A stretch of DNA of 64,000 bases from a virus. Positions 1-64,000 of the stretch are shown here, piece after piece (positions within the stretch are counted from its first letter, which is position 1; every line of letters begins with the position of its first letter). Made by a program: the position numbers and the translations under genes. Below the pieces are notes generated by a model. That model was not told the DNA's origin. It saw only the letters and a list, made by a program, of their open reading frames with translations, and made no database searches. The stretch spans positions 110,137-174,136 of IMG/VR virus record IMGVR_UViG_3300013102_000030; one strand, given 5' to 3'.

Positions 1-2
1 CC

Positions 3-1037
3 GGTATCTGGGCTGACCTTCTACGCGGAAAGGGAGTCAGCAAGCGCAACATCCACGCAGTGGAGATCTTTGAGCCGTACATCTCCCGGTTCGGTCTGGA
101 AGAGAAGTACAGCAAGATCTACCTAGGCGACTTCCAGACGCTGGGAATCCGTACCGATTACTACAACGTACTCATCATGGGTGACGTTCTGGAGCACTTC
201 AAGATGGAAGATGCCCTGAAAGTCTGGGAGAAGGCTCGACAGATCGTCGGCCCTCAGGGCATTGTCCTGCTATCAACCCCCATCATCGACTTCCCGCAGG
301 GTGAGGAAGAGGGGAACATCCACGAAGCACACCTGTCAGCGTTCGACATGGAAGCGCTCAAGGGCCTCTCAGGAGTCTACGGACACGCTGAGGGTACAAT
401 CATCGGCTCTATCGCTGCAAAGGGCGCAGATACGCCTGTAGCGCAGGATCTGAGTGTCCTGATCACCACCATCCCGACCCGGTCTGAACTCATGGTGGAG
501 GCTCATCGGAGTGTAATCCAGCAGTCCCTTCTTCCCAAAGAGATCATTGTTCAGGAGGACACCGAAAGACTAGGAGCGCCCGGCAACCGTGATGCCGGTA
601 TCGACAAGGTCAAGACGAAATACGTCGCGCTGCTGGATGACGATGACTACTTCTACCCGGACCACTTGGAAACACTATACCAAACTGCGCTTGACACAGA
701 TGCAGACATTGTGTATTCTTGGTTCGACGTTGACGGTGGAGAAGACCCCTTCCCGGAGAACTTTGGAAAGCCTTGGAACCCCAAGAAACCTGTCCAGACG
801 ACCGTAACTGTTCTTGCCAAGACCGATGTCATCCGCAAAGCCGGTGGATACACCAACAAATTCGATCTGAACATGGATGCTCTGGGTGAAATTGCCCAAG
901 GGAGCACTGCTGGAGAAGATTACCGAATGGTTTTCAATGCCAATTCTCAGGGTGCCAAGATCGTCCATGTGCCCAAAAAGACATGGGCCTACAGGCATCA
1001 CGATTCCAACACGTCAGGACACTCTGACCGCTGGTAA
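3..1037 (+). CDS. SAM-methyltransferase / GT-A (family 2-like) glycosyltransferase fusion, 5' partial
   Basis: Frame open back to window edge (GIWADLLRG...HAVEIFEPY); MTase-like VLIMGDVLEH; C-half VLITTIP...RDAG...ALLDDDDYF (DxD), EDY. Confidence 0.8.
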   Translation, partial: GIWADLLRGKGVSKRNIHAVEIFEPYISRFGLEEKYSKIYLGDFQTLGIRTDYYNVLIMGDVLEHFKMEDALKVWEKARQIVGPQGIVLLSTPIIDFPQGEEEGNIHEAHLSAFDMEALKGLSGVYGHAEGTIIGSIAAKGADTPVAQDLSVLITTIPTRSELMVEAHRSVIQQSLLPKEIIVQEDTERLGAPGNRDAGIDKVKTKYVALLDDDDYFYPDHLETLYQTALDTDADIVYSWFDVDGGEDPFPENFGKPWNPKKPVQTTVTVLAKTDVIRKAGGYTNKFDLNMDALGEIAQGSTAGEDYRMVFNANSQGAKIVHVPKKTWAYRHHDSNTSGHSDRW

Positions 1038-1111
1038 GATAAGTATGCTGACTGGATAAATCCACATGGTACACTGGTTGGGGAGGCTCCATCACCAACT
1101 GGAGAATAATC

Positions 1112-1405
1112 ATGACCAAACCAGACTACGCTCTAGAGTACGTCTTTCGACGTAGCCAGTTCAACCGTACCATGTGGATTCTTGTCGCTATCTGGGTGGC
1201 ACTGCGCCTTTGCCGTGCCCTCATTATCCTCACTGTGGGACTCACATGGCTTGCGTCTATCCCTGCCATGATCATCTTCTGGGGATCAGGTCTCATCTGT
1301 GGACTGATCCTTGCCACATACTATGTATACCGCCGCTCCGTGCGTATTGATTCAATCGAGCGCGAGAGGAGTAACATAGCCAAGCTAAAAGAAAAGGTAA
1401 AATGA
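1112..1405 (+). CDS. membrane protein
   Basis: GGAG RBS; two hydrophobic segments. Confidence 0.7.
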   Translation: MTKPDYALEYVFRRSQFNRTMWILVAIWVALRLCRALIILTVGLTWLASIPAMIIFWGSGLICGLILATYYVYRRSVRIDSIERERSNIAKLKEKVK

Positions 1406-2586
1406 CCGAAACGTACATCTTTGACCTCATCAATGGTGCAGAGCTTTTCAAGATGCAGCAGGAAGGCCGCATCAACCGACAGGTTCACCCTAAGCTTCCG
1501 ATCTCCATCTTCAACTACACAGCCGCAGCACAGTTCAAGAACATCTGGACTGACGCTGAGCGGATCTGCCGTGGCTTGATCATTGAGGACGGAACCGGTA
1601 AGGTGATTGCCCGTGGACCGTCCAAGTTCATGAACTATGGTGACCCCAAGGCTGCTGAAGTCTCTCTGGAGGACGAGGTCTGGGTTACCCGGAAGGAAGA
1701 CGGCTCCCTAGGCATCGGCTGGGAGTACAATGGTGAGTTTGGTGTTGCTACCCGTGGTTCCTTTGACTCTCCTCAGGCACGACACGCTACGGCCAAGCTG
1801 ACTGAGGAAGAAAAGCAGGACATCCTGAGTGAGCGCACCAAGGGCCGAACCGCCATCTGGGAGATTGTCTACCCTGACAACCGAATTGTCCTAGACTATG
1901 GTGATAGGGATGAACTGATCAAGATCGGTGGAGTCCGCAACGATTCCGGCCTCATCTCTTTGCGCCCTTTCAAGCTCTTCATGTCCATCCGCAAGGGTGG
2001 AAATCCCGTGATGACCTTCAAGGAAGCCCTTGAGCTTCCAATTCCGGATGACCAAGAGGGTTATGTCATTGACATCCTGAAGGACGGATGGATTCAAGGC
2101 CACGTCAAGCTCAAGGGTGAAGCCTACAAGCTTCTTCACGGCCTGCTGACCAACACCAACGCTCGCCGGATCTGAATGCAGCTTGCGTGGAGGGCATGCA
2201 AGGATCTTCTGCCCAACGATCCCAAAGTGATTGCGTTCCGACTCGGAAACGACCCTCGGGACTTTGAGCGGATTGACACTACCAAGACCATTGAGGAGAC
2301 CTTCCTTGAGAAGGTTCCCGATGAGTTCTACGGATGGGTGACCAAGCAAATTGACAGCATTGAAGACAATGTGTACAGTCTTACAGGTCAGGCAAAAGTC
2401 CTGATTGACAAGATTGCTGATGTCTCGGACAAGCGTGAGCGCTGGGAAATGGCCAAGGATCACCCGCTCTGCACTGAGATTCTGAGGGCTAAGAACTCTG
2501 AAGACCTCTCCGGATGCACCGTCTTGGCTTGGAAACTGTCCCGTCCGGGTGACGAGACTCCCTTCAAATCAAAGGAAGAAGACTAA
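1402..2586 (+). CDS. T4 Rnl1-like RNA ligase, interrupted by in-frame TGA at 2173-2175
   Basis: NTase motifs KEDGSLG, ATRGSF, EIV, EGYV, KLK; C-terminal helical domain continues in the same frame after NARRI*MQL. Confidence 0.85.
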
Positions 2587-2587
2587 C

Positions 2588-3082
2588 TTGAAGAAACTGA
2601 TCATTGCCGGTATTGCCGTCGCAGCGCTCGCGCTCACTGGATGTGGGGCCTCCGGCAGTCGCGGCTTTGAGAGTGACGATTACGACTACGGCGGATACTC
2701 CAGCAATGGAGGATGGACCGACTCTGATTGGGACATGGACCGAACAACGGTCTATAACAACAACACGTACTGCCAAGGCGGAACGTACATGCCTCTGGCA
2801 AACAACCAGTACTCGTGCAACCGGAACGGAGTCGTCACGGCTCCTCTGGTCCGTCCCAAGCAGATCATACCTCCCAAGTCCCAGCAGAAGGCTCCTGCCG
2901 ACGTTCTGAAGCGAGTGGAGCAGCAGAAGGCTGAACGCCTGAAGCAGCGTCAGGAAGCTGCAAAGAAAGCTGAGCAGCAGAAGCAGCAACAACAATCACA
3001 GAAGAATGCCCCAGCGCAGAAGGCACCGGCTCCCGCCAAGCCTCCTGCTCCTGCAAAGGCTCCTCCTGCCAAATCCAAGTAG
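2588..3082 (+). CDS. lipoprotein with Q/K/P/A-rich tail
   Basis: TTG start; MKKLIIAGIAVAALALTG-C lipobox. Confidence 0.75.
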   Translation: MKKLIIAGIAVAALALTGCGASGSRGFESDDYDYGGYSSNGGWTDSDWDMDRTTVYNNNTYCQGGTYMPLANNQYSCNRNGVVTAPLVRPKQIIPPKSQQKAPADVLKRVEQQKAERLKQRQEAAKKAEQQKQQQQSQKNAPAQKAPAPAKPPAPAKAPPAKSK

Positions 3083-3091
3083 AAAGAGAAA

Positions 3092-4042
3092 ATGCTAAAC
3101 CCTAACCAAGAACTTCTGATCCTGCGCGGTTTGCAGGGTTCAGGTAAGACCACCTTCGCCCACCAGTGGGTAGCTGAAGATCCGGACTGGCGCTTCCGTG
3201 TCAACCGGGATGACCTCCGCAAGCAGGGCTACAACATGCTGTGGGGCCTGTCAAACCACATGGAGGGAACAATCTCCCTCATGGAGGAAGCCTGCGCCAA
3301 GGCAGCGCTCGCGGCTGGTTTGTCTGTCGTCATCGACGCAACGAACCTCAAGGCCCGTACCGTGAAGGAATGGTACGCAGTAGCTGAAAAGGCCGGAGTT
3401 CCCGTCCGTGTCCATGACATCGACACTCCTCTTGACATATGCATCGAGAGGGACAAGAATAGGGAGAAGAAGGTTGGCGAAGATGTCATCCGACGCTACA
3501 ACGACCGGTTCTTCCAGAAGGGGAAGCTGCCACCGGTTCCCGAGAATGTCAAGAAGGAAGGAGTTTCTGTGCAAGGCCGAGCTTACGTACCGAATCCTGA
3601 CCTTCCAAAGGCTATCTGGGTTGACGTTGACGGCACGCTGGCTGAGAGGGTCCATCCCGGAGCCAACCAGCCTGTCCGTGGACCGTTTGACGAAGACCGA
3701 GTGATGGAAGACGCACCGATCCCACACATCGTGGAACTGGTCCGAATCCTTCACGCTGCCGGATTCAAGATCGTCATCATGTCCGGACGTACAGATGGAT
3801 GCAAGGCTCTTACGGAACAGTGGCTCATCGAGCACGCTATCCCGTACGACGACATCTTCATGCGCCGTACCGTAGAAGATAAGAACCGCAAGGACAACAT
3901 TGTCAAGCACGACCTCTTCTGGGCGAACGTTGCCCCGAAGTACAATGTGGTCTACGCACTGGATGACCGTCAGCAGGTTGTTGACTTCACCCGTGATGTC
4001 CTGAAGATCCCTGTGTTGCAGGTAGCTCCCGGACTGTTCTGA
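3092..4042 (+). CDS. pseT: polynucleotide 5'-kinase/3'-phosphatase (T4 PseT-like)
   Basis: P-loop GLQGSGKT, RDDLR, DATN; HAD phosphatase DVDGT, SGR, K, DDR. Confidence 0.92.
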   Translation: MLNPNQELLILRGLQGSGKTTFAHQWVAEDPDWRFRVNRDDLRKQGYNMLWGLSNHMEGTISLMEEACAKAALAAGLSVVIDATNLKARTVKEWYAVAEKAGVPVRVHDIDTPLDICIERDKNREKKVGEDVIRRYNDRFFQKGKLPPVPENVKKEGVSVQGRAYVPNPDLPKAIWVDVDGTLAERVHPGANQPVRGPFDEDRVMEDAPIPHIVELVRILHAAGFKIVIMSGRTDGCKALTEQWLIEHAIPYDDIFMRRTVEDKNRKDNIVKHDLFWANVAPKYNVVYALDDRQQVVDFTRDVLKIPVLQVAPGLF

Positions 4043-4050
4043 TTCGACAC

Positions 4051-4093
4051 AAAGCAGGTTGAGAGGTATGATTATCTCTCAACCTGCTTTTCT
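4051..4093. terminator. intrinsic terminator with embedded promoter
   Basis: 15-bp perfect stem AAAGCAGGTTGAGAG/CTCTCAACCTGCTTT; TCGACA(4044)-N17-TATGAT(4067). Confidence 0.75.
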
Positions 4094-4110
4094 ATCATCT
4101 AAGGAGAAAT

Positions 4111-4431
4111 ATGACCACCGAAGTCATTGAGAAGGAACAAGAAGAGGCCACCGAAGTCTCCGACGAACTCAAGGTCATCGAGCTTGAGGCCAACAGCAAG
4201 AAGTTTGAATTCGATACCCGCCATCGTTGTGACCACAGCGGTGTTGAAGGTACCAGCACGTCCTGCGGTGCACAGGCATATATCCGTGCCACGCTGAAGA
4301 ACGGTGACACCCTCATCTTCTGCTCCCACCATGCCAACGAAGTAGAGGCCGCTCTGAAGCCGCTCTGCTCCGAATGGTACTCAGAGACCAGCCGCCTTGT
4401 CCATGACCGCAAGAAGGGATCAGAGAACTGA
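4111..4431 (+). CDS. small Zn-binding protein (actinobacterial RCD..CGAQAY..FC.HH type)
   Basis: AAGGAG RBS; Cys/His motif. Confidence 0.7.
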   Translation: MTTEVIEKEQEEATEVSDELKVIELEANSKKFEFDTRHRCDHSGVEGTSTSCGAQAYIRATLKNGDTLIFCSHHANEVEAALKPLCSEWYSETSRLVHDRKKGSEN

Positions 4432-5255
4432 CCACGATACTATATCCCGGACCATCCGCTCCAACGTACTTTCCTCACGTAGAGGGTCGCACCTTTGAAG
4501 AGGAACTGCTGAAAGGCTTGATTACTCCACCTGATATCAAGATCTACCTTGTAGGTGGAGCCGTACGTGAGATCACCCGTGGATTCCCTGAGAAGGTCAA
4601 GGACTGGGATTTTGCTGTGGAGGCTCCGAGCTACGAAGGTATGAAGCAGTGGCTGGATCACAAGGGCTTTGAGATCTTCGTTGAGACTCCGCAGTACTTC
4701 ACCATCCGCGCCCGAGCGCCCAAGGGACTCTTCAAGTTCGCTGGAATCGACATGTCACACAAGACGTTCGACTTCACGCTCTGCCGCACTGAAGGTGAGT
4801 ACTCAGACGGACGACGGCCTGATGAAGTCAAGCCCGGAACCCTGCTGGAAGATCTCTCGCGCCGTGACTTCACGATGAACGCAATGGCGCTGGATTCCCG
4901 TGGGACGGTCATAGATCCGTTTGGTGGTCAACAGGACATCAAGGATAAACTGATTCGTCTGGTAGGTGGTACAGACCGCCTGAAGGAGGACTCCTTGAGG
5001 ATGCTCCGTGCCATCCGCTTTGCTGTCCAGCTTGACTTTGAGATGGATAATGATGTCTACGCCTTCCTCTTCAAGGAAGATAATGCAGAACTTCTGAAGA
5101 ACGTTGACGAAAATCGAATCCGTGATGAACTCACCAAGTGCTTCAAGATCGACACGCTGGAAACCCTGTGGATGCTCCAGAGCTTCCCTGCTATTGCGGA
5201 CAGATGCTTCAGAGGAGACATCTGGCTCATGCCCACCGTCAAGGGAGCTAAGTGA
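4428..5255 (+). CDS. CCA-adding/poly(A) polymerase-type tRNA nucleotidyltransferase (start CTG 4428 or TTG 4518)
   Basis: LVGGAVR, DWDF, EDLSRRDFTMNAMA, EDSLRMLRAIRF. Confidence 0.9.
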   Translation: MTTILYPGPSAPTYFPHVEGRTFEEELLKGLITPPDIKIYLVGGAVREITRGFPEKVKDWDFAVEAPSYEGMKQWLDHKGFEIFVETPQYFTIRARAPKGLFKFAGIDMSHKTFDFTLCRTEGEYSDGRRPDEVKPGTLLEDLSRRDFTMNAMALDSRGTVIDPFGGQQDIKDKLIRLVGGTDRLKEDSLRMLRAIRFAVQLDFEMDNDVYAFLFKEDNAELLKNVDENRIRDELTKCFKIDTLETLWMLQSFPAIADRCFRGDIWLMPTVKGAK

Positions 5256-5398
5256 CACCAGACCAAGAGCAAGAAAAACAAATCAACTACACTCAATTTC
5301 GACTTGACGAACTGAAGGTACGTCGTGATAAGATCGATGAAGAGATTGCCTACGAGCAGCGAGTGCTAGACAAGCTGCTCGGAGGAGTGGTAGAATAG
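5252..5398 (+). CDS. small coiled-coil hypothetical protein
   Basis: GTGA overlap, 48 aa, fills gap. Confidence 0.55.
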   Translation: MTPDQEQEKQINYTQFRLDELKVRRDKIDEEIAYEQRVLDKLLGGVVE

Positions 5399-5435
5399 TG
5401 TAGTAAGTCCTCACCAGAGGAAACTACCACAGTAA

Positions 5436-6716
5436 GTGACAAACATGGCAACAACCGTAGTTCTGGACACATCCGTTCTCCTCTCCGCAGGAAGGACGGC
5501 ACTGTATTCCTTTGGTGAAAACAACGTAGTCCTCCCCCTCGTAGTTGTAAGTGAGCTTGAGAAAAAGCGCAATGACCCGGATCTTGGTCTCGCGTCTCGC
5601 TCCGTTCTACGGGAGCTTGATATCCTCCGGTCACAGGGGGATTTGGCTAATGGAGTCTCCCTAGGGGAGGACTACGGCACACTTCGTGTTGAAATCAACA
5701 ACACTCACAATGTACCACTCGCGGTTCAGAACCGTAAGACTAACGATGCCGAGATCATCACAGTAGCACACAACCTTGGACGATTCCAAACGGTTGTGCT
5801 GATCTCCAAGGATATTCCGATGAAGATCCTTGCCGACATCGTTGGTGTCGAGACAGCAGACTTTGTTCCGGCCAATATCTCCGGAGACTTCATCGATAAG
5901 ACTGAGACCTACTGGGTAACGGCGGAAGAGATCAACCAGATTCACGAACACGGAACTGTCCGTCTGACTCTGGATGTGCCCCGCAACGTTGGTGTCATCC
6001 TTCGCTCCGAAGAGAATCCCAAGAATACAGCCCTTGCCATTGCAGGACCGGAGTTCAAGTTCAACAAGGTTCAGTCCTTCAACGTTTCCGGACTTGAGTC
6101 CCGTTCCGCTGAGCAGGCTATCGCCATTGACTACCTGATGGATGATTCTGTCAAGATCGTCTCCCTTGGTGGCCGTGCCGGTACTGGTAAGACTACTCTA
6201 GCACTCGCTGCCGCCATTGAGCAACTACAACAGTACAAGAAGATCACGGTCTTCCGCTCCATGCACGCTGTAGGTGGAGAAGAGCTTGGATTCCTCCCCG
6301 GATCTGAGGCTGAGAAGATGGACCCTTGGACTGCTGCAATCTACGATAGTCTAAACTCATTCCTCACACCGGCCCAGATCAATGCTCTGAAGACCAAGCA
6401 GGCCATTGAGGTTCTCCCGCTGACACACATCCGTGGACGTACGCTGAACAACTTCATCATCATTGATGAGGCCCAGAACCTTGAGCGTGCCACCATCCTC
6501 ACAGCCCTCTCCCGTATGGGTAAGAACGCAAAGGCTGTCATGTCGTGGGATGTCTCCCAGCGAGACAACTTCCGCGTAGGCCGACACGATGGTGTCTATG
6601 AGGTCACCAGCCGCCTACTGGGTGAAAAGCTGTTCGCCCATACGTCCCTCCAGAAATCAGAGCGCTCACCGGCAGCAGAGCTTGTTTCCCGCAAGCTGGA
6701 TGATTTCGACATCTAA
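5436..6716 (+). CDS. phoH: PIN-domain PhoH family ATPase
   Basis: PIN VLDTSVLL..EL..ND..SKD; GRAGTGKT, LGFLPG, IRGRTL, IIDEAQN. Confidence 0.92.
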   Translation: MTNMATTVVLDTSVLLSAGRTALYSFGENNVVLPLVVVSELEKKRNDPDLGLASRSVLRELDILRSQGDLANGVSLGEDYGTLRVEINNTHNVPLAVQNRKTNDAEIITVAHNLGRFQTVVLISKDIPMKILADIVGVETADFVPANISGDFIDKTETYWVTAEEINQIHEHGTVRLTLDVPRNVGVILRSEENPKNTALAIAGPEFKFNKVQSFNVSGLESRSAEQAIAIDYLMDDSVKIVSLGGRAGTGKTTLALAAAIEQLQQYKKITVFRSMHAVGGEELGFLPGSEAEKMDPWTAAIYDSLNSFLTPAQINALKTKQAIEVLPLTHIRGRTLNNFIIIDEAQNLERATILTALSRMGKNAKAVMSWDVSQRDNFRVGRHDGVYEVTSRLLGEKLFAHTSLQKSERSPAAELVSRKLDDFDI

Positions 6717-6726
6717 CCACTACCAC

Positions 6727-6762
6727 AGAGAAGCCATCGAGTCAAACTCGGTGGCTTTTTCT
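6727..6762 (+). terminator. intrinsic terminator
   Basis: AAGCCATCGAGT-caa-ACTCGGTGGCTT followed by T run. Confidence 0.75.
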
Positions 6763-6824
6763 GTACCCGTATGGTAGAATAGGATGGACTAACTTTATGC
6801 TTCTTTACTCTTTAGGAATAGCCC

Positions 6825-7634
6825 GTGGCGCTACCAACAAACATTAGCTATGGCACAGTAGTAGGACAGTTCTTGGCCGCGATTCAAGACGGGCCTGACC
6901 CTGACAAGCTCCCAGAAGGTATCCCTATGAAGGGTACCGTCACTTTTGTGGCTTCTCCTGTCTACGTTCTAGACTACACCGCCAACCCCAACCCTGTCAC
7001 GATCCTCAAGACACCTATCACATGCTCTCTGGACTCAGAGGGCTATCTGTGTGCACCTTACTCAGCGTCTGACTCTCCTCTGTCTCGTGGAGTTCCGCTG
7101 ATTGCTACGGACGATCCTGACATCCTGCCTATCGGCTGGACATGGAGTGTCATCTATAACCTCACGGACCCGTACGGCAACCGAGCCAACCTGCCAACAC
7201 AGAACATTGCTGTTCCATCCGGAGTCACTACTGACCTTACCACAGCAATGAACATTGCTGCTGCCAACGGCTCCATCATCACCAAGGGTGCCACCGGAGA
7301 TCCCGGAGACCTTGTCGGAGTCACCAACGGAGGATCATGGGGAAGCTCCGTCACGCTTTCCGCGTACCCTCAGACCTACATCTCCACCCTGTCTGCCTCT
7401 GTCACGTCCCTGACGCTGCCTACAGAGGTCTATCCGAATGAGTCTGGAACAATCACCCTCGTACTCACTCAGGACGCTACAGGAGGCCGTACAATCACGT
7501 GGCCTGCTTCCGTCAAGTGGCCTGAGGGAATTGCTCAGCAGCCAGCAGCGGCTGCAAATTCAATTTCGGTGATTCATCTTCTTTGGACAGGAACAACATG
7601 GCTGGGAATGCTAGGAGGTAAGAGCTTTGCGTAG
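6825..7634 (+). CDS. tail-associated/fibre protein
   Basis: Actinophage-type N-terminus (YGTVVGQF..D.PD.D..P); short GxT/GxP stretch; C-term LTQDATGGRTITWP..VKW. Confidence 0.65.
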   Translation: MALPTNISYGTVVGQFLAAIQDGPDPDKLPEGIPMKGTVTFVASPVYVLDYTANPNPVTILKTPITCSLDSEGYLCAPYSASDSPLSRGVPLIATDDPDILPIGWTWSVIYNLTDPYGNRANLPTQNIAVPSGVTTDLTTAMNIAAANGSIITKGATGDPGDLVGVTNGGSWGSSVTLSAYPQTYISTLSASVTSLTLPTEVYPNESGTITLVLTQDATGGRTITWPASVKWPEGIAQQPAAAANSISVIHLLWTGTTWLGMLGGKSFA

Positions 7635-10600
7635 AGACAACTTTGACAGCGGAAGTCAACCAGTCCGCAACCTTGCCTACATCCCAAGCTTTGAAGTTGC
7701 CAGCGGAACAGTCAACACCCGAACTAACCTGTACAAAGATCCTCACTGTGAGGGTGTCAGTGGGTCAGTAACTGTCCGTACAAACCTCTGCACAAACCCC
7801 GGACCACAGGCTGTAGGCGGAACCACAACAACCATCCGCACCAATCTAAGCACTAACTCACGTGGTGTCAGTGCCTTGCCCGACTACAACGGTGCTAGTT
7901 ATCAGACCATCACTACAGTAACAGGGATAACAGGGCATCCGGAAGGCATCACGACTGCCAACCGAGTAAGCTACAATGCAGGGGCAACCAATCCGGGAGT
8001 AGCTCTGCTCAATCCTGCTCAAGCAAACACTAAGTACACGATTAGTGCATGGGTATACCACGAGACCGTACCTCCAGCAGGAGGTCAAGCCTTCGCCATG
8101 GCAGGACTCACCAGCAGTACACCAACAACACCTGTAGCAGGGGTTTGGCAACGTTTGTCATGGACCTACACTACCACAGCATCACCTAGTTACTTTGGTT
8201 TCCGTGTAGCATCTCCTACAGGATCAGGAAGCTTCCTCATCACCGGAATTCTCATTGAGAGGTCCGGATTTCTTGGTGACTTCTTTGACGGTGCAGGAGC
8301 CAGTAGAACCAATCTCGCCAATGATCCCCGCGCTCTAACCATTACTGGCACTACGGGAGTAGGATGGCGCAATAGTCGTTGGTTCGGTGGGAACGGTACC
8401 ACTGTCGGTACTCATACTAATATCACCGGTATGCAGGATGGACCTACACCGCAACTAACCACCTATATCCGTAAGCAGTGGACTGGGGACAACCTCAGCA
8501 CCAGTAACGGTGACACCGGATTTGAGTTGTCCACAGGCTTCAACACTACAGCAGGCGTAGCTTATGCCGGAGGATGGAGTGTCCAAGCCGGTGTCACATA
8601 CTCTCTTTCAGCATGGCTGCGCCCCACCAGTGATAAAGGTAATGCTGGATTTGATATGACGTGGAGAGATAGTGCAGGATACTATATCACACGAAGTACC
8701 TTCTCCACGTATACGCTTCCCGCGAACGTCTGGACCCGTGTCACTGCCACAGTAACCGCACCCTCAGGAGCGATCACAGCAGGTCTCGTATTGGACGTAG
8801 ATGGCGGTTCGTTGTGGAAGTCAGGGGAATCTCTCGACGGCACTGGTCTCATCATTGAGCGCACAGACACTCCCAGCACTATCTTTTATGAAGGAACTGG
8901 TGACTTCAGCTACTCATGGACAGGAACAGCCAACAATTCGGCCAGTATCCAGACCGCCGCAGGTACTCCAGCTATCGGTGGAGCTAACAACGGAATAACG
9001 TACAGAAGTGGTATCTCAGGGAACTACTTTGCCCGAACTTTCTTCACCAGCGATCAGATCATGGACAGTGGTCCGAGCCTTCAGGGTACAGCCCCCGGAC
9101 TAACAGCCAGCAAGACCTATACCTTGTCTGTAGATGTATGGGTAGATCGAGACCGCACCTATAGACTAAGCGTACAAGGGAACGGTACCACCAACACTAG
9201 CACCAGCTTTACGCAGACCGCAGGAACCACCGTCCGCAGAATCATCACATTCCAGACGAATGTGTCGGCTACAGGACCATCAAACGTTGCACTGTACGTG
9301 CTCCGTAGTGATGTGCTGCCCGGATATATTGATGTATCTAAAATCCTCATCGAAGAGGCCCCCCAAGCTCTTCCATATTTTGATGGTAGCAATCCTGTCC
9401 GTAATCTTGCGGCAGGCACTAACCCTTCTGCACTAAGTGGTATTACAATGACCTCTGGGGTCTCCTACAAAGGAGATACATGGAGGCGAGCCAGTGTTGC
9501 CGCAGGAAACAGTGGTTGGATTGTTAGACAATACGTCAATCTTTTCGACCTGATTCCGGGGCAAACCTACACCGCAGCAGTCACCGTTGCCAATGACAGT
9601 ACCGCTGATAGTGTAAGCATTGCGCTGGATTGGTGCGACACAGCAGCAACTACTGTTACACTTGCCCCCGGTGAGGTACGTCGCCTCAGGGTCACTAACA
9701 GTAAGGCATCCTACAGCAACGTATACCGGTTTGCCGACCTACAGGTAAACCAGAATACCGCAGGTAGCCGCAGTGTACTTTTCAAGGATTTCACTGTAGA
9801 GTTTGGTGCTACACCCGGCTATCAAGGCGCAGCAGATTACACTACCGCGTGGACTGGTGTAGTCAACGGCTCCACTAGTACGATGACGGCTCCGCTTCCC
9901 GGAGGGTGGTCTAAATCTGGCAACACTGTCGTCATCCCGACCACTGAGGGAATCAGCGGTAAAGGTATCAAAATCATCAAGAATGGAGGGTACGGATTCG
10001 TTGGAACCACTCTCAGCGGTCTAGCTGTAAGCACTGCCTACACATGGTCAGCGGATATTTTGACGAGTCAGACCACTGTCAACACTGTGGACCGAAGCAG
10101 TCTCGTCGGCGGGTATAGCCCGAGTGACAGAACTGTCGTGTCCGATCTCGTGACCAGAATTCAAAGGACCTTTACCACTGGACCGAGTGAGACTACCAGA
10201 ACCATCAGTATCGCTGGATGGGAGAATGCTACCGTGCCGGATGGCAGCATCCTTATCATCGACAACATACAAGTAGAAGCTAACGGGCAGGCTACTCCCT
10301 TCTTCTCGGGAGACACACCAGCAGCTAATGAGTTCACCTACGCATGGACCGGAACTCAGCACGCCAGCACCAGCACCGAGACAGCACCGGGAGCCAGTGG
10401 ATACACTGGATCATACAGCAACCGTATCGCATGGCAGTCTACCCAGTGGAGCGCCAGTGGTACCAAGAGCCTTGCAGTTGCCGGTGGTGCCCCATCACAG
10501 GACAGCTTCAGCCAGTTCGGACAGCCGTATCCATTCCCAGCGGACTTCGCCGGGAAGACTTACACTATACTTGCCCGACTCCGTACTGAGGAAGCTTTCC

Positions 10601-11475
10601 CCGTAGGGGCAGACGGTCGAGCATGGGGCGTTCATATAGCCGTCAACACCACTGGGGCGCAGGTATTTTTTAGCCTCCGTCCAAACAACTATAACACTCT
10701 TCCGGCAGGGGTCTATGAGGTCCGTCAAACTATCACCATGCCTGCCAATGCCACAAACATCTCTTTCATGAGATTCTATAACGGCAGTCCAAACCGGACA
10801 ACCGTATGGTGGGACAACTTCATGGTGGTGGAAGGACGCTACGATGGAGGATATATCAACCCCGACCAAAACCCCCTTGCCAAATGGGACGGTGCGGCGA
10901 ACGTTAGCACAAGTGTAGGATATCCTCCTACCCTTCTTGAACTTGCCGGAAAACCTAGCCTTGAGTTGGTAGGGGAAGGCATCTCTCCTACGACTACAGT
11001 TGACGGTTTTGTTGCCAGAACGCTCTATGCTGTATACGAGGTAACAGATATCAACCAAGGTAGCTGGCAGGTTCCGATTATCTATGGAGTAGCAAGCAGT
11101 GAAGGATACACCCTTCAGTCCAACTCAGCAGGAACTATCCAGATGGTACCACGAGCAGACTTTGCTACTGGTGGCGGAAATACCAATGCCACCACTGGAT
11201 TCAATACAAGGACTTCGGGCAGAGTCCATGTTATGGCTTTTGCCTTCAATGATGGCTTGACGAGCATGCTTGGAATGGGAAACGGAGCTACTGATGTACA
11301 AAGAACATTGGTACCCGGAACTGTTGGGTGGACTAAGCATAAGCTTGAAATCCGCCCCGCAGCCCAAGGTATGCGTGGTGTGTACGCGTCTGTGTATATG
11401 GGGGAGCATTCCCGAGCTACCCGATTGGCTATTAGCCGATATCTCGGAAATAAATATGGAGCAAATGTCGCCTAG
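7627..11475 (+). CDS. large minor tail / receptor-binding protein with six CBM-like beta-sandwich modules
   Basis: 1282 aa, T/G/S-rich; repeated R(T)NL, YTxS(A)W, (Y/F)FDG and WTG..N.S.S motifs. Confidence 0.75.
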   Translation: MRRDNFDSGSQPVRNLAYIPSFEVASGTVNTRTNLYKDPHCEGVSGSVTVRTNLCTNPGPQAVGGTTTTIRTNLSTNSRGVSALPDYNGASYQTITTVTGITGHPEGITTANRVSYNAGATNPGVALLNPAQANTKYTISAWVYHETVPPAGGQAFAMAGLTSSTPTTPVAGVWQRLSWTYTTTASPSYFGFRVASPTGSGSFLITGILIERSGFLGDFFDGAGASRTNLANDPRALTITGTTGVGWRNSRWFGGNGTTVGTHTNITGMQDGPTPQLTTYIRKQWTGDNLSTSNGDTGFELSTGFNTTAGVAYAGGWSVQAGVTYSLSAWLRPTSDKGNAGFDMTWRDSAGYYITRSTFSTYTLPANVWTRVTATVTAPSGAITAGLVLDVDGGSLWKSGESLDGTGLIIERTDTPSTIFYEGTGDFSYSWTGTANNSASIQTAAGTPAIGGANNGITYRSGISGNYFARTFFTSDQIMDSGPSLQGTAPGLTASKTYTLSVDVWVDRDRTYRLSVQGNGTTNTSTSFTQTAGTTVRRIITFQTNVSATGPSNVALYVLRSDVLPGYIDVSKILIEEAPQALPYFDGSNPVRNLAAGTNPSALSGITMTSGVSYKGDTWRRASVAAGNSGWIVRQYVNLFDLIPGQTYTAAVTVANDSTADSVSIALDWCDTAATTVTLAPGEVRRLRVTNSKASYSNVYRFADLQVNQNTAGSRSVLFKDFTVEFGATPGYQGAADYTTAWTGVVNGSTSTMTAPLPGGWSKSGNTVVIPTTEGISGKGIKIIKNGGYGFVGTTLSGLAVSTAYTWSADILTSQTTVNTVDRSSLVGGYSPSDRTVVSDLVTRIQRTFTTGPSETTRTISIAGWENATVPDGSILIIDNIQVEANGQATPFFSGDTPAANEFTYAWTGTQHASTSTETAPGASGYTGSYSNRIAWQSTQWSASGTKSLAVAGGAPSQDSFSQFGQPYPFPADFAGKTYTILARLRTEEAFPVGADGRAWGVHIAVNTTGAQVFFSLRPNNYNTLPAGVYEVRQTITMPANATNISFMRFYNGSPNRTTVWWDNFMVVEGRYDGGYINPDQNPLAKWDGAANVSTSVGYPPTLLELAGKPSLELVGEGISPTTTVDGFVARTLYAVYEVTDINQGSWQVPIIYGVASSEGYTLQSNSAGTIQMVPRADFATGGGNTNATTGFNTRTSGRVHVMAFAFNDGLTSMLGMGNGATDVQRTLVPGTVGWTKHKLEIRPAAQGMRGVYASVYMGEHSRATRLAISRYLGNKYGANVA

Positions 11476-11550
11476 GGGTTGACACGTTGTCTTTCTGTAG
11501 AGTATCGTAATTCTTATCAGGAACACCGATACTCTACAGAAGGGCACATC

Positions 11551-12408
11551 ATGAAAAAGATCGCAAGCACCGCAACCGCTGTACTCCTCGCCTCCTCGGG
11601 GCTTCTCTTCGTAGGGCAGGCCGCGAACGCCATGCCCTGTGACCTCCCCGGAGCAGGATGTACGGGTGACAGCAACACCGGCTATCCCGGAGGAGTCGCA
11701 CCGACTCCCGATCCGGGGAAAGGACATGATCCTGTGACATTCTGCCACAACGGAATGCTGAAGACAACTGACGACGACGGAGAACTCCATGGTCACAAGA
11801 CCAAAAAGGGAGAGCACGTCAACGATGTCTTCCGCGAAGACCTTGGACGTGAGGTAACAGAAGCTGACTGTGCCGTCGTCACGGAACCGGTGAAGCCCCC
11901 TCAGCCTGCACCGGAGTTCCCGGAAGGCAACGTGGACATCACCTACCAGTGTGACGCGGTTCCCATGACCCGAACCGATCACATCACCTACAAGCGGATC
12001 GACTACGTCTACGACGCTCCCAGCAATTCGTGGGTGAAGGGTCCGGAGCAGGTCACGGACGGGGTCTACGTCTTCCCGCTGACTGACGAGCAGGCGCAAA
12101 CGTACTGCGGAGTTGCCGTCACCCCTCCCGTACAGGAGACTCCTCCGGCTGTGACTCCTGACGCTCCGGCTCCCGAACAGGCTGCACCGGAGGCTCCGGT
12201 AGCTCCTGCTGTCGTCCCTGCCGCTGAGCCTGCACCGCTGGCAAATCTCGGTGGACAGGTCCCTGCAAGCAACGTGGAGCAGGCAGCACAGACGCAGGCA
12301 CCCGCCGAACTTGCCTACACGGGCTTCAACTGGGGAATGTTCGGAGCCGCGATCCTCTCGCTGCTTGGCGGATTCGGACTCATGCGGCTGAAGCGGAAGC
12401 TCGCATAA
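11551..12408 (+). CDS. secreted cell-wall-anchored protein (LAYTG sorting signal)
   Basis: Signal peptide MKKIAS...AANA; P/A-rich stalk; LAYTG + TM + RLKRK. Confidence 0.8.
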   Translation: MKKIASTATAVLLASSGLLFVGQAANAMPCDLPGAGCTGDSNTGYPGGVAPTPDPGKGHDPVTFCHNGMLKTTDDDGELHGHKTKKGEHVNDVFREDLGREVTEADCAVVTEPVKPPQPAPEFPEGNVDITYQCDAVPMTRTDHITYKRIDYVYDAPSNSWVKGPEQVTDGVYVFPLTDEQAQTYCGVAVTPPVQETPPAVTPDAPAPEQAAPEAPVAPAVVPAAEPAPLANLGGQVPASNVEQAAQTQAPAELAYTGFNWGMFGAAILSLLGGFGLMRLKRKLA

Positions 12409-12418
12409 CTTCCACAAG

Positions 12419-12453
12419 GTAGACCCTCTCCTTCGGGAGAGGGTTTACTTTTT
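12419..12453 (+). terminator. intrinsic terminator
   Basis: GTAGACCCTCTCC-ttcg-GGAGAGGGTTTAC-TTTT. Confidence 0.85.
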
Positions 12454-12479
12454 GCCCTGAAACTGCTAAGATGTACCGA

Positions 12480-13136
12480 ATGACCCAAAAAATCATTCTT
12501 GAAGCCGTCACTGGCTCAAAAGCCTACGGGCTGAATCACGCACAATCCGACACCGACAAGATGGGCATCTTCGTTGCCCCTACTGTACACGTAGCTGGCC
12601 TTGGATGGGCCTCAAAGCACGAGTCATGGTCCAATGCTGGACCGGAGGGTGATGACTACACCTTGCACGAGGTTGGCAAGTATCTCAAGCTTGTGCTAAA
12701 GTCGAACCCTACCCTTGTGGAACTGCTCTTCATCGACCAGTACGAGACTCTGACTGATGAAGGCAGAGCCATGATTGACCTTCGTGGGAAAGTCCTGTAT
12801 ACTAAGGGCATCCGCGAAGCCTACTATGGATACGCTAAGGCTCAGTACGAGCGTGTAATGAGGGAATACCCTCTCCATAAGCCCAAGATGGCACGACACT
12901 GTGTACGGATCGCCATTCAGGGGCATGAGCTTCTGACCACAGGGACCACGAACGTAAAGGTTCTTGACCCTCAATACCTGTTTGATCTGAATGACATGGG
13001 CCAAACAGATCTGTTCAACACTATGGCTAAGCATGTGCAATCCATTGATGATGCAAAATCTGTCCTTCGGGACGAACCAGACCGCAAGTCAGTTGCCGCG
13101 TTTCTGGAAGATATACGACGACAAAATCTAGGCTAA
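12480..13136 (+). CDS. DNA pol-beta superfamily nucleotidyltransferase (RlaP-like), leaderless
   Basis: GSKAYGL...SDTD.MG, KSNPTLVELL, H..R; -10 TAAGAT 7 nt before ATG. Confidence 0.8.
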   Translation: MTQKIILEAVTGSKAYGLNHAQSDTDKMGIFVAPTVHVAGLGWASKHESWSNAGPEGDDYTLHEVGKYLKLVLKSNPTLVELLFIDQYETLTDEGRAMIDLRGKVLYTKGIREAYYGYAKAQYERVMREYPLHKPKMARHCVRIAIQGHELLTTGTTNVKVLDPQYLFDLNDMGQTDLFNTMAKHVQSIDDAKSVLRDEPDRKSVAAFLEDIRRQNLG

Positions 13137-13147
13137 GAAAGAAGGAA

Positions 13148-14530
13148 ATGAAGGGACTTGAACGCCTCAAGGGCACTCTGAAGGAGGATGGTGAATCCCG
13201 CAAGGAAGCCACATTCCTCTCACGGGATGTGCTTGAACTCGCTATGCTTGCAGCAACCGCAAGCAAGAACCCCAAGCTCGCCAAGGCGGTCACCATTGGC
13301 TCTGCTGCCATTACGGTAGGCACTCTCGCCAAGGATATCTGGAAGTTCTACAGGAAGTCCACAGCGGACGAAACCTACACCATCAAGATCATGGAAGATG
13401 ACGGGATCTTTGAGGTTGTAGAAGACTGGTTCATGGAAGCTCTCCCTGAAGAGAAGCAGCGCTCCGTGTACGCACACTCAACTGTGCAGCGCCATGATCC
13501 TCATAGCCGTATGGCTGCTAGACTGGCGGCAGAGGAGGACCCTGAGAAGAAGGACAAGGTCAAGATCAACTACTCCTTTGACGGGACAATCGTACAGCAG
13601 CTTGACATTGCAGGACAGAAGGTCTCCATCTGGATCTCAGTTCCCGAGCAGTCGGCCAAGAGTACCGGCAGTGGAAAGAGCCTGCTCCAGCGCTCCATCA
13701 ACATCATCTGCCCCACGGTGGAAGCCAAGAGGGCTATTCAGGAAGAACTGGACAAGCAGTCCCAGTTCCTTTCCAAGTCCCAGCCGCGCATGTTTGTCTC
13801 CAGCAAGTGGGGCAACTTCAACAAGCGCTCCCACATCCAGACGCGCTCCGTGGAATCGGTCATCCTCAAGGAAGGACAGATGGAGCGTATCCTTGGTTAC
13901 CTGAACAGCTTCCTTGAAAACAAGGATGCCTATCTGAAGGCTGACCTTCCCTACCGCACGGGCATCCTGCTCTACGGTGAACCGGGAAGTGGCAAGTCGT
14001 CAACCGCGCTGGCAATCGCCAACGAACTGCGGATGAACGTCTTCATCATCTCCCTGACCTCACTGGACAGCGACGATGCTCTGAATGAGTGCTTCTCATC
14101 CATCCCTCCGAACTCGATCATCATCCTTGAGGATATCGATATCGCTCACTCGGTCAAGGACCGTGATGAGGATGACGGTGTCACCATGACCGGCATGCTG
14201 AACGTGCTGGACGGCTTCCAGTCCCCTCCGGGAGTCATCACCATCATGACCACCAACCGCCTTGACGTACTGGATGAGGCAATCATCCGTCCGGGCCGCG
14301 TGGATCTTCAGGAGGAACTGAACTGTCTGGATACCCACCAGCTTTCCCGAATGTGTGAGTACTTCACCGGATCGGTTCCCGAGAACCTTCCGGAGATCAC
14401 CCCTGCCGATGGTATCACGTCGGCTGAGATTGTGGGTGTTGTGCGGAAGCATCTTCCCAACTTTGAGAACGCTGGTGAGGACATTGTAACTTTTGTAAGT
14501 GACAAGCTCTTGACACCAGCCGCAGCATAG
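13148..14530 (+). CDS. BCS1-like AAA+ ATPase
   Basis: GILLYGEPGSGKSS, IIILEDID, LNVLDG, MTTN..D.LD.A..RPGRVD. Confidence 0.88.
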   Translation: MKGLERLKGTLKEDGESRKEATFLSRDVLELAMLAATASKNPKLAKAVTIGSAAITVGTLAKDIWKFYRKSTADETYTIKIMEDDGIFEVVEDWFMEALPEEKQRSVYAHSTVQRHDPHSRMAARLAAEEDPEKKDKVKINYSFDGTIVQQLDIAGQKVSIWISVPEQSAKSTGSGKSLLQRSINIICPTVEAKRAIQEELDKQSQFLSKSQPRMFVSSKWGNFNKRSHIQTRSVESVILKEGQMERILGYLNSFLENKDAYLKADLPYRTGILLYGEPGSGKSSTALAIANELRMNVFIISLTSLDSDDALNECFSSIPPNSIIILEDIDIAHSVKDRDEDDGVTMTGMLNVLDGFQSPPGVITIMTTNRLDVLDEAIIRPGRVDLQEELNCLDTHQLSRMCEYFTGSVPENLPEITPADGITSAEIVGVVRKHLPNFENAGEDIVTFVSDKLLTPAAA

Positions 14531-14603
14531 AGTAGGCTACCGCTTTACATAAAAGCTGTCATAGTGTAGAATGGAAGACATAAGTTTCTATCGAAGGACA
14601 CTA

Positions 14604-14888
14604 ATGTCTTCTACTGCTGACGCAACCCCCACATATAACTGGCTGGTCCACTACCAGTTTTCCTTCCCCAAGTCAGACCTCCGTCCAGAGGATCAGCGCT
14701 GGGGTACGGGCACCATTCCCATCCAAACGGATAAGGTTCCTGAAACTAAGGAAGAGTTCAAAGAAATTGCCAGAACCATCGGCAAAGAAGGTGGCTACGA
14801 GCGCGTAGCAATCACCAAGCTAGATGTAACCGATCACTTCGTTGAAGATAAGGCAGAGATCCTAGAAGGACTCATTGTCAATGACTAA
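14604..14888 (+). CDS. hypothetical protein
   Basis: GAAGGA RBS, phage-like codon usage. Confidence 0.65.
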   Translation: MSSTADATPTYNWLVHYQFSFPKSDLRPEDQRWGTGTIPIQTDKVPETKEEFKEIARTIGKEGGYERVAITKLDVTDHFVEDKAEILEGLIVND

Positions 14889-15309
14889 CGAAAATTGGAT
14901 CAAAGACGCGCCTTGTGCCCGACCTGTAAAGACGGATGACTCTGAAGAGCCTCGTATGATCGAGTTCTACAGTAGTGACCCGGAAGAGCAGAATCGGGCC
15001 AAGGCCGTCTGTGTTACATGCCCCTTCCGTCGTGAATGCCTTCAGTACGCGTACGATGGCAAAGAACGTTTCGGAGTCTGGGGAGGCGTAGGAGGGGAAG
15101 AGCTACGCAAGAATCAGGCCATCAATGCTCTTGGAGAAGCACACGTCTCCAAGCTGGGAAAGATCCGCTGTGCTTTCTGCGGTCCTCGTACTACGGACCA
15201 GCTAGAGGTAGTGGAGCGAAAGCGTACCCGAACGCACGTCATGTGCTCAGAGTGCGGCCTTTCGTGGACCGTCCGCAAGGCGATCAATAAGAAGGAAACC
15301 AACTGGTAG
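14881..15309 (+). CDS. whiB: WhiB family transcription factor with C-terminal Zn ribbon
   Basis: C...AKAVCVTCPFRRECL...GVWGG; extra CAFC...CSEC. Confidence 0.88.
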   Translation: MTNENWIKDAPCARPVKTDDSEEPRMIEFYSSDPEEQNRAKAVCVTCPFRRECLQYAYDGKERFGVWGGVGGEELRKNQAINALGEAHVSKLGKIRCAFCGPRTTDQLEVVERKRTRTHVMCSECGLSWTVRKAINKKETNW

Positions 15310-15372
15310 ATTGACACTGACGCGTCCTACCAGTACAATGTACACGCAAATTACAAGATAAAAAGGTAGGAC

Positions 15373-17469
15373 ATGGCTACTCAGTGGTCTGATATTTTCG
15401 CGCCCGTAATGGGACAAGGCCGAGAGATCCGTCAAGGGCAAGCTATGCTTGGTCAGGCGATCATCGACGCAATAGAGAACAAGACGAGCCTTCTGGCTCA
15501 AGCATCAACAGGTACCGGTAAATCCTTCGCCACTCTCATCCCGATCATCGATGCCATTCAAAAGGCACATGCCAAGGGACAAATCTACCGTGGAATTGTA
15601 TCCACTGAGACGCTGACCCTTCAGGATCAGTTGGTGAAGAAGGATCTTCCATTCCTTTCAACACTATACAAAGACTTTAGCTTCCGCAAGCTTATGGGCC
15701 GTACCAATTACCTGTGCCTTGAGGTTGCCGACAACGCCTCTGTTGGTGACATCGTCATGAACAAGATGGTCGAAAAGCTGAAGATGCGTGCCTCCAATCT
15801 TGGGAACGGAGAGCGTGCAGACGTAGAGCGGGTTTTGGGCCGCGAGATCACCAACGACCAGTGGTCCAAGATCGCTTCCTCCTCCACCTTCTGCCCGGAC
15901 AACCAGTGCAGCGGTAAGGTGTGCTTCTCCACCAAGGCACGAGCAGAAGCAATGAGTGCTGACCTTGTCGTCGTCAACCATGCCATCCTTGCTACCGACC
16001 TTGAGATGAAGGCCGGAGACCCGCTGGCAGATGGTATGCTGGGAATCTTCAACGTCCTTGCAGTCGATGAGGGGCACCAACTGGAGCCTGTCCTTGTGTC
16101 CCAGTGGACCAAGGAACTGACGGAGCGCGAGCTTGAAACCATGGCCGGTTCCGTCACTGATGGCGTTGAGACTGCCAAGTCAGCGGTATCCAACGCACAG
16201 ATCTCCTACACTGCCAACACCGCCATGGACGCTGTCCGTGATACACTCGCCAACATCAAGAAGTTCTTCTTCCTGCTGGATGAAGCACAGGGTGGAGAAT
16301 GGCAGGACTCCTCCACAGCACTCTCCCTGAAGTACCCTGTAGGCATGCCTTCCGGTCCTGTCGCGTTCGCCATGAATGAGTTTGAGACCGAGAACCCTGT
16401 CCGCCTTGCTCAGGCTGAGAAGCAGCTTGAAGAGGTCATCAAGTACCTTGAGCCTGCCCTTCAGACGGCACGCGAGAACAAGATCAAGGGTGTCCGCAAG
16501 ATCAGCAAGGGCCTCCGTGCCTCCAAAGACCTGCTGGACACGGTCAGGATCATGTCTAAGGCTCTGGAAACTGACGATGGGATCATTTCCCAGTACGGCA
16601 CATACGGTGCGTTGGTGGATGGCTGGGTCCGTAAGAAGGACGGCACTCCGGGAATGACGATCCGTCTGGTTCCGCTGGATGTCTCCGCACGTGCCAAGGC
16701 TCTGTGGGGCAAGGAGGGTGGACAAACCAACATTCTGCTCTCTGCCACCCTGACTGACCTGACGGACGGCTCCTTCCGGTACGCCCGTGAGTGTGTCGCC
16801 TTCCCGCCATCGGCTGAGATCAACGTGGACACTCCATTCTCGCTCCAGACGCAGCAGCTTGTCTACATCACTCCTGCCACCGGTACTCAGGTGGAAGGTG
16901 CGCGGTACGACTTCCAAGAGCTTCTTCAACTGATCAATGCTTCCCGTGGCAGTGCTCTCGTGCTCTTTACATCCCGTAAGGAACTGGACTATGCTGCTGA
17001 ACAGATCCTTCGCCTGAAGGCGCTGGGACACTTCCCGTATGAGGTCTTCGTACAGGAGAAGGATTCCAACAAGGATAAGCTGATGAAGGGCTTCAAGGCC
17101 GATACGCACTCCGTGCTGCTGGCAACCAAGTCCTTCTTCGTCGGCATTGACGTTCCGGGTGAGTCCCTGTCCCTCGTGGTCATGGTCAAGTTCCCGCTGC
17201 CGCGCTTCTCTGCGGAGTGCCGCCAGCAGATTACCCACTGGAAGTCAAGAGGCTTCCACCGCTGGTATGAGCGTGAGGCTCTGACCATCTTCCAGCAGGC
17301 ATCCGGCAGGCTCATCCGCTCCTCAGGTTGTAAAGGAGTCGTTGCCCTGCTAGACTTTAGAGCCATGGACACCACTTCCAACGTCTACAAGACAATGAAG
17401 CTGGGTGTTGACAGTCTCGGATCTCCGGTCACTCAGAACATTGGAGCCGTCCAGCAATTTGTAGCGTAA
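15373..17469 (+). CDS. dinG: DinG/XPD family helicase
   Basis: RQGQ, ASTGTGKS, GRTNYLC with Cys cluster, VVNHA, DEGH, SATL, LFTS, GIDVPG, QASGRLIR. Confidence 0.92.
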   Translation: MATQWSDIFAPVMGQGREIRQGQAMLGQAIIDAIENKTSLLAQASTGTGKSFATLIPIIDAIQKAHAKGQIYRGIVSTETLTLQDQLVKKDLPFLSTLYKDFSFRKLMGRTNYLCLEVADNASVGDIVMNKMVEKLKMRASNLGNGERADVERVLGREITNDQWSKIASSSTFCPDNQCSGKVCFSTKARAEAMSADLVVVNHAILATDLEMKAGDPLADGMLGIFNVLAVDEGHQLEPVLVSQWTKELTERELETMAGSVTDGVETAKSAVSNAQISYTANTAMDAVRDTLANIKKFFFLLDEAQGGEWQDSSTALSLKYPVGMPSGPVAFAMNEFETENPVRLAQAEKQLEEVIKYLEPALQTARENKIKGVRKISKGLRASKDLLDTVRIMSKALETDDGIISQYGTYGALVDGWVRKKDGTPGMTIRLVPLDVSARAKALWGKEGGQTNILLSATLTDLTDGSFRYARECVAFPPSAEINVDTPFSLQTQQLVYITPATGTQVEGARYDFQELLQLINASRGSALVLFTSRKELDYAAEQILRLKALGHFPYEVFVQEKDSNKDKLMKGFKADTHSVLLATKSFFVGIDVPGESLSLVVMVKFPLPRFSAECRQQITHWKSRGFHRWYEREALTIFQQASGRLIRSSGCKGVVALLDFRAMDTTSNVYKTMKLGVDSLGSPVTQNIGAVQQFVA

Positions 17470-17483
17470 AGGAAAAAGTCTAA

Positions 17484-18767
17484 GTGCGAGTACAACTCTC
17501 CGATGTTCACGGAGATATCAAGATCGATGCCTCACAGGCGGTGAGCTTCCTCAAGGCATGGTTCAATCCGGATGACGTGATCTCCCTCGTGGGACGGGCA
17601 TCCGAAAAGAAGGGCAAGCTGGATACCCTCTCCCAGTTCGTACCCGTCAAGGATCTTTACTCCCTCACGAATGAGGATCTGGACTCACTGGTTTTCTCTG
17701 ACGGTGAGAAGTGGAACCTCTATTTCGGTGCTGCTCCCGTCAAGGAAGCTGTCTCCCTGTTCCGTCGTGGAACTGAGGACAACATAGCACGGTTGGTAGG
17801 GGTTTGGGCTGATATCGATGTGAAGGAGGGCGGGTTCAATTCTCAGGATGAGATCCTGCTCTTCCTTCAGACCCTTGCGCTCCAGCCTACCATTGTGGTA
17901 GCATCAGGTTCTGGAGGCATTCACGCCTACTGGAAGCTGGATGAGAAGTCATCCGCAGCAGGCAAGACCCGTGAGACCTACAAGGAACTCACTCTTCGCT
18001 GGTGGGCCTACATCGATGACGCAGCAGGAGAATCCCGCAAGATCGACCGTCTCTATGACCTGACCCGAATCTTCCGGCTTCCCGGAAGTGCGTACTTCCC
18101 TCGTGAAGGTTCCGGAGGAAAGGCAGGCAGTGTCCGTCTTCTCTCTGTGAACTCCAACGTCTACTCCGCTGAGCAGATCCTGTCAATCTCACAGGCTGCT
18201 CACGTGAAGAAGGAAGAGGAACGCAAGCGCGTTGCCATGGAAGACAAGCAGCTTCGTGAGCGGACCATCGGTGAAGCCATGCGGCAGGTCAAGCTGGGCC
18301 ACGGCTATAAGTTTGAGGAGTATCAGAACTGGTCCGATGTCATGGCGTATGCTGAGATTGAGGACTACGTCAACACCAGCTATACGTGGGACTTCCTGAG
18401 GGATTACGGCTGGACATTCCTGCGGACTCTGCGGGACGGCTCCGATGAGTGGGCGCGTCCGGGACGAAACGAACGCTCTGCGGTGGTCAACTACCGTGAA
18501 GATGACAGGGGACCGGCATCACCGGTCATGAGCCTGCTGTCCATGTCCGATGAAACCGGACTGCTGGATCTGTTCGATGCCAACGTACCTTTGACCAAGT
18601 TCAGAGTCATGCTACGCTACAAATATCAGGACAATGGGCTTGCCATGGTCGATGACATGCGGGATGAAGTTGTGTCCTTCATGAAGGCCAAGGAAGTAGC
18701 CCTCAAGCAGGAACAGGTCTACGCGCAGTACGCGCTCAATCTCACCAATCAATTCAGGAAGGCATAA
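17484..18767 (+). CDS. RepB'-like / AEP DNA primase
   Basis: WADID, SGSGGIHAYW, DLTRIFRLPGS, W.RPG. Confidence 0.8.
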   Translation: MRVQLSDVHGDIKIDASQAVSFLKAWFNPDDVISLVGRASEKKGKLDTLSQFVPVKDLYSLTNEDLDSLVFSDGEKWNLYFGAAPVKEAVSLFRRGTEDNIARLVGVWADIDVKEGGFNSQDEILLFLQTLALQPTIVVASGSGGIHAYWKLDEKSSAAGKTRETYKELTLRWWAYIDDAAGESRKIDRLYDLTRIFRLPGSAYFPREGSGGKAGSVRLLSVNSNVYSAEQILSISQAAHVKKEEERKRVAMEDKQLRERTIGEAMRQVKLGHGYKFEEYQNWSDVMAYAEIEDYVNTSYTWDFLRDYGWTFLRTLRDGSDEWARPGRNERSAVVNYREDDRGPASPVMSLLSMSDETGLLDLFDANVPLTKFRVMLRYKYQDNGLAMVDDMRDEVVSFMKAKEVALKQEQVYAQYALNLTNQFRKA

Positions 18768-18769
18768 CC

Positions 18770-18907
18770 ATCTCTTACATCTACGACAAAATGCTCTACG
18801 TCTACTGCTACATTGAGGTCTTCGTGTGGCAGCAGGTTGAACGGGTCCGGGACTTCCGTGCGAACGTCCAGTGGATCAAGAAGAACGGAGTCTACAGGGG
18901 GGAATGA
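18770..18907 (+). CDS. small hypothetical protein (ATC start; alternative ATG 18791)
   Basis: AGGAAGG 7 nt before ATC; ends in ATGA overlap. Confidence 0.5.
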   Translation: MSYIYDKMLYVYCYIEVFVWQQVERVRDFRANVQWIKKNGVYRGE

Positions 18908-19521
18908 AGCTCTTTGACAAGCTCTCCCGCCTCAAACCGGAGAGCGATACGGTAGAGGTCTTTGAAGCAACTTATGACCAGCTTCGGCAAGACATCAGTG
19001 GCTTCCTGAACCAACGTGAGATCCGTGGATACCTGCGGGGAAGTGGAAGGGATGAGGACACAACAGAATTCGAAGACCTGCTTATCGGTGCCGACGTTCT
19101 GTTCTGCTCCCTGAAGGCTGTCCTTGAGTCCATGAATGAGGCTCAGGAGATCATCAACAACTGGGATGAGGAAGACACAGAAGAGTCTCCTGAGTACGCT
19201 CAAGCGTTGGGAGAAGTCATGATGACCAAGCGACTCTTCCTCAAGCTTGTCCGTGATTACGAGCGGCTGGAGGATGCCCGAGCATACAGCATGCGGGACG
19301 CGCTGGAGAGGAGCCGTCCGGGTGCCTATGGGTACAACGGGGGCGCATCTAGGGTAGACAAGCAGACTGTCCGAGTATCCTTCTCCAGTGTCCAGTCCTA
19401 TCGACGTGATGGAGACAGGCGGGATATCCCTCATCCGCGCCAGTTCAAGGGGTACTCGTACACTACAAACAGGCCATCCTTCAGTACAACCACCCTTCCT
19501 AAAGACTGGAAGATCTTCTAA
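18904..19521 (+). CDS. hypothetical protein
   Basis: ATGA-coupled ORF. Confidence 0.65.
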   Translation: MKLFDKLSRLKPESDTVEVFEATYDQLRQDISGFLNQREIRGYLRGSGRDEDTTEFEDLLIGADVLFCSLKAVLESMNEAQEIINNWDEEDTEESPEYAQALGEVMMTKRLFLKLVRDYERLEDARAYSMRDALERSRPGAYGYNGGASRVDKQTVRVSFSSVQSYRRDGDRRDIPHPRQFKGYSYTTNRPSFSTTTLPKDWKIF

Positions 19522-19585
19522 GCGTCTCCCCTCTCTGCTTGCAGGGAGGGGTTTGACGTTTCAAGGTAAATGAAAGGCTAAAGAA

Positions 19586-19870
19586 ATCACTGTAACACGC
19601 GGTACAAGCAACTCAAACGAAAGGGGATCTGCTGAAGCCAGACGCATACGCAAGCAATGGCTGCTGGATGTCTTCGGCAACGGAACCATAGCGTTCTGCT
19701 GCTTCCATGGCTGCAAGGAAGCCCTCACCTTTGAGACTATCACAGTTGATCGAATCCAACCCGGATGTGAGGGCGGCACCTATCGTCGCGGAAACATCCG
19801 TCCCATGTGCGGATTCCACAACTCATCCACAGGCTCCAAACTGGGCCATGAGAGAAAGAAAAAGAAATGA
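19586..19870 (+). CDS. HNH endonuclease (no canonical start; ATC proposed)
   Basis: TVTRGTSN..RGS..RR.RKQWLL..FG.G...C...C...LT..TITVDRI.PG..GGTY.R.NIRP.C..HN; absent from ORF track. Confidence 0.8.
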   Translation: MTVTRGTSNSNERGSAEARRIRKQWLLDVFGNGTIAFCCFHGCKEALTFETITVDRIQPGCEGGTYRRGNIRPMCGFHNSSTGSKLGHERKKKK

Positions 19871-20259
19871 CGAAACACTACAATGAACTCAACATCACCT
19901 ACAAGCATGGTGATGGACGAACGTTCCGCCTTGAACGTGGAAAGGCCACCATCGATCTCGGATATGAATCGCATGGGATGTTCGTAATGAAGCTCAAGTA
20001 TGACTGGGGAGCATACTGCTACAACTCCATCCTTCTTGATGACAAGGATGAGTTTGACATCCCCGAAGATAAGAAGTATATGGGAGACCTCATCAAGGCG
20101 GTCCTCAAGGTGTTCGGAACGGACTACCTCTCTACCATCAAGGATCTTGAGACGTACATCATCTTCAACGACAAGAGAGATCCTGTTGGTTTTGTCAACA
20201 TCAAGGACAGTCAGAACTACATCATCTTTGACGACTTCTTCAAACTGTATACCAAGTAG
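19867..20259 (+). CDS. hypothetical protein
   Basis: ATGA overlap. Confidence 0.65.
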   Translation: MTKHYNELNITYKHGDGRTFRLERGKATIDLGYESHGMFVMKLKYDWGAYCYNSILLDDKDEFDIPEDKKYMGDLIKAVLKVFGTDYLSTIKDLETYIIFNDKRDPVGFVNIKDSQNYIIFDDFFKLYTK

Positions 20260-20332
20260 ACCCAAAAAGGAAAGTATGGTATCATTGATTGTCCCCAAGG
20301 ACAAGGCAATATCAAAGAAATTTTAGGAACCA

Positions 20333-20671
20333 ATGATCGACAAGACAAAAACACGAGCAGACTACGCCCCCAATGAGAAGAAAGTATGGCGCGGTGAATC
20401 TGCACAGCAGGTCTTCCTCCCTGAAGAGATGGAGAAGGAAGTCACTGAGGACGGGAAGCAGAAGTTCCCACCCGGAATCTACTTCCTCGCCATCGAAGAA
20501 CTACAAGGCGCATGGATTGACGGTGAGTGGGAAGAAGCTGGCTTTGATGCTGACGGCAACGAAATCCCCCGTTCCCGCAGGTACGTCCTGAAGCGCTTCA
20601 CCGAAACTGGCTTTGCCGAGAACGCGTTCTCTGCTGGCTATGCTGGACCTCGCAAGTACCAGAAAAACTAA
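20333..20671 (+). CDS. hypothetical protein
   Basis: AGGA RBS. Confidence 0.65.
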   Translation: MIDKTKTRADYAPNEKKVWRGESAQQVFLPEEMEKEVTEDGKQKFPPGIYFLAIEELQGAWIDGEWEEAGFDADGNEIPRSRRYVLKRFTETGFAENAFSAGYAGPRKYQKN

Positions 20672-20719
20672 TTGACGCAGTGACAAGGAAAATATGAATC
20701 TAAACACAAAAGGCACAAC

Positions 20720-22378
20720 ATGGGAGAAACCGAAACACTTCAAAACCTCTTCGTCACGCTCAAGCTTGACAAGTGGGGAGAAGAGCTTGTAGGTCAGAAA
20801 TTTGACTACAGCAACTTTGACATCACACTGGCAGAGAACACCCTTCCGCGTACCGAACTGAAGGCTGCTAAGGCTATTCGGGACAAGTTTGAGAGTGTCC
20901 TCTCCTACACAGAAGCACGTAACCAGTGGTATCTGTGGGATGGCCGTATCCACACTCCCTGTGAGGGTGATGGTATTGCCATCAAGGTAGCAAAGTACTA
21001 CTATAAAGCTATGGCGGATGCCCTTGAGTTCATCAAGGGTTACTACGATGTACTGGCCCGTCAGGCAGCTTCCTCCGGTAGTGCCACGGCAGCAGACGAT
21101 GCCAAGAAGATCCGCGCCCTGTACGACAAGGGAGAGATCGCCAAGCACAAGAACTTCCGTGATAGGATGGCAAGCGATTCAGGAATGAACGCGCTCATCC
21201 GTGTCATGAAGACCGAGTGTGACGTGCCTTCCGACTACTACGACAACGATCAGCGCTGGTTCGTCATGCGTGACTTCGTGTTGGATCTTGACGCTCTCCG
21301 TAACGGTGAGTGGAAGATGGTTCCGCATGATGCAGCACGGCCTGTCACCAAGTACTTTGATGCCAACTACGACGGCAAGAAGAACCTTGGCTACTGGGAT
21401 GAGTTTCTGGAACGGTCCATTCCCTCAAAGGAAGCACGTGACTACCTCCAGAAGGTCACAGGAGCCGCGTTCATGGGTGAGTCGAAGCTTCGTACCATCC
21501 TGAACCTGCACGGCCCTCCGGGGTCCGGTAAATCCGTCTTCATCAACACCTTCTTCAAGCTCGGGAAGTCCGGAGCAGGATACACCTGTATGCCTGACTC
21601 CAAGTCCATCATCAAGGTCTCGGGACAGAACTTTGAGCAGGACTCCTTCAAGGGCAGGCGCTTCATTGGTGTGTCCGAACCTCCCATGGGAGACTCAGTT
21701 GACAATGAGTTCCTGAAGAAGTTCACTGGTGATGAGTGGGTTGAAACCCGTACCCTGAACGTGAAGAGCGCTGGATGGGTTCCTCAAGGTGTACTCTTCG
21801 TGGCCTCCAACAAGCCACTGAAGATCAACACCCGTGACAAAGCCATCGTTGAGCGCGTGCAGATGATTGAGTTTCCTATCGAGTTCGAAAAGGATCACCC
21901 TGATCCCGCCCGTCGTCGTATCAAGGGACTTGAGGATCTGATCATGGAAGACCGTGAGCGTGTGCTTGCATGGGTAATCCGTGGTATGCTGGATTTCGTC
22001 AAGGAGGGAAGGCAACTGAATCCTCCGGCTGAAGTAATCCAGCTTCAGGCGAGTGTTGTCACAGAAGCTTCCACGGCCCTTCGCTGGGTTGAAGACTTCA
22101 TTGAAGACGGCCTGATTGTTGTGGATTTCGATGCACAGCCTCAGTACTTCATCCCCATCAACGATGCTTACGCACGTTACCAACTGTGGATCACCATGAA
22201 CGGTGAACACAAACCTCTTCCGAAGAGGTACTTCCAACAGGATATTGAGAACAAGTATGGCCTGAAGGTCCGTGAAGGCGGACAGGCAAGGTTCCTAGGT
22301 CTCACAGTCACAGCGGAATACAGGAGAGTGCACGGAGCACACGGGGTTGCGGCCCTTGCGAGCGCCGGAGCTTTCTAA
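20720..22378 (+). CDS. D5/P4-family SF3 helicase
   Basis: W..WDG, GPPGSGKS, VSE, LKKFTGDE...R.L, ASN..R. Confidence 0.9.
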   Translation: MGETETLQNLFVTLKLDKWGEELVGQKFDYSNFDITLAENTLPRTELKAAKAIRDKFESVLSYTEARNQWYLWDGRIHTPCEGDGIAIKVAKYYYKAMADALEFIKGYYDVLARQAASSGSATAADDAKKIRALYDKGEIAKHKNFRDRMASDSGMNALIRVMKTECDVPSDYYDNDQRWFVMRDFVLDLDALRNGEWKMVPHDAARPVTKYFDANYDGKKNLGYWDEFLERSIPSKEARDYLQKVTGAAFMGESKLRTILNLHGPPGSGKSVFINTFFKLGKSGAGYTCMPDSKSIIKVSGQNFEQDSFKGRRFIGVSEPPMGDSVDNEFLKKFTGDEWVETRTLNVKSAGWVPQGVLFVASNKPLKINTRDKAIVERVQMIEFPIEFEKDHPDPARRRIKGLEDLIMEDRERVLAWVIRGMLDFVKEGRQLNPPAEVIQLQASVVTEASTALRWVEDFIEDGLIVVDFDAQPQYFIPINDAYARYQLWITMNGEHKPLPKRYFQQDIENKYGLKVREGGQARFLGLTVTAEYRRVHGAHGVAALASAGAF

Positions 22379-22409
22379 GGGAATGCCCTGCTGGTCAGGG
22401 CATTTCTTG
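22379..22409 (+). terminator. intrinsic terminator
   Basis: GAATGCCCTG-ctggt-CAGGGCATTT followed by T-rich tail. Confidence 0.65.
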
Positions 22410-22426
22410 TACTATCAATCTAAACC

Positions 22427-22732
22427 ATGAAAGAGAGCTATACACATATGTCAGAACTGTCCGGTGAAAAGATCGAGCGACTTCTCTGGAAGGCAGGGTG
22501 CGAAGTTGAACACAACGACGGCTTGGAAGAGATCAGCCCGATCAAGGTGACTGTGGGGGACACCGTAGTTATCATCTCGGAAGCATGGTTCGAAGAGGGA
22601 GAGTGGTTCGTTGACACTGACACCCTCACGCTGGATAAGCTGGTAGAGGGTGAGAAGGTCGATGAGGACTTGGACTTCATTGACACGGAGGAAGACCTCG
22701 TGGAACACATCCTGAAGCTGGGAGGGGAATGA
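22427..22732 (+). CDS. acidic hypothetical protein
   Basis: ORF, D/E-rich. Confidence 0.65.
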   Translation: MKESYTHMSELSGEKIERLLWKAGCEVEHNDGLEEISPIKVTVGDTVVIISEAWFEEGEWFVDTDTLTLDKLVEGEKVDEDLDFIDTEEDLVEHILKLGGE

Positions 22733-22896
22733 AAGGCTCAATCGTCCGTATAGCTCCCAAGTTTCCCATGCCCACCGGCTACGAGCGCAGGGGCAAGGTC
22801 ATCGGAGAGAATGAGACCTCAGTCGTTGTCCAGATCGAAGACAAGCCTGTGTCCATCCTCGTCCGCAAGACCCACATTGCCGTGATGTCGGCATGA
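22729..22896 (+). CDS. small SH3-like barrel protein
   Basis: MKGSIVRI..GKVIGE..VVVQIE; RBS GGAGGGG; ATGA overlap. Confidence 0.65.
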   Translation: MKGSIVRIAPKFPMPTGYERRGKVIGENETSVVVQIEDKPVSILVRKTHIAVMSA

Positions 22897-23039
22897 CATT
22901 CAAAGAAAAGTTCCAAAACTGGGTAGACCGTACCTATTACACGTGGTACGCTTGTCGAAGAGGCAAGCACTACATGAAGTTCAGTGGCTGCGTCTACTGT
23001 GGAAGCACTGAGTACCGGGCAACAAATTACCGGGATTAG
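22893..23039 (+). CDS. small Cys/His protein
   Basis: C..GKH..CVYCG; ATGA overlap. Confidence 0.55.
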   Translation: MTFKEKFQNWVDRTYYTWYACRRGKHYMKFSGCVYCGSTEYRATNYRD

Positions 23040-23042
23040 CGC

Positions 23043-23073
23043 TTGACAGGGTTCCAGAACTCCGATAGTCTTT
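23043..23073 (+). promoter_or_regulatory. sigA-type promoter, GATAGTCTTT class
   Basis: TTGACA-N17-TAGTCT. Confidence 0.8.
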
Positions 23074-23116
23074 AGATATCAGAGCAACACCGACAACCAA
23101 CTGGGAGGAAAATACA

Positions 23117-23518
23117 ATGGCAAAGACAGCAGTCAAGGCAAAGCCCACCACTATCGCGGAGGAGCTTGCAGCGGTTGAAGCGGAACGCACGCGTCCGTCG
23201 AAGCCGATCTCACCGTCCGCCTACAAACTGGTGGAAGAGATGCACGACATCAACGAATTCCTCGCTCCGTACATTGCACGGAAGGAGGAGATCAAGGCCA
23301 AGGTCGCCGCCGAGATGGACCGCAAGGGCGTTGATGTCCTGACCCGCAGGGGCGTGGAAGTCGTCTCCCGTGACGAATACGAGTCCACGTCCTCCGACAT
23401 CAAGGGTCTGGAGAAGACCTTCCCGGAGATCGCTGCTCAGTTCATCAAGCACTCCAAGAAGTTCCGGTTCAACTGGAAGAAGCGGGTCACGTCGGCAGCA
23501 CCCGTCATCCCCGAATAG
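23117..23518 (+). CDS. hypothetical protein resembling YqaJ-type C-terminal region
   Basis: GGAGG RBS; D.K.L...FPEI..QF.K.S..RF. Confidence 0.65.
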   Translation: MAKTAVKAKPTTIAEELAAVEAERTRPSKPISPSAYKLVEEMHDINEFLAPYIARKEEIKAKVAAEMDRKGVDVLTRRGVEVVSRDEYESTSSDIKGLEKTFPEIAAQFIKHSKKFRFNWKKRVTSAAPVIPE

Positions 23519-23572
23519 CTGGTACGGCGGTAGCTCTCGGGCTACCGCCCCAGCCTGACCAAGGAAAAGAAC

Positions 23573-23830
23573 ATGACAACCCAGAACTACGATGTGCTCC
23601 GTGACCAGATCAAGAGCACCATCAGCAACATCGAACACAACACCGTCACCCGTGAGGACCGCGTCTTCATCACTCATCTGCTGGAAGAGGTCCAGTCCCA
23701 TCTTGACACCGTGGAGAATCCCGGATACTTCGGATTCGCCCTGATTGGTCAGGCGTTTCAAGATGTGGTAGGCTCAACGCAGGAACTCATCAACGACGGT
23801 CTGATACAGGAAGAGAAGACCTCCGAATGA
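23573..23830 (+). CDS. hypothetical protein
   Basis: AAGGA RBS. Confidence 0.65.
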   Translation: MTTQNYDVLRDQIKSTISNIEHNTVTREDRVFITHLLEEVQSHLDTVENPGYFGFALIGQAFQDVVGSTQELINDGLIQEEKTSE

Positions 23831-24105
23831 TGATTCAACCCATGCTCCCGGCACTTCCACCAGCCATGAGCCACATCCCGGCCCGATCTCCTGAGTGGAA
23901 GAGCCACGAGAACATCGGCCATGCCAAGAACGCTGTCTCCCAGAAGGTACCACTGACCTCTTGGGGAAGCCGGAGGGCAGGCGCACTGTGTGACATGCAC
24001 ATCTTCGTCTTGGAAGATGGGCAGTATGTTCCCAAGTGGGTAATCCCTCAGGGAATGCAGTTCGCTGATCTTCCATGGAAGAACGAAAAGAAGCAACGCC
24101 CTTGA
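23827..24105 (+). CDS. hypothetical protein
   Basis: ATGA overlap; K.H...GHAKNA. Confidence 0.65.
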   Translation: MMIQPMLPALPPAMSHIPARSPEWKSHENIGHAKNAVSQKVPLTSWGSRRAGALCDMHIFVLEDGQYVPKWVIPQGMQFADLPWKNEKKQRP

Positions 24106-24130
24106 CTTTCCAGTCGTGGTCCTGTAAAAT
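24102..24130 (+). promoter_or_regulatory. sigA-type promoter of putative sRNA-1
   Basis: TTGACT-N17-TAAAAT with TG extension. Confidence 0.8.
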
Positions 24131-24136
24131 GGATCA

Positions 24137-24247
24137 TGTTGGTAGCCAGTAAATCCCCTCCTAGTTTACTGGCGAACGATCCGGTTTGGTACCCGGATCG
24201 GGGAAGTCCCGCAGTTGTAGCCTTTGCTCCTGCGGGACTTCTTTTTT
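24137..24247 (+). ncRNA. putative three-hairpin small RNA (sRNA-1) with anti-Shine-Dalgarno loop
   Basis: Stems 24145-53/24165-73, 24177-84/24193-200, 24203-14/24230-41 + T6; own promoter; no RBS-led ORF. Confidence 0.7.
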
Positions 24248-24288
24248 GACCAAAATCTCTAACAGAAACAACAAGTAAAGGATCTATC

Positions 24289-24539
24289 ATTTCCACTGCA
24301 ACCATCTCCGCTCCTGCTGCCACTGCCGATCAGGAAGTGCTGCACACCACGTCTGTAAGCTGGTAGCCAACACCAGCAACTGGCGCAAAGTCGCCAAGGA
24401 TCTCATCGGTGATGAGCCTGTGACGTACGCTGAGCGGTCCAAGAAGGACACCCTGAGGAAGTTCCCCATCATCAACATCTCCTCCTCCGACAAGGAAGCT
24501 CTGGATCGCGTGTTGACAAAGGCAGCAGAGGTCGAATAG
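24289..24539 (+). pseudogene. small gene with ATT start and -1 frameshift near 24345
   Basis: AAAGGA RBS, STATISAPAATADQEVLH, then coding-like frame HVCKLVANTSNW...EVE*. Confidence 0.5.
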
Positions 24540-24542
24540 AGT

Positions 24543-24734
24543 ATGACTAAAGGAATGATCTGGACCGCGCTAATCACAGCGTTGGTCCTTCTGACCGGAG
24601 TCCTCATCGGACATGCACACCATGCTCAGAATGAGCAGGTCAAGAACTTCAACATGGAATGTATTCAGGCTGGCGGAACCATGGAAGTCCACAAGGACAT
24701 CGAAAAAGTCTTCTGCCAGAAGAACAAGAACTAG
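24543..24734 (+). CDS. small membrane protein (C..AGG..C)
   Basis: N-terminal TM. Confidence 0.65.
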   Translation: MTKGMIWTALITALVLLTGVLIGHAHHAQNEQVKNFNMECIQAGGTMEVHKDIEKVFCQKNKN

Positions 24735-24744
24735 AAAGGACAAA

Positions 24745-25179
24745 ATGGGATACAAGAAAGACGTTGCAAAGGGCATCGGTGGAGGCACCCTTGTTCTGAT
24801 CGTGGTCCTCGTGATCGGCGGTCTCATCTCGGGAGGCATCTGGCTCTTCGGAGTAGCAACCTCCGGCATCAAGGGTCAGGGTGACGCTGTCAAGATCAAC
24901 AACAGCGCTGAGAACTGGACGAAGAACCAAGCGTACTTCCACAAGCAGTTCGAAGCTGTCAAGGCAGCGGACCAGAAGATCGGAACCTACAAGACCGTTC
25001 TGGACACCGACCCCAAGGACAAGACCGCGCTGACCAACTACACCAGCATGGTCAACCAGTGCAAGAACTACGTCGCTGAGTACAACGCCAAGTCGGCAGA
25101 TGTACTGGCCCGTTACTGGAAAGATCCGGAACTGCCGACCACCATCAACGAACTCAACCCCGCCACCGACTGCAAGTAA
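24745..25179 (+). CDS. membrane-anchored helical protein
   Basis: GAAAGGA RBS; TM then C...VAEYNA.S. Confidence 0.75.
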   Translation: MGYKKDVAKGIGGGTLVLIVVLVIGGLISGGIWLFGVATSGIKGQGDAVKINNSAENWTKNQAYFHKQFEAVKAADQKIGTYKTVLDTDPKDKTALTNYTSMVNQCKNYVAEYNAKSADVLARYWKDPELPTTINELNPATDCK

Positions 25180-25190
25180 AGGACAAACAC

Positions 25191-25670
25191 ATGAAGAGCA
25201 TTACCAAGAAAATCTCTGCCGTTGCTGTAGCCGGTCTGCTGGTCTTCAGCGCCACGGCCTGTTCCCCCAAGAGTGCGGAACTGAAGGAACGTGAAGCACT
25301 CCAGAACCAGTCCGCCAAGAAGGACTCGCTGGAACTGAAGAACCTCGCCGCCAAGCGGGATCTGGAGAACAACCCGGAGACGCTTCGCTACGTCTACATC
25401 ATGAACTTTGGTCAGATCGTCGGCTACTACACGGCCAAGGGCAAGATCTCCTCGTCGGCTTCCCAGATCGCCCCTGAGCAGGATCTGATCAAGATCTGTG
25501 AGAACTGCTCCGACCGCCTCATCATGGACTCTGCCAAGGATGACGGCTCCTACGGTGACGGTGATCCCGGAATCTTCTTCTTCACCCCGGATGGTACGAT
25601 GATCGAGACCAGCCTTGATTACATCGTCTCCACCAACCCCGTCGCCATCGACGTAAAGCGTCTGGGCTAA
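25191..25670 (+). CDS. lipoprotein
   Basis: lipobox ATA-C; KGKISS..SQ; DDGSYG...GIFFFT.DG. Confidence 0.8.
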   Translation: MKSITKKISAVAVAGLLVFSATACSPKSAELKEREALQNQSAKKDSLELKNLAAKRDLENNPETLRYVYIMNFGQIVGYYTAKGKISSSASQIAPEQDLIKICENCSDRLIMDSAKDDGSYGDGDPGIFFFTPDGTMIETSLDYIVSTNPVAIDVKRLG

Positions 25671-25674
25671 AACA

Positions 25675-25707
25675 AAAGACCCCTTCTCTTAGGAGAGGGG
25701 GTCTTTC
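25675..25707. terminator. bidirectional terminator between convergent genes
   Basis: AAAGACCCCTTCTC...GAGAGGGGGTCTTT. Confidence 0.8.
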
Positions 25708-25709
25708 GT

Positions 25710-27149
25710 TTATCGTCTGTAGAAGTTCTTTGTTCGGATCGAGCCGGAGATCCTGCTTCGTCCTGATCCCATCGTCTGGGGAAGCTTCCTGCTGGCTGCT
25801 GAAGAGGCCGCATAGCGTCCTGCCCTCAGTCCGGGAGGAGGAGTAATGACCGCTGCGGTCACGCCCCACACCATGGCATCCAGTCTGTCAGGGCTGTAGC
25901 GGCTGCTCTCCGGGTCCCAGAACAGGCACTGGTCTTCCAGTTCAGGCATGATGCCATTGAAGCGCACACGGCCCTGCTGCATGGCAATGACGACCGGTTC
26001 TGCACGAGTCTGCTTACCACGGGTAGCGACAACAGGGAACGTGATCAGTCCGTCATCAACAGCGTTGATCGCCATCTGGATCAGTGCGCCGCCTTGGTTT
26101 TTCTCATAGACTACGAACTTTGTGTTCCACTTCTTGGCTGCATTCACAACAACCTTGGACCAAACGTCCGGTCCAGCCTTGATTGAGAAATCTTCTAGGA
26201 CATATACCTTGCGTTGTGTGAGATCGCGTTCTTGGGTACAACCCATGACCATGATCCCACATTCGTCTTTTGGGTTTTCTGCCACTGAAGGGTCCACCGC
26301 CACAAACCTCAGGGGAAGGTACGGGGGCCTTCCGGATTTGTCGATGGCCTTGTCCAGCATCTCCTGTGTGAAGACGACACCCTCAGCATCCTCAAGCATC
26401 ATTCCGTCAAGCTCCTGCTTAGCCAGATCGGAGTTACCGTACTGGCCCACAAGGTTGTCGATGTAGTTCTTGGAGAGGGAGGTATTGTCAAACGTGGAAC
26501 CTGTGATAATCTTGATTCGACGTGAGGGATCTTTAGCGTTCTCCATCAGGTCGCGCATAACCGCAGTCCTCTTAGGAGTCGTTGCCAGCAGAAGCTGGGG
26601 GTTCTCTCCCAGACGGGTAGCAGCAACAAGGTTGGAGAACAGGGTAGCACCGGAAGCGTCAACGTTCGTCTTCCACGCCGCGAACTCGTCACCCACACCA
26701 TAGTGGAACTGGGGACCACGAGCGGAGTCAGGAGACTCAGAGGACAGCAGGAGGGCCTGTGATCCGTTGGGCCAGTGCAGTGTCTGGACGTGCTGCTTGT
26801 ACTCTGGACGTTCGTCTGGGTGGTGTACAGCCAGTACTCCGGACTCACCAAGGATCATTGTGTTACGTACGTCAGCGACGGTACGTGCAGCAATGGCGAT
26901 ACGGCATCCGGGATTCTCCAGAGCCTTGCGCCTGATCCACTGGGAGGCTGTCAGAGTCTTGCCGAAACCACGGCCAGCGACTAGGGCTGTGATGAACCAG
27001 TCACCATCGGGAACCTGTTGCTCCGGCCTCAGCCAGAACTTTGCGTCATACTGGAGATTTTCAAAATCCTTCTCCGTATAACCCTTGAAGATCTCAGCGC
27101 GTTCTGCATCAGACAGCGCTGCAATCTCCTCAGCTAGGGATTTTGCCAT
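25710..27149 (-). CDS. terL: terminase large subunit
   Basis: RPEQ, AGRGFGKT, RGPQFH..VGDE, ATTPK, nuclease AVDP...D.CG, PDRLDA. Confidence 0.93.
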   Translation of the reverse strand: MAKSLAEEIAALSDAERAEIFKGYTEKDFENLQYDAKFWLRPEQQVPDGDWFITALVAGRGFGKTLTASQWIRRKALENPGCRIAIAARTVADVRNTMILGESGVLAVHHPDERPEYKQHVQTLHWPNGSQALLLSSESPDSARGPQFHYGVGDEFAAWKTNVDASGATLFSNLVAATRLGENPQLLLATTPKRTAVMRDLMENAKDPSRRIKIITGSTFDNTSLSKNYIDNLVGQYGNSDLAKQELDGMMLEDAEGVVFTQEMLDKAIDKSGRPPYLPLRFVAVDPSVAENPKDECGIMVMGCTQERDLTQRKVYVLEDFSIKAGPDVWSKVVVNAAKKWNTKFVVYEKNQGGALIQMAINAVDDGLITFPVVATRGKQTRAEPVVIAMQQGRVRFNGIMPELEDQCLFWDPESSRYSPDRLDAMVWGVTAAVITPPPGLRAGRYAASSAASRKLPQTMGSGRSRISGSIRTKNFYRR

Positions 27150-27417
27150 TGTGTGCTCTTTCGGGTAGTGTGGACTCTGTTGCCGCCCATGGATTGACGA
27201 TTAGAACCGTTGATCCGTCACCCGCTTTCGCTCTCGTGGCCTCAATCTGATCGCGTAGATCGACTGGGACATGATCCGGTGTTGACTCATGTACCGTGAA
27301 GTGGTACTCTGAGTCTGGAAAGTAGGTGTCGCGTACAGCTTCAGCGATCTCGATCACACGAGTGGTGTCTGTCAGTACGAAAACGGCACTATTGAAGGAA
27401 GTCATAGAGTTAGTCAT
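27130..27417 (-). CDS. hypothetical protein upstream of terL
   Basis: Overlaps terL start, co-oriented. Confidence 0.65.
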   Translation of the reverse strand: MTNSMTSFNSAVFVLTDTTRVIEIAEAVRDTYFPDSEYHFTVHESTPDHVPVDLRDQIEATRAKAGDGSTVLIVNPWAATESTLPERAHNGKIPS

Positions 27418-27455
27418 TACTCTATTTTACCATATTCAACCTAAAAGGAGTTCGA

Positions 27456-27926
27456 TTGAAAAACGTCACGCCCGTCCTGAACCGTCTTGAGTACATCGTG
27501 GAGAAGGAAAACGTGTACAGGAATCCGGGAGACGCAGCGGTTCGTGCCGTCAAGGAGATCGATGAGAAGTTCATCGTGATTGCACGCAACACCCTTCCCA
27601 TCGTTGAGAAGACGAAGGACCCGTCCGTCTGGGGATGCGGACAGGACATTCATCGTGTCGGTGGTGTCACCGATCAGAACTCCGATCCCGACTTCCACCG
27701 CAAGCGTGCAAAGGAGCACCTTGCCATGGCCGTCCATCTCATCCAGAAGAAAGAAGAGAAGGCTGAGAAGCTGACTGCACAGCGAAAGAAGATCTGGCTG
27801 GAACTCTTCCCGAGCGCAGTGGCTACAGATTCCTTCTCCTATGAAGGACAGCCCACTCACGTCAAGCTCGCCATCGATAAGATCGTCTCTCTGGAGAATA
27901 CGATTTCGACTTCCGCCCACTTCTAG
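27456..27926 (+). CDS. hypothetical protein
   Basis: AAGGAG + TTG. Confidence 0.7.
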   Translation: MKNVTPVLNRLEYIVEKENVYRNPGDAAVRAVKEIDEKFIVIARNTLPIVEKTKDPSVWGCGQDIHRVGGVTDQNSDPDFHRKRAKEHLAMAVHLIQKKEEKAEKLTAQRKKIWLELFPSAVATDSFSYEGQPTHVKLAIDKIVSLENTISTSAHF

Positions 27927-27956
27927 GCTAAGCTAGATACCAACAGCAAGGACCAA

Positions 27957-28181
27957 TTGAAAAAGGAGAGCATGCAGATCATCACCAAGGGCGAAGCACT
28001 GGAAGCCCTGAATAATGTACGTCGGGATGAGCGGGAACAGTTCTCCATCAATGGTAATCCGCACCAACTTGGTCCGGTTACCATCTATTGTGTGACGGTG
28101 TGGTCCGAAGACAACGTGGACTTCCCGGAAGTAATGTTCGTTCGTGAAAAAGGAAAGGTCAAGGTACATGGCACAGCATAA
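27957..28181 (+). CDS. hypothetical protein
   Basis: RBS; ORF. Confidence 0.6.
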   Translation: MKKESMQIITKGEALEALNNVRRDEREQFSINGNPHQLGPVTIYCVTVWSEDNVDFPEVMFVREKGKVKVHGTA

Positions 28182-28243
28182 GGAAAGCGGTCTGGACGTT
28201 CTGGATCAGATGTTCGACGCACAGGAGTTCGGAGAGGCGGACT

Positions 28244-28561
28244 GTGGAGCGTAACTGGGACAACATCATCACGGACCCGGAGACGGGCCTGCCGGATCTT
28301 CCCAGCAATATGTTCTGGCGGGTGAAGGAGACTTCCGTTGGATACTTTGAGGTCCGCCTCATCGAGAAGCGAGAGGTCCGCTACTTTATCTTCTGGAAGA
28401 AGGTCAAGGAGTTACCGTCTACCCACTACGGTGTAGGCAAGGTACTGGACAAGGAGACTATACGTGCCCGTGCCGAGTTCGCTTACAGCGACTGGCGCTC
28501 GTGGGTTCGGTTGCAGCGTGCCAAGGATCTTCTGGGAGACTACCCGCCGAAGTCCCTCTAA
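28244..28561 (+). CDS. GLPxLP...GDYPPK family protein 1
   Basis: TGLPDLPSNMFWRV ... LLGDYPPKSL. Confidence 0.75.
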   Translation: MERNWDNIITDPETGLPDLPSNMFWRVKETSVGYFEVRLIEKREVRYFIFWKKVKELPSTHYGVGKVLDKETIRARAEFAYSDWRSWVRLQRAKDLLGDYPPKSL

Positions 28562-28614
28562 TATACCCCTTGCGGAATATGATACAATGGAAGCTCACCA
28601 TTGATTGGAGAATC

Positions 28615-28767
28615 ATGAGTACCATTGCGTCTATTGCTGCACTTGTAATCGGAATCCTTCTCATCCTATGGACCGTCCACATTGTCGTCACCGTTCTTGG
28701 GTGGGCACTTGTGGTCATCGGAGCGATCTATCTACTGAACAACTTGCTTGGTAAGAAAAGTCCCTGA
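28615..28767 (+). CDS. small 2-TM membrane protein
   Basis: GGAG RBS; hydrophobic. Confidence 0.65.
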   Translation: MSTIASIAALVIGILLILWTVHIVVTVLGWALVVIGAIYLLNNLLGKKSP

Positions 28768-28789
28768 TCCATAGCATTGCGTGAGTAAC

Positions 28790-28829
28790 AGTGGCCTCAT
28801 CCGAGCAATCGGGTGAGGTCACTGCTTTA
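28790..28829 (+). terminator. intrinsic terminator
   Basis: CAGTGGCCTCATCCGA-gcaa-TCGGGTGAGGTCACTG-CTTT. Confidence 0.7.
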
Positions 28830-28865
28830 CCCAAAGAAAACATCAAAGACTAAAGAAAGAGTACC

Positions 28866-29081
28866 TTGAAAATCACCCTCAGCAAATGGGTTATGAACGT
28901 GAACATCTTTACCACCATCGTTCTCGTCATCGTCCTGTTCTTCGCTGCACCCGTTGTCCTCCCTTCCGTGCCGGTGCTGGCAATCCTCATGTGGATCTTC
29001 GCGGGATGGTTCTCGATCTCCACACTTCTGCTGATCCTCAGCCAGTGGCTGATCGACTCGATCAAGGAAGACGCAAGGTAG
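28866..29081 (+). CDS. membrane protein
   Basis: Two TM segments. Confidence 0.65.
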   Translation: MKITLSKWVMNVNIFTTIVLVIVLFFAAPVVLPSVPVLAILMWIFAGWFSISTLLLILSQWLIDSIKEDAR

Positions 29082-29149
29082 ACACAAGAATCCCAATCGT
29101 GTAAGTTAGAAGCCTTGGTCTCAACGATACGAAAGGTCTACTGCCCTGA

Positions 29150-29866
29150 ATGATTGAATTTGTCATCAACTTCCTGAAGAAACTGTTCGGGAAGGAAGAA
29201 CCACCACCGGAGCCGGAAGCTCCACAAAAGTTCACTATCCCCCATCCTTGGCCCTTCAAGTCTGGCCCTCCCAAAGATGAAGACCCGCTCATCCGGGAGA
29301 TGATCAGAGGAGTCCAAACCATCCGTGGACATGCGTTCTATGTCTACAGAGGCCAGACTCGCAGGCATCTGAGGAATGAGAAGGGCCGCGAGACACATAT
29401 GGCCCGACACATCGTCTGGTGGATGGAAGGACGCAAGTTCCCAGACACCGCACGCGGCCTCACAACGACCTGTGGGGAGCCGAAATGCATCAAGCTGGAT
29501 CACCTTGCACTGGTCCCCAAAGGACCGGAACTGGGGCCTCAGAGGTCCAAGGAGATCCCCAAGGCCAACCACGTTGCAAAGCGCAAGCAGCCTCCGGCAC
29601 CATCAGCACCAAAGAACAAGACACAGCAAGAGAAGCCACACCTTGAGAAAGGTGACCGCAGCAAGTGCCCCACATCCAAGGTCTACTTCAAGACGCAGGG
29701 TGAAGCACGCAGGCGAGCCACCATCCTCAACGCTCCAGAAATCAGGGGAAAGGGCCGAAGGGTCTATCCTTACGACACACCATGCCCCTACTGCTTTGGC
29801 TGGCATCTCACCAAGATCAAACCGGGAACCTACAAGCGGAACCCGATCAAGAACTCCTCCTACTGA
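29150..29866 (+). CDS. HNH-like Zn-loop protein fused to CPxxK..CPYC.GWHLT Zn domain
   Basis: ARH..W...G...TCGEPKC..LDHL; C-term CPTSK.YF...CPYCFGWHLT. Confidence 0.65.
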   Translation: MIEFVINFLKKLFGKEEPPPEPEAPQKFTIPHPWPFKSGPPKDEDPLIREMIRGVQTIRGHAFYVYRGQTRRHLRNEKGRETHMARHIVWWMEGRKFPDTARGLTTTCGEPKCIKLDHLALVPKGPELGPQRSKEIPKANHVAKRKQPPAPSAPKNKTQQEKPHLEKGDRSKCPTSKVYFKTQGEARRRATILNAPEIRGKGRRVYPYDTPCPYCFGWHLTKIKPGTYKRNPIKNSSY

Positions 29867-29875
29867 AAGGTACAC

Positions 29876-30139
29876 ATGGCACAGCCCATTCCTGAATTTG
29901 TTATTGACCACCTTGGGAAGGAGGTTCGGCCCGGAGATTACGTCGTCTACGCGGTACGCTCGGGCAACACCGGAGCCATGGAACACGGAACCGTTGTCGG
30001 TTTTCAGTTCTCCAAGCCGAAGTACTGGGACACTCAGATCCTCAAGATCAAGATCCAAGGTCCGCACGCTGACCGTCGTCCGTCCCTCATCGAAGAGCAG
30101 CACAAACGTTTCGCAAAAGTAGAGCCTCCGAAGTTGTAA
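29876..30139 (+). CDS. SH3-like barrel protein
   Basis: D.LGKEVRPGDYVVY. Confidence 0.7.
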   Translation: MAQPIPEFVIDHLGKEVRPGDYVVYAVRSGNTGAMEHGTVVGFQFSKPKYWDTQILKIKIQGPHADRRPSLIEEQHKRFAKVEPPKL

Positions 30140-30213
30140 ATCTGGCAGGCATGCAGTACCATTGAAATAGCGCAAGACGCTCACAACGTAAAGAACAAAT
30201 CGGAAGGAACAAA

Positions 30214-30531
30214 TTGTCCACTCTTGCAGAACCGAAAGCTCCTGAACATCTGACTGACGCGGAGCTTGACTTCTCGGTACTGGATGCACTCGATTACGCA
30301 CCGCCGTGCGAGATCCCCACCCACGCCACCAACAGCATGTGCAGCAAGTCTGACGCTGAATGGATCGTGGAAACCCACCACCTGTGCGCTCCGGCCACTC
30401 GCCTTGTCTGTGAAGGCTTCAAGGACTCCATGGTCCAGCACGGCAAGGATCTTGGCGGCAAATACACTTGCCGTAAGTGCGAGGAAACCGTAGACTTTGA
30501 GGAATTCTTTGACGTGATCGGCAAGATCTGA
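30214..30531 (+). CDS. Zn-binding hypothetical protein
   Basis: Multiple Cys/His, CRKC. Confidence 0.7.
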   Translation: MSTLAEPKAPEHLTDAELDFSVLDALDYAPPCEIPTHATNSMCSKSDAEWIVETHHLCAPATRLVCEGFKDSMVQHGKDLGGKYTCRKCEETVDFEEFFDVIGKI

Positions 30532-30821
30532 TGAGTGAATCAGATGTAATCGCACGTCTGGCTAGGGCCTGTGCCCGTGGAGAACGACAGCTAGCCTTTG
30601 TCAACGAACTGCTGGCTGATGAAGCCTACGTCAAGCTGGTACCGATCCCGGTATACTGGGGCGGAAGGCATCAGGCAGAAGGAACGTCCTACGGAAACTC
30701 CGGTATGGGCGGGGAAAGCTGGCGGTCCCTGAGGAAGCGCCTGATCTCCAACGGATTCATCATCAAGGGTGATCCATGGAAAGGCAAGTCACGGCAGATC
30801 CACATGAGGTTCAGTGTCTAG
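30531..30821 (+). CDS. hypothetical protein
   Basis: Coupled ORF. Confidence 0.6.
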   Translation: MSESDVIARLARACARGERQLAFVNELLADEAYVKLVPIPVYWGGRHQAEGTSYGNSGMGGESWRSLRKRLISNGFIIKGDPWKGKSRQIHMRFSV

Positions 30822-31038
30822 GGAGCCAGTCACACGCAGTGGCTGGTGCCTGAAGTATCCTGTCACCGAATGGAACCAAGCTGAGCATGACAAGTGTCCC
30901 ATGCACTTTCCACAGAGGTCTTGCACCTGTGACTGTGGGCATAAGGGTGAACGTACTCTTGAGAGTAGGGGCATGACATATCAGCCCTTCATCCCGCCCA
31001 AGGCAGTCATAGCGAAAGAAGAAAGTGAAGAGTCGTAA
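30814..31038 (+). CDS. small Cys-rich protein
   Basis: GWC..H.KC...CTCDCGH. Confidence 0.6.
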   Translation: MSREPVTRSGWCLKYPVTEWNQAEHDKCPMHFPQRSCTCDCGHKGERTLESRGMTYQPFIPPKAVIAKEESEES

Positions 31039-31396
31039 GACAAGGTCCCTGTCTCTGGGGATTGCTGGCCTGCTTGCCAGTGCCATGATCACCGGCTGTA
31101 CCCCTAGCGGTGAAGTCATCGATGCTGACTACGCCAAAGCCTGTCAGGACAAGCGGACTGAGATCCGAGTAGAAGACAACAACTGCTCTGAGAATGGCCG
31201 CTCCGGAGGCTACTACGGCTGGTACTTCTATCAGACCGGAGGAGGAACTGTTCCACCTGTTGGAAGCAAGATGACAGGAGGAAGCACCACTGCTCCTGCT
31301 GCTGGCAAGTCAGTTGCTCCGGCTCCTGTCAAAGGTGGAACTGTTGCCCGTGGTGGATTCGGAACCAGTGCAAAAGGTGGCTCCATCGGGGGTTGA
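31025..31396 (+). CDS. Gly-rich lipoprotein (RGGFG tail, DUF1190-like)
   Basis: lipobox ITG-C; C..RV....C; RGGFG. Confidence 0.7.
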   Translation: MKSRKTRSLSLGIAGLLASAMITGCTPSGEVIDADYAKACQDKRTEIRVEDNNCSENGRSGGYYGWYFYQTGGGTVPPVGSKMTGGSTTAPAAGKSVAPAPVKGGTVARGGFGTSAKGGSIGG

Positions 31397-31421
31397 CATC
31401 CCGGCTCTCCTCAATTAGTCT
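31393..31421 (+). promoter_or_regulatory. sigA-type promoter
   Basis: TTGACA-N17-TAGTCT. Confidence 0.75.
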
Positions 31422-31461
31422 AAGTGTATCGAAGTTACCAACGATTGAAGGAGGAGAAGTC

Positions 31462-31878
31462 ATGACGGAATGGATGGACAGGGAACCCAAGGCCGAAGAG
31501 CCTGAGGAGATCAAGCGGGACAGGTGGGGAGGTATCGTCGGTGCCACCAATGAAGTTCCCGGCATGGTCCGCTGGGTCTCTGGAGAGTCCCACTACTTCC
31601 TGAAGCACAACTCGCCCGGACGGCCCATCTTCGCTCTGGGGCTGGAGCACCGGATCGGAGACATGGCCTACATCTTTGACACGTCCATTGAGTTCGATGA
31701 CGACGAAGCTGTAGACCTGATCGACCGGATCGCCTCATTCCAAGACCTGCCCACGTACTCCGAACTGATGGATGTCAGCAGCAAGCTCAACGCTCTGCTG
31801 TTGGAGACCGAACGCATGGACCGGCCCGAGGACCGCTACTTCCGGGACAAGCTCCGGGACATTCTGGGCAAGTCATGA
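31462..31878 (+). CDS. hypothetical protein
   Basis: GGAGGAG RBS. Confidence 0.7.
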   Translation: MTEWMDREPKAEEPEEIKRDRWGGIVGATNEVPGMVRWVSGESHYFLKHNSPGRPIFALGLEHRIGDMAYIFDTSIEFDDDEAVDLIDRIASFQDLPTYSELMDVSSKLNALLLETERMDRPEDRYFRDKLRDILGKS

Positions 31879-32108
31879 AGCACGTCATTGCCATCAACGT
31901 CCTCCGGGATGAGATTGAGCAGACGCAGAAGGACATCCTGTACCTTCAGTCCTGTCTCGCCAAGTCCAAGATCAAGTCGGCCCTCATGCCCAACCGTGAG
32001 GCCACCATCCTCAGCGTCAGCTTGCGCTGGAAACGACAGATGAAAGAAAAAGTCAAGAAGGTGAAGGCCCTTGAAGAGGCAGTCGCCGCGCTGGAAAGGG
32101 ATATTTGA
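31875..32108 (+). CDS. coiled-coil hypothetical protein
   Basis: ATGA overlap. Confidence 0.6.
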   Translation: MKHVIAINVLRDEIEQTQKDILYLQSCLAKSKIKSALMPNREATILSVSLRWKRQMKEKVKKVKALEEAVAALERDI

Positions 32109-32422
32109 AAGACGCAATTCGCTTGCAGGGTCTCCGGTTCGTCGGCTTTGAAGAAGCCAGCGAGCCGGAACCTCGCATGTCCTACCCCATCAAGACACAA
32201 CAGCAGTACGAGTTCCTGTTCCACAGTCTCAGCATGGGACGGAACTGGATGCAGATCTTCTTCCCTCCGCGTGAGGAACTGTTGACCCGACTCAACCGCA
32301 GACTCAAGGGGTTCAAACTGGATGAACCTCACAACTGGCGCGGCCTCCGTGAGGAAGATCTGATTGACAAACAGCAAAAGTTCCCCTATAGTGGAACAAG
32401 TGCCCGAAACCATACCAAGTAA
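32105..32422 (+). CDS. hypothetical protein
   Basis: TTGA overlap. Confidence 0.6.
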   Translation: MKDAIRLQGLRFVGFEEASEPEPRMSYPIKTQQQYEFLFHSLSMGRNWMQIFFPPREELLTRLNRRLKGFKLDEPHNWRGLREEDLIDKQQKFPYSGTSARNHTK

Positions 32423-32436
32423 AGGATCAAACACTT

Positions 32437-33009
32437 TTGAAGATTGACGAAAAGACCGGCCTTGTCCAGCTTCCCGAAGACCTGTTCTGGAGGGTAGAGG
32501 AAGACAACCGCAAGGCCGATGTCTACGACAACCGCAGGGAACTCAAAGGACTGAAGCTAGCACTCGTCCGCAAGACCACCACGACCGTTCCGGGTGAAGA
32601 AATCACCACCACCGAACAGGTTGAACGGACGGGCTTCTGGAACCGCCTGTTCCACGGCCCGTATGAGACCAAGACTGTCGTCACAAAGGGGGAGGACAAA
32701 GAGGAGCCGGATGAGGATGTCATCTACACCAAGTCCTCCTTTGAGACCTACTCCACTAAGGAAGACTACAGCGATCACAAGGTCCGAGAAGGATTCTCCT
32801 ACTGGCATCAGGACACATGGAGCAACCGTCTCTACTACATCAAGCAGTTGCCCACCAGCGCTGAAACCCTGACCAAGCTCTCTGAAGAGATCTTCAGCCT
32901 GTGGATCGACCGTGAGCATGGACGTGCCCTTGCCGAAGATGCAGCACGTTACCGTGACTCCTTCGTCGGTGACTACCCGCCCAAGTCTCTTGTAGGTGCC
33001 TCCGCTTGA
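32437..33009 (+). CDS. GLPxLP...GDYPPK family protein 2
   Basis: TGLVQLPEDLFWRV ... FVGDYPPKSL. Confidence 0.75.
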   Translation: MKIDEKTGLVQLPEDLFWRVEEDNRKADVYDNRRELKGLKLALVRKTTTTVPGEEITTTEQVERTGFWNRLFHGPYETKTVVTKGEDKEEPDEDVIYTKSSFETYSTKEDYSDHKVREGFSYWHQDTWSNRLYYIKQLPTSAETLTKLSEEIFSLWIDREHGRALAEDAARYRDSFVGDYPPKSLVGASA

Positions 33010-33434
33010 TCGACATTACAACCGGCCTTCCTGAGCTTCCTGAAGGGTACTGGTGGGAGGTCAAGAGTGATCGGAAGATCAGCCAGTGGATTGACACGGC
33101 TGCTGTCTACGATGAGGGATACTCCGTCAACATCATGAAGATGTTCACTGAAACCATCGCTCTGAAGAGGAAACACTGGTGGAGTATCCGGAAGACTTAT
33201 GAACCCGTAACCCCCTATGAGCGGGAGTTGACTGTGGAGAAGACGTTCATCCTCAAGCATGATGTCTTCAGCGCGTTTGACTCCACGGACCTCTCTGCCA
33301 CCATCACACCGGAAGGTGTCCTGAAGGCAGCACAGCGCTGCAAGGATACATATGACCGACGAGTAGGCTCCTACCATCTGGTCGGTGTATACCCACCCAA
33401 GAAACTCGTAACGACGAAAGATGACAATGCTTGA
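33006..33434 (+). CDS. GLPxLP...GDYPPK family protein 3
   Basis: TGLPELPEGYWWEV ... LVGVYPPKKL. Confidence 0.75.
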   Translation: MIDITTGLPELPEGYWWEVKSDRKISQWIDTAAVYDEGYSVNIMKMFTETIALKRKHWWSIRKTYEPVTPYERELTVEKTFILKHDVFSAFDSTDLSATITPEGVLKAAQRCKDTYDRRVGSYHLVGVYPPKKLVTTKDDNA

Positions 33435-33573
33435 TTTTGATGCTATGGTGGAAGCAGCAACAGAGATCCTGATGCCAGCCGCCGAAGAGACACTGAACGG
33501 TGTCACTGATCTGATTCCGGAACTGGATGACGTTTTTCCTCTGGATGAGTTCGGTACGGAGGGCCTGTGGTAA
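33421..33573 (+). CDS. small acidic protein
   Basis: 50 aa, fills gap. Confidence 0.5.
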   Translation: MTMLDFDAMVEAATEILMPAAEETLNGVTDLIPELDDVFPLDEFGTEGLW

Positions 33574-33728
33574 GCTTACGACAGGAGATCGCTGAAGCAC
33601 TGTACAACCACTGGAGGAGTTCCGACAGTGAACTCAAAGTGTCGTGGGCCGATGCTCCCGACAACCTGCGTGGTGTCTTTCTCCGACAGGCCGACGTGGT
33701 TGAGAAGGTGATCGATGGCGGGTCCTGA
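33567..33728 (+). CDS. small helical protein (IAEALY..W...R..F..QA)
   Basis: GGAGG + GTG. Confidence 0.55.
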   Translation: MVSLRQEIAEALYNHWRSSDSELKVSWADAPDNLRGVFLRQADVVEKVIDGGS

Positions 33729-33915
33729 GGAGAAGATACGCAAAGTTCTTGAAGAGCACGAGGCATACACCGTTATCCGGTACAAGGACAACGACGCTGA
33801 CAATCGTGTAGGCTATCAGTGCAGATGCGGAGAAGAGGATGCTCCCGATGGAGAACTCTGGGGCCGATCATGGCTCATCAACCACCAGACGACAGAAATT
33901 GTCAAAGTACTATAA
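33715..33915 (+). CDS. small protein with H..CxCG..H motif
   Basis: ORF; similar motif in 52206 gene. Confidence 0.6.
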   Translation: MAGPEEKIRKVLEEHEAYTVIRYKDNDADNRVGYQCRCGEEDAPDGELWGRSWLINHQTTEIVKVL

Positions 33916-33931
33916 GAAAAGGGTAAGAGAA

Positions 33932-34765
33932 ATCGCTAATCATACTTTCGCACTAAATGACCTTGTCCACGTCACGCGTGGATTCTACAAGGGACAGGCT
34001 GGCCGGATCATCTCCAAGAGCCTGAACTCCGTCTCCATCAAGTCCTCGCAGGGAATTGTCACGGTGAACGTCGGAGATGTGGCCGCAGGGTCTTCACCGA
34101 TCCCCATTCCTCCGGCAGAGAACGTCTACCCGTTCAAGCCCGGACAGACCGTCAGGGTCAACCGCAGGACCAGCCAGCACGACGGGAAGTCCGCCATTTA
34201 TCTTGGCCCCGATCCGGATTACTCTGCCATTGCACGAGTACGTCTGGCAATGTCTCCCTACACCATTGTCACGTTCTACTTCAGTGATCTGGTGGAAGTT
34301 CCTGAAGTCACGGCCAAGCCGAAGGAAGCTCCTTTCCTTTCAACCACCAGCCGCGTTGAAGGCAAGCAGATCCATTTTGATGATGTGAAGATCGGTGATA
34401 CGATTACATCAACGCGCACCTACAAGAGCGGTGACGTGGAGACATCGGTTATCCATACGGGTGTCGTCTCCAAGCGTGGCTTCTCGGGTCTGTACACCAG
34501 TGACTCAAACTGCATCAACCCTCGGGGCACTGAAACCCTGACGCTGGTCAAGGCCGCTGTGGAGAAGGACGAACTGCTGGAGACGCTGAAGAGCTTCCAG
34601 TCCAATACGGTTCTGGTGTTCAGTACTTCTGTCACGTTCTCCTACACGGCTGTGAAGACCGGCCAGAGTTGGATTCTGACAGCATCTTCTGGCTCCACCC
34701 GAACCATCACCAGCGGTAAGCTCCGAGAGATCATCGGAAACCGCAAGTACACCAAAGTCAACTAA
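33932..34765 (+). CDS. multi-KOW/SH3 protein (ATC start proposed)
   Basis: FALNDLVHVTRGFYKGQAGRI; FKPGQTVRV; FDDVKIGDTI. Confidence 0.75.
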   Translation: MANHTFALNDLVHVTRGFYKGQAGRIISKSLNSVSIKSSQGIVTVNVGDVAAGSSPIPIPPAENVYPFKPGQTVRVNRRTSQHDGKSAIYLGPDPDYSAIARVRLAMSPYTIVTFYFSDLVEVPEVTAKPKEAPFLSTTSRVEGKQIHFDDVKIGDTITSTRTYKSGDVETSVIHTGVVSKRGFSGLYTSDSNCINPRGTETLTLVKAAVEKDELLETLKSFQSNTVLVFSTSVTFSYTAVKTGQSWILTASSGSTRTITSGKLREIIGNRKYTKVN

Positions 34766-34786
34766 CAAACGAAAGGTCCACACTTT

Positions 34787-35653
34787 ATGACTATCAAAAT
34801 TGGCGATTACATCCGCGTAGACATTGACAACGAATGGCTCCGCTCCGGCTGGCAGGGCATGGAAGGCGTTGTCACGGGCTTCTACCAGTCGTGGTCTGAC
34901 AAGCAGCCGCTGGTCCAGTTCAAGGTCACCAAGGAAGCTCCCGGAGGCTCCTCATCCCGCAAGGTCGGTGACGTGGTCAACGACATGGGCCTGCGTCAGC
35001 CCAAGGTCAAGGTTCTCTCGTCCAAGTTCAAGCTCGGTGACCGTGTCAAGTACGTCGATCCCATGTACTTCTCCTCCTACAACCCGATTGACTACGAGAT
35101 CGTAGATTTCGTTCATGCATACGACGGCCTGTACCACGTTCGGTGCGCTGAGATCCGGAATGGCTCCCGTACCGGTCTGATTCACACTCACGGTCAGAAG
35201 GAACTGGCGCTCGCTCCCAAACAGCCCAAGGAGGGTGATGAAGTCTTCCTGAAGGACATCAAGGAGGGACAGACCATCCGGATCTCCGGTACCCGCCACG
35301 GTATCAAGATCGTCCGTGAGGCTGTCGTTGGATCGATCTCCGAGTACGGCATCTACTCTCACGATGGCTCGCGGATCGACCACACCGGAGTCCAGTGGAA
35401 GTACGTTCTGGTCAAGGAAGCACCGGAGAAGGGTCCGAAGAAGGAGACGCTGAGCAAGATCGCCAATCTTCCCGGACATCACGTCGTCTACCAGAGTGGC
35501 AACGGCCACTTCGTGCAGGCCCTTACGAAGATCGGTGGTGAGTGGTCATGGCTTCACGTCAAGCCGCGCAACTCCGGTACCGAAATCGTGACCAACAAGG
35601 AAGTCGCTGAAGCCCTTGAGGCCGGTGCAGTGATCCTGAAGCCTGCCTCCTAA
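34787..35653 (+). CDS. multi-SH3/KOW protein
   Basis: IKIGDYIRV; FKLGDRVKY; LKDIKEGQTIRI. Confidence 0.8.
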   Translation: MTIKIGDYIRVDIDNEWLRSGWQGMEGVVTGFYQSWSDKQPLVQFKVTKEAPGGSSSRKVGDVVNDMGLRQPKVKVLSSKFKLGDRVKYVDPMYFSSYNPIDYEIVDFVHAYDGLYHVRCAEIRNGSRTGLIHTHGQKELALAPKQPKEGDEVFLKDIKEGQTIRISGTRHGIKIVREAVVGSISEYGIYSHDGSRIDHTGVQWKYVLVKEAPEKGPKKETLSKIANLPGHHVVYQSGNGHFVQALTKIGGEWSWLHVKPRNSGTEIVTNKEVAEALEAGAVILKPAS

Positions 35654-35718
35654 TGGAAGGTACGCTGATCATCATCTTCCAGCTGCTCATCATTGCAGCT
35701 TCCCAGTAATAACTACAC

Positions 35719-35762
35719 GTGAAAGGGCGGGGCTTGACGGTCCCGCCTTTTCACTGTAAGCT
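35719..35762 (+). promoter_or_regulatory. terminator hairpin with promoter -35 in its loop
   Basis: GTGAAAGGGCGGGGC/GTCCCGCCTTTTCAC; TTGACG(35734)-N17-TAAGCT. Confidence 0.7.
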
Positions 35763-35784
35763 AATAACAACGCGAAAGGAACAT

Positions 35785-36015
35785 GTGAAAGTCTGGCTCA
35801 CGCTGCTGACCCTTGTAGGAATCATGGCAGCAACCGTTATTACGATGGCGCTGGTGATGATTTTCAGCGCTCCGGTCTGGACCGCAGTACCTGTCACACT
35901 CGTGACCGTCGTGGGACTGGCGTGGCTGGGCACACGAGAAAATGTTGCCCCTCCGCTGGTCATGAAAGAATCCGTCTGGAATGACGAAGACAACGAACAG
36001 AAAGAAGACAAATGA
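35785..36015 (+). CDS. membrane protein
   Basis: GAAAGGA + GTG; 2 TM. Confidence 0.65.
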   Translation: MKVWLTLLTLVGIMAATVITMALVMIFSAPVWTAVPVTLVTVVGLAWLGTRENVAPPLVMKESVWNDEDNEQKEDK

Positions 36016-36284
36016 CCTTCCCTTACAGCACCAACCGTGACGACTACACCGGCCCTCTGCTGCCTAAGCGCAGCATCAACACCATCCAGAAGGGTGTCTC
36101 TGTCTTTGCCGGAGCCGTTACCCTCGTGGTAACCCTGCTGGCCGCTGGCTCCTTCGCTCTCGCCATGACCATCAGCCCGGGGTGGTTCATTGCCGTAGCA
36201 GTATTCGGCGGCTACGCGCTCATCTCAGCCATCTGGCTCTACGTCGTGCGGATGATGCTGAAGTCCGCTGGACAATGGCGGTAG
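36012..36284 (+). CDS. membrane protein
   Basis: 2 TM. Confidence 0.65.
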   Translation: MTFPYSTNRDDYTGPLLPKRSINTIQKGVSVFAGAVTLVVTLLAAGSFALAMTISPGWFIAVAVFGGYALISAIWLYVVRMMLKSAGQWR

Positions 36285-36285
36285 T

Positions 36286-36543
36286 ATGTGCATAAACTGT
36301 GTAGACCATAACGTTCCCGGACTGCTGTTTCCGGAGCGTCCGGTCATCGGATCGGAACTGTGGCTGTCGGCTGTACGTGCTGTCTCCATTCAGGAAGACT
36401 ACGTCAAGTCACTGGAGCGGAAGCTGGAAGATCCCAACAGGGATGTATTCCAGCGGCAGTTCATCAAGTCTCTAATTGACACCGCGTCAACAAAGCTGGT
36501 AACGTTGCGTGCAGCACTGAAGGAAATCGATGAAGGGGGATGA
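36286..36543 (+). CDS. hypothetical protein
   Basis: ORF. Confidence 0.55.
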   Translation: MCINCVDHNVPGLLFPERPVIGSELWLSAVRAVSIQEDYVKSLERKLEDPNRDVFQRQFIKSLIDTASTKLVTLRAALKEIDEGG

Positions 36544-36544
36544 C

Positions 36545-36754
36545 ATGAGCGAACAGAGCTTGAACAAAGACCTGCTGGATGGTAGGATTGCAGCACTGGA
36601 TACTGATGTATCCGACCTGACGGAGATGCTGGAAACGGATGACTCGATTCCTCCCGCAGCCATGGAAGTCTATGAGAGAAATCTTGAAGCAACCAAGAAG
36701 CGGCTGGAAGGGCTGAAGAACTTCCGGGAGATCATTGAGGATCTGGATGGCTGA
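36545..36754 (+). CDS. coiled-coil hypothetical protein
   Basis: AAGGGGGA RBS. Confidence 0.6.
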   Translation: MSEQSLNKDLLDGRIAALDTDVSDLTEMLETDDSIPPAAMEVYERNLEATKKRLEGLKNFREIIEDLDG

Positions 36755-36944
36755 CTTCAGCGCAGAGATCGTTATCAACTTCCCGACCGATAAGGGTCCG
36801 GCCAAGAAAGGTATCCTACTGGAGGCCAACTCCATTCAGGCGCTCAAGCACAAGATCTATCTGCTGAGCTTTGAAGAGGTTTGGGGAGAGAACGACGCAA
36901 CACTGCGTCAGTGGAAAGCCGACAACCAGATCAGGACCAAATGA
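36747..36944 (+). CDS. hypothetical protein
   Basis: GAGGA RBS. Confidence 0.55.
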   Translation: MADFSAEIVINFPTDKGPAKKGILLEANSIQALKHKIYLLSFEEVWGENDATLRQWKADNQIRTK

Positions 36945-37090
36945 TAGCACTCCTCCTGACCCTCGCATGCGCGGCAGTCGGCTGGTGGAACATTGTCAAC
37001 GGAGTGTTCTGGATGGCATGGATCTGCTTCTTTATGTCCGCCCTCTGCCTGCTGCATTTCATTGAATGGCTTGTGCGGGACGCACGCTAA
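36941..37090 (+). CDS. small membrane protein
   Basis: ATGA overlap; hydrophobic. Confidence 0.55.
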   Translation: MIALLLTLACAAVGWWNIVNGVFWMAWICFFMSALCLLHFIEWLVRDAR

Positions 37091-37121
37091 GAAATTTTTG
37101 TAACCGATATAGTAAGGAAAA

Positions 37122-37553
37122 ATGACAGAAACACTGAAGTACACCGAGATCTATTTCCACGACATCAAGGTTGGGGATGAGATCAAGGCAGTCTACACCT
37201 ACGACGATGGCTCCACCAGTGAGCGTACCGGTAAGGTTACCCGCAAGGATCACCTTGGAAACTTCACCAGTGAAGCCGGAAACCCCATTGCTCAGACACT
37301 TGACGTTACGTCGTGGAACAAGGTCTCACAGAGGGCCTTCTACCGCAAGGCAAAGCCTTACGTCTTCCCGAAGAATCCGGGAGCGGTCATCCTCGCGGAC
37401 ATTACCGGTGGCACCATCCGTGACCGCAGGTTCGTTTTCAACGGTGTTGTCTGGCACTGCGCCGGTATCAACGACCCGCGTCACCGCTCGGAGAGTTCGC
37501 TCCGAAGTGACTACACCAACTTCCGCACCATCTACGAAGGAGTCTCAGCTTGA
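37122..37553 (+). CDS. F.DIK.GD SH3-like family protein
   Basis: IYFHDIKVGDEIKA...G.V; FP..PGAVI second half. Confidence 0.75.
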   Translation: MTETLKYTEIYFHDIKVGDEIKAVYTYDDGSTSERTGKVTRKDHLGNFTSEAGNPIAQTLDVTSWNKVSQRAFYRKAKPYVFPKNPGAVILADITGGTIRDRRFVFNGVVWHCAGINDPRHRSESSLRSDYTNFRTIYEGVSA

Positions 37554-37966
37554 TCAAGATCCGCAAGAAGGCTATTGCAGCCGCAGCCGTTGCACTGGTA
37601 GGTGCAGCCGCCCTGACCGCCTGTGGTCCGGGTACCTCAGACCGCGACATGGCAAACAAGAACATGTCCACCGCAGCGGACAACTTTGAGATCACCCGCC
37701 ACATCGTAGGCATCAACGGCATCACCGACAAATACCTCTTTGAGGTTGTCGGCAAGTGCTCCATCAACGATCAGGGCAACCAGCTTGAGGTCTTGTGTAA
37801 GGAAGGGAACAACCAGTACAAGAAGTACATGATGGGTATCTCTGACAACGTGACCTACATGGTTACTCCGCTGGACAACACCGACGTTTCGGTCACTCAC
37901 ACCCGCGTGATCTTCAAGCCGGAAACCCTCATCCCCGAAATCGAACTCTCTCTCGGAAAGCAGTAG
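37550..37966 (+). CDS. conserved phage lipoprotein
   Basis: lipobox LTA-C; AADNFEI.R.IV.INGITD.YL..V.G.CS. Confidence 0.8.
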   Translation: MIKIRKKAIAAAAVALVGAAALTACGPGTSDRDMANKNMSTAADNFEITRHIVGINGITDKYLFEVVGKCSINDQGNQLEVLCKEGNNQYKKYMMGISDNVTYMVTPLDNTDVSVTHTRVIFKPETLIPEIELSLGKQ

Positions 37967-37969
37967 AAC

Positions 37970-38395
37970 TTGACAAACACATCAGCATGGGAAACCATTA
38001 CCTTTGACCAGATCAAGATTGGTGACAAGATCCGCACCGTCTCCAAGGAGCCGGATGGTACCAAGCGAACCATTGTAGGTACCGCAAAGAGCAAGTCCAC
38101 CATGTGGCGAGCGTACTACTCAGATGGTGGCAACACTCTGGTAGACGCTGACAACAAGTACTTGGTCTCGCTTGAACGCAAGCGCACGGATGTCTTCGTG
38201 CTTCCGAAGCGCGTTGCTGCCGTCGTTGAGGCTGTGCGTATCTCCTCAGGTGAAACGACCCGCCTTGTGCTGGCCGATCCGGAGGATGAGGACAAGTGGC
38301 ATGACGTGGTCAACCAGTCGTGGATGAGTGATGACGAAGTGAAGAGCCGTTACCGCTCCCACAAGGTCATCAGCAAGGGGGTCAAGAATGCCTAA
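37970..38395 (+). CDS. F.DIK.GD SH3-like family protein
   Basis: WETITFDQIKIGDKIR; FVLPKR..AVV. Confidence 0.75.
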   Translation: MTNTSAWETITFDQIKIGDKIRTVSKEPDGTKRTIVGTAKSKSTMWRAYYSDGGNTLVDADNKYLVSLERKRTDVFVLPKRVAAVVEAVRISSGETTRLVLADPEDEDKWHDVVNQSWMSDDEVKSRYRSHKVISKGVKNA

Positions 38396-38837
38396 TCCCG
38401 AGAAGTGGGAAGGGATCACCTTTGACGAGATCAAGAAGGGTGATGAAATCCGCTGCATCATCACTGATGAAGGCGGATACCGCACTGACACCCGTGGATT
38501 TGCCAACGAATACAAGGCAGGCTATCCGGGACCGCGCTGGGTTCATGGCAGCGGCTGGGTAGCAGCCCGTAAGGAAGGCACCGGCACCAGTAAGTCAACC
38601 TTCTACCGGAAGAAACCGCCGCCGTTCGTCTTCCCGCAGAAGTCCCTTGCTGTGATCGAAGGATACAACAGGGGTGTGGGATCTCGGGTCAAGCTGTTCA
38701 AGCCTGTCCGCTCCCAACGAAGCAGGGAGAACGTCTGGCTCCCCGTCAATCCTGAAGGTGTCAGTTCCCGGTACACCGAGGAATACATCATCGGGTGGTC
38801 TGACCTGAAGGTACTGCACGAAGGCGTAGACCTCTGA
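38388..38837 (+). CDS. F.DIK.GD SH3-like family protein
   Basis: WEGITFDEIKKGDEIR; FVFPQK..AVI; ends HEGV like paralogs. Confidence 0.75.
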   Translation: MPNPEKWEGITFDEIKKGDEIRCIITDEGGYRTDTRGFANEYKAGYPGPRWVHGSGWVAARKEGTGTSKSTFYRKKPPPFVFPQKSLAVIEGYNRGVGSRVKLFKPVRSQRSRENVWLPVNPEGVSSRYTEEYIIGWSDLKVLHEGVDL

Positions 38838-39007
38838 GTGTACAGCCCGGAGAAGGCATTCATGATCCCAGAGCCGAATGGGACACCTGCATAGCCGTCA
38901 AAGGCGAACACATTTGCTGGCGGCGACATGGACATGAGCGTGATCATGGCTGTGCCTGTGGTGAAGATTGGCCCTACGGAATAGGACACGACGAATACGA
39001 CTGGTAG
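38834..39007 (+). CDS. small Cys/His Zn-binding protein (CTG start proposed)
   Basis: CTGA overlap; C.....HIC.R.HGH...H.C.CG..W; no canonical start in frame. Confidence 0.6.
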   Translation: MSVQPGEGIHDPRAEWDTCIAVKGEHICWRRHGHERDHGCACGEDWPYGIGHDEYDW

Positions 39008-39070
39008 AGAAAGACCCTCTGGAAACAGGGGGTCTTTCTTGTTGACAGGGATCTGGTTCTCCTATAGTCT
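39008..39070 (+). promoter_or_regulatory. terminator followed by TAGTCT promoter
   Basis: AAAGACCCTCTG-gaaa-CAGGGGGTCTTT; TTGACA(39042)-N17-TAGTCT. Confidence 0.75.
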
Positions 39071-39101
39071 TTCTATACAAGCCAAAGAGAAAGGGAATGA
39101 G

Positions 39102-39377
39102 ATGAAGGCCACCAAGACCAGCAGCGTCCAGACCGAGATCTTCCAAATTGAGGATGGTCCGATCATGCACTCCGATCCCAACCGAATCCGTCACGTACGG
39201 TTCCGGGTCCAGATCCTGTCGATCTCAACCAACGATGGAGTTGTCCGGTCGGCATTTGTCCGTGGCCCCAACATCCTTTCGGACGGCAGTGAAGGCAAGC
39301 TGTATCACGACCGCACGCTTCTTCCGTCCTCCTTCCCGTACTGGCTCAAAGACTTCCTCGCAGAAAAGGACAAGTAA
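39102..39377 (+). CDS. hypothetical protein
   Basis: AAAGGGA RBS. Confidence 0.65.
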   Translation: MKATKTSSVQTEIFQIEDGPIMHSDPNRIRHVRFRVQILSISTNDGVVRSAFVRGPNILSDGSEGKLYHDRTLLPSSFPYWLKDFLAEKDK

Positions 39378-40075
39378 TGATTGACAAGAACCGCAAGTTC
39401 CGCGTAGGGGATACGCTGGCTCAGGACACCGACAACGCTCTTCCGAACAACGGACGGATTCTGTACAGGGTTCTGAAGGAGGAAACCCAAGGCGGGAAGG
39501 TCTACCTTCAGATCATCGAGCAGGACCCTGCCCGGTTCACCGAGAACGCCCATCACGTCTCCTCCGACTACCTGCGTCGGGCTACGGAACTGATCTCCGA
39601 AGGTCCGGAACCGGAACCCAGCAACAGGGTTACGCACGTCCGTGGAGACCATGTCCGACTGGGAGAGACCATCCGGCACGAGAGCCACTACCCTCACCTG
39701 TCCGGAGACTTCCTCGTGGAGGGCATCGAGTACAAGGGTGACACTGTCCAGATTCTGACCCGTGACAAGCCCGATGGAGTACTGCTGACAGTGCCCCAGC
39801 CGGTGAAGCTGCCCTTCATGAAGTACTCCATGATTCAGGTCATCGGAAAGCGTGCCAAGAAGCATCCTCCTCTGGTACACTGGAACAAGCACACTGAGAA
39901 GGATGCTGACGTGAAGGTCACCAACCGATCAGGGATGCACTGGAGTATGCACTGTGGTGTCAAGCCTGCTGTTGGTGTTATGGCCCGGAACGCTGACTTT
40001 GTCACGTGCCCTCGCTGTCACGCAGATGCACTGGAATTTCGACGCACGAGCCTTGGAAGGGATTGGGGAGTCTAA
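39377..40075 (+). CDS. hypothetical protein with SH3-like repeats and C-terminal H..CG..VTC..C
   Basis: FRVGD; VRLGETI; VTCPRC. Confidence 0.65.
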   Translation: MIDKNRKFRVGDTLAQDTDNALPNNGRILYRVLKEETQGGKVYLQIIEQDPARFTENAHHVSSDYLRRATELISEGPEPEPSNRVTHVRGDHVRLGETIRHESHYPHLSGDFLVEGIEYKGDTVQILTRDKPDGVLLTVPQPVKLPFMKYSMIQVIGKRAKKHPPLVHWNKHTEKDADVKVTNRSGMHWSMHCGVKPAVGVMARNADFVTCPRCHADALEFRRTSLGRDWGV

Positions 40076-40293
40076 TGGAACCTGAAGTGGATATCCAGAA
40101 GATCAAGAAGGGCGACTTCTTTTGGAAGGGCACCAGCCCTACCGTTTACGAAGCGCTCAGTGACGAAACCCAGCGCGGCTACGTCAAGTGCCGTGCACCA
40201 TGGATCTCCGTGGCTCGGGACATGCGCTTCAACACCACCATCGATGACCTGACGATTCTGAAGGAGGCTGACCGTGTCCGCCTTGGGATCTAA
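40075..40293 (+). CDS. small SH3-like protein
   Basis: IQKIKKGDFF. Confidence 0.6.
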   Translation: MEPEVDIQKIKKGDFFWKGTSPTVYEALSDETQRGYVKCRAPWISVARDMRFNTTIDDLTILKEADRVRLGI

Positions 40294-40570
40294 GATCGCA
40301 CAGCGACTGGTGGATCTGGGCCGGATCGATCCTGATGTCTATGACATCGAGAAGACCGGCATCCACCGGACTCGGGCAGGTCACTGGCAGCGCTCTCAAG
40401 GCGCATGGGTCTGGGATCTGGAACTGGTTCGCAAAGACGGAGGTATCGTGTATGATTCCTACGGGAGCCAGTACACGGCCACCGACTGCGCCAAAGCCAA
40501 GGCGTGGGATTTCTATTCAACAGGCATCGACCACGGGATCATTCCCATGAAGGAGGAACACAATGGCTGA
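40274..40570 (+). CDS. hypothetical protein
   Basis: RTRAGHWQRSQGAW.W. Confidence 0.65.
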   Translation: MSALGSKIAQRLVDLGRIDPDVYDIEKTGIHRTRAGHWQRSQGAWVWDLELVRKDGGIVYDSYGSQYTATDCAKAKAWDFYSTGIDHGIIPMKEEHNG

Positions 40571-40781
40571 GAACGACGACTACGAGTACGCGGTACAGCG
40601 CACTGAGGTAGGACACAGCATGATCGTCGGGGATCACTGGGGGAGCAGGACTTCCGCAGACCGTACGTTTGCTCGGGAGGAACTGATTCAGGCGGCTCGG
40701 GAAGACGGCGGACGCGTCAAGTACGGGACCAGCTTCAAGGTGGTCAAGCGGCGCAAGGCAGGACCCGTAGAGGACGCATGA
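40563..40781 (+). CDS. hypothetical protein
   Basis: GGAGG RBS; EYAV...VVKRRKAGP. Confidence 0.65.
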   Translation: MAENDDYEYAVQRTEVGHSMIVGDHWGSRTSADRTFAREELIQAAREDGGRVKYGTSFKVVKRRKAGPVEDA

Positions 40782-41050
40782 CACCACCCGGCAAGACTCG
40801 GGGGAAGAAGTTCTCCCCGGAGCGAGCAGCACTGCTGGCTACGCTGATCGAAGACGAATGGCCGATCCGGCAGATCACCAAGACTCACGGTTACAACTTT
40901 TCCACCATCAAGCGTCTCTACCCTGACTACAAGGGAATGACGCAGCAGGAGGGAGGTAGGCTCTCGTGGGCCATCAAGCAGGCTGACGAGAAGATGCGCG
41001 TCAGCTATTCCCTTGTTGACAAACACTACTGGAGGAAAACAAATGTCTGA
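40778..41050 (+). CDS. HTH DNA-binding protein
   Basis: WPIRQITKTHGYNFSTIKR. Confidence 0.6.
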   Translation: MTPPGKTRGKKFSPERAALLATLIEDEWPIRQITKTHGYNFSTIKRLYPDYKGMTQQEGGRLSWAIKQADEKMRVSYSLVDKHYWRKTNV

Positions 41051-41309
41051 ATGTCAAATCTCTGATCCGTCCCTGCGGGAACTGCTTCCATGCAAGTTCA
41101 CCGATTCCGGAGGAGTGCAATGTGAGCGCATGGACTTCCATACTGAGGCTGGGCACCGGATCTCCGGTCACACCATCCAGCACTCCATCTCTGGTAACGC
41201 GTGGGACTGCACGGCCTTCAATGAGCCGGTGGATACCGCAGCGTACCGCCTCAGGCTCAGGCGGCAGATCAAGGAACTGACAGAGGAATTGAAGTCTCTG
41301 GAGGGTTGA
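41043..41309 (+). CDS. hypothetical protein
   Basis: GGAGG RBS. Confidence 0.6.
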   Translation: MSECQISDPSLRELLPCKFTDSGGVQCERMDFHTEAGHRISGHTIQHSISGNAWDCTAFNEPVDTAAYRLRLRRQIKELTEELKSLEG

Positions 41310-41336
41310 CACCCTGCTAGAACTCCGATAGTCTTT
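41306..41336 (+). promoter_or_regulatory. GATAGTCTTT-class promoter
   Basis: TTGACA-N17-TAGTCT; 18-bp identity with 23056-23073. Confidence 0.8.
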
Positions 41337-41370
41337 CATTACCAACAACCCGTTAGGAGAGGAGCTAGAC

Positions 41371-41823
41371 ATGAAGATCAGGCGCATGAAGGCCGGAGAC
41401 CGCAGCTACTACTTGGTGGACACCGGCACCGGAGAGATCATTGCCACCGCTGCACAGACCGGCGAACGCGGACGGGATGACTACCCGTGGGAATGGTCAC
41501 TCAGCAATGACATGATCTTCGGCAAGCTGAGCGCTCGGACTGGGCACAGTGTGGAGACGCTTCGGGAAGCCATTGACATTGTGGAGACCGGAGCCAACCA
41601 GTACGGACTGCTCAAGCCGGTCGGCCCTGTCGATCCGTTCGACATCAAGGAGAATCAGGTCTTCCGTGTCATGCAGGGCGGACGGTTCAACTACTACCGC
41701 TCCACGCAGAGCGCCTACGGGACCGGCTGGAACATCGAGATCCCTGCCAACCACTCCTCCGGTGAACTGACGGAAGTCCATCTCACTCGGGACCAGCACG
41801 TCACCTTGTACGAACCCATCTAA
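41371..41823 (+). CDS. hypothetical protein with C-terminal SH3-like domain
   Basis: PFDIKENQVFRV. Confidence 0.65.
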   Translation: MKIRRMKAGDRSYYLVDTGTGEIIATAAQTGERGRDDYPWEWSLSNDMIFGKLSARTGHSVETLREAIDIVETGANQYGLLKPVGPVDPFDIKENQVFRVMQGGRFNYYRSTQSAYGTGWNIEIPANHSSGELTEVHLTRDQHVTLYEPI

Positions 41824-41855
41824 CCCGCTACACTCATCTTAGAAAGGAGCAGGAC

Positions 41856-42113
41856 ATGAACAAGGAACAGGTGGAGAAGATCGCTGAGATCATCCACAAC
41901 ACCAACCCTGAGATCTCCAGCAACGCTGAGGCTCAGAAGATCGCCCGGAATCTGGTCGAGCATGGAGTCCTGCTCGTAGTGGATACCAACGGTGATCCCA
42001 TGCCGATCCGGCGCATTCAGGACCACGCGTGGATGCAGGGCTACGGCGCTTGCCGGGAAGGCCAGCAGCCGCACAGCCCGTACCGTCAGACCAAGTTCAA
42101 GGAGGAACAGTGA
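41856..42113 (+). CDS. hypothetical protein
   Basis: AW.QGY...PY motif. Confidence 0.65.
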   Translation: MNKEQVEKIAEIIHNTNPEISSNAEAQKIARNLVEHGVLLVVDTNGDPMPIRRIQDHAWMQGYGACREGQQPHSPYRQTKFKEEQ

Positions 42114-42427
42114 ACACGTTCAAGCAAGGTGACCGAGTCCGGGTCAACAAGCCTGACTTCTGGAATAATGGCAAGCAGGCCACCGTCAGGAACCACCACC
42201 CGAACGGGATGGTGAACGTGGTCTTTGATGCCAGCCCGAGGGACCATGTCTCGGCTGTCTGGCACGAGGATCTGGAACATATCCTGACCGATGAGCAGGA
42301 GGTCCAGAAGATCATGGATGTCCTGAAGGAGGTCATCCGGGACTGGACTGAGGACCAGTACCGGGAGACGGCACAGGGGATCTACGACAACGGTCTCCGG
42401 TACGATCAGAAGGCCACACGTGGTTAG
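42110..42427 (+). CDS. KOW/SH3 protein
   Basis: FKQGDRVRV...GKQATV...V.FD..EDLE. Confidence 0.7.
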   Translation: MNTFKQGDRVRVNKPDFWNNGKQATVRNHHPNGMVNVVFDASPRDHVSAVWHEDLEHILTDEQEVQKIMDVLKEVIRDWTEDQYRETAQGIYDNGLRYDQKATRG

Positions 42428-42493
42428 GGACTTCATCATCGGCGCTGTCCTGTGGACGGCACTCATCGTCTTGGTCATCATCTTCAAGGTGGG

Positions 42494-42522
42494 TTGACAC
42501 CCGGCACGAAGTTCCATAGACT
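42494..42522 (+). promoter_or_regulatory. sigA-type promoter
   Basis: TTGACA-N17-TAGACT. Confidence 0.75.
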
Positions 42523-42557
42523 ATCTATATCTTACCAACACCAATCAAGGAGAACTG

Positions 42558-42809
42558 ATGATCCAGAACAAGGGTGACAAAGTCAAGGTCATCTCGGGAC
42601 AGCACACAGGCAAGCGTGGGGTCGTTGACTCCTTCTGGCTGGAGATGTTCTGCCCTGACGGCAGGACGGTGGAAGTCGAACTGGACTCGGGCCAGATCGA
42701 AGCCTTCAAGCCGGAAGAGCTTGCAGAGGATCTGACCGAGGAGCAGGAAGCTCGCAAAGCTGAGTACGATGTGACACAGACCATTCTTGGATTCCCTGAG
42801 GAGGACTAA
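42558..42809 (+). CDS. KOW domain protein
   Basis: KGDKVKVISGQHTGKRGVV. Confidence 0.75.
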   Translation: MIQNKGDKVKVISGQHTGKRGVVDSFWLEMFCPDGRTVEVELDSGQIEAFKPEELAEDLTEEQEARKAEYDVTQTILGFPEED

Positions 42810-43037
42810 ATGAGGACCGGACGACACCTGATCACGGGCAGTAAGGTAACCCTGAACCGAGACATCACCACTCTGGACATCACCACGAAGGCTCAGAAGG
42901 TCTTCGTCAAAGGCACTCCGGGGATCGTGGATGCCGTCTACCGCAAGGACGGGGAGCAGCGGTTCTACGTCGTGCTGGAGGGCACGGTTGTTGCCTTCTT
43001 CCACGCTCAGGATCTTGACGATGCCGACGAGCAGTGA
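42810..43037 (+). CDS. SH3-like protein
   Basis: GSKVTL..KGTPGIV..F.AQDL. Confidence 0.65.
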   Translation: MRTGRHLITGSKVTLNRDITTLDITTKAQKVFVKGTPGIVDAVYRKDGEQRFYVVLEGTVVAFFHAQDLDDADEQ

Positions 43038-43239
43038 GCGGCTGATAGCCCGATCCAATGCCTATATGGAGGCAGCGTCTTCCATGGAGGTACTTGCAGA
43101 GCGGACCAATGATCCGCTAGAGTCAGAAGAGTACGAAAGACTTGCAGAGAAGCTGTGGGCCGAATGCACCCGGATCAACGGTCTGGCATTCAAACGACAA
43201 GAGAAGGAGAAGCACCTTGAGCACCGACGTAAAACCTAA
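43021..43239 (+). CDS. hypothetical protein
   Basis: Overlapping ORF. Confidence 0.55.
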   Translation: MPTSSERLIARSNAYMEAASSMEVLAERTNDPLESEEYERLAEKLWAECTRINGLAFKRQEKEKHLEHRRKT

Positions 43240-43573
43240 TCTGGCGGTACGGACGCTGTCCAACGCCTATGATTCCAAGCGGGAGTACCCGCAGGCCAAG
43301 GTGGAGATCAAGTCATGGGTGGCCGCTGACCTGCTGGACTACGTTCAGGAGCTTGAGGCCAAGGTGGCATCAGCCAAGGTTGACGCGCTCCGTGAAGCTG
43401 CTGCCGCTGTCCATGAGAAGGGCACTGGTGTGGACGGGATCGAGTCCCGGACCTACGACGGCTACCGTGGGGAGCCTCGTGGCTTCTTGCAGCGCCACAA
43501 CGTGACCTCTGTCGGGAAGTGGCTCCAGTTCCGGGCAGAGAAGATCGAGCGTGGAGAACTGGACACTCCCTAG
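43217..43573 (+). CDS. hypothetical protein
   Basis: AAGGA + TTG; ALREAA...WL..RA. Confidence 0.65.
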   Translation: MSTDVKPNLAVRTLSNAYDSKREYPQAKVEIKSWVAADLLDYVQELEAKVASAKVDALREAAAAVHEKGTGVDGIESRTYDGYRGEPRGFLQRHNVTSVGKWLQFRAEKIERGELDTP

Positions 43574-43591
43574 ACTTCTCTGATAGTCTTT
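43560..43591 (+). promoter_or_regulatory. GATAGTCTTT-class promoter
   Basis: TGGACA-N18-TAGTCT. Confidence 0.6.
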
Positions 43592-43622
43592 AGGTATTGC
43601 AGGAACAACAAAGGAGAAAAGC

Positions 43623-43979
43623 ATGGCAACGGAACCCACACTCATGAAGCTGAGGCTTCAGCAGATCAACAAGATCGTGTCCAAGTTCGACCGCTTTCCC
43701 TCGCTGAAGGGGGTCAGTGAGATTGTTCAGGGGAAGCGGATCGGGGAGAGCGACCTCGCTACTGAGATCCGTGATGTCCTGAACAGCATGCCCAAGGGCT
43801 ACACCGTTCGGGACCGCTCGCTGAAGACTCGGGCCAAGATGCGCTTCGTGCAGTGGCGCGAGATGCAGGCCAAGGGCGAGTGGCGTAACCTCTCTGAAGA
43901 GGAGCAGGCCCGTTGGATGGCCTACGCTGAAGCTGGTACCGACCTCGGGACGATCTACAAGAAGGAGACGTATCGATGA
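43623..43979 (+). CDS. hypothetical protein (W..L...Q..W...A domain)
   Basis: AAGGAG RBS. Confidence 0.65.
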   Translation: MATEPTLMKLRLQQINKIVSKFDRFPSLKGVSEIVQGKRIGESDLATEIRDVLNSMPKGYTVRDRSLKTRAKMRFVQWREMQAKGEWRNLSEEEQARWMAYAEAGTDLGTIYKKETYR

Positions 43980-44182
43980 GCAAGCCGCTGAAGAACCCGG
44001 ACAACGTTGACCTGTCAGACCCTCACTACCGGATCGTGGAGTCCTTGGGAGTCCACGTAGTTGTCACGGTGCAGGATTTCGACTATGCTGATTACAACGG
44101 ATTCTCCACGCGGAGGATCTACAAGTACACCAACAAGGGTTTCAGGAAGGCCAGCAAGAAAGCCAGCCGCCTGAACGACTAG
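43976..44182 (+). CDS. hypothetical protein
   Basis: ATGA overlap. Confidence 0.6.
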   Translation: MSKPLKNPDNVDLSDPHYRIVESLGVHVVVTVQDFDYADYNGFSTRRIYKYTNKGFRKASKKASRLND

Positions 44183-44196
44183 ACCTAGGAGGGGAA

Positions 44197-44628
44197 ATGA
44201 TCAGGACCAAGATCAAGTTCGAAGACATCAAGGCCGGTGACATGCTGTATGTCGTCGGCAAACACGCTGGTCTGAAGATGGAGACCACCGGCATTGCCTT
44301 TGAGAAGACAGGCAACGATACTGCCGGTCACTACTGGATGACTTCGGAGGGTGGCACACTCATCGATGACCGGTACGATGATGAGGTTATCTACCGGCTC
44401 GATCTTGTGACTGCGTTCTTCTCCGACATCAAGCAGGGAGACCGCGTTCGCGTCTCGGAGAAGGTTGGGAATGTCGTGACCAGCCGGGAAGACACGTGCG
44501 TCTTCAAGGTCAGTGCCGGAAATGAGTACTGGCTCAACGACATGGGGCAGGTTGTCGTGATGGAACACGTTGCCCCCGACATTGACCGCAACATCGAGAT
44601 CTTGGAACGGAAGGAAACGGGTGAGTAA
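44197..44628 (+). CDS. tandem F.DIK.GD SH3-like protein; RBS complementary to sRNA-1 loop
   Basis: IKFEDIKAGDML; FFSDIKQGDRVRV. Confidence 0.75.
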   Translation: MIRTKIKFEDIKAGDMLYVVGKHAGLKMETTGIAFEKTGNDTAGHYWMTSEGGTLIDDRYDDEVIYRLDLVTAFFSDIKQGDRVRVSEKVGNVVTSREDTCVFKVSAGNEYWLNDMGQVVVMEHVAPDIDRNIEILERKETGE

Positions 44629-44923
44629 GACCCTAGAAGAAGTCATCTATCAGGTCCGATGGGTGGACGGGATCAAGAAAGATCCTGCCATGGTGTCGGA
44701 CGCTGGTCTGGCTAAGGCCATCGAAGAGGCTGGCTGGACTCAGGACCCGCTGGAGGACAAGATCCGGGAGAGGATCGAGACGCTGAAGGAGCGCAGGAAG
44801 GCCCTGTGGCAGGAGATCCTTCGCTGTACACAGTACGACTATCGTATCCGGGAGTCAATGGTCAGGGCTGAGTACGAAGAGGCCCGTGTTGAGCAACGTG
44901 TACTGGAGTCGCTTCTCCCGTGA
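44621..44923 (+). CDS. coiled-coil hypothetical protein
   Basis: AAGGA + GTG. Confidence 0.6.
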   Translation: MSKTLEEVIYQVRWVDGIKKDPAMVSDAGLAKAIEEAGWTQDPLEDKIRERIETLKERRKALWQEILRCTQYDYRIRESMVRAEYEEARVEQRVLESLLP

Positions 44924-45681
44924 CCTACGACTTTCAAAACTTTCATAACCGTTCCCGTTTGACTGAAGAGCAGCGATATGCTATTCTGGATTTGCTGGAA
45001 GAAGACCCGCATATCTCGATGGCTGAAGTTGCCCGTCAACTGGACATCAAGTACTCGTCCGTCCGCATGGGATTCGAATATCTGAAGGGACGCGACTCAC
45101 ACCAGAAGAGCATTCAGTCGGCTGAAGATCTTCGGATCGCTCAGGCTGTCACGCCTCTGATGAAGCAGGGCAAGACCTTCACGGAGATCAGGAAGCTCAC
45201 AGGCTTCAGCAGCAACCGTATCAGGAGTGCTGCGCGTCGTCTGGGCCGCAAGGATCTGATGAATCCGGCAACCATTGTGCCGCACGGAACTGCTTCAGGC
45301 TATGGCTACCACGGGTGCCGCTGCCTTGAGTGCATCACCTTCAACACCAACCGGAGCAAGAGGCTGTACGAAGACCGCAAGGCACGTGCAGCCACCGATG
45401 CTCCGCACGGAACTGAGACGGCCTACCGAAACTGGGGATGCCGGTGCAGGCCCTGTATCGACGCAGGGAACAAGTCCAACAAGGAAGCTCTCACTGTCCC
45501 TAATCTGGACAAGTTCCGGGATCACATCGTGTGGACTCGGGAAGAGGATGAGCAGATATTCGACTACTCCTTGACGGCTAAGCAGTTGGCTGTCAAGCTG
45601 GGACGTGGAGTCTCTGCCATCAATCTGCGCCGGTCTGGGATGTGGGTTGGGCGTGAGCCTGCTGCTGTGGTAGGCTCATAG
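44920..45681 (+). CDS. multi-HTH DNA-binding protein with two HGT..Y..GCRC..C motifs
   Basis: ISMAEVARQLDI; FTEIRKLTG; HGTASGYGYHGCRCLEC; HGTETAYRNWGCRCRPC; WTREED..LAVKLGR. Confidence 0.75.
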   Translation: MTYDFQNFHNRSRLTEEQRYAILDLLEEDPHISMAEVARQLDIKYSSVRMGFEYLKGRDSHQKSIQSAEDLRIAQAVTPLMKQGKTFTEIRKLTGFSSNRIRSAARRLGRKDLMNPATIVPHGTASGYGYHGCRCLECITFNTNRSKRLYEDRKARAATDAPHGTETAYRNWGCRCRPCIDAGNKSNKEALTVPNLDKFRDHIVWTREEDEQIFDYSLTAKQLAVKLGRGVSAINLRRSGMWVGREPAAVVGS

Positions 45682-45682
45682 C

Positions 45683-45856
45683 ATGAAGAAGATCTTGTGT
45701 GCAGGGGCCGTAGCCCTGAGCGTTTTGTTCGTGACAGGCTGTGGCGACACCGTTGAGGATGTACGCAAGAAGGCAGAGTTCGTCAAGGTCTGCAAAGACA
45801 GCGGTGGTGACATAGCCTACGATGGGTTCAACGGCATGCACTGCTGGTTCAAGTAA
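45683..45856 (+). CDS. small lipoprotein
   Basis: MKKILCAGAVALSVLFVTG-C; C..SGG..C. Confidence 0.65.
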   Translation: MKKILCAGAVALSVLFVTGCGDTVEDVRKKAEFVKVCKDSGGDIAYDGFNGMHCWFK

Positions 45857-45883
45857 CAATCAAACGATAGAGGAGAAATAATT

Positions 45884-46510
45884 TTGGGTTTCAACAAGGG
45901 TGACATCGTCCGTCTCAAGGCTGGACAGCAGACCCACAACAGGGACTTCTACGGCATTGACCTTGAGGTCGTGAAAGATGAACCCGGAGCGTCCAGCCGT
46001 GAGCGTCTGATCTCGGTGAAGAAGGTCGGCTCCGATGGGACTAGCTGGAAGGACGCGACGGAGTTCTTTGACTGGCGGCTGGAGAAGGTACGGGTCAAGC
46101 GCGTCGTCGGTGAGAAGATCGCTGCTGCTGACATCAAGGTCGGAGACACCATCCATGCCGAATGGGTGAACGACGATCTGAAGCTGATGCGTGAAGGTGT
46201 TGTTGCCCGTATCACTCCGCTGGGCAGTCTTCTCACCGCTGGGAACCGCCACATCGACATCAGCGTTGCGGATGACACCTACACCCTGATCAAGGCCGCG
46301 CCGGAAGTTGATCTGCTGCTGGAGAAGATCAAGGATACCCCCACGGGCGGTGTTGTCCAGTTCCACCTTCCGACTCCCCGTTTCGCCCGTAAGGGGATCT
46401 TCGGCTGGGACATCTACGGTGCAGGCGGTGTGTTGACAAAGTCAAGCGCTGAGCTTGCTCAGATGCTGCGTCCGCTGGATGGCACCCGCTCCCTGAAGTG
46501 GCTTTCTTGA
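45884..46510 (+). CDS. multi-SH3 protein (paralog of 33932/34787)
   Basis: FNKGDIVRL; ADIKVGDTI..REGVV..TLIKAAPE.D.LLE. Confidence 0.75.
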   Translation: MGFNKGDIVRLKAGQQTHNRDFYGIDLEVVKDEPGASSRERLISVKKVGSDGTSWKDATEFFDWRLEKVRVKRVVGEKIAAADIKVGDTIHAEWVNDDLKLMREGVVARITPLGSLLTAGNRHIDISVADDTYTLIKAAPEVDLLLEKIKDTPTGGVVQFHLPTPRFARKGIFGWDIYGAGGVLTKSSAELAQMLRPLDGTRSLKWLS

Positions 46511-47103
46511 GCGAGGGCGTAGGAGTCATCGGCCCGGAGCAGTCCGCTGCTCTGGATGCGCTGGAGGAAGTGTTCGGCCCTGTCGATCCGCTGCTCCACA
46601 ACGTGAAGGACTCGCATGGTTTGAAGTCTGAGTACGGCTACAAGCACTGGATCGAGCGTAGCCTGAAGGAAGCGCTGATTCACTGGGGCCAGTACAAGCA
46701 CGCGCTGACGGTGGACTGGGAAGAGGTAGAGCGCAAGCGCCACGAAGCCTACATCAAGCAGCAGCTTGAGCGTGGAGACAAGGTCCGTGACAACGTCGTG
46801 GGCGGTGCGTTCAACCAGTTGATGAGCCGTGCGCGTGCGTCCAAGACGGTTGCTACCCTTCAGTACGAAGAGGACGGCTACTGGAACCTGATCGCCTATG
46901 GCGCTGAGGATGTCAACAAGGAACTGTTCTCCATGAGCTACATGCCTGCTGACATGGAGGTCACGGTCACGATTGGACAGGACACGGTGATCACTGATAG
47001 TGTTTCACGCATGGTGGGTAGTTGTTCACCGCGTCAGCAGTTGAAGGGTTTGGACGCTGTGTTGACTTGGCTGGATGAAAAGGATTTCCTTGTTTCAAAT
47101 TGA
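46507..47103 (+). CDS. hypothetical protein
   Basis: TTGA overlap. Confidence 0.65.
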   Translation: MSEGVGVIGPEQSAALDALEEVFGPVDPLLHNVKDSHGLKSEYGYKHWIERSLKEALIHWGQYKHALTVDWEEVERKRHEAYIKQQLERGDKVRDNVVGGAFNQLMSRARASKTVATLQYEEDGYWNLIAYGAEDVNKELFSMSYMPADMEVTVTIGQDTVITDSVSRMVGSCSPRQQLKGLDAVLTWLDEKDFLVSN

Positions 47104-47359
47104 TGGGTTGCTGGGGCCGGTCGTCTGGCGTGATGCTGAAGACATCATTGATGAGATCGGCCTCGCGCCTCTCGATCTGATAGCTGAGATTCAGCGACTG
47201 GACAACAAGATCGCTCTGGCTTATCAGATGGCGAACCACTTCCACGGGAACGGAAATATGATACAGTCGAATGGCAGGCCGTTCCCCAAGGACGCGACTG
47301 ATCGGGCTTGGGAAGCCGCCGCACGGATGCTGAAAGGAACACTGGACAATGCACGCTGA
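47075..47359 (+). CDS. hypothetical protein
   Basis: ORF. Confidence 0.55.
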   Translation: MKRISLFQIDGLLGPVVWRDAEDIIDEIGLAPLDLIAEIQRLDNKIALAYQMANHFHGNGNMIQSNGRPFPKDATDRAWEAAARMLKGTLDNAR

Positions 47360-47702
47360 TCCGAGAAACCCGTTTGAGGTCTATGAGGCCATGTGCAGGC
47401 TGAGGGCAGCATGCAAGCAGAGCATGTACGTGACCGTCTACCACAGCCGTGACCCCCGCGTCAAGGAGGCACTGGAGCGTCACGCTACGGCCATGCGGAA
47501 GATCGGTGAATCGATACGGGCGGTGGATGGCTGCTGCTCTGCCCATGTGGATATCCTCTGGTGGGGTGAACTGACTAAGTTCAAGTGGTGGCAGTGGCGT
47601 GCAGAGCGTAAGTTCATAGACGACTCTGCCGAATGGAAAAGGAACAAGACAGAAGAACTTCGGGCTGCGGCCCGTTCGATCAAAGAATTGGAGTTGGTTT
47701 GA
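47349..47702 (+). CDS. hypothetical protein
   Basis: AAAGGA RBS. Confidence 0.6.
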   Translation: MHADPRNPFEVYEAMCRLRAACKQSMYVTVYHSRDPRVKEALERHATAMRKIGESIRAVDGCCSAHVDILWWGELTKFKWWQWRAERKFIDDSAEWKRNKTEELRAAARSIKELELV

Positions 47703-48664
47703 CAATCAAGAGTGCGTCAATCATTCTGGGTGAACAGCGCCAGAGTGTGACGAATGTTGACACGTGCGTGAAGGCTGATGAGCTTCGCGGGAGGAAGGAA
47801 GGATCTGCCTCTATCAAGGATCTCCGGAATGTGGTGGACTACGTTCGTCATATGGAGAAGGAGCTTGAGAAGGCTCCCAAGCCTGAGAAGATGCTCGCTT
47901 CGGGTGGCTGGTCCACTCCTGCCGACAAGACGTACGATCTGACACCGGCCAAGAAGCCTACCGACTACATGTCTCAGGGCTACACATCCAGCATCCGCAG
48001 GGTCCGCTACGGCTCCCGCTACTGGATGGACTGGACGGTCAAGTGGGGCGGTGTACAGGTCGCTGAAGGATCTGACCTGACCACTGAGGATGCTGAGCGC
48101 CACATCGTGCAGGCGATTGAACAGGAGATCAAGCGCCGCAAGGAACTGAACCGCAAGGAGACCTCCTACATTGCTGAGTCGGGCCGGAAGTACATGTTCT
48201 CCCACGAGGTCAAGCGTTTCCTGTACGGTGGAATTTCGTGGAGCGTCTGGAACGCTGAAGGCAAGATGATCGCCACTGGAATCACCCGCTCTCTTGCTGA
48301 TGGCGATAAGGAAGTCATGCGCTCAATGAAGGAATGGGTCAAGGACAAGGAAGGCTCCAAGCCTGTCCACCGGAACGTTGAAACCGTTCGTGGAGACCGG
48401 ACCTACAAGCACTCCTACGTGGTGATCAATCGTGGCGCTGGTGAGTTCCAGTGGACGGCTTTCGTTGAGACAGCGTTCCGGAACGGGACTACGACACTGC
48501 CTCTCGCAAATGGCAAGGCATCGTCTCTTGCACAGGCTGAAGCTAACGCCAAGTCGGAGATCAACACGGACTGCAACCATCGGGAGATCAAGCTCTCGGT
48601 GCAGGCTGTGAAGGATCGGTACACAGTTCCGCTTCCTCCTGCTTCTCTGTTCTCTCTCCGCTAG
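47699..48664 (+). CDS. protein with three W.V..G..(V/I)A.G..(T/S)...A repeats
   Basis: WTVKWGGVQVAEG; WSVWNAEGKMIATG; WTAF...LANG. Confidence 0.7.
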   Translation: MTIKSASIILGEQRQSVTNVDTCVKADELRGRKEGSASIKDLRNVVDYVRHMEKELEKAPKPEKMLASGGWSTPADKTYDLTPAKKPTDYMSQGYTSSIRRVRYGSRYWMDWTVKWGGVQVAEGSDLTTEDAERHIVQAIEQEIKRRKELNRKETSYIAESGRKYMFSHEVKRFLYGGISWSVWNAEGKMIATGITRSLADGDKEVMRSMKEWVKDKEGSKPVHRNVETVRGDRTYKHSYVVINRGAGEFQWTAFVETAFRNGTTTLPLANGKASSLAQAEANAKSEINTDCNHREIKLSVQAVKDRYTVPLPPASLFSLR

Positions 48665-48715
48665 GAAAGGGCGTGACCTTCGGGTTGCGCCTTTTTCTGG
48701 GTTCTGATAGTCTTT
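48665..48715 (+). promoter_or_regulatory. terminator overlapping GATAGTCTTT-class promoter
   Basis: AAAGGGCGTGACC-ttcg-GGTTGCGCCTTTTT; TTGCGC-N17-TAGTCT. Confidence 0.75.
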
Positions 48716-48742
48716 GGTTATTGGCACCGACTACAGGAGGAC

Positions 48743-49288
48743 ATGATGAATCTCAGCATTGCAGCACTGGAACGTCTTGTGGCTTACTACGTACGTCACC
48801 ACCTGAAGGATGTGGAGCTTCCCATGGGGGAAGGTGTCTTCATCTCCACGGTCGCTGAGCGCATTCAGGAGGAGATCATGTTCGGCACGGAGACTGTCCG
48901 GGAACATCTGGTTCGGGGTAACACGGACGAGTGGATCGAACTGGGGATGATCATCGATGAGACGCTGAATCCTGCGTACCTTGACGGTGTCGAGTCGGAG
49001 TACTGGATGACCGATGACTCAGAAGAGATGCGCCTGCCTCTGGGTGATGGTCTGGGGACCGCAACGGACAAGTTCATTGCTCGCTGCGCTCATGAGAACT
49101 GCGCTATGTATCTGGAGGACAGTGAAGGTCGCGTCCTGCTCATCTGGGGCGGATCTCAGAGCGTGGAAGATGAGGGTCTTGTCGATCCCATGGCACCTGT
49201 GATGGGTGGCTGGCGGCTGGCTGAAGAGAAAGCCATGCTTCACTACTGGAACGTGGAGCGCCACTTGGAAGGTCGGCCCGAGTTGTAA
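48743..49288 (+). CDS. hypothetical protein
   Basis: AGGAGG RBS. Confidence 0.7.
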   Translation: MMNLSIAALERLVAYYVRHHLKDVELPMGEGVFISTVAERIQEEIMFGTETVREHLVRGNTDEWIELGMIIDETLNPAYLDGVESEYWMTDDSEEMRLPLGDGLGTATDKFIARCAHENCAMYLEDSEGRVLLIWGGSQSVEDEGLVDPMAPVMGGWRLAEEKAMLHYWNVERHLEGRPEL

Positions 49289-49347
49289 TTGCTCGGGAAG
49301 TGTGTTTGAATAGTTGAAGACTTGTTGGATAAGAAAAGGAGAAGGAC

Positions 49348-49932
49348 ATGCCTGTAGGTGGAACGATCACGCTCAAGGGAAGGATCTGGCAGGAGCGAGG
49401 ATGCTCGATGATCAACTGGGAGATTCGGGACGGGTCGGATGTCAATGCGCGGATCGCCGGAGGACAGGTGAACAACCGTCAGGCCGCACACAACAAGATC
49501 ATGGGCCACGTCCAGTTGATGTCAGGCCGCTACGGCTGTAAGGTAGGGATCGACGTTGAGACCGCCTTTACCCCTGACCTCTCGGATCTGGAGAAGATCA
49601 AGGAGAACGCGCTGGAGATGGCCGGTGCGCGTGGTGCCCACATCGAAGAGGCAACGGAAACGATTCTGGCTCTCGTGGAGGAGCTTCAGAAGACACAGCG
49701 GACGCTTCGGATGTATGAGCAGCGGACTGTCAACACCGTTGCCCGGAACCTGTTCCTTGACCGGAGCCGCCACAACACGGAGCAGGAGTGGGCGCACCTG
49801 CCCCTTCAGGCCGCGCAGGAGTGGTTCAAGGAAGCACGTCGTGTGCTGGAGATCAGAGAGCCGCGTGTGCTGGTGACGGGTGATACCACACCTGTTCGGC
49901 ATCTGCCGCTGTCCCTGATCCGCCGTAAGTAA
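49348..49932 (+). CDS. hypothetical protein (paralogous C-terminus with 49963)
   Basis: A..LFL.....NT..EW......EW...A. Confidence 0.7.
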   Translation: MPVGGTITLKGRIWQERGCSMINWEIRDGSDVNARIAGGQVNNRQAAHNKIMGHVQLMSGRYGCKVGIDVETAFTPDLSDLEKIKENALEMAGARGAHIEEATETILALVEELQKTQRTLRMYEQRTVNTVARNLFLDRSRHNTEQEWAHLPLQAAQEWFKEARRVLEIREPRVLVTGDTTPVRHLPLSLIRRK

Positions 49933-49962
49933 GTTTTGTAAGTACTAGAGAAGGAGAAAATT

Positions 49963-50622
49963 TTGCACGATCTGTTTGATTTTGGTGTCCAGAAGTGTGC
50001 TGTTCGACCGGTGTTCCCGCATGTGGTGCACGACTTGAAGAAGTCGGACTCGCGGTTTCCGGGCAAGAGCTTCAAGGCCACGATCACGGCGCACGCTGAT
50101 GCCAGCTTCACCTATGAGGCACGGAACGCTGAAGGCCGTGTCATGTGGCACGGCAATGGGACGAACCTTGACGCGCTGAAGATACGCGTTGACAACCTGT
50201 CGCGGGTGTACTTCGGTCGGCTGGAGTCGGGCCTCATGTATGAAGAGGAGCGCAGGGCCAAGCGCCCGAACGTCAAGACCGATGCAGGTCTGGCTGCGCT
50301 GAAGGCGCTCGCCATCGATCTCTCTGCCGGTTCGCCGTCGAACTCATCTGAGGAGACTCTTGCTGAGTCGGCCCACAGCCTGATCAATGAGGTCCGGGAG
50401 CTTCGCCGTCGTGTGCGGATCAAGGAACATGATGAGAAGATCTACGTGCAGCGCACGGCCCAGATGATGTTCCTGAACAAGGACAAGGCCAACACGGTAG
50501 CGGAGTGGGACAACATGGCTACTGCCGTCCGTGAAAAGTGGAAGGTGGCTGCTGCAAAGTTCTTGGGGATCAGCTACGTCCCTGCTCCAGCAGCGGCTGT
50601 TGAGGACCGGTTCCTGCCGTGA
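49963..50622 (+). CDS. hypothetical protein
   Basis: AQMMFL....NT.AEW......KW...A. Confidence 0.7.
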   Translation: MHDLFDFGVQKCAVRPVFPHVVHDLKKSDSRFPGKSFKATITAHADASFTYEARNAEGRVMWHGNGTNLDALKIRVDNLSRVYFGRLESGLMYEEERRAKRPNVKTDAGLAALKALAIDLSAGSPSNSSEETLAESAHSLINEVRELRRRVRIKEHDEKIYVQRTAQMMFLNKDKANTVAEWDNMATAVREKWKVAAAKFLGISYVPAPAAAVEDRFLP

Positions 50623-50888
50623 AGTGGCTGAAGCAGATCACGTACATGACGTGGTGGGATCTGCTGGGCTGCTTTGTGCTGCTGCTTGGTGCGTCCTTGC
50701 TGGTGCTGATCGGCTCGCTGGCTTTGGTGACAGGGTTCGGTATGGCCTACGTCCTGATGTGCTTCGGAGCCGCTGGACTGCTGCTCTATGCGCTGTGTGT
50801 CATGGGCTGGGCCTGTATCGGGATGGGCAAGATGTACGGCTGGGGAATCCGGTTCGGAAAGAACAAGAAGGGAAAGAGGAGAGCATGA
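50619..50888 (+). CDS. membrane protein
   Basis: 2 TM. Confidence 0.6.
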   Translation: MKWLKQITYMTWWDLLGCFVLLLGASLLVLIGSLALVTGFGMAYVLMCFGAAGLLLYALCVMGWACIGMGKMYGWGIRFGKNKKGKRRA

Positions 50889-51133
50889 GAGATCCAATCG
50901 AGAGTTACCACAAGACCCGTGAAGCCACGGAGCGGCTACGGGTCCAGATCGACAATCTGGAAGAGACCGGAATCGATGGTCTGAACATCGAAGACGTGAA
51001 GATCCTGCTGGAAGAACGGGAAGAACACTACGCGACTGTTGACCGGGCGGTACAGTTCATGTCTTCAGGTGGTGCTGACTCTCTGGGTTCGGCCATGGCT
51101 GCTGACTTCGCACGTCTGAGAGGAGAAGGCTGA
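50885..51133 (+). CDS. hypothetical protein
   Basis: GAGGAG RBS. Confidence 0.6.
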   Translation: MRDPIESYHKTREATERLRVQIDNLEETGIDGLNIEDVKILLEEREEHYATVDRAVQFMSSGGADSLGSAMAADFARLRGEG

Positions 51134-51483
51134 TGCCAGTACTTGACCCCACGGGGAAAGTTTTCAAGGATGCACGCGGAGCCGTGCTGGAACTCGGTGA
51201 CATCTGTATCAAGGGATCTGCCGGGGATTCGGTGACGCTCTCTGTCGTACAGATCTTGGGCTTCAAGAGCAAGGTCAAGATCGGCAAGCGTGACGGTCTG
51301 TATGGTGACTACCGGGAGGCCATGCGTAAGCTGGAAGAGCATGGCTGGGAGAACGAAGGCACGTGGGCGGATCGAACGTCCCTGATCAAGGTGACCGGCC
51401 TGCCGGAGGTAGCTGAGAGGCTGAACACTCCGCGTCCTGTCGTGTCGCTGGTGATGCCTGAACCGACTGTTGCGTTCGAATAG
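51133..51483 (+). CDS. SH3-like protein
   Basis: DARGAVLELGDI. Confidence 0.65.
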   Translation: MPVLDPTGKVFKDARGAVLELGDICIKGSAGDSVTLSVVQILGFKSKVKIGKRDGLYGDYREAMRKLEEHGWENEGTWADRTSLIKVTGLPEVAERLNTPRPVVSLVMPEPTVAFE

Positions 51484-51500
51484 AGATCCTGATAGTCTTT
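51470..51500 (+). promoter_or_regulatory. GATAGTCTTT-class promoter
   Basis: TTGCGT-N17-TAGTCT. Confidence 0.75.
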
Positions 51501-51531
51501 AGTTATTAGCCGCCTAGAGAAGGGAAGAGCA

Positions 51532-51957
51532 GTGACTGAATACAAGAACGGTGACAAGGTCCGTGTCAATGAGGGAGACCTTGAAGGACTGACCGGAGAG
51601 GTTGCCAGTGTACTCGATGGCGGGTACAAGCTGCTGGTCACCTTTGACATTGCCATGGGTGAGGGAAGCATGCTGATGCCTTCGGCCATCGTGTCTCCTG
51701 CGTCGGTGGATCATCCTGCGCTGGCGAAGATGAAGCGGCTCTACCCGGACTTCCTGAAGTCGAGCAGCTACCGCTACCGGCTCACGACGTACCTGAACGG
51801 GGTCTTCTATGAGTCCCACCCGATCACGGCGGTGGAACTGATGAACGTACTGGGCAAGAACCCGCCTGCCGGTCTGGAGAAGCTGGAGTTCATGCTCAAG
51901 AAGGATGACCCGTCTCGTGGTCTGGCGTGGAAGCTGCTCTGGGCTGACGGAGAGTAG
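51532..51957 (+). CDS. NusG-like KOW domain protein
   Basis: YKNGDKVRVNEGDLEGLTGEV. Confidence 0.75.
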   Translation: MTEYKNGDKVRVNEGDLEGLTGEVASVLDGGYKLLVTFDIAMGEGSMLMPSAIVSPASVDHPALAKMKRLYPDFLKSSSYRYRLTTYLNGVFYESHPITAVELMNVLGKNPPAGLEKLEFMLKKDDPSRGLAWKLLWADGE

Positions 51958-52026
51958 TTGACAGGGGGAGAGTACTTGGTACTCTTTTCTTGTAAGCAAT
52001 TACCAAAGACTATAGAAGGAGAAGTG

Positions 52027-52206
52027 ATGTTCGGCATCAAGGTACATGAAGGCAAGCGCTCGTGGTGGATCACGGAGACCGGAGCGTCCAACCGCAGGAA
52101 CGCCCGTGGGATCTGGAAGTTCGACTCACAGATGGGTGCTGAGATGGCCCGTGGCTCGTTGCAGAAGATGAACCCGGATGCTACGCTCACGGTGGAGAGG
52201 TTCTGA
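52027..52206 (+). CDS. hypothetical protein
   Basis: AAGGAG RBS. Confidence 0.6.
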   Translation: MFGIKVHEGKRSWWITETGASNRRNARGIWKFDSQMGAEMARGSLQKMNPDATLTVERF

Positions 52207-52583
52207 TGGCAAACTTGCAGAAGGAACTGGCCGCTGAGTTCGCAAAGCATAAGTTCGACACCGCCTATGAGGCATTTGTCTGGGAGTGCATTTGTGGATG
52301 GCGCGGAATCCACAAGCATGAACACCTTGCAGAAATTGCAACGCGTAGGATTGGAGCAAACAAGCGCTTCTCTGAGGCTGAGCTTTCAGCGGAGGCGTAC
52401 CGGCAGATGGCTCGGGCTGGTGCGCTGGCTGGGATGGCCTCTCTGGTTGAGGAGGATGGCAGACTGCTGATGGCACCGATGGACTCCATGCGGGACTTCA
52501 TTGGACCGATGAGGAAAGATACGTATATGCTGGCTGTGGTCAACAGGTTTGAGCGCCTGCCGCACTTTGATGAGGAGGAGTAA
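52206..52583 (+). CDS. hypothetical protein (H..CICG..H..H)
   Basis: Coupled ORF. Confidence 0.6.
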   Translation: MANLQKELAAEFAKHKFDTAYEAFVWECICGWRGIHKHEHLAEIATRRIGANKRFSEAELSAEAYRQMARAGALAGMASLVEEDGRLLMAPMDSMRDFIGPMRKDTYMLAVVNRFERLPHFDEEE

Positions 52584-52783
52584 TGCCTAGAGCAAGAGTC
52601 AACTCGACTAAGGTGTCCCTGACTGCTGTGGAACTGGAGCAGTTGAGCGCCCTGTACAATGTGGCGTGGGGGAGTTCGTACAACCCGGACAAGACACAGC
52701 GCAAGCTGGCTAAGGCGCTTGAGCGCGTAGCGCAACAGCAGGACCGTGCTGAGGAAAGAAGGAGGGCACGTGACGGAGCTTGA
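52583..52783 (+). CDS. hypothetical protein
   Basis: GGAGGAG RBS. Confidence 0.6.
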   Translation: MPRARVNSTKVSLTAVELEQLSALYNVAWGSSYNPDKTQRKLAKALERVAQQQDRAEERRRARDGA

Positions 52784-53366
52784 ACTGCTGAATCGGATTG
52801 TTGCAATCCGGGACGCGTGCACTGATGAGAAGACGCGGGAGGAATTGAATGCGCTTGCTATGGAGCGGTGGGGTCGTGCGTCGGTGTGACTGGTGTGCAG
52901 TTCGGCTGCGCTGGTGGCAGGCCACAGGGTGGTGCAGGAAGTGCCGGAAGTATCTGATCTACTCGGTCAGTCCGCCCTGTCCTGAAGGGTATCGTATGTA
53001 TCAAAGCCCGGACAGGTTGTTCGGGATTCACTGGTAAGAAAGGTTTGTAAGTGCGTCGTAGTGTAGGATTGTTCTTGATCGGGCTGGGGATTGTGATCGT
53101 GGTGGTGGGAGCCATCAATGGCTTCGGTCAGTACAAGGCATGTGTGGATCGCGGAGGAGTCTCCGTCTCGGGCCAGTGCATCAAGGCTGAACGGATTGAT
53201 ACCTCGCAGTGAAGCTGGTAGAGTCTGGAGGGAAGAGATACCTCGTGGACTCTGATGAGTGGATGGATGTAAGTCCGCCTGCTATGGTGTATCGTGAGTG
53301 TCTGGAAGTTTTTCACCCGCTGACCTGTCTGGTGGCTGGGTGTCGCTATGAATGAAAGGTTTGTAA

Positions 53367-53903
53367 TTGACAACGATTGGAACCGCGACGGTGGACGTAC
53401 GCGTAGAGGTTGAAGAACTGGATGAGAGTCCTGCCGAGACGCTGGGCCGTCTGGTGGAGGATGAGTACCGCAAGGTACTGGCCCGGAAGCAGATTCTTCA
53501 GCGCCGGATTCGGCTGGCAAAGCCGGAGCTTGAAACCGTGTCGGAACGGCTCGACGCCCTGAAGGTGATCTCCGGTGACAAGCGTGACCGGTTCGGTGTG
53601 GACGCGTACGTACGTCGGACTGACAGCACCCTGAAGCGCTGGGAGCCAACGTATGGCGGATCGGCATGGAGTGGAGTTACGTCGGGGTACCTGAACGGCA
53701 AGATCCACTCGCTGTTCGGTGAGCCTACTGTGGCGGAACTGGAGGAGAACTCGGAGAAGATCGCTGACCTGCTGGAGTTCTTCCATCACGTGGAGGTTCC
53801 TGCGTTCTGGTACTGGCTGCGCGTCAAGTACAATGACGACGTGAACAAGATGCTGGAAGAGAACGCTACGGTGTTCGGGATTCGGAAGAAGGTTCGTGTA
53901 TGA
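53367..53903 (+). CDS. hypothetical protein
   Basis: GAAAGG + TTG. Confidence 0.65.
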   Translation: MTTIGTATVDVRVEVEELDESPAETLGRLVEDEYRKVLARKQILQRRIRLAKPELETVSERLDALKVISGDKRDRFGVDAYVRRTDSTLKRWEPTYGGSAWSGVTSGYLNGKIHSLFGEPTVAELEENSEKIADLLEFFHHVEVPAFWYWLRVKYNDDVNKMLEENATVFGIRKKVRV

Positions 53904-54181
53904 AGTGCGTAGAGAAGGTGCCCACGTTCGACTGCATGAAGTGGGACGGGGTTCGGGACAGTGGCTCGCATGGCTGGTTCAAGAAGCGCTTTGCGTCGGC
54001 CTCTGTGTATCGCGGAGAGCTTTCGGTGTCATGGTGGAACGGAAAGGTCTTCACTGACTTTGTCCTGCCCGTGGGACACTGGATGGTCATCAACGAACTG
54101 ACCGGAAAGCCTGAGAGCATGAACCCTGCTGAGTGGCGCTCGCGCTTTGAAGAAGTGAAGGGAGCGCCGGAGGATGATTGA
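53900..54181 (+). CDS. hypothetical protein
   Basis: ATGA overlap; W.G...G.W.V...F.EV. Confidence 0.6.
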   Translation: MKCVEKVPTFDCMKWDGVRDSGSHGWFKKRFASASVYRGELSVSWWNGKVFTDFVLPVGHWMVINELTGKPESMNPAEWRSRFEEVKGAPEDD

Positions 54182-54566
54182 GGTACCTCGGGAGGAGTTC
54201 ATCGTCCTGCCCATGATGGCGCATGAGGGACCGATGTCTCTGGATGCCATTGCCACTGCTGAGTACGGACGGACGTACCGTGGACAGCAGACAGGGGAGA
54301 TGATTCACAACGACTCGTACAAGGTGTATGATCTCTCTACGGAGAAAGATGTGGAGAGGTCATGGTACAACGCTGATGCTGATATCTCGCTGTGGCTGGG
54401 ACTCAAGATCGGAGACCGCAAGATGGGATGGCGGGATCGTGGCGACTTAATCACGCATGAGATTGACATCGAACGTTCTGCCCCGGAGCCGCACAAGATT
54501 CTGGCGGACCTGATCAAGAGAGGGAAGCTGCCTATGGGCAAGTACCTCTGTCGGGTATGGTGGTGA
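54174..54566 (+). CDS. hypothetical protein
   Basis: GGAGG; NDSY..DL..RG.LP.G.Y...VWW. Confidence 0.65.
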   Translation: MIEVPREEFIVLPMMAHEGPMSLDAIATAEYGRTYRGQQTGEMIHNDSYKVYDLSTEKDVERSWYNADADISLWLGLKIGDRKMGWRDRGDLITHEIDIERSAPEPHKILADLIKRGKLPMGKYLCRVWW

Positions 54567-54970
54567 GAGTGCGTAAGTATTTCTGGCTGATCTACGCGCT
54601 GTCGGCCCTGATGATATTCGTGACGTTCGGGATCGTTGTGTCCCGACTGATAGGAGGGGTATAGTTGCCTAGAAGTGTTCTGTGGGCATTGTGTATGCTC
54701 TGGCTGGTCATCGGTGTATTGTTCGGAGTGGGAATCACTCTGCTGACGAGAGGGATGTAATGAGAGGGTATGGAGGATGGCTGCTGGTCTGCCTGTTGTG
54801 CTGGCTCGGTGGAGGGTTGTTCTGGATCGGTGTGACCGGATTGGTGGGTCGCTGATGGCTCGTAGGCGGTTGACTAAGGCTCAGTGGGAGCGTGTGTCGA
54901 TGTGGCTGGCGGTGGTGCAGGTCGTGGCGCTGCTCGGTTTTGTCGTGTCCATGCTCATGCACTGGTAGTG

Positions 54971-54997
54971 AAAAGCTCTCCTGAGGGAGGGCTTTTT
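54971..54997 (+). terminator. intrinsic terminator
   Basis: AAAAGCTCTCC-tgag-GGAGGGCTTTTT. Confidence 0.75.
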
Positions 54998-55285
54998 GCG
55001 TGTCAAAACTGGCCGATTTTCGTTCAATCGCGTGCCAATCGAAATCGGTGTTTTTGGCCTGTTTTCTTTATCATGTACACTGGTGAGAGGTTACGTCAAT
55101 TGACAGGACTGCTCGCTGGGTGCAGTGATAAGACGGTAGTTTTCTGAGTCCGGAACTGAAGCGAAGAGATCCGTACTATCATGCAGATCTGTGATTGTGC
55201 AGAAGTTTGTGCGCTTTTTGAAATCTGGCTGATGAGGGGTTTTGAGGCTTGTTCTAGGGGAAGTTGCTCTGTTTTACAGATTTTG

Positions 55286-55415
55286 TTTTGCCAAACTGTT
55301 TTCTCCTAAGGGAAGATCTTGAGAGAAAGAATAGAGGGTATATGGTACACCCTTCCTACATACGCTCTTTTTTTTACATCTATGGCTCTCTTGTTCAGAA
55401 ACCACTTTGGCAAAA
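55286..55415. repeat. long imperfect AT-rich palindrome in non-coding region
   Basis: Arms 55286-55304 and 55397-55415 match 17/19 as inverted repeat. Confidence 0.6.
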
Positions 55416-55474
55416 TGGGGTCTCAAAAATGGGTGGTCTGAGGGGTTGATCTTGAGGGTGTGATTGGGTACGAT

Positions 55475-55503
55475 TTGACTTAAGAAGTGCCATGGGGTAC
55501 AAT
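55475..55503 (+). promoter_or_regulatory. promoter of leaderless gene
   Basis: TTGACT-N17-TACAAT, ATG 6 nt after. Confidence 0.8.
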
Positions 55504-55509
55504 AGATAC

Positions 55510-55932
55510 ATGAGCGAAATTACTACCATGATGACCAAGCTGGGCAACAAGCGTATTGCCGTCCGAAAGGACGAAGAGAAGATCAAGAGCCTTGACAATC
55601 AGATCGAGATCTATCAGAACGCACGTGCCAAGACCGTTGCCTCTCTCGACCAGAAGAAGGTTGAGATTGAGAAGATGGACGAACTGGTTGCAGAGTACAA
55701 GCGACTTGAGTGGGACAAGAAGACTCTGATCGGTCGCATGAACAGGCTTCAGGAAAAGTACAATGCCATTCCGTGGAGGCCGGATCTGCTGCCGGAAGAG
55801 AAGATCGAGAACTCGGAGTTTGACTCGCTCGCTGCCAAGGTCGCTGTGATTCAGGAACGGTTGAACGTGATCCCCAAGGATGCGAACCGTGTGTACTACC
55901 GGAGGGTTGTGGATGAAGTCTCTGGAGAATGA
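55510..55932 (+). CDS. coiled-coil protein, leaderless
   Basis: ATG at predicted TSS. Confidence 0.7.
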   Translation: MSEITTMMTKLGNKRIAVRKDEEKIKSLDNQIEIYQNARAKTVASLDQKKVEIEKMDELVAEYKRLEWDKKTLIGRMNRLQEKYNAIPWRPDLLPEEKIENSEFDSLAAKVAVIQERLNVIPKDANRVYYRRVVDEVSGE

Positions 55933-56335
55933 GTTCAAGGAGACTAGCGCTCAGGTAGGGTACATGCTACGCTGGTTGAAGTACCAGCAGGAGAACAAGG
56001 GCTTTGTCGGGAAGGATCTGGAAACCACCCAGAACTTTATCGATGGGATCAAGCAGTGTGAACGCTGGCGGGACAAGATCTACAAGCGGAAGCGTGGCTT
56101 GGAAGAGTTGAAGGGGAAGGTCGCCTCCCCTCACTATCCGGAAACGGAAGTTGATCTGAGACACTGTGTTGGTGATATGTGTTACTACATGCTGATGATC
56201 GGTGCGGTGTTCAGGTCGTTCTATCTGGCTCAGGGGAATTTCCCTCCCATGCCTCCCAGCACTCGGAAGAAGGAACGGGAAGCGGAAGAGTTCCTTGGGT
56301 TCGGATTTGAGTATGATCCGGAGAAGTACGCTTGA
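55913..56335 (+). CDS. hypothetical protein
   Basis: GGAGG RBS. Confidence 0.65.
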   Translation: MKSLENEFKETSAQVGYMLRWLKYQQENKGFVGKDLETTQNFIDGIKQCERWRDKIYKRKRGLEELKGKVASPHYPETEVDLRHCVGDMCYYMLMIGAVFRSFYLAQGNFPPMPPSTRKKEREAEEFLGFGFEYDPEKYA

Positions 56336-56379
56336 CGTGAATGGTATACTTAGGTAAGATTTGTTCTACTGGAGGTACC

Positions 56380-56955
56380 ATGGAAAGCATTGAGCGCGGA
56401 GAGCACGTTATCGTCACTGCCTACGGTGATGGCGAGTCACTGGAAAAGTTCGGTGGGATTCTTGCTGAGGTTGCGGATGACGGTTATGTCTTCTTTGTGA
56501 CTCACAGGATGATGCCGATTGAGAAGGTTCTGCCGGTGGATGCCTTGACAGTGATCAAGGACATCGTTGACAAGATGCCGGTGTGGCGTGTACGATGGGC
56601 TGGTGCCCTTGAGAAGATTTCGGGTTGGCGGACGATGCCCGTGGCGGAACTGCGGGACAAACTCCGTGGCCTGATCGAAGTGCGTACCTTGGAGGGTATG
56701 CCCCAGATGGCAAGGCTGAGTCCTTTGACTTCTCCGGTCAAGACCTTCTACAGTGAGGTCAAGACGATGGAGGTCACAGAGGATGTGAACCGAGTCTTTG
56801 AGCAGGACCAGACGGTGGCAGAGGCTGTTGCCGGAATGGATGACGAAATTGAAGCACTATTGACTGCGGCGGATGCCGAGAAAGAGACGAATGACGACAT
56901 ACACCCCGAGCCGGGAAGCAAAGACGTTCCGGGAAGCAGTGCAGATAGCCATTGA
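56380..56955 (+). CDS. hypothetical protein
   Basis: GGAGG RBS. Confidence 0.65.
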   Translation: MESIERGEHVIVTAYGDGESLEKFGGILAEVADDGYVFFVTHRMMPIEKVLPVDALTVIKDIVDKMPVWRVRWAGALEKISGWRTMPVAELRDKLRGLIEVRTLEGMPQMARLSPLTSPVKTFYSEVKTMEVTEDVNRVFEQDQTVAEAVAGMDDEIEALLTAADAEKETNDDIHPEPGSKDVPGSSADSH

Positions 56956-57298
56956 GGATGGCATGCGGGATGGCAAGGCACTTGGTGAAGCCAAGAAGGC
57001 CAAGAAGAGCGTTGCCGAGCGGGTAGCCAGTCTGAGGACGGCAACTCGTATTGGCCGAACGATTGGGTTCTTTGTTGGAACTGCACTGTTCGTGGTCACT
57101 GCCCTTGTGGTGATCGGACTGGGTCTTCCTGCGTGGTTGGTCTGGGCATGGGCCTTTGTGTTCTGGATGCGTTGGCAGATCAAGGTCGCGGAGAATCTTC
57201 GGGTCAGGCGAGCCGAGTACTCCCTGATGCTTGGTGAGTATCCGGGCTGGAAGGCTTCAGGATACCTGACTCGTCAGGAATGGGAAGCACAGAAGTAA
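56891..57298 (+). CDS. membrane protein
   Basis: TM segments. Confidence 0.6.
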   Translation: MTTYTPSREAKTFREAVQIAIEDGMRDGKALGEAKKAKKSVAERVASLRTATRIGRTIGFFVGTALFVVTALVVIGLGLPAWLVWAWAFVFWMRWQIKVAENLRVRRAEYSLMLGEYPGWKASGYLTRQEWEAQK

Positions 57299-57300
57299 AC

Positions 57301-57334
57301 AGATCCCCTACCGTTTGGTGGGGGATTTTGTTTT
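57301..57334 (+). terminator. intrinsic terminator
   Basis: AGATCCCCTACC-gttt-GGTGGGGGATTT-TGTTTT. Confidence 0.7.
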
Positions 57335-57360
57335 GCCCGGAAATGGTGTAGGCTTGAGGT

Positions 57361-57552
57361 ATGAAGACTTATTGGAGGACGCTGAAGGAAGAACCCGGAA
57401 TCACGGTGTTCTACACGGTAGTGACGATTGCATTCCTGATTTGTATCGGAATGGTTGCAACGACTGATCCCGGAACAGCAGCAGTGATATTCTGCTTGCT
57501 CGGGATTCCGATGTTCTTGGCATGGTGCGAACTGATTGAGATGGCTTCCTGA
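57361..57552 (+). CDS. membrane protein, leaderless
   Basis: TAGGCT 6 nt before ATG; 2 TM. Confidence 0.6.
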   Translation: MKTYWRTLKEEPGITVFYTVVTIAFLICIGMVATTDPGTAAVIFCLLGIPMFLAWCELIEMAS

Positions 57553-57908
57553 TGATGATTGCACGGATTATTGGAACCGCTCTCGGGATTCTGTTGGGAG
57601 TCGGTGGTGCTGCCGCTATCGGAATGCATGCCGCTGAGCTTGAGCATGAGAAGCGTGTGCAGTGGGAGCAGGAAGGACGCTGTTGGGAGAAGGGTGGCGT
57701 GTACAAGGATGGCACGTGTTCCTACTTCTCCGGTGCCTACTCCGATGAGGCGAAGGTCTGCATGGCAATGAAGGGTTACTATGCCGTGACTGATGACAAG
57801 TTCACCTGCTATGACACCGATGGCAAGGTGAAGGAGATGCCGAGCCTTGAAGGTAAGGAACTCCGGATCATGGACGATGGCACGCTTGTACTGCTGAGCA
57901 AAAGCTGA
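57552..57908 (+). CDS. membrane-anchored Cys-rich protein (two C..(K)G..C units)
   Basis: N-TM; CWEKGG..C, CMAMKG..C. Confidence 0.65.
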   Translation: MMIARIIGTALGILLGVGGAAAIGMHAAELEHEKRVQWEQEGRCWEKGGVYKDGTCSYFSGAYSDEAKVCMAMKGYYAVTDDKFTCYDTDGKVKEMPSLEGKELRIMDDGTLVLLSKS

Positions 57909-57920
57909 TAGGCTGAAGGC

Positions 57921-58172
57921 ATGAACAAGAGATACTTCCTGAGCGAGTACAAGAAGAACCGTCGATCCCTGCTGATGGGATGGGGATGCGTTGTACTGGT
58001 TACGACGTTTGCGGTGTTGGCATGGACTGTGTTGATGCCGGAGAAGTTTGAGAACAACCTGTGGCACACTGCGGTGATGGCTCCCGTAGTGGTGATCCTC
58101 GTGCTGTACCTGATCAAGATGGCGAAGCACCAGAAGGAAATGAAACAACTGATTGTCAACTGGGGAAACTGA
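57921..58172 (+). CDS. membrane protein
   Basis: 2 TM. Confidence 0.6.
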   Translation: MNKRYFLSEYKKNRRSLLMGWGCVVLVTTFAVLAWTVLMPEKFENNLWHTAVMAPVVVILVLYLIKMAKHQKEMKQLIVNWGN

Positions 58173-58351
58173 AGGAGAAGACTGATGGACATTATGGATC
58201 TGATCAACCCTGCGCCTAAGAAGCGCACGATGATTGACTTCCTGCGTGAAGAGGCTGCGTTCAATGAGAAGCAGGCTGAAGCGAAGCGGAAGAAGGCAGA
58301 GGCTGCTGATGCTGTGGATGATCCGATGGATCTGATGGATCTGGGGGCACT

Positions 58352-58735
58352 GTGAAGCTAGCAGATCTGGTACCGGGAGAAGGCTGGAACCACATCAACA
58401 AATGGATTCGTGGGAATCTGGTCAAGAAGGCGGGGGACACTCAGTGGCGTGAGCCAACTGAGGTCGATTGGTACGTGGTGCACGGCAAGATGTGGCTGTA
58501 CCGAGCGCTCAAGGCTGGCCGGTTCAATGAGCGGAAGTGCACGTATCGACAGCCCAAGCGTCTGTGGTACGGAGACAAACTGCGGTCATCGTATGATCCC
58601 TTGTGGGGAGGCTTGGCTGTTCCCGGACATCTGTACGTCCGTCCCGCTCAGAGGACTTTCCAAGGGAAGAAGGTCCCGATGTCATGGATCGACTACCTGT
58701 ACAGTGGTCCTCGTGCCTACTGGCATGCGGCCTAA
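58352..58735 (+). CDS. Trp-rich hypothetical protein; RBS complementary to sRNA-2 loop
   Basis: GGGGG RBS + GTG. Confidence 0.6.
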   Translation: MKLADLVPGEGWNHINKWIRGNLVKKAGDTQWREPTEVDWYVVHGKMWLYRALKAGRFNERKCTYRQPKRLWYGDKLRSSYDPLWGGLAVPGHLYVRPAQRTFQGKKVPMSWIDYLYSGPRAYWHAA

Positions 58736-58794
58736 AGTCGTAGGGAGTTTGTGACAAATTTGACTTACATGGTTGGGTCGGGTACAATAGGTAT

Positions 58795-58977
58795 ATGACA
58801 AAGAGAAAGATTGATTACAAGGACGAGTTCTATGCCCTCTTGATCTTTGCTCTGATCTACCCGCTCGTGACTCTTGGAGTCATTGCTGTGCTGGGTGGTG
58901 GCGTGGTCAGCGTTGTCAGTGCGATGGTGACGGCTGTGCCGTTTTACCTCGTCTGGAGATTCATACTGATTCGGTAA
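58795..58977 (+). CDS. membrane protein, leaderless
   Basis: TTGACT(58760)-N17-TACAAT, ATG 6 nt after. Confidence 0.65.
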   Translation: MTKRKIDYKDEFYALLIFALIYPLVTLGVIAVLGGGVVSVVSAMVTAVPFYLVWRFILIR

Positions 58978-59056
58978 CGAAACGGTAACGGATGTATAGT
59001 ATTCGTGGTAGTGTATACTTACTCTAAGACAGACGCTTCTTAGATAGGGCAATCCC

Positions 59057-59665
59057 ATGGTACACAATCCATTTGACGATGACATGAATGTCATGCCACC
59101 ACCACCGCCTCAGACCGATGGCTCACCGGAGACCAAGTACTCCAACTGGCCCTCTGCGGAAGGCTACGAAACTGTTCCTGAAGACTGGAAGCCAAGGGCA
59201 GGGCGAGAGCTACCGGCTCTGCGCTGCACCTTCGTGCGTCCGGATGATACCCGATGCAAGAACTTCGGTGTGCGTGGGACAGGATTCAACGGAACGCCTG
59301 CCATGTGTTTCATCCATGGCGGCTCACTTCCGAACGTAAAGAAGAAAGCGGAAGCGACTCTGCTTGCCGCTCGTATGCGTCTTGTGCAGCATGTGCCGAC
59401 TGCTCTGGAAGGTCTGATTGACCTCTCAGAGAATGCGTCTGCCGATGCCATCAAGCTCAAGGCCATCACAGAACTTCTCGACCGTGCCGGTATCAAGGGC
59501 GGATTCGATGTGAACGTAGAAGTCCAGCACGGTATCTCCGCTGCGGATGAAATCGGCAAGAAGTTAACCCTGATGCGTGAGCGCATGGGTGCGGACACTA
59601 AGGCCGAGCTTGAAGAACTTGAAGATCAAGGCGAGATCCTTGACGAACCAGAGAAAGTAGTGTAA
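59057..59665 (+). CDS. putative terminase small subunit
   Basis: RC..RC..C.IHGG Zn motif; AL..L..L..AI..LLDRAG. Confidence 0.6.
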   Translation: MVHNPFDDDMNVMPPPPPQTDGSPETKYSNWPSAEGYETVPEDWKPRAGRELPALRCTFVRPDDTRCKNFGVRGTGFNGTPAMCFIHGGSLPNVKKKAEATLLAARMRLVQHVPTALEGLIDLSENASADAIKLKAITELLDRAGIKGGFDVNVEVQHGISAADEIGKKLTLMRERMGADTKAELEELEDQGEILDEPEKVV

Positions 59666-60030
59666 TGGAACATCCAGAAGCCAAGTTCGTACGTGGCGAT
59701 AGAGTACAGGTTACTGCGGAGTCCACTGTCGAACTGGAGCATCTGTTCCCTGAAGGCTTTGAGACTTATGAAGGAATTGTAAGGACCGTCCGACTTGACT
59801 ATTCGGGTGGATGGGGTACCCGTCCTAAAGTCTTCAAGGCTTGGGTTTATACCGTTAGCCTTGATCAGGACCCGTCAAAGGGTGGCCTGTACTTCCTTGA
59901 GACGGACTTGACACTTGTCCGCCCGTATGTTGTGGGCAAGCTCGATGAGATCGTGGAAGGGCTTGAGGCACGCATTGCCGACATCCGTCAGGCGCAGCAG
60001 GAAGAACTCAAGCGCCGAGGACTTGCCTAA
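59665..60030 (+). CDS. SH3-like protein
   Basis: KFVRGDRVQV..G.V..Y.V..E.DL. Confidence 0.65.
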   Translation: MEHPEAKFVRGDRVQVTAESTVELEHLFPEGFETYEGIVRTVRLDYSGGWGTRPKVFKAWVYTVSLDQDPSKGGLYFLETDLTLVRPYVVGKLDEIVEGLEARIADIRQAQQEELKRRGLA

Positions 60031-60114
60031 CAGTCCAGCGTATCAGAAGGATGTACACTTGTCAAGTTACAAAACTTTCTGAAAAGGGCCTGATCCGAAG
60101 ACCAGACCCTCTTC

Positions 60115-60354
60115 CTAGCCGACTACGGAGAGTCTGGCCTTAGCGTCAGCGACTCCAGCAGCATTCAGGACGGCTTCCTTGCACTCCACGCAGAGATCCC
60201 GTTCGAATACCAGCTTGTTGCCGGTGTTGCCTTCTATGTGCAGCCAGCCCTTCGGCAAGATGTAGTTGCCGTTCTTGATGCCGTCTGATAGTGGTGTTGT
60301 TTCGCTCTTATGGCACTGGTCACATTCCGAGTGCACTACTTGTTGTCTAGCCAT
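60115..60354 (-). CDS. small Zn-finger protein
   Basis: CDQC..LPKGW..DLCVEC. Confidence 0.7.
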   Translation of the reverse strand: MARQQVVHSECDQCHKSETTPLSDGIKNGNYILPKGWLHIEGNTGNKLVFERDLCVECKEAVLNAAGVADAKARLSVVG

Positions 60355-60383
60355 ACGCTCACGATATCAGCTATACTCAGGGC

Positions 60384-60447
60384 CAGGAAGTCCCTTTCGG
60401 GTCCAGCGGCTTAGCCCAGTTATCTATCCGGAGGGGACTTCCCCTTT
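60384..60447 (+). ncRNA. putative single long-hairpin RNA (sRNA-3)
   Basis: -10 TATACT 60372-77; 15-bp stem 60386-400/60428-442 with G:U pairs valid only on + strand. Confidence 0.5.
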
Positions 60448-60473
60448 GCCGTTGTGACCTGTACCATTAGCTC

Positions 60474-60578
60474 TGAGGGACCGGAGATCCCTCTGGCGGA
60501 CGATTAGCCTCTCCCGCCTACCTGAAGGGGTCATCCGGTGTCAATCCCCCAGATCCACCGGATGGCCTCTTCTCTTTT
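60474..60578 (+). ncRNA. putative three-hairpin small RNA (sRNA-2) with C-rich loops
   Basis: -10 TACCAT 60462-67; stems 60475-80/60488-93, 60495-99/60514-18, 60524-40/60556-72 + TCTTTT. Confidence 0.6.
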
Positions 60579-60662
60579 GCCTCTCCCCTGACATCTACCG
60601 TAGCACATCCCGCTGAAATGGGAACTGTGATATGATGAGCCAGCGTGTCTAGCCGCGCACCG

Positions 60663-60699
60663 AAAGGCCCCGAAACCCTTGCAGATTCCGGGGCCTTTC
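60663..60699 (-). terminator. terminator of DGQHR gene
   Basis: GAAAGGCCCCG...CGGGGCCTTTC. Confidence 0.7.
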
Positions 60700-60719
60700 T
60701 GGTGGGGTACCTCTATTGG

Positions 60720-62192
60720 CTACTCTTCGTTAGCCGACACGCCCGGTGCCTGATCAAGGTAGACCAGATCGTAGAGCATCTTGTAGAGGCCGGTCTGACC
60801 GGCGAAGCCAGCGCCTGCGGATGTCCACGGGTTGCCCTGACGCTTCTCCCAGTCCACCTGACCGAGCTTGGAGACCAGAGACGCTACCGCGCTCCAGAAC
60901 TCTTCCTCAGTCTTGGACTGTTCCAGTGCCGAAGACAGGATGTCCGCACCGAGCCGGGAGACGGAGGCAACGCCTGCCAGATCCTTGAGGCGGTACTTGA
61001 CCGGCTCTTCGATCTGTGCGCCAGTCTCGTCGGTGGTGATGCGGGGACGTTCCTGCCAAGCCGGAGCGCAAGCCCGAGCAACCAGTTCCCAGTACTTCTT
61101 GGCTGCGGACTCCAGAACGATGCCGCGACGGTTGAGCCGTCCGATCAGCTTCTCCTGAAGCATGTTGCCGGTAGCGCGTCGGAGACCTTCGTAGGTCACC
61201 GGCTTCTCCGGATCGCGTGCACCGGTCATGTTGACCTTGCCAGCCCACGGGCTGTTGCCGTCCTGTGCCAGAGCGAATGCCGCCTCACGGATGGTCTGTG
61301 CGTGAGTGGGTTCACCGTGTTCCATGTGAACCTTCGTGGCTTCGATCAAAGCCTTGGGAAGCTTGCGCTGGTTGGTGTTGATGTCATCAAACAGCGTGGC
61401 TTCGTCAGCGTACCGCAGGCCGTAGTAGAGCATGACCGGCACGTCCGGGTTGAACTTTGCCTTGGTTTCCCAAGCCCAGTACAGACCGCCCATGCGGTGC
61501 TGGCCGTCCACGATGGAGAAGACGGAAGGTCCGAACTCCTTGTGGATCTTGACGATGTCACCCTTGTTGAAGAGTTCGTTGAAGCGCTGCTGCTCCTTGG
61601 GGGAGTAGACGCGGACGGAGGCAATGATCGGAGTGATCAGGTGAGCGTGGGTGTGCTTCGTGTCACCCTTCTCCCCTTCCTCCTGAGCGAAGTACCGACC
61701 GATGGCGGGGAACCGTGCCGCGAGCGGATCGCGCTGGTAGCCGTGCTGGCGCGGTGAGCTTGACTGCTCATCGATGCTGTTGTACGTTGAGACGAATGCC
61801 AACGACTTCAGCGCGTCCGGAGTGAGGGTGGCGAGTGCCGTCTTGCCGGGAACGAACTCCACCTGAATCTTCATGTGGCGTTCCTTGGGTTCGATGGGCG
61901 TGACCACATCCTCCGAGTTGAGTTCGGCTGCGGCCTCAGCGTCTTCCGGCTTTCCTTCCGGATCGACCTCTTCTTCCGAGTTGTCCGAGAACATCGGGGT
62001 CACTGCCGGTGCGGTGGACTTGCGGGGCCGACGTGTGGTAGCTTTGGGTGTTGCCTTCTCCGGTGCCGATGCGGCTTCCGGTGCTGCGGTCTCTTCCGGA
62101 GTCAGGATCTCATCGATCTCTGCGTTCTTGGCCTTGGCCTCTGCGGAGAGGGTCTTTGCCGAAGTGCGAGCCTGAGTTGCGGTGCGTGCCAT
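60720..62192 (-). CDS. DGQHR-domain (DndB/ParB-like) protein with low-complexity N-terminus
   Basis: GYQR, IVDGQHR, EATLFDDINTNQRKL; GAAAGGAAG RBS. Confidence 0.85.
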   Translation of the reverse strand: MARTATQARTSAKTLSAEAKAKNAEIDEILTPEETAAPEAASAPEKATPKATTRRPRKSTAPAVTPMFSDNSEEEVDPEGKPEDAEAAAELNSEDVVTPIEPKERHMKIQVEFVPGKTALATLTPDALKSLAFVSTYNSIDEQSSSPRQHGYQRDPLAARFPAIGRYFAQEEGEKGDTKHTHAHLITPIIASVRVYSPKEQQRFNELFNKGDIVKIHKEFGPSVFSIVDGQHRMGGLYWAWETKAKFNPDVPVMLYYGLRYADEATLFDDINTNQRKLPKALIEATKVHMEHGEPTHAQTIREAAFALAQDGNSPWAGKVNMTGARDPEKPVTYEGLRRATGNMLQEKLIGRLNRRGIVLESAAKKYWELVARACAPAWQERPRITTDETGAQIEEPVKYRLKDLAGVASVSRLGADILSSALEQSKTEEEFWSAVASLVSKLGQVDWEKRQGNPWTSAGAGFAGQTGLYKMLYDLVYLDQAPGVSANEE

Positions 62193-62453
62193 GATTGGTA
62201 CTTCCTTTCGTGTTTGTGATGCGGATTATGTTTTCACTGGTTGGCCTCCTTAGCGGCTGCTTTCCATGTCTCAAGCATTACGCTCCGTCTTTTCGATGCG
62301 TCAACAGATTTGCAAAAGAATTTTTTGTAGTGGTGCCGATTTTTGCCCAAAAACCCCTAGATCTAGCGGATCTTGCCGGGAAAGATTCCTAAACACAGGT
62401 AGTGCGGTGAAGTCAAACTGAGTACACTTGCTAGTCCATCTAAGTACATCGAG

Positions 62454-62482
62454 TTGCGAAACTGAGTAGTGCCGGGTATGCT
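62454..62482 (+). promoter_or_regulatory. promoter of leaderless KOW gene
   Basis: TTGCGA-N17-TATGCT, ATG 6 nt after. Confidence 0.7.
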
Positions 62483-62488
62483 TGAAGC

Positions 62489-62695
62489 ATGATCAAGCAG
62501 GGAGAGTTCGTCCGGATCACTGCCGGTCCCTATGAAGGGGATGAGGGAGTGGTTGAAGATGTACAGCCTGAATGCAGTGCGGTGCGGGTAGGTACCAGAG
62601 AAGGTAACTCCTACGCCATGCTGGATGACCTGAGGAAGATTCCGCCGCTGACTCCACAGCTAACCTCAGGGAAGCGTCCGTTACGGCGGAAGTGA
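62489..62695 (+). CDS. NusG-like KOW domain protein
   Basis: IKQGEFVRITAGPYEGDEGVVEDV. Confidence 0.75.
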   Translation: MIKQGEFVRITAGPYEGDEGVVEDVQPECSAVRVGTREGNSYAMLDDLRKIPPLTPQLTSGKRPLRRK

Positions 62696-62747
62696 TGCGG
62701 GACACAACTGAATAAGCGACAGGACTAACTGGGGGAGTCCTGACCGT

Positions 62748-62781
62748 GCCGTATCCCAGTAATGGGATGCGGCTTCTTTTT
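62748..62781 (+). terminator. intrinsic terminator
   Basis: GCCGTATCCCA-gtaa-TGGGATGCGGC-TTCTTTTT. Confidence 0.8.
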
Positions 62782-62826
62782 GTCCCCAGACAAATCACAC
62801 CGTTGTAACTAGTAGAGGGAACGCTT

Positions 62827-63159
62827 TTGAAGGTCTCAGTTTTTCGCGTGGAGGATGCTAATGGGGAAGGGCCGTACAGCAACTCCAGTCCCGTCAAGGA
62901 CAAGCTCACCGCTCTGTATGCTCACCCTGCCCCGGAGAATGATCCGCTGCTGAAGCTGATCCGCCCGGATGAGGTATGCGGCTTCGCTACCCTGTGCGCT
63001 CTCACTGAGTGGTTTGCCGGGTATGAGGATGAGCTTGCCGATGCCGGTTTCGAAATCTCCATCTACACTCTGCCGCGTGATCACGTGCGGTTCGGCAAGG
63101 AGCAGCTTGTGTTCCGGAGGGATGACTTCTACCCGGTACGAACTATGACGATGATGTAA
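62827..63159 (+). CDS. conserved-looking phage protein (FRVE..G.GPY..HP.P..D..CGF..WF)
   Basis: GAGGGA + TTG; motif pattern. Confidence 0.7.
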   Translation: MKVSVFRVEDANGEGPYSNSSPVKDKLTALYAHPAPENDPLLKLIRPDEVCGFATLCALTEWFAGYEDELADAGFEISIYTLPRDHVRFGKEQLVFRRDDFYPVRTMTMM

Positions 63160-63203
63160 GTAACAATGCGGTAACTCACATGCGGATGCGGTAGGCTGGA
63201 TAC

Positions 63204-63404
63204 ATGATGCGGATCTCAATGATCGTTATTGTCTTTGTCCAGCTTGCCGTCTTCTTCATTCTCTCCGGTTCCACAGGAACCTATAACCACACTGTCAAGG
63301 CTGTCTACGAACAACCGGCCATGCCGTCAGATCCTGACGATGATGAAGACGAGAACCGCGTGCGGGTAAGACGGAATGCGGATGCGGTTACAAATCTTTC
63401 ATAG
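63204..63404 (+). CDS. small membrane/secreted protein, leaderless
   Basis: TAGGCT 6 nt before ATG; N-TM. Confidence 0.5.
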   Translation: MMRISMIVIVFVQLAVFFILSGSTGTYNHTVKAVYEQPAMPSDPDDDEDENRVRVRRNADAVTNLS

Positions 63405-63407
63405 ACT

Positions 63408-63436
63408 TTGACAATGCAGATGCCGTGCCGTAAGCT
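63408..63436 (+). promoter_or_regulatory. sigA-type promoter
   Basis: TTGACA-N17-TAAGCT. Confidence 0.8.
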
Positions 63437-63466
63437 GAAAGCACATCAACCAACGAAAGGGAGACC

Positions 63467-64000
63467 ATGGCTCACAAGATTCCGGAAGCGAACATCACCT
63501 ACAAGAAGGGTGACCGAGTACAGGGACTACACAGCGGAAGGTTCGGTACGGTCAGCCGGAGCCTGAGCGGTGATGCCGTGCAGTTGGAATGGGACGGCCA
63601 CCCCGGAGAGGTCCATGATGTCTGGAGCCGGGACCTCCGTCCTGCACCGTGGCACGGTATCGGATTCGCTCCGATCAGCTTCATCGATCTCCGGGCCGTC
63701 CTTGCTGACTACGGCAAGCTCGATGATGACGTGGAGATCACCGATGCCGGTACCGTTGGCGGTGCCGAGAAGGCTTTCATGTACAAGAAGGGCGACCGCG
63801 TCAAGCTGAAGTACAACCGCAACAACGGCACCATTGCGGAGGATCAGCGTCATCTGGATAACCGCACCATCCGGGTCATCTGGGACAAGGACCGGAACGT
63901 GGCTGCGGTGGAAGAGATCGCGGATCTCTACACTCTGCACGCTCCACGGGATACGGATGCCGTGAACCCGAATCAGGAGGCCATCGATGCCATCGAGAAG
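63467..64000 (+). CDS. tandem SH3/KOW protein, 3' partial
   Basis: YKKGDRVQG..GTV..WD; YKKGDRVKL..GTI..WD. Confidence 0.75.
   Translation, partial: MAHKIPEANITYKKGDRVQGLHSGRFGTVSRSLSGDAVQLEWDGHPGEVHDVWSRDLRPAPWHGIGFAPISFIDLRAVLADYGKLDDDVEITDAGTVGGAEKAFMYKKGDRVKLKYNRNNGTIAEDQRHLDNRTIRVIWDKDRNVAAVEEIADLYTLHAPRDTDAVNPNQEAIDAIEK

Follow-up and report, generated by a model that had tools for sequence, protein, structure and literature searches.

Conserved genes of a large soil phage and its Arthrobacter phage relatives appear to start at ATC, ATT and CTG codons

Near-cognate codons at the start position of conserved phage genes

The best reading of the sequences compared here is that at least eight intact, conserved genes of a large soil phage and of its Arthrobacter phage relatives begin at ATC, ATT or CTG, rather than at ATG, GTG or TTG. 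The window, i.e. the whole 64-kb stretch of DNA analysed, is the last part of a 174-kb virus contig whose kin are the Arthrobacter phages Mimi, Racecar, Talia1610, and Atuin. A preliminary description of the window had listed six loci with such codons, and their coordinates, codons, Shine-Dalgarno (SD) sequences, and overlaps were all re-found in the sequence. The comparison set comprised the four isolates and separate metagenomic lineages (G- and L-numbered). Alignment of orthologs, which the preliminary description had proposed as a check, was favourable at all six loci, with a canonical or near-cognate codon at, or adjoining, the homologous position.

Near-cognate codons are found at the start of 8 of the 134 conserved genes of the genome (∼6%). 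The 126 others have canonical starts, namely 86 ATG, 21 TTG, and 19 GTG; the TTG count agrees with the earlier remark that such starts are very common (more than 15). A scan blind to codon identity, which looked for conservation 5' of the first canonical start in five whole genomes, re-found the HNH, CCA enzyme, small post-primase, and Cys/His-rich (locus 3) genes as well as locus 6, and newly yielded a NAMPT-like gene and a DUF3307 gene, both outside the window. In the HNH, locus 3, CCA, NAMPT-like, and DUF3307 genes, a usable canonical start 5' of conserved or essential residues is absent outright. All eight cases have an SD (GAAAGG, AAAGG(A), AAGG(G)A, or AGGAAGG) at a working distance of 6-10 nt, with spacers of 2-9 nt in relatives. 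Orthologs with a canonical start at the aligned position exist for the HNH, KOW-like, CCA, locus 6, NAMPT-like, and DUF3307 genes and, offset by two codons, for locus 3. The near-cognate genes are under purifying selection.

Isoleucine codons preceded by SD sequences

The HNH endonuclease gene (19572-19870, + strand) consists of 94 codons, from ATC 19586, which lies 8 nt from the SD GAAAGG (19572-19577), to the stop TGA 19868-19870. As originally described, its frame is closed by TGA 19571-19573, and ATG 19805, codon 74 of 94, is the sole canonical start that the frame contains. The start codon is also ATC in Atuin, ATA in L009, ATT in G001/L012, and ATG in Mimi, Talia, Racecar, L010/G002, and L011, within an N-terminal alignment reading I/M-T/P-V-T-R-G-T-S at the start position. 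Among the lineages that lack a canonical start, dN/dS is 0.05-0.13. An indel placing ATG 19570 in frame, the scenario raised earlier against this start, finds no echo in relatives, since that ATG is missing in Atuin (ATC there) and in L009 (ATA there). A tblastn search with HNH matched 525 phage records; among the matches listed, most are annotated as HNH endonuclease, the best ones with 54-77% identity. The residues C..C...CEGG...GN..P.C..HN are kept, and the protein matches no Pfam family at E <= 0.01.

The small gene after the primase (18756-18907, + strand) has an AGGAAGG SD, a 7-nt spacer, ATC 18770, 45 codons, and a stop at 18905-18907. The alternative ATG that had been pointed out is present 3' of this codon, at 18791. 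In six of six lineages an SD is followed after 2-7 nt by an in-frame ATC or ATT (ATC in the window, L009, and L012, ATT in the Mimi group, ATC ATC in Atuin, and ATC ATT in L005); no canonical codon occurs at the SD-served position in any of the six, and the frame is closed by a stop immediately 5' of the SD in L005 and L012. Conservation extends to K-(I/L)-Y-(D/N), the residues encoded between the Ile codon and ATG 18791. This ATG is replaced by CTC in Mimi and by CTG in L012, two genomes in which the gene has no usable canonical start.

The KOW-like gene, which encodes a hypothetical protein (33917-34765, + strand), has an AAAAGGG SD at 33917-33923 and, after 8 nt, ATC 33932, followed by a reading frame of 277 codons. 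The ATG of the ORF track, at 33839, would indeed overlap the preceding gene by 77 nt. Three orthologous proteins (P0004, P0005, and P0006) have their ATG exactly on the window ATC or 1-2 residues off it, and ATG orthologs were found at the DNA level in L019-L021 (window, AAAAGGGTAAGAGAAATCGCT; L019, GAAAGGTAAGAATGAGT; L021, GAAAGGTACAAATGAAA). The frames of the orthologs are stopped 3-13 codons 5' of the start. A gene caller picked the in-frame TTG 33899, 5' of the ATC, for the window gene (P0003); no SD was seen before this TTG, and the stretch from it to the ATC has a negative codon score. The label "KOW" itself found no support, as no Pfam family matches at E <= 0.01 and the homologs are unnamed hypothetical proteins.

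Locus 6 comprises the N-terminal part of a small conserved gene (24278-24366, + strand), with an AAAGGA SD, a 6-nt spacer, ATT 24289, and a frame ending at TAG 24364-24366, and a C-terminal part in the -1 frame (24360-24539, + strand) that is 84-88% identical to Mimi, L005, and L012. The ATT aligns with a TTG start in Mimi gene 203, Atuin gene 200, L009, and L012. L005, the one relative with ATT, reads ATC ATC ATT TCA ACC (I-S-T) there, and no canonical start was seen in the ∼90 nt read upstream. The preliminary description was right to see real genes with ATC, ATT, or CTG at the start position, but overlooked the frameshift at this locus. The frame is continuous in Mimi, Atuin, L005, L009, and L012, whereas the window is one base short at ∼24356/7 (TCTGT^AAGCTGG versus TCCGTCAAGCTGG in L012). 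Codon scores are +0.33 for the N-terminal part, +0.51 for the C-terminal part, and -0.50 for the C-terminal frame further upstream, and neither a slippery site nor an SD was seen. A 1-nt deletion, judged against five lineages, thus puts the C-terminal part in another frame, and the copy in the window may be broken.

Of the two genes outside the window, the NAMPT-like one has GAAAGG, 7-9 nt, and ATT in G000, Atuin, G001, and Mimi, and ATG in G002. The DUF3307 gene starts with ATC in G000 and G001 and with TTG in G002. Both Pfam profiles begin 5' of the first canonical codon, with position 3 of NAMPT_N at residue 11 and position 1 of DUF3307 at residue 6. Among the lineages sharing the near-cognate start, dN/dS of the NAMPT-like gene is 0.22-0.30.

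CTG codons in stop-start overlaps

The tRNA nucleotidyltransferase (CCA-adding enzyme) gene (4411-5255, + strand; 275 codons) has the SD AAGAAGGGA and, after 8 nt, CTG 4428, in a CTGA overlap with the gene at 4111-4431. As had been noted, this CTG overlaps TGA 4429-4431, and the first canonical start, TTG 4518, would leave an 86-nt gap; between 4407 and 4517 the frame contains no such codon. The aligned starts read CTG ACC ACG ATA in the window, CTG ACA ATC in Atuin, and ATG ACA ACC ATC (M-T-T-I) in G001, and all three keep the motif TFEE(E/Q)L 5' of TTG 4518. The CTG-started protein contains a PolyA_pol head domain (PF01743, E 6e-23, residues 39-177), and the annotations of Mimi, Talia, Racecar, and Atuin all name the gene a tRNA nucleotidyltransferase.

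The small Cys/His-rich protein gene (38834-39007, + strand; 57 codons) starts at CTG 38834, whose CTGA overlaps the stop of the gene at 38388-38837. The earlier reading stands here too: the CTG overlaps TGA 38835-38837, and the frame from 38804 to 39007 contains no ATG, GTG, or TTG. GAAGG lies 9 nt 5' of the CTG and a terminator hairpin 3' of the gene (∼39009-39042). Its homolog, Atuin gene 264, is a tandem duplication of the domain (58% identity over 51 aa, E 1e-12) and starts with GTG, in a GTGA overlap aligned two codons 3' of the window CTG. The codon score is -0.118, so that codon usage alone gives no support, and a search of 5.8 billion proteins gave no match.

A comparator gene with a canonical ATG in an ATGA overlap (22729-22896, + strand; 55 codons) bears on both cases. 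Behind the same GGGAGG SD, this site reads ATGA in the window, GTGA in Atuin, and CTGA in Mimi, Talia, and Racecar; CTG therefore occupies the start position in relatives.

Comparison with chance

Taken alone, the motif says little. In all frames of five genomes, an SD 5-mer precedes 4.4-4.9% of the ATC, ATT, or CTG codons heading ORFs of >= 50 codons, ∼4.3% of other codons, and 20.8% of ATG. A bare SD with a near-cognate codon is thus at chance level, and the case rests on context and conservation. Inside real genes, 105 of 890 SD-like motifs (11.8%) are followed by an in-frame ATT, ATC, ATA, or CTG at a spacer of 6-10. All eight genes without a usable canonical start have such an SD-served codon, which gives a rough p-value of 0.118^8, or ∼4e-8, to be read knowing that two of the eight SDs (AGGAAGG and TAAGGA) closely resemble, but are not among, the four motifs of the null and that six of the eight genes were initially chosen by codon. 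Conditioned on context, the near-cognate pattern is far beyond chance.

Proposed explanation and alternatives

These are probably functional phage genes with true initiation at AUC, AUU, AUA, or CUG, a conclusion drawn from comparative sequence evidence. Host ribosomes and initiator tRNA would translate from these codons in two settings. In the first, a GAAAGG/AAAGGA-type SD would act 6-9 nt 5' of an Ile codon (within the window HNH, KOW-like, post-primase, and locus 6; beyond it the NAMPT-like and DUF3307 genes). The second setting is a CUG in a 4-nt CUGA overlap, also with an SD upstream, where ribosomes ending the upstream gene could restart (CCA enzyme and Cys/His genes). A more distant lineage (G002 and L011) has ATG or TTG at the near-cognate positions; the trait belongs to the clade, and the near-cognate codons have persisted through saturating synonymous divergence.

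It is quite improbable that translation starts instead at nearby in-frame canonical codons (ATG 18791, TTG 4518, and TTG 33899), with upstream conservation reflecting an RNA or SD constraint. Such codons do exist at three loci (KOW-like, CCA, and post-primase), and TTG 33899 was the gene caller's choice, but no SD at a workable spacing was seen before them, and it is the near-cognate codon, rather than any of these alternatives, to which the ATG of the orthologs corresponds. Moreover, upstream change is biased toward synonymous sites (pS 0.75 and pN 0.32 in the CCA N-terminal extension), and the other frames of the upstream segments hold stops. For the HNH, locus 3, NAMPT-like, and DUF3307 genes this explanation is impossible, as any canonical codon they have comes only after essential or conserved residues.

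Quite unlikely, in our estimate, is a relaxed start-codon selection during infection in this clade of Mimi/Atuin-type Arthrobacter jumbo phages, with IF3 fidelity possibly lowered by some phage factor, or with a host initiation apparatus of unusual tolerance. If relaxed selection did occur, AUY and CUG would be efficient, possibly time-gated starts, not weak ones, which would explain why several unrelated genes of the ingroup use near-cognate starts while the outgroup keeps ATG/TTG.

Gene decay, in which start codons were mutated away (ATC, ATT, and CTG being one-step mutants of ATG/TTG) and the genes are silent or dying pseudogenes, is very unlikely. Each near-cognate codon is one substitution from the canonical start of some relative, locus 6 is also frameshifted in this genome, and the contig has two more frame breaks relative to relatives, outside the window. 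Against this, the near-cognate state is common to lineages with dS of 0.6-1.4, in which the proteins are intact and dN/dS is 0.05-0.30; NAMPT retains its ATT in four lineages, and the post-primase ORF is never canonical in any of the six.

Finally, sequencing or assembly errors are a highly improbable source of the odd codons, even though this metagenome-derived contig has at least three frame breaks versus relatives, is the only source of the KOW-like ATC, and yielded no independent near-identical copy when one was searched for at that ATC or the locus 6 deletion, since at five of the six loci, and in both the NAMPT-like and the DUF3307 gene, the near-cognate codon recurs in isolates and metagenomes that were sequenced independently, which one faulty assembly would not produce, and the frame breaks lie outside homopolymers.

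Relation to known initiation systems

In E. coli, AUU, AUC, AUA, and CUG initiate at roughly 0.1-3% of the AUG efficiency, so useful expression is not guaranteed. By analogy, we infer that the phage genes would initiate at these codons with low output and would respond to IF3 as do infC in E. coli and infC and sigR in Streptomyces; on the same grounds, the weak codons may be deliberate, as the preliminary description had it. The phage genome itself yielded no homolog of IF3_C, IF1, or peptide deformylase. The IF3 gene infC starts with AUU in E. coli and AUC in Streptomyces. It resembles the phage genes, as does E. coli pcnB (AUU), in having an Ile start codon with an ordinary SD, conserved in relatives, read by initiator tRNA, and often mis-annotated to a nearby canonical codon (PMC5472188; see also PMC2939334). 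However, infC and pcnB are single host genes with a demonstrated IF3 feedback loop, whereas at least eight unrelated genes per phage genome are concerned here. In actinobacteria, both IF3 repression of non-canonical starts and the wrong annotation of such starts have a precedent (PMC5472188). In Streptomyces sigR (GUC, IF3-repressed), a weak non-canonical start likewise sets the protein level and is hidden from ATG/GTG/TTG annotation (PMC5472188); unlike the phage cases, sigR has another codon class, was established experimentally, and is a host gene.

Near-cognate initiation is thus already known, but it is unusually frequent here and common across the clade. The ∼6% of conserved genes far exceeds the documented share in E. 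coli, a species in which, to our knowledge, only a few genes with such starts are known. SEA-PHAGES rules admit only ATG, GTG, and TTG starts, and phage annotation pipelines take only these codons. The suggestion that genes would be hidden from standard annotation was borne out: owing to near-cognate starts, several genes are missing or shortened in published annotations of related phages. The HNH gene is absent from the Atuin annotation, where it sits in a 344-nt gap; the post-primase gene and the ortholog of the 22729 gene are unannotated in Mimi (a 226-nt gap for the latter), Talia1610, and Racecar; and the NAMPT-like gene is mis-started in both Atuin (from an ATG inside the gene) and Mimi (from a TTG further upstream). 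Relatives can be cultured on Arthrobacter globiformis B-2979, which offers a system for measuring the strength of AUC, AUU, AUA, and CUG starts in an actinobacterium and raises the question whether phages dose nucleases and enzymes via weak starts.

Both CTG cases lie in NTGA overlaps, like the 4-nt AUGA, GUGA, and UUGA overlaps of termination-reinitiation. We know of no documented norm for CUG as a restart codon. Reinitiation in E. coli depends on initiator tRNA, and where an SD is absent an excess of IF3 inhibits it (PMC2268962); unlike in such SD-less reinitiation, an SD is present at the phage CTG overlaps. NTGA overlaps are very common in the genome, e.g. ATGA at 22729, 1402, and 36012 and TTGA at 31393, 32105, 33006, and 37550.

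Relatives and comparison set

The virus genome is a single contig of 174,136 bp with 54% GC and 30 encoded tRNAs, the window covering bases 110,137–174,136. Its closest named relatives are the Arthrobacter globiformis phages Mimi, Racecar, and Talia1610 (∼190 kb), with ∼75% nucleotide identity in aligned parts; Atuin is a further relative. Viral contigs searched with the primase as a single-protein query gave no match. Alignment of the helicase supplied the IMG/VR metagenomic lineages L005/L006, L007–L009, L012 (record G001, 168.6 kb), and L010/L011 (record G002, 158.6 kb). The helicase tree is divided between an outgroup of G002 and L011 and an ingroup consisting of (Atuin, L009) and (window; Mimi/Talia; L005, G001).

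A preliminary description had listed six near-cognate start sites (ATC, ATT, or CTG), all of which lie exactly at the coordinates that it gave, and had proposed aligning orthologs to see whether ATG occupies the same positions. A canonical start (ATG, GTG, or TTG) is indeed found at, or within 1–2 residues of, the near-cognate position in relatives for four genes, i.e. the HNH, "KOW," CCA enzyme, and frameshifted small genes.

Ile codons at the head of two genes

The frame of the HNH gene (ATC 19586) is closed upstream by TGA 19571–19573 and contains a canonical start only at codon 74 (of 94). The gene begins with ATC ACT GTA ACA CGC (I-T-V-T-R-G-T-S) in the window, ATG ACA ACA CGA (M-T-T-R-G-T-S) in Mimi, Talia, and Racecar, and ATC ACT GTT TCA CGT in Atuin, where no canonical start occurs until the C terminus. 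L009 has GAAAGG, 8 nt, and ATA ACA GTA ACA; G001/L012 has ATGATAGGCTATACCCATT, with ATT at the equivalent place; and L010/G002 and L011 have ATG (M-P-V-T-R and M-T-V-T-R, respectively). In one alignment column, ATG therefore alternates with all three Ile codons. Because dN/dS is 0.05–0.13, with saturated dS, among lineages with no canonical start, the gene has been kept functional over a long time with an Ile codon at its start position. The possibility that an indel connects the frame to ATG 19570, raised beforehand as a potential refutation, is not supported, as Atuin and L009 do not share this ATG. The suggestion that such genes escape annotation holds here, since an unannotated 344-nt gap in Atuin contains the gene. 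A G+C-rich terminator-type hairpin (19529–19552) lies directly upstream of the HNH Shine-Dalgarno (SD) sequence.

The small ORF after the primase gene (∼45 residues, ATC 18770) was detected by tblastn in every lineage, and is likewise absent from the Mimi, Talia, and Racecar annotations. Everywhere, an in-frame ATC or ATT stands 2–7 nt behind an SD: AGGAAGG, 7 nt, ATC in the window; GAAAGGA, 6 nt, ATT in Mimi; GAAAGGA, 2 nt, ATC ATC in Atuin; AAAGG, 4 nt, ATC ATT in L005; TAGGAG, 5 nt, ATC in L009; and AGAGGA, 6 nt, ATC in L012. There is an in-frame stop immediately upstream of the SD in L005 and L012. Between the start Ile and the window's ATG 18791, K-(I/L)-Y-(D/N) is conserved with varying third positions. 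At the position of ATG 18791, an alternative start mentioned in the preliminary description, Mimi has CTC and L012 has CTG. Among the loci, this gene is the clearest example of a deeply conserved AUY start.

CTG codons in stop-start overlaps

The CCA enzyme gene has AAGAAGGGATCAGA(G/A)AACTGAC both in the window and in Atuin, i.e. an SD, 8 nt, and a CTG within the stop of the upstream gene. The start reads CTG ACC ACG ATA (L-T-T-I) in the window (CTG 4428), CTG ACA ATC in Atuin, and ATG ACA ACC ATC (M-T-T-I), at the same place, in G001. All three retain a TFEE(E/Q)L segment, which precedes the first canonical start of the window (TTG 4518) and the annotated ATG of Atuin. The N-terminal extension shows a pS of 0.75 versus a pN of 0.32, and there is a stop in at least one other frame. 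The catalytic PolyA_pol head domain begins at residue 39 (Pfam). Talia and Racecar can do without the extension, their enzymes starting with GTG right at the domain. Frameshift fusion across the CTGA overlaps is ruled out, as the gene at the CCA junction is separate and ATG-started in G001 and has a GTG in Talia.

For the window gene at 22729, GGGAGG is followed by an ATG start within an ATGA overlap. The same site is GTGA in Atuin and CTGA in Mimi, Talia, and Racecar, where the gene is unannotated. The ortholog was left out of the published annotations of Mimi (L001 25098–25262) and Racecar, and in Atuin (L004 23081–23272) gene 194 is annotated from 23144, too late for the GTGA junction at ∼23103.

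The Cys/His-rich ORF (CTG 38834) had no homolog in the loci compared at first and no match among 5.8 billion proteins. Its rejection as non-coding by codon-usage score proved wrong when a whole-genome comparison with Atuin later identified a homolog, gene 264 (58% identity over 51 aa, E 1e-12), in which the Cys/His-rich domain is duplicated in tandem. The window start, CTG AGT GTA CAG CCC GGA (L-S-V-Q-P-G-E-G-I-H-D), lies in a CTGA overlap with GAAGG 9 nt upstream, and is the only near-cognate codon served by both SD and overlap. Atuin also starts within an overlap, at a canonical GTG in GTGA (V-T-S-G-E-G-I-H-D), but this GTG is offset by two codons from the CTG. The ORF is real and lacks a canonical start. 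Directly downstream are a G+C-rich terminator-type hairpin (39009–39042) and a promoter-like TTGACA...TATAGT pair (∼39043–39071).

The "KOW" gene and the frameshifted small gene

The "KOW" gene (ATC 33932), for which Pfam gives no confirmation of the KOW domain named in the preliminary description, has no ortholog in Mimi or Atuin. A large protein database contains three orthologs of 259–263 aa, whose Met aligns with, or within 1–2 residues of, window Ile32. At the DNA level, SD and start align (window AAAAGGGTAAGAGAAATC versus orthologs GAAAGGTAAGAATG and GAAAGGTACAAATG), and the ortholog frames are closed a few codons upstream. A gene caller chose the in-frame TTG 33899 (P0003, 288 aa), before which no SD was seen; the segment that it adds has a non-coding codon score, and the overlapping previous gene scores as coding.

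In the frameshifted small gene, ATT 24289 occupies the position of a TTG behind AAAGGA-type SDs in Mimi, Atuin, L009, and L012. L005 has ATC ATC ATT TCA ACC, with no canonical start seen in the ∼90 nt read upstream. The preliminary description overlooked that TAG 24364–24366 ends the ATT frame; a different frame encodes the 59 conserved residues of the C terminus, a switch confirmed by codon scores. The gene is split by one missing base (TCTGT^AAGCTGG versus L012 TCCGTCAAGCTGG). This deletion (24350–24370) is relative to Mimi, Atuin, L005, L009, and L012, and is not in a homopolymer. A programmed −1 frameshift is ruled out, as no slippery site was found and the five relatives are continuous. 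The missing base may reflect an error in the contig or a truly broken gene copy.

Assembly error may account for two features, the "KOW" ATC, found in this contig only, and the 1-nt deletion: exact-pattern scans of viral and metagenome contigs found no independent copy of either. It cannot explain the codons that recur in independent isolates.

Genome-wide scan

We scanned five whole genomes, blind to codon identity, for ORFs of this virus genome (G000) in which conservation starts upstream of the first canonical start, and set aside hits due to leader conservation, tRNA artefacts, or genuine frame breaks. This recovered the window's cases and added two. A NAMPT-like gene (G000 24524) has GAAAGG, 7–9 nt, and ATT in G000, Atuin, G001, and Mimi, and ATG at the same position in G002. 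A conserved NPLLDTDSYKLSH motif precedes its first canonical ATG, the internal codon from which Atuin is annotated; the Mimi annotation begins at a TTG further upstream, giving a 17-nt overlap. The gene for a DUF3307 membrane protein (G000 22489) has ATC in G000 and G001 and TTG in G002. Other flags (window stop-to-stop ORFs from 1375, 12423, 20684, and 25080; G000 48334 and 68960) were ruled out as conserved leader/promoter DNA or as containing stops in relatives. Gap analysis gave no other convincing hidden gene in the window, the largest stretches with no canonical-start ORF of positive codon score on a rough gene map being 52784–53366 and 54567–55491.

Near-cognate starts account for 8 of ∼134 conserved genes of G000. 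Across all frames, the bare motif of SD plus near-cognate codon is not enriched. Inside real genes, an in-frame near-cognate codon follows 11.8% of SD-like motifs at 6–10 nt; all eight genes have an SD-served near-cognate codon (p ∼4e-8, a rough figure). TTG starts, described as very common, are used as often as GTG (21 and 19, respectively, among 126 genes).

Initiation at alternative canonical codons cannot serve at least five of these genes. Two findings contradict decay: purifying selection, and the near-cognate codons that diverged lineages have in common. Near-cognate starts are already known, and these genes add a new set of examples; no account of them in these phages was found in the literature searched. 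What stands out is their frequency, their conservation across a phage clade, and their visible effect on public annotations.

Proposed initiation at near-cognate codons

The most economical reading is ordinary 30S initiation, with the initiator tRNA on the near-cognate codon. A well-spaced SD would help, and the two CTG cases might be aided by termination-reinitiation at the 4-nt overlap, a junction type used constantly in this genome. IF3 rejects initiation complexes on near-cognate codons, so output of these genes should be low, and higher when IF3 is limiting. Precedents are the AUU start of E. coli infC, the AUC start of its Streptomyces counterpart, and the GUC start of Streptomyces sigR (PMC5472188); IF3 acts both on non-canonical starts and on reinitiation (PMC2268962). 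A weak HNH start as a means of nuclease dosing is plausible, if speculative.

No phage homologs of IF3, IF1, or peptide deformylase were found, and no initiator-like tRNA for AUY is among the 30 tRNAs. As initiators, tRNA-Ile(GAU) is ruled out by a paired 1:72 and an anticodon stem with no run of G-C pairs, and the 82-nt tRNA-Met(CAU) by a non-initiator-like anticodon stem, despite its 1:72 mismatch, and a differing G001 homolog. The latter tRNA (G000 97,762–97,843) has a long extra arm missing from the G001 homolog, which is ∼72% identical in a gapped alignment.

Other frame changes

A large tail-fibre-like gene shifts frame near CTCAAGTCAACC (G000 ∼66,470–66,520) relative to Atuin and G001, where it is continuous through GN(M/L)IVDG...SGTINGG; the break may be genuine or an artefact of assembly. 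At G000 ∼104,850–104,870, one gene is split by a missing base, whereas G001, Atuin, Mimi, and G002 have it in a single frame (...IRLL(T/K)M(R/I)KV...). Its upstream part ends in TGA, and its downstream part runs from a conserved Met in an ATGA overlap. Finally, an overlapping ORF with no start codon (G000 ∼48,680–48,760), conserved in all five genomes, follows a common CCTCGCGCCCTACGG with which the preceding gene ends, and resembles a tail-assembly-chaperone-type programmed frameshift.

Follow-up and report, generated by a model that had tools for sequence, protein, structure and literature searches.

A conserved structured RNA encoded by an actinophage-related virus and its candidate regulon of terminal-repeat genes

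We found that the element at positions 24102-24247 of a 64-kb stretch of viral DNA (the window; bases 110137-174136 of a 174,136-bp IMG/VR virus record) is a real, conserved structured RNA, well beyond chance, based on its conservation and covariation in 17 distinct homologs. We propose, with about even confidence, that this RNA of ~110 nt acts in trans as an anti-Shine-Dalgarno (anti-SD) RNA that would silence about 20-30 genes located in the terminal repeat of the phage genome and presumably expressed early. From comparisons of phage genomes, we infer the production of the RNA, its pairing with mRNAs in vivo, the repression, and the timing of that repression.

A conserved structured RNA with a host-type promoter

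The RNA is predicted to be its own transcription unit, made from a host-type (sigma-A-like) promoter. The initial annotation described a complete unit here, and its promoter (TTGACT-N17-TAAAAT, 24102-24130), its three hairpins, and the run of six T residues ending at 24247 are all present, on the + strand. The –35 box, TTGACT (24102-24107), and the –10 box, TAAAAT (24125-24130), are separated by 17 nt and together make up the top sigma-70-like promoter-like site in the 18-30 kb region of the window. The –35 box is TTGAC[AT] in 17/17 homologs, and the –10 box is TAnnnT in all of them, 17 or 18 nt further on and ending 6-7 nt 5' of an invariant GUUGGUA. Based on this spacing, the RNA most likely starts at, or one base before, the first G of that motif.

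A TACCAAC-like copy is found in the promoter spacer at some loci (L004:2465-2508, L011, L059, and L084), where it forms an inverted repeat with the GTTGGTA at +1, across the –10 box. The TACCAAC-like copy itself is upstream of the transcript, and the repeat is a possible operator.

The predicted transcript begins at 24138 and extends through the U tract to 24247; it is a 110-nt non-coding RNA that matches our covariance model with a score of 119 bits. The minimum free energy of the RNA starting at 24138 was –54.6 kcal/mol, compared to –34.2 ± 3.6 kcal/mol for shuffled sequences (z = –5.7), and none of 200 shuffles was as good.

The RNA begins with a single-stranded GUUGGUA (24138-24144), followed by three hairpins. 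The 5' GUUGGUA is invariant in every homolog with an intact 5' end (L060 is truncated by the start of its contig) and is the complement of a motif, UACCAAC, found in the leaders of the cassette genes described below. Hairpin 1 (24145-24173) has a 9-bp stem (24145-24153 with 24165-24173) with compensatory changes in 3/9 pairs and 96.7% of alignment cells paired. Its loop, UCCCCUCCUAG (24154-24164; TCCCCTCCTAG as DNA, the sequence and position reported in the initial annotation), contains the putative anti-SD seed, with the conserved core CCUCCUA on the 3' side of the loop. Hairpin 2 (24177-24200) has an invariant loop, UUUGGUAC (24185-24192), that contains a second UUGGUA; 3/7 pairs in its stem have compensatory changes and 99.1% of cells are paired. 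Hairpin 3 (24201-24247) consists of a 14-bp G+C-rich stem and U6, resembling the 3' end made by an intrinsic terminator, with compensatory changes in 9/13 pairs and 99.5% of cells paired. In the folds of four homologs, unpaired probabilities were ~0.8-0.9 for the 5' end, loop 1, and loop 2.

To find homologs, we scanned viral and metagenome contigs for sequence patterns and then applied a covariance model (R1). The 17 distinct homologs come from the Arthrobacter phages Atuin, Racecar, and Mimi and from soil viral and metagenome contigs. The closest isolates are the ~193-kb Arthrobacter globiformis phages Racecar, Mimi, Talia1610, and Atuin, with terminases that are 77-82% identical, and BLAST placed the element in unannotated intergenic DNA in all four of these phages. 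In a model-guided alignment of the 17 homologs (A6), 98.6% of the cells were paired and 15/29 pairs had compensatory changes, with all three helices covarying. None of 500 shuffles of the alignment reached the observed values, and sliding the pairing partners reduced the fraction of paired cells to 31-52%. There were 25 G.U cells compared to 4 A.C cells, indicating that the + strand is the strand that folds.

The initial annotation listed no ribosome binding site (RBS)-led open reading frame in the unit, and the homologs go further: their lengths range from 106 to 131 nt with indels that are not multiples of three, excluding a conserved open reading frame. We considered a 37-aa open reading frame at 24136-24249 and rejected it as coding, based on its unconserved start and the non-triplet indels. 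Compensatory changes in the helices and the absence of a common reading frame are the properties of a structured non-coding RNA.

The conserved part of loop 1 is its sequence and not its setting. The loop varies from 8 to 17 nt and is carried by a stem of variable sequence, and CCUCCUA is at its 3' side in 15 of the 17 distinct homologs, the exceptions being Atuin (CUCCUCA) and L011 (CCUCCUCCUUAG). The loops of the L019, L011, and L023/L084 lineages differ (ACCUCCUAC, UCCUCCUCCUUAG, and AUCUUCCUCCUAA, respectively). The conserved promoter, the covarying helices, and the fixed position of CCUCCUA support a stand-alone phage sRNA with an exposed anti-SD loop, as first proposed. The loop of hairpin 3 was a different matter. 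The initial annotation noted CCTTT in this loop and its complementarity to AAAGG-type RBSs such as AAAGGCTA at 19573; that sequence is indeed present, but the CCTTT is not conserved, and the apical region of hairpin 3 is variable among homologs or replaced by an extra helix. Eleven of the 17 distinct homologs have this apical extension (A6 columns 95-133, as in L005:1935-1975), which contains a covarying helix of its own along with conserved flanks, GAUGG and CUAGCUCC; it is missing in the window copy, Atuin, L019, L066, L023, and L084.

The element did not match any Rfam family. With Rfam 15 at gathering thresholds, there were no matches in the whole window, including to 6C (RF01066) and C4 antisense RNA, and at E ≤ 10 the region 24050-24320 gave only chance-level matches (E ≥ 1.1) to unrelated eukaryotic and other models. 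ARAGORN found no tRNA or tmRNA genes in the window. The sRNA is single-copy, with no second copy in its own genome or in a related genome, G001, the two complete genomes that we checked. Twenty pattern matches in bacterial genomes did not pass the covariance model, and there were no homologs in the more distant phages Microbacterium Pumpernickel and Zooman, Gordonia Sixama, and DSL-LC01. The 3' end of actinobacterial 16S rRNA shares GGUAGCC and CCUCCU with the sRNA; the probability of such a 7-mer match arising by chance is about one in four, and we dropped the idea that the sRNA mimics the rRNA 3' end.

The gene directly downstream (24283-24539) encodes a small protein (...TSVKLVANTSNWRKV..LIGDEPV) and adjoins the sRNA in most relatives. 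In this assembly, the gene is split into two frames by a 1-nt deletion (GTAAGCTG versus GTCAAGCTG in relatives, at ~24354-24361); this may reflect an error in the assembly, a pseudogene, or recoding. Translation apparently starts at ATT here, in L023, and in L059, and at TTG in the other relatives. A 9-mer, TGGTAGCCA, that is common to the 5' end of the sRNA and the downstream gene (at 24361) is not conserved in relatives and we regard it as a coincidence.

The position of the RNA raises the alternative that it is a cis-acting leader or attenuator, with the promoter driving the downstream genes, hairpin 3 serving as a conditional terminator, and the loops binding a factor that sets the level of read-through. 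A co-oriented gene starts ~20-70 nt past hairpin 3 in every homolog examined, usually the same small NWRKV...LIGDEPV protein gene with a weak TTG or ATT start, and the U tracts are imperfect in many homologs. However, in Atuin and L019 a different gene, of 233-276 aa, follows the RNA, the window copy ends in a strong stem and U6, no mutually exclusive alternative pairing with covariation was seen, and a cis-acting leader gives no reason for the complementarity to the array leaders described below. We consider this alternative unlikely. The U tract after hairpin 3 is perfect in the window and weaker in several homologs, and in the latter there is possibly some read-through into the downstream genes.

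Complementarity between the RNA and an array of gene cassettes

The candidate targets of the sRNA are in an array of about 24-29 single-gene cassettes located at L113:1-12200, in the same genome and outside the window, and therefore could not be seen in the initial annotation of the 64 kb. In relatives, the array is at 5.4-17.4 kb in Racecar, 4.6-13 kb in Atuin, and 98.5-112 kb in G001 (the genome of locus L014). The arrays of Racecar (MN234206.2) and Atuin (OK040794.2) are located within direct terminal repeats that are exact copies, of 20,468 and 17,312 bp, respectively. The 174,136-bp record is approximately unit length, with neither its first nor its last 50-500 bases recurring at the other end. 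In a whole-genome census of GGAGG-type RBSs, 12 consecutive genes at 114-7559 of the virus's own genome had ccTAGGAGGa 4-5 nt before the start codon, and matching clusters were found in G001, G002 (the genome of L005), Racecar, and Mimi.

Each cassette has the same order of elements: a stop codon (often fused to the box that follows), a TTACAAAA[CG]TTT box, a hairpin with a TTGCA loop and a covarying stem of variable sequence, a –10-like TRTAGT, the leader, the RBS CCUAGGAGGA, and the start codon. We considered whether the TAG of CCTAGGAGG is the stop codon of the upstream gene and rejected this; most upstream open reading frames terminate ~60-260 nt before this point, and their stop codons are often fused to the TTACAAAA box. 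There are two types of leaders, a CA-rich type with UACCAAC and a type with a CUUUACUUAUCGG hairpin and UUAGGAGU. UACCAAC is in only ~30-45% of the cassette leaders, the second type lacking it. The consensus of the leader is 5'-(U)UACCAAC-N5-11-(C/U)UAGGAGGAcA-N-AUG.

The leaders appear to be a shared regulatory module. There was no paralogy among 23 array proteins by BLASTP, ruling out gene duplication as the source of the common leader. The array proteins matched no Pfam family and three PHROGs, all of unknown function. Our only grounds for presuming that the array genes are early are their location within the terminal repeat and the promoter-like sites that they carry. The box TTACAAAASTTT occurs with no more than one mismatch eight times in the window (14487, 37092, 44932, 49930, 53039, 53355, 60067, and 63388), compared to 0.28 expected, indicating that the box element is also found beyond the terminal array. 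After the copy at 63388 come a TTGACA promoter-like site and a CAACCAAC leader.

The motifs shared by the cassette leaders are complementary to the conserved unpaired segments of the sRNA. We defined cassettes by the TTACAAAA[CG]TTT box alone and counted 7-mers in the 45 nt immediately preceding the start codon. The commonest were TACCAAC and (C/T)TAGGAGG; TACCAAC ranked first in the virus's own genome and second in Atuin, and in Racecar and G001 it was outranked only by 7-mers that overlap the RBS. UACCAAC and (C/U)UAGGAGG are the reverse complements of the 5' end of the sRNA and of the core of loop 1. When complements of successive 6-mers along the sRNA were counted, signal was found in 20-60% of the cassette leaders and was almost confined to the 5' end, loop 1, and loop 2. 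For other genes it was below 10% everywhere, and the same was true in all five genomes.

Predicted duplex energies separated cassette genes from other genes. The mean energy for loop 1 was –10.6 kcal/mol on cassette genes and –6.6 kcal/mol on other genes (p = 3e-5), and only on cassette genes did loop 1 pair better than the anti-SD of 16S rRNA. Ten of the top 25 predicted targets of loop 1 were in the array, which contains 29 of the 253 genes (Fisher p = 8.5e-5), compared to three of the top 25 when genes were ranked by pairing to 16S rRNA. Several non-array genes with GGAGGG-type RBSs scored as well as array genes. The gene that starts at 6127 is an example, with a predicted energy of –12.2 kcal/mol for the pairing of CUACCAAC to GUUGGUAG and –15.3 kcal/mol for that of the RBS to loop 1. 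GUUGGUA and loop 1 are arranged on the sRNA in an order that is not colinear with the leader; colinearity is seen only for loop 1 followed by loop 2.

The targets that were initially proposed, all inside the window, fared differently. The sequences were found as described: CTAGGAGGGGA, the exact 11-nt complement of loop 1, is at 44185-44195, one base before the ATG of a 143-aa gene (44197); CTGGGAGGGGA, an 11-nt match with one G:U, is at 22718-22728 before the ATG at 22729; and TAGGAGGGG, a 9-nt match, is at 54651 before a 31-aa TTG open reading frame. As targets, however, they did not hold up. The match at 44185 is not conserved in the only ortholog (in G001), in which the RBS is UUAGGGGAGA, making this gene at best a minor extra target. 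The site at 22718 encodes the C-terminal LKLGGE* of the upstream gene, and in G001, Racecar, and Atuin it drifts synonymously and does not track the loop. The match at 54651 is not conserved in relatives. The 11-mer of loop 1 occurs four times in the window with no more than one mismatch, including the minus strand of the element itself, compared to 1.15 expected, and the initial annotation had itself cautioned that SD bias makes part of the match expected by chance; with this bias taken into account, the matches at the named RBSs do not exceed chance. We think it very unlikely that the RNA is a repressor with 44197, 22729, and 54667 as its principal targets.

Correspondence between loop 1 and the array ribosome binding sites

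The array RBSs differ from other RBSs at a position that could pair with loop 1. In the four phages with the loop CCUCCU-A, the base before AGGAG was U in 68 of 92 array RBSs. In non-array RBSs that base is mostly A, as predicted for pairing to the tail of 16S rRNA. In Atuin, with the loop CUCCUCA (CUCCU-C), the base was G in 7/17 and U in 4/17 array RBSs (Fisher p = 6e-5 and 1.2e-4). Atuin and Racecar infect the same host strain. Three orthologous genes have CCUGAGGAGG in Atuin and CCUAGGAGG or CUUAGGAG (the CCU-AGGAGG type) elsewhere.

The predicted energies followed the same pattern. On Atuin cassettes, the Atuin loop was better than other loops by ~2.1 kcal/mol; on the cassettes of the genome that includes the window, Racecar, and G001, it was worse by 1.3-1.8 kcal/mol, and there was no difference on the partial G002 genome. 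The individual paired energy tests were modest (p = 0.007-0.13). The cassettes have probably been homogenised by recombination, and the RBS counts are therefore not independent events. The covariation of loop and regulon seems to be effectively one lineage event (Atuin) among five genomes with arrays, and we regard it as supportive and not decisive.

These comparisons bear on whether the RNA is a general anti-SD RNA that titrates any strong SD, in host or in all phage mRNAs, for host shut-off or global tuning, with the array not being a specific regulon. CCUCCU is the universal anti-SD core, and a loop with this sequence pairs with any strong SD. The non-array GGAGGG-type genes that score like array genes fit with this explanation, as does the exact 11-mer at 44185, which falls outside the array. 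However, general titration does not explain the conserved A after CCUCCU (16S rRNA has U there), the array-specific U (G in Atuin) before AGGAG, or the invariant GUUGGUA and UUUGGUAC and their complements in the array leaders. We give general titration a low probability, on a par with that of the cis-acting leader.

The shared sequences could also have been conserved as DNA. GTTGGTA/TACCAAC might be an operator or protein site common to the sRNA promoter and the cassette promoters, with the RNA being mainly protein-binding or a sponge. Helices that covary as RNA, with G.U pairs on one strand, and loop 1 and its covariation with the array RBSs are not explained by a DNA site, and the window, Racecar, Atuin, and others lack the inverted repeat. 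In favor of such a site, the element begins ~7-8 nt past the –10 box in both kinds of promoters, the sRNA promoters of Mimi, L011, L059, and L084 have a TACCAAC-like copy in their spacers (weaker in L058 and L066), and 16 nt, CCGGUUUGGUACCCGG, are conserved beyond what pairing alone needs. We judge this to be slightly less probable still than the two alternatives above. None of the three (general anti-SD RNA, cis-acting leader, or operator) accounts for the relationship between loop 1 and the array RBSs.

Proposed mechanism and relation to known systems

We suggest that the sRNA silences the array by masking the cassette leaders. The RNA would be made from its sigma-A-like promoter and end at hairpin 3, and its unpaired conserved segments (GUUGGUA, loop 1 with ...CCUCCUA-R, and loop 2 UUUGGUAC) would pair with the leader shared by the cassettes. 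Loop 1 would cover the SD with 7-9 bp, more than 16S rRNA forms there, the extra pairs being with the UA at the 5' side of the leader's SD (UG in Atuin) that 16S rRNA does not match. One of the UUGGUA elements would clamp UACCAA(C) in the 5' part of the leader, near the 5' end of the mRNA. The outcome would be a block to 30S binding, and probably faster decay, for small, unrelated 'host-takeover-like' mRNAs. The promoter of the sRNA looks like one used by host RNA polymerase, so the RNA may be made as early as its proposed targets, and this counts against the logic of the timing.

Small RNAs that act through anti-SD loops are known in bacteria. In 6C/B11 RNA (Rfam RF01066), Staphylococcus aureus RNAIII, and RsaE/RoxS, exposed C-rich loops pair with the G-rich RBSs of several mRNAs, independently of Hfq, and the actinobacterial 6C/B11 and Firmicutes C-rich-loop RNAs are small, terminator-ended transcripts. 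The RNA described here is likewise predicted to be small and terminator-ended, with an anti-SD sequence exposed in a hairpin loop, and its conserved, accessible seed is complementary to the RBSs of its putative targets, as in RNAs that work like 6C, RNAIII, and RoxS. It differs from these in having no sequence or structure homology to them (no Rfam match) and in being encoded by a phage. In addition, its seed is CCUCCUA and not a run of C, it has two UUGGUA seeds, and its proposed regulon is the phage's own repeated cassette.

Among phage RNAs, the c4 antisense RNA recognizes its target in two parts and is processed from the operon under its control. The c4 RNA of P1 and P7 is structured, with loops that pair around the RBS of a phage mRNA and block translation, and it controls one antirepressor operon in temperate-phage immunity (PMC12197685). 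The colinearity of loop 1 and loop 2 with the leader recalls the two-site recognition by c4. In contrast to c4, the RNA here would be a stand-alone gene ~40 kb from a multi-gene array, and there was no match to the Rfam C4 family.

There is also a functional likeness to the T4 proteins RegB and RegA, in that many early phage mRNAs would be inactivated post-transcriptionally at the SD or initiation region. RegB does so by cleaving GGAG sequences located between early genes (PMC3014915). The T4 effectors are proteins, whereas the effector proposed here, on sequence evidence, is an RNA that would mask its targets by base pairing. The layout of the target array resembles the PeSL cassettes of T4-like phages, in which small genes of unknown function are each flanked by a composite promoter/stem-loop repeat (PMC2839356, PMC4122927), and its placement in a terminal repeat resembles that of SPO1, which has an early takeover gene cluster in its terminal redundancy (PMC6873191, PMC10531801). 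The repeat here is different, consisting of the TTACAAAA[CG]TTT box, the TTGCA-loop hairpin, the UACCAAC leader, and the CCUAGGAGGA RBS, and the hosts are actinobacteria. A dedicated sRNA for the PeSL or SPO1 modules was not described in the literature that we searched.

To our knowledge, few phage sRNAs have a defined role, and in the literature searched we found none from actinobacteriophages. Neither Rfam nor that literature contained a report of this sRNA family. Based on these comparisons, we believe that the RNA represents a new family of phage sRNAs, with a mechanism of a known kind (that of an anti-SD loop RNA) and an unusual, testable regulon.

A more far-reaching interpretation, in which our confidence falls somewhat short of even, is that one sRNA is the master switch of the entire terminal-repeat 'takeover' module of a lytic actinophage. 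A mobile leader would be doubly masked by the RNA, the array RBSs would have moved away from the 16S optimum to match the RNA, and the regulon would be co-evolving with its regulator, making the system an RNA equivalent of T4 RegB and RegA.

Comparative data alone have thus provided a well-supported RNA family and a concrete, testable regulon of orphan terminal-repeat genes. If the proposed function is correct, it would explain the uniformity of the cassette leaders and would be an RNA solution to the problem of early-to-middle shut-off, which T4 solves with RegB and RegA. It would also provide a handle with which to switch the takeover genes on or off jointly, in a set of isolates (Racecar, Mimi, and Atuin) that share one host strain.

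Follow-up and report, generated by a model that had tools for sequence, protein, structure and literature searches.

What lies in the 365-nt gap that separates two minus-strand genes (60115–60354 and 60720–62192) of an uncultured phage, and on what would it act? The stretch of DNA analysed here, called the window (64,000 nt; positions are those of the window), makes up the final 64 kb of an IMG/VR virus record of 174,136 bp; this record is related to four phages of Arthrobacter globiformis of ~193 kb, Mimi, Racecar, Talia1610 and Atuin. The original prediction, made from the letters alone, had placed a plus-strand small RNA gene, sRNA-2, in this gap and proposed that the loop of its last hairpin is addressed to the ribosome-binding site (RBS) of an open reading frame (ORF) starting with GTG at 58352. 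We found no plus-strand ORF of 30 or more amino acids at the element, and ARAGORN reported no tRNA or tmRNA within the window. Since no gene follows sRNA-2 on its own strand, it cannot be a leader, and this assignment was rejected. The DGQHR/ParB-like gene is the convergent neighbour of sRNA-2 and the synteny anchor of the RNA family described below. The 79-aa ORF on the other side has a terminator at 60085–60108 whose loop is UUCG and whose wobble pairs fall on the minus strand.

The sequence features that had been noted for the element, namely the TACCAT hexamer, three hairpins, a T tract, G:U pairs and a 12-mer complementary to the 58352 region, were all found at their predicted places (Table 1). 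The promoter had been called a TG-extended −10 element. The hexamer itself is present on the plus strand (60462–60467), but the TG directly abuts it, which is not the canonical TGnTAnnnT arrangement. A check for −35/−10 pairs at a spacing of 16–18 nt returned the same TANNNT hexamer with its abutting TG, and no −35 element. Judged from its sequence, the promoter of the window copy thus appears weak on paper.

Table 1. Features of the sRNA-2 locus, its neighbouring genes and its candidate partners in the window.
Feature	Positions	Strand	Basis or remark
Putative promoter −10, TG + TACCAT	60460–60467	+	Sequence; no recognisable −35
Hairpin 1, 6 bp, loop CCGGAGA	60475–60493	+	Fold, family alignment, covariance-model alignment
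Hairpin 2, GGCGG/CCGCC, loop containing GCCUCUCC	60495–60518	+	Fold; place of the family middle hairpin
Terminal hairpin P3, stem of ~14–17 bp, two wobble pairs	60524–60572	+	Fold, covariation
U-rich tail TTCTCTTTT	60570–60578	+	Sequence; probable intrinsic termination point
Terminator hairpin of the DGQHR gene	60660–60700	−	Perfect stem, usable in both directions; weak terminator-like Rfam matches
DGQHR/DndB-like ‘ParB-like nuclease’ gene, 490 aa	60720–62192	−	Pfam PF14072, E = 2.4e-10; relatives
Cys-rich (zinc-ribbon-like) gene, 79 aa	60115–60354	−	Divergent from the RNA locus; phrog_22311; homologues in L004
Candidate target TGGATCTGGGGG	58336–58347	+	4 nt before GTG 58352; inside the end of ORF 58185–58355
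Candidate partner/sponge, 7-bp hairpin with loop AACUGGGGG	62720–62742	+	3′ UTR of a KOW-like gene

The apical region of the terminal hairpin comprises 15 nt, UCAAUCCCCCAGAUC (60541–60555), and displays CCCCC. Directly 3′ of the three hairpins stands CTTCTCTTTT, and the G+C-rich stem (60527–60569) followed by the U-rich tail has the make-up of an intrinsic terminator. Our simple terminator scan missed it because that scan admitted loops of 3–8 nt only. The element has a predicted minimum free energy of −50.8 kcal/mol (z = −3.35). The assignment to the plus strand, which had been based on G:U pairs, was borne out: the G–U and U–G pairs of the last stem become A–C mismatches on the minus strand, where the fold is bulged.

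To collect relatives of the locus, we scanned IMG/VR and JGI metagenomes, using aligned DGQHR proteins as the query, and obtained 28 loci (L numbers below). A C-loop hairpin recurs at 13 of them, and also in Mimi and Atuin; at least 15 related phage genomes or contigs in all have a homologue of the RNA next to this DGQHR/ParB-like gene, with its position and orientation preserved. The C-loop hairpin of the relatives has 12–16 bp and a CCCCC tip, and lies 100–230 nt past the DGQHR stop, always on the opposite strand. The window copy falls within this range, the RNA ending at 60578 and the DGQHR stop lying at 60720. At one locus (L003), inserted genes have displaced the RNA from the DGQHR gene. 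The family unit consists, in order, of a −10 element, a 5′ hairpin with the loop motif GAGCGAACGG, a middle hairpin in most members (a covarying 6-bp stem with the loop UCGGAA), the C-loop hairpin and, usually, a U-rich tail. Tails similar to that of the window occur in L004, L039 and L053 and are absent in L042 and L057. Upstream of the −10 element, a separate terminator-like hairpin is found in Atuin, L057, L051 and the window.

As an assessment that did not draw on the window itself, we built a covariance model, R1, from 10 relatives with the window left out. R1 matched the window at 60464–60577 on the plus strand with 38.2 bits (E = 1.2e-8 for a search of 140 kb and 6.1e-8 for 690 kb). A match of such strength was obtained on the plus strand only. 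The predicted stand-alone plus-strand gene of ~105 nt agrees almost exactly in its boundaries with the family definition. When R1 was used to search for paralogues, it found one copy per unique genome region, together with the antisense shadow of that copy, and no second copy within the window. The family model also gave no match at 24102–24247, in line with the earlier statement that sRNA-2 is unrelated in sequence to another predicted small RNA, sRNA-1. R1 did not detect the Mimi copy, which has diverged too far for the model and whose homology rests on its position, the shared 5′ motif GGAGCGAACG and the C-loop hairpin.

Covariation of the terminal stem was evaluated on a plain MAFFT alignment of 16 sequences. 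The two arms were paired in 93.7% of the cells, with double-sided changes at 8 of the 11 pairs; none of 500 column shuffles reached the observed values, and slid partners gave only 40–62% paired cells. One pair is U–G in 10 of the 16 sequences and C–G in the others, and 16 further wobble cells were counted; these 26 wobble cells fix the transcribed strand. The stem sequences of the window, Mimi and Atuin are wholly different, yet all 16 sequences carry the CCCCC tip. CCCCC(A), set on a weak apical helix of 2–5 bp atop the long stem, is the sole single-stranded element common to all members. The middle hairpin covaries as well (GGAGGG/CCCUCC, GGUGGG/CCCACC and GGGAGG/CCUCCC), with compensatory changes at pairs 40/55 and 41/54.

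The window copy departs from the other members in its first two loops. Its hairpin 1 occupies the place of the family 5′ hairpin, but the loops at the 5′ and middle hairpins are CCGGAGA and ACGAUUAGCCUCUC instead of the family motifs. The middle hairpin is missing in Mimi, Atuin, L042 and L057, so the GAGCGAACGG and UCGGAA motifs define a subgroup rather than the family. By its sequence, the window copy is a divergent member that has kept three hairpins of the right size and the C loop. These results, taken together, make us highly confident that the RNA gene itself is real.

Database searches placed the RNA outside the families described so far. Rfam returned no family at gathering thresholds for the whole window, nor at E values up to 10 for the window, Atuin and L004 loci; scores of 16–18 bits for ctRNA models were at chance level. 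In 151 genomes of the host's order (actinomycetes), R1 gave no clear match, the two hits at E = 0.007–0.009 per genome being at chance level, and on such evidence the family is phage-specific. When the intergenic region was compared by blastn with 50,697 phage records, nothing useful emerged; the family is too divergent for a DNA search. A loose motif scan (GAGCGAACGGC, a gap of 30–60 nt, then YCCCCCA) of IMG/VR and 185,579 genomes produced mostly chance matches, and its real matches were confined to three phage contigs that we already knew. Our literature search found no report of this RNA or of any small RNA of these phages. We describe it as a previously unreported RNA family of Arthrobacter-type jumbo phages, comprising Mimi, Atuin, Racecar, Talia1610 and relatives from soil metagenomes.

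The relatives also indicate when the RNA may be made. In the L004 group the RNA is preceded by TTGTGA-N17-(TGC)TAGAAT, with the −10 element TGCTAGAAT and TTGTGA at −35, and in Mimi by TTGACA-N17-AATAAT directly upstream; the family alignment shows TGTAnnnT at the homologous −10 place in Atuin, L057 and L042. The Mimi and Atuin records contain the RNA gene twice, at 1.5–1.7 kb and at 174–178 kb, which places it inside a direct terminal repeat of 17–20 kb. Terminal repeats of phages such as T5 and SPO1 carry the first-expressed host-takeover genes. By analogy, the terminal repeat region of Mimi and Atuin probably contains early genes read from host-type promoters. On the strand opposite to the RNA, the Atuin annotation has an overlapping gene 3, whose translation is a low-complexity sequence; it is probably a mis-called gene on the wrong strand.

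How might such an RNA act? The 6C RNA of Actinobacteria offers a precedent, since its C-rich loops need no chaperone to pair with G-rich RBSs, AGGGGGG of panD being one example (PMC6486639). Reasoning from the sequences and from this analogy, we consider an early-expressed, trans-acting RNA that base-pairs through its C loop to be the best reading, and give it about an even chance of being correct. The segment 60474–60578 of the plus strand would be transcribed independently, as a non-coding RNA of ~105 nt, early in infection and from a host-type promoter in the terminal-repeat region. Its long G+C-rich terminal hairpin would double as the terminator and present CCCCC(A) in a small loop at the tip. 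The C loop would then seed chaperone-independent pairing with single-stranded G-rich sites, typically Shine-Dalgarno sequences of the GGGGG type, and this pairing would block translation or alter mRNA stability. The last loop is the most conserved single-stranded part of the RNA, it is C-rich, and it has the form expected of a seed for actinobacterial G-rich RBSs.

Runs of five G are scarce in the window's phage, so a C5 seed would be selective: 84 were counted on both strands of the 174 kb, 14 of them 3–12 nt before a long ORF. Every member has the loop core, whereas the phage genes around it vary; the single ORF at 58352 is therefore a less likely conserved target than a host mRNA or a limited group of G5 sites. 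Among phage-encoded sites in the window's phage, the best candidates are the RBS of 58352 and a G5-loop hairpin at 62720–62742. Across the four complete genomes compared, no start-proximal G5 site recurred in homologous genes. Complements of the GAGCGAACGG and UCGGAA loops occurred in the phage genomes at background level, none of them conserved; as these motifs are also absent from the window copy, part of the family's function may bypass pairing by the C loop.

Another way to explain conserved loops is that they are recognition sites for a phage or host protein, or that the RNA, as a decoy, imitates hairpin 2 of host 6C and competes for its partners, with mRNA pairing not its primary activity. 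We judge this alternative unlikely. It would account for three conserved loop motifs on covarying stems that have no conserved complements in phage genomes, for the stem length, UCCCCC(C)AA loop and tail by which the terminal hairpin resembles hairpin 2 of 6C, and for the strict linkage to the DGQHR/ParB-like gene. The linkage, however, may simply reflect the collinearity of these genomes, and no candidate protein emerged. The window copy, moreover, has lost two of the three motifs and kept the C loop, which suggests that the C loop is the core function.

Base pairing of the C loop with the RBS of 58352, as originally proposed, is the most specific form of the pairing idea: 12 nt would pair with a GGGGG Shine-Dalgarno sequence and thereby repress or time translation. 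The complementarity is real. CCCCCAGATCCA (60546–60557), consisting of 10 loop nucleotides and 2 stem nucleotides, is the exact complement of 58336–58347 and recurs in the window only there, as the reverse complement; the start of 58352 overlaps ORF 58185–58355 as GTGA. When a 17-nt loop query was run against the 174-kb genome, the 58352 site also gave the best non-self duplex (−25.4 kcal/mol, against −23.0 kcal/mol for the next).

The length of the match alone is uninformative, since 82% of random 117-nt segments of the genome have a reverse-complement match of at least 12 nt elsewhere in it. The sRNA-2 element itself has a 13-nt match of this kind, and a gene near 40312 contains a further 12-nt match to the C-loop region. 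In a stricter control, a match must contain the G run and fall within 24 nt of a candidate start codon. The 16 loops of the family were set against each of four complete genomes, and after exclusion of own and near-own combinations 58 unrelated pairs were left. In 57 of these the longest match measured 7–10 nt; the remaining pair reached 12 nt. The match in the window is thus unusual, with a chance level of roughly 0.02–0.05 before correction for the several loops and RNAs that were inspected, but with that number inspected it is not compelling.

Comparison across relatives bears on the same proposal. L004 (a 99% complete genome), Mimi and Atuin all keep the RNA with its hairpin and CCCCC loop, and none has a homologue of ORF 58352, which is an ORFan without a Pfam or PHROG match. 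Their own loops match start regions of their own genomes over 8, 8 and 9 nt, respectively, which is the background seen with unrelated pairs, so the loop and the RBS do not keep their complementarity across relatives; this comes close to the outcome that the original prediction had named as its refutation, hairpins retained by relatives but pairing with the orthologous RBS lost. Within the 12-mer, GAUCCA varies from relative to relative with no partner that covaries, and most of the target bases are paired in the predicted fold of the mRNA region. We therefore hold the pairing with 58352 to be improbable as the function of the loop: the 12-base match to one phage RBS is not kept in relatives and may be due to chance. 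More generally, one 12-nt match between a loop and an RBS, in a genome of 174 kb, does not amount to evidence of targeting. For the middle loop, complementarity to a second RBS had been noted. The 8-nt match, GGAGAGGC at 28231, is present but at chance level, since about two occurrences of an 8-mer are expected in 2 × 64 kb; in most relatives the corresponding CCCUCC forms the 3′ arm of the covarying stem and not a loop.

The second phage-encoded candidate lies between the stop codon of the KOW-like gene and the terminator of that gene. Its CTGGGGGA (CUGGGGGA) is complementary to the sRNA loop UCCCCCAG, with a predicted duplex energy of −18.7 kcal/mol. The module to which it belongs, a box (ACAACTGAATAA), the G5-loop hairpin and a terminator, is found in five relatives (L042, L046, L047, L050 and L052), where the core is complementary over 6–8 nt and, in about half of the cases, the flanks fit as well; it is absent from the L004 group. 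G5-containing hairpin loops number ~15 per genome, and some of them are complementary over 8–9 nt by chance. A genome-wide count of G5 runs in hairpin loops gave complements of 7–9 nt in every genome, about the chance expectation. From its sequence, the hairpin at 62720–62742 is a lead as a candidate partner of the sRNA and not a finding. It would find a place in a scheme in which the RNA, encoded in the terminal-repeat region that probably enters the cell first, is a half-6C mimic: it would copy the C-loop hairpin of 6C, a global regulator of the host, and shut down host mRNAs with G-rich RBSs (in mycobacteria these include dnaB and panD) early in infection, the 62720–62742 hairpin acting as a sponge or timer; we regard this scheme, too, as improbable.

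A cis-antisense role would be a quite different explanation. The mRNA of the zinc-ribbon gene would start from a minus-strand promoter beyond the RNA (for example TGCTACGGT, 60605–60597), so that its long 5′ UTR would be complementary over its full extent to sRNA-2, which would control this mRNA. As the DGQHR gene has its own terminator (60660–60700), the zinc-ribbon gene needs a promoter somewhere within 60355–60660; a TGnTAnnnT-like motif is present there on the minus strand, and zinc-ribbon homologues adjoin the RNA in most relatives. The relatives that depart from this arrangement nevertheless speak against it. Mimi, Racecar and Talia1610 keep the RNA without a zinc-ribbon gene at that place, and their genes 1–4 share its strand. 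In the L004 group the 3′ end of the RNA abuts the DGQHR terminator and leaves no room for an upstream minus-strand promoter. Perfect antisense pairing, besides, requires no conserved loop sequence. On this evidence the cis-antisense role is very improbable.

Last, the hairpins might have no trans function and serve only as a terminator or insulator between convergent units, with the promoter-like motifs incidental, a possibility that we consider still more remote: the element does lie between convergent units, its last hairpin and T tract resemble a terminator, and C-rich-loop hairpins have elsewhere been proposed as termination structures only, C-rich loops being common on terminator hairpins of high-GC Gram-positive bacteria (PMC6486639), but such a role would make superfluous both the loop sequence kept in every member and two further conserved upstream hairpin loops, a separate terminator-like hairpin already stands before the −10 element in Atuin, L057, L051 and the window, strong promoters lie directly upstream in relatives, and the covariance model recovers the whole unit of ~115 nt.

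The reading of an early, C-loop-seeded base-pairing RNA therefore remains our preferred one. What has been gained is an RNA family supported by covariation and a candidate seed, the C5 loop found in every member. Regulatory RNAs have hardly been explored in the phages of Actinobacteria. The cultured members that grow on Arthrobacter globiformis (Mimi, Atuin, Racecar and Talia1610) are open to deletion and mutation, and the annotation of Atuin gene 3 should be corrected accordingly. Should it work in the manner of host 6C, the RNA would be the first case known to us of a phage that borrows for host takeover the logic by which high-GC Gram-positive bacteria pair C loops with G-rich RBSs.

Among known RNAs, the nearest whole-length match in Rfam is BjrC80 (RF02354), whose model has a uCCCCCAg loop on its terminal hairpin as well; it scored 17.6 bits against a gathering threshold of 80 (E = 0.31), and we rejected this alphaproteobacterial family as a chance-level resemblance. 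Base-pairing RNAs of phages, short transcripts equipped with a promoter and an intrinsic terminator of their own, include lambda OOP, P22 sar, DicF, IpeX and the EHEC RNAs AgvB and AsxR. These belong to temperate phages or prophages of enterobacteria and are mostly Hfq-dependent or cis-antisense, unlike the phage RNA described here, which is encoded by actinobacterial phages of ~175–195 kb and has no antisense partner conserved throughout the family. In Firmicutes, small RNAs with C-rich seeds, of the RsaE/RoxS and RNAIII types, pair with Shine-Dalgarno regions through apical C-rich loops; they share no sequence or Rfam similarity with the phage RNA, come from another host phylum and carry several UCCC or CCCC motifs.

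The closest parallel is 6C (Rfam RF01066; B11 in mycobacteria and scr3558 in Streptomyces). Like the phage RNA, it is a small RNA of actinobacterial context (~75–110 nt) with a G+C-rich terminal hairpin of 13–15 bp, in some cases with a UCCCCC(C)AA loop, and a short pyrimidine tail; its overexpression leads to growth arrest (PMC6486639). The Rfam 6C model gave no match to the phage RNA of the window, Atuin or L004 at E values up to 10 and grazes only the neighbouring terminator, with 17.9 bits against a threshold of 47; true 6C genes in genomes of the host's order score 47–76 bits. Host 6C has two loops of C6–C11. The phage RNA has a single such loop, of C5 in most members and of C6 in Atuin, L042 and L048; its 5′ two thirds are unrelated to 6C, with the loops GAGCGAACGG and UCGGAA in other members and CCGGAGA and GCCUCUCC in the window copy. 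The phage family, furthermore, is phage-borne and has no clear match in the 151 host-order genomes. These phages carry a new RNA family, whose inferred mode of action is one already known from other RNAs.

The -10 element of the sRNA gene is immediately preceded by a long hairpin with CCTTTG directly 3′ of it (see the table for coordinates). As a similar GGAAGACCC-type terminator hairpin occupies the equivalent place in four related phages (Atuin, L057, L051 and L042), the hairpin of the window is perhaps not a third sRNA but an upstream terminator or a -35 module. The UUCG-loop hairpin on the other side of the 79-aa zinc-ribbon gene achieves full pairing only on the minus strand, which identifies it as the predicted terminator of that gene. 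In the related locus L004 (5470–5510, minus strand of the locus), the spacer between the TTGTGA and TAGAAT elements of the sRNA promoter is filled by a perfect palindrome, AGGTGA-C-TCACCT, which recurs in the same subgroup (L039, L053, L049 and L050). This palindrome, located in the divergent region common to the sRNA and zinc-ribbon genes, looks like an operator.

Features in the window and in the Atuin record
Feature	Record	Position	Strand	Remarks
Box TTACAAAACTTT and adjacent UUCG-loop hairpin	window	60068–60108		box lies 3′ of the + strand gene ending at 60030
Long hairpin, GGAAGUCCCU...GGGGACUUCC	window	60384–60447		10-bp base; U-G wobble on the + strand
KOW-like gene	window	62489–62695		
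Three-part module	window	62706–62780		3′ of the KOW-like gene; in order, box ACAACTGAATAA, 7-bp hairpin with loop AACUGGGGG, terminator
Annotated CDS 'gene 3'	Atuin (L005)	1304–1504	-	overlaps the sRNA gene, 1431–1538 (+)

The Arthrobacter globiformis phages Mimi and Atuin each have the sRNA gene twice (record coordinates 1727 and 174387, and 1515 and 178403, respectively), because it lies inside their direct terminal repeats of approximately 19.9 kb and 17.3 kb. Atuin gene 3 is probably a spurious gene call; its translation is a peptide of low complexity that bears no relation to the zinc-ribbon protein. In the related locus L003, an insertion of one or two extra genes (5300–6420) separates the sRNA gene from the DGQHR gene, and the sRNA was found 1.1 kb away, at 6421–6549 (E = 2e-7).

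Five relatives (L045, L047, L048, L051 and L052) share a conserved CAUUGGGG(A), 8–10 nt 5′ of the terminal stem of the sRNA, that is complementary to the apical CCCCAA. Pairing between the two could create a pseudoknot or make the C loop inaccessible; this CAUUGGGG(A) element is absent from the window copy and the L004 group. The module following the KOW-like gene, present also in five relatives (L042, L046, L047, L050 and L052), has a G5 loop complementary to the C loop of the sRNA over 6–8 nt.

The candidate target of the sRNA loop lies within a short tandem repeat, two copies of GATGGATCT (window 58300–58347), encoding ...DPMDLMDLGAL at the C-terminal end of the ORF at 58185–58355. The stop codon of this ORF overlaps GTG 58352 as GTGA, an arrangement that suggests translational coupling. 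Runs of at least five G are rare in the whole phage genome, numbering 84 over both strands of 174 kb, where an informal estimate from simple base composition would be several hundred. A comparable depletion of G runs is reported for mycobacteria in the paper on 6C, an actinobacterial host sRNA with C-rich loops (PMC6486639).
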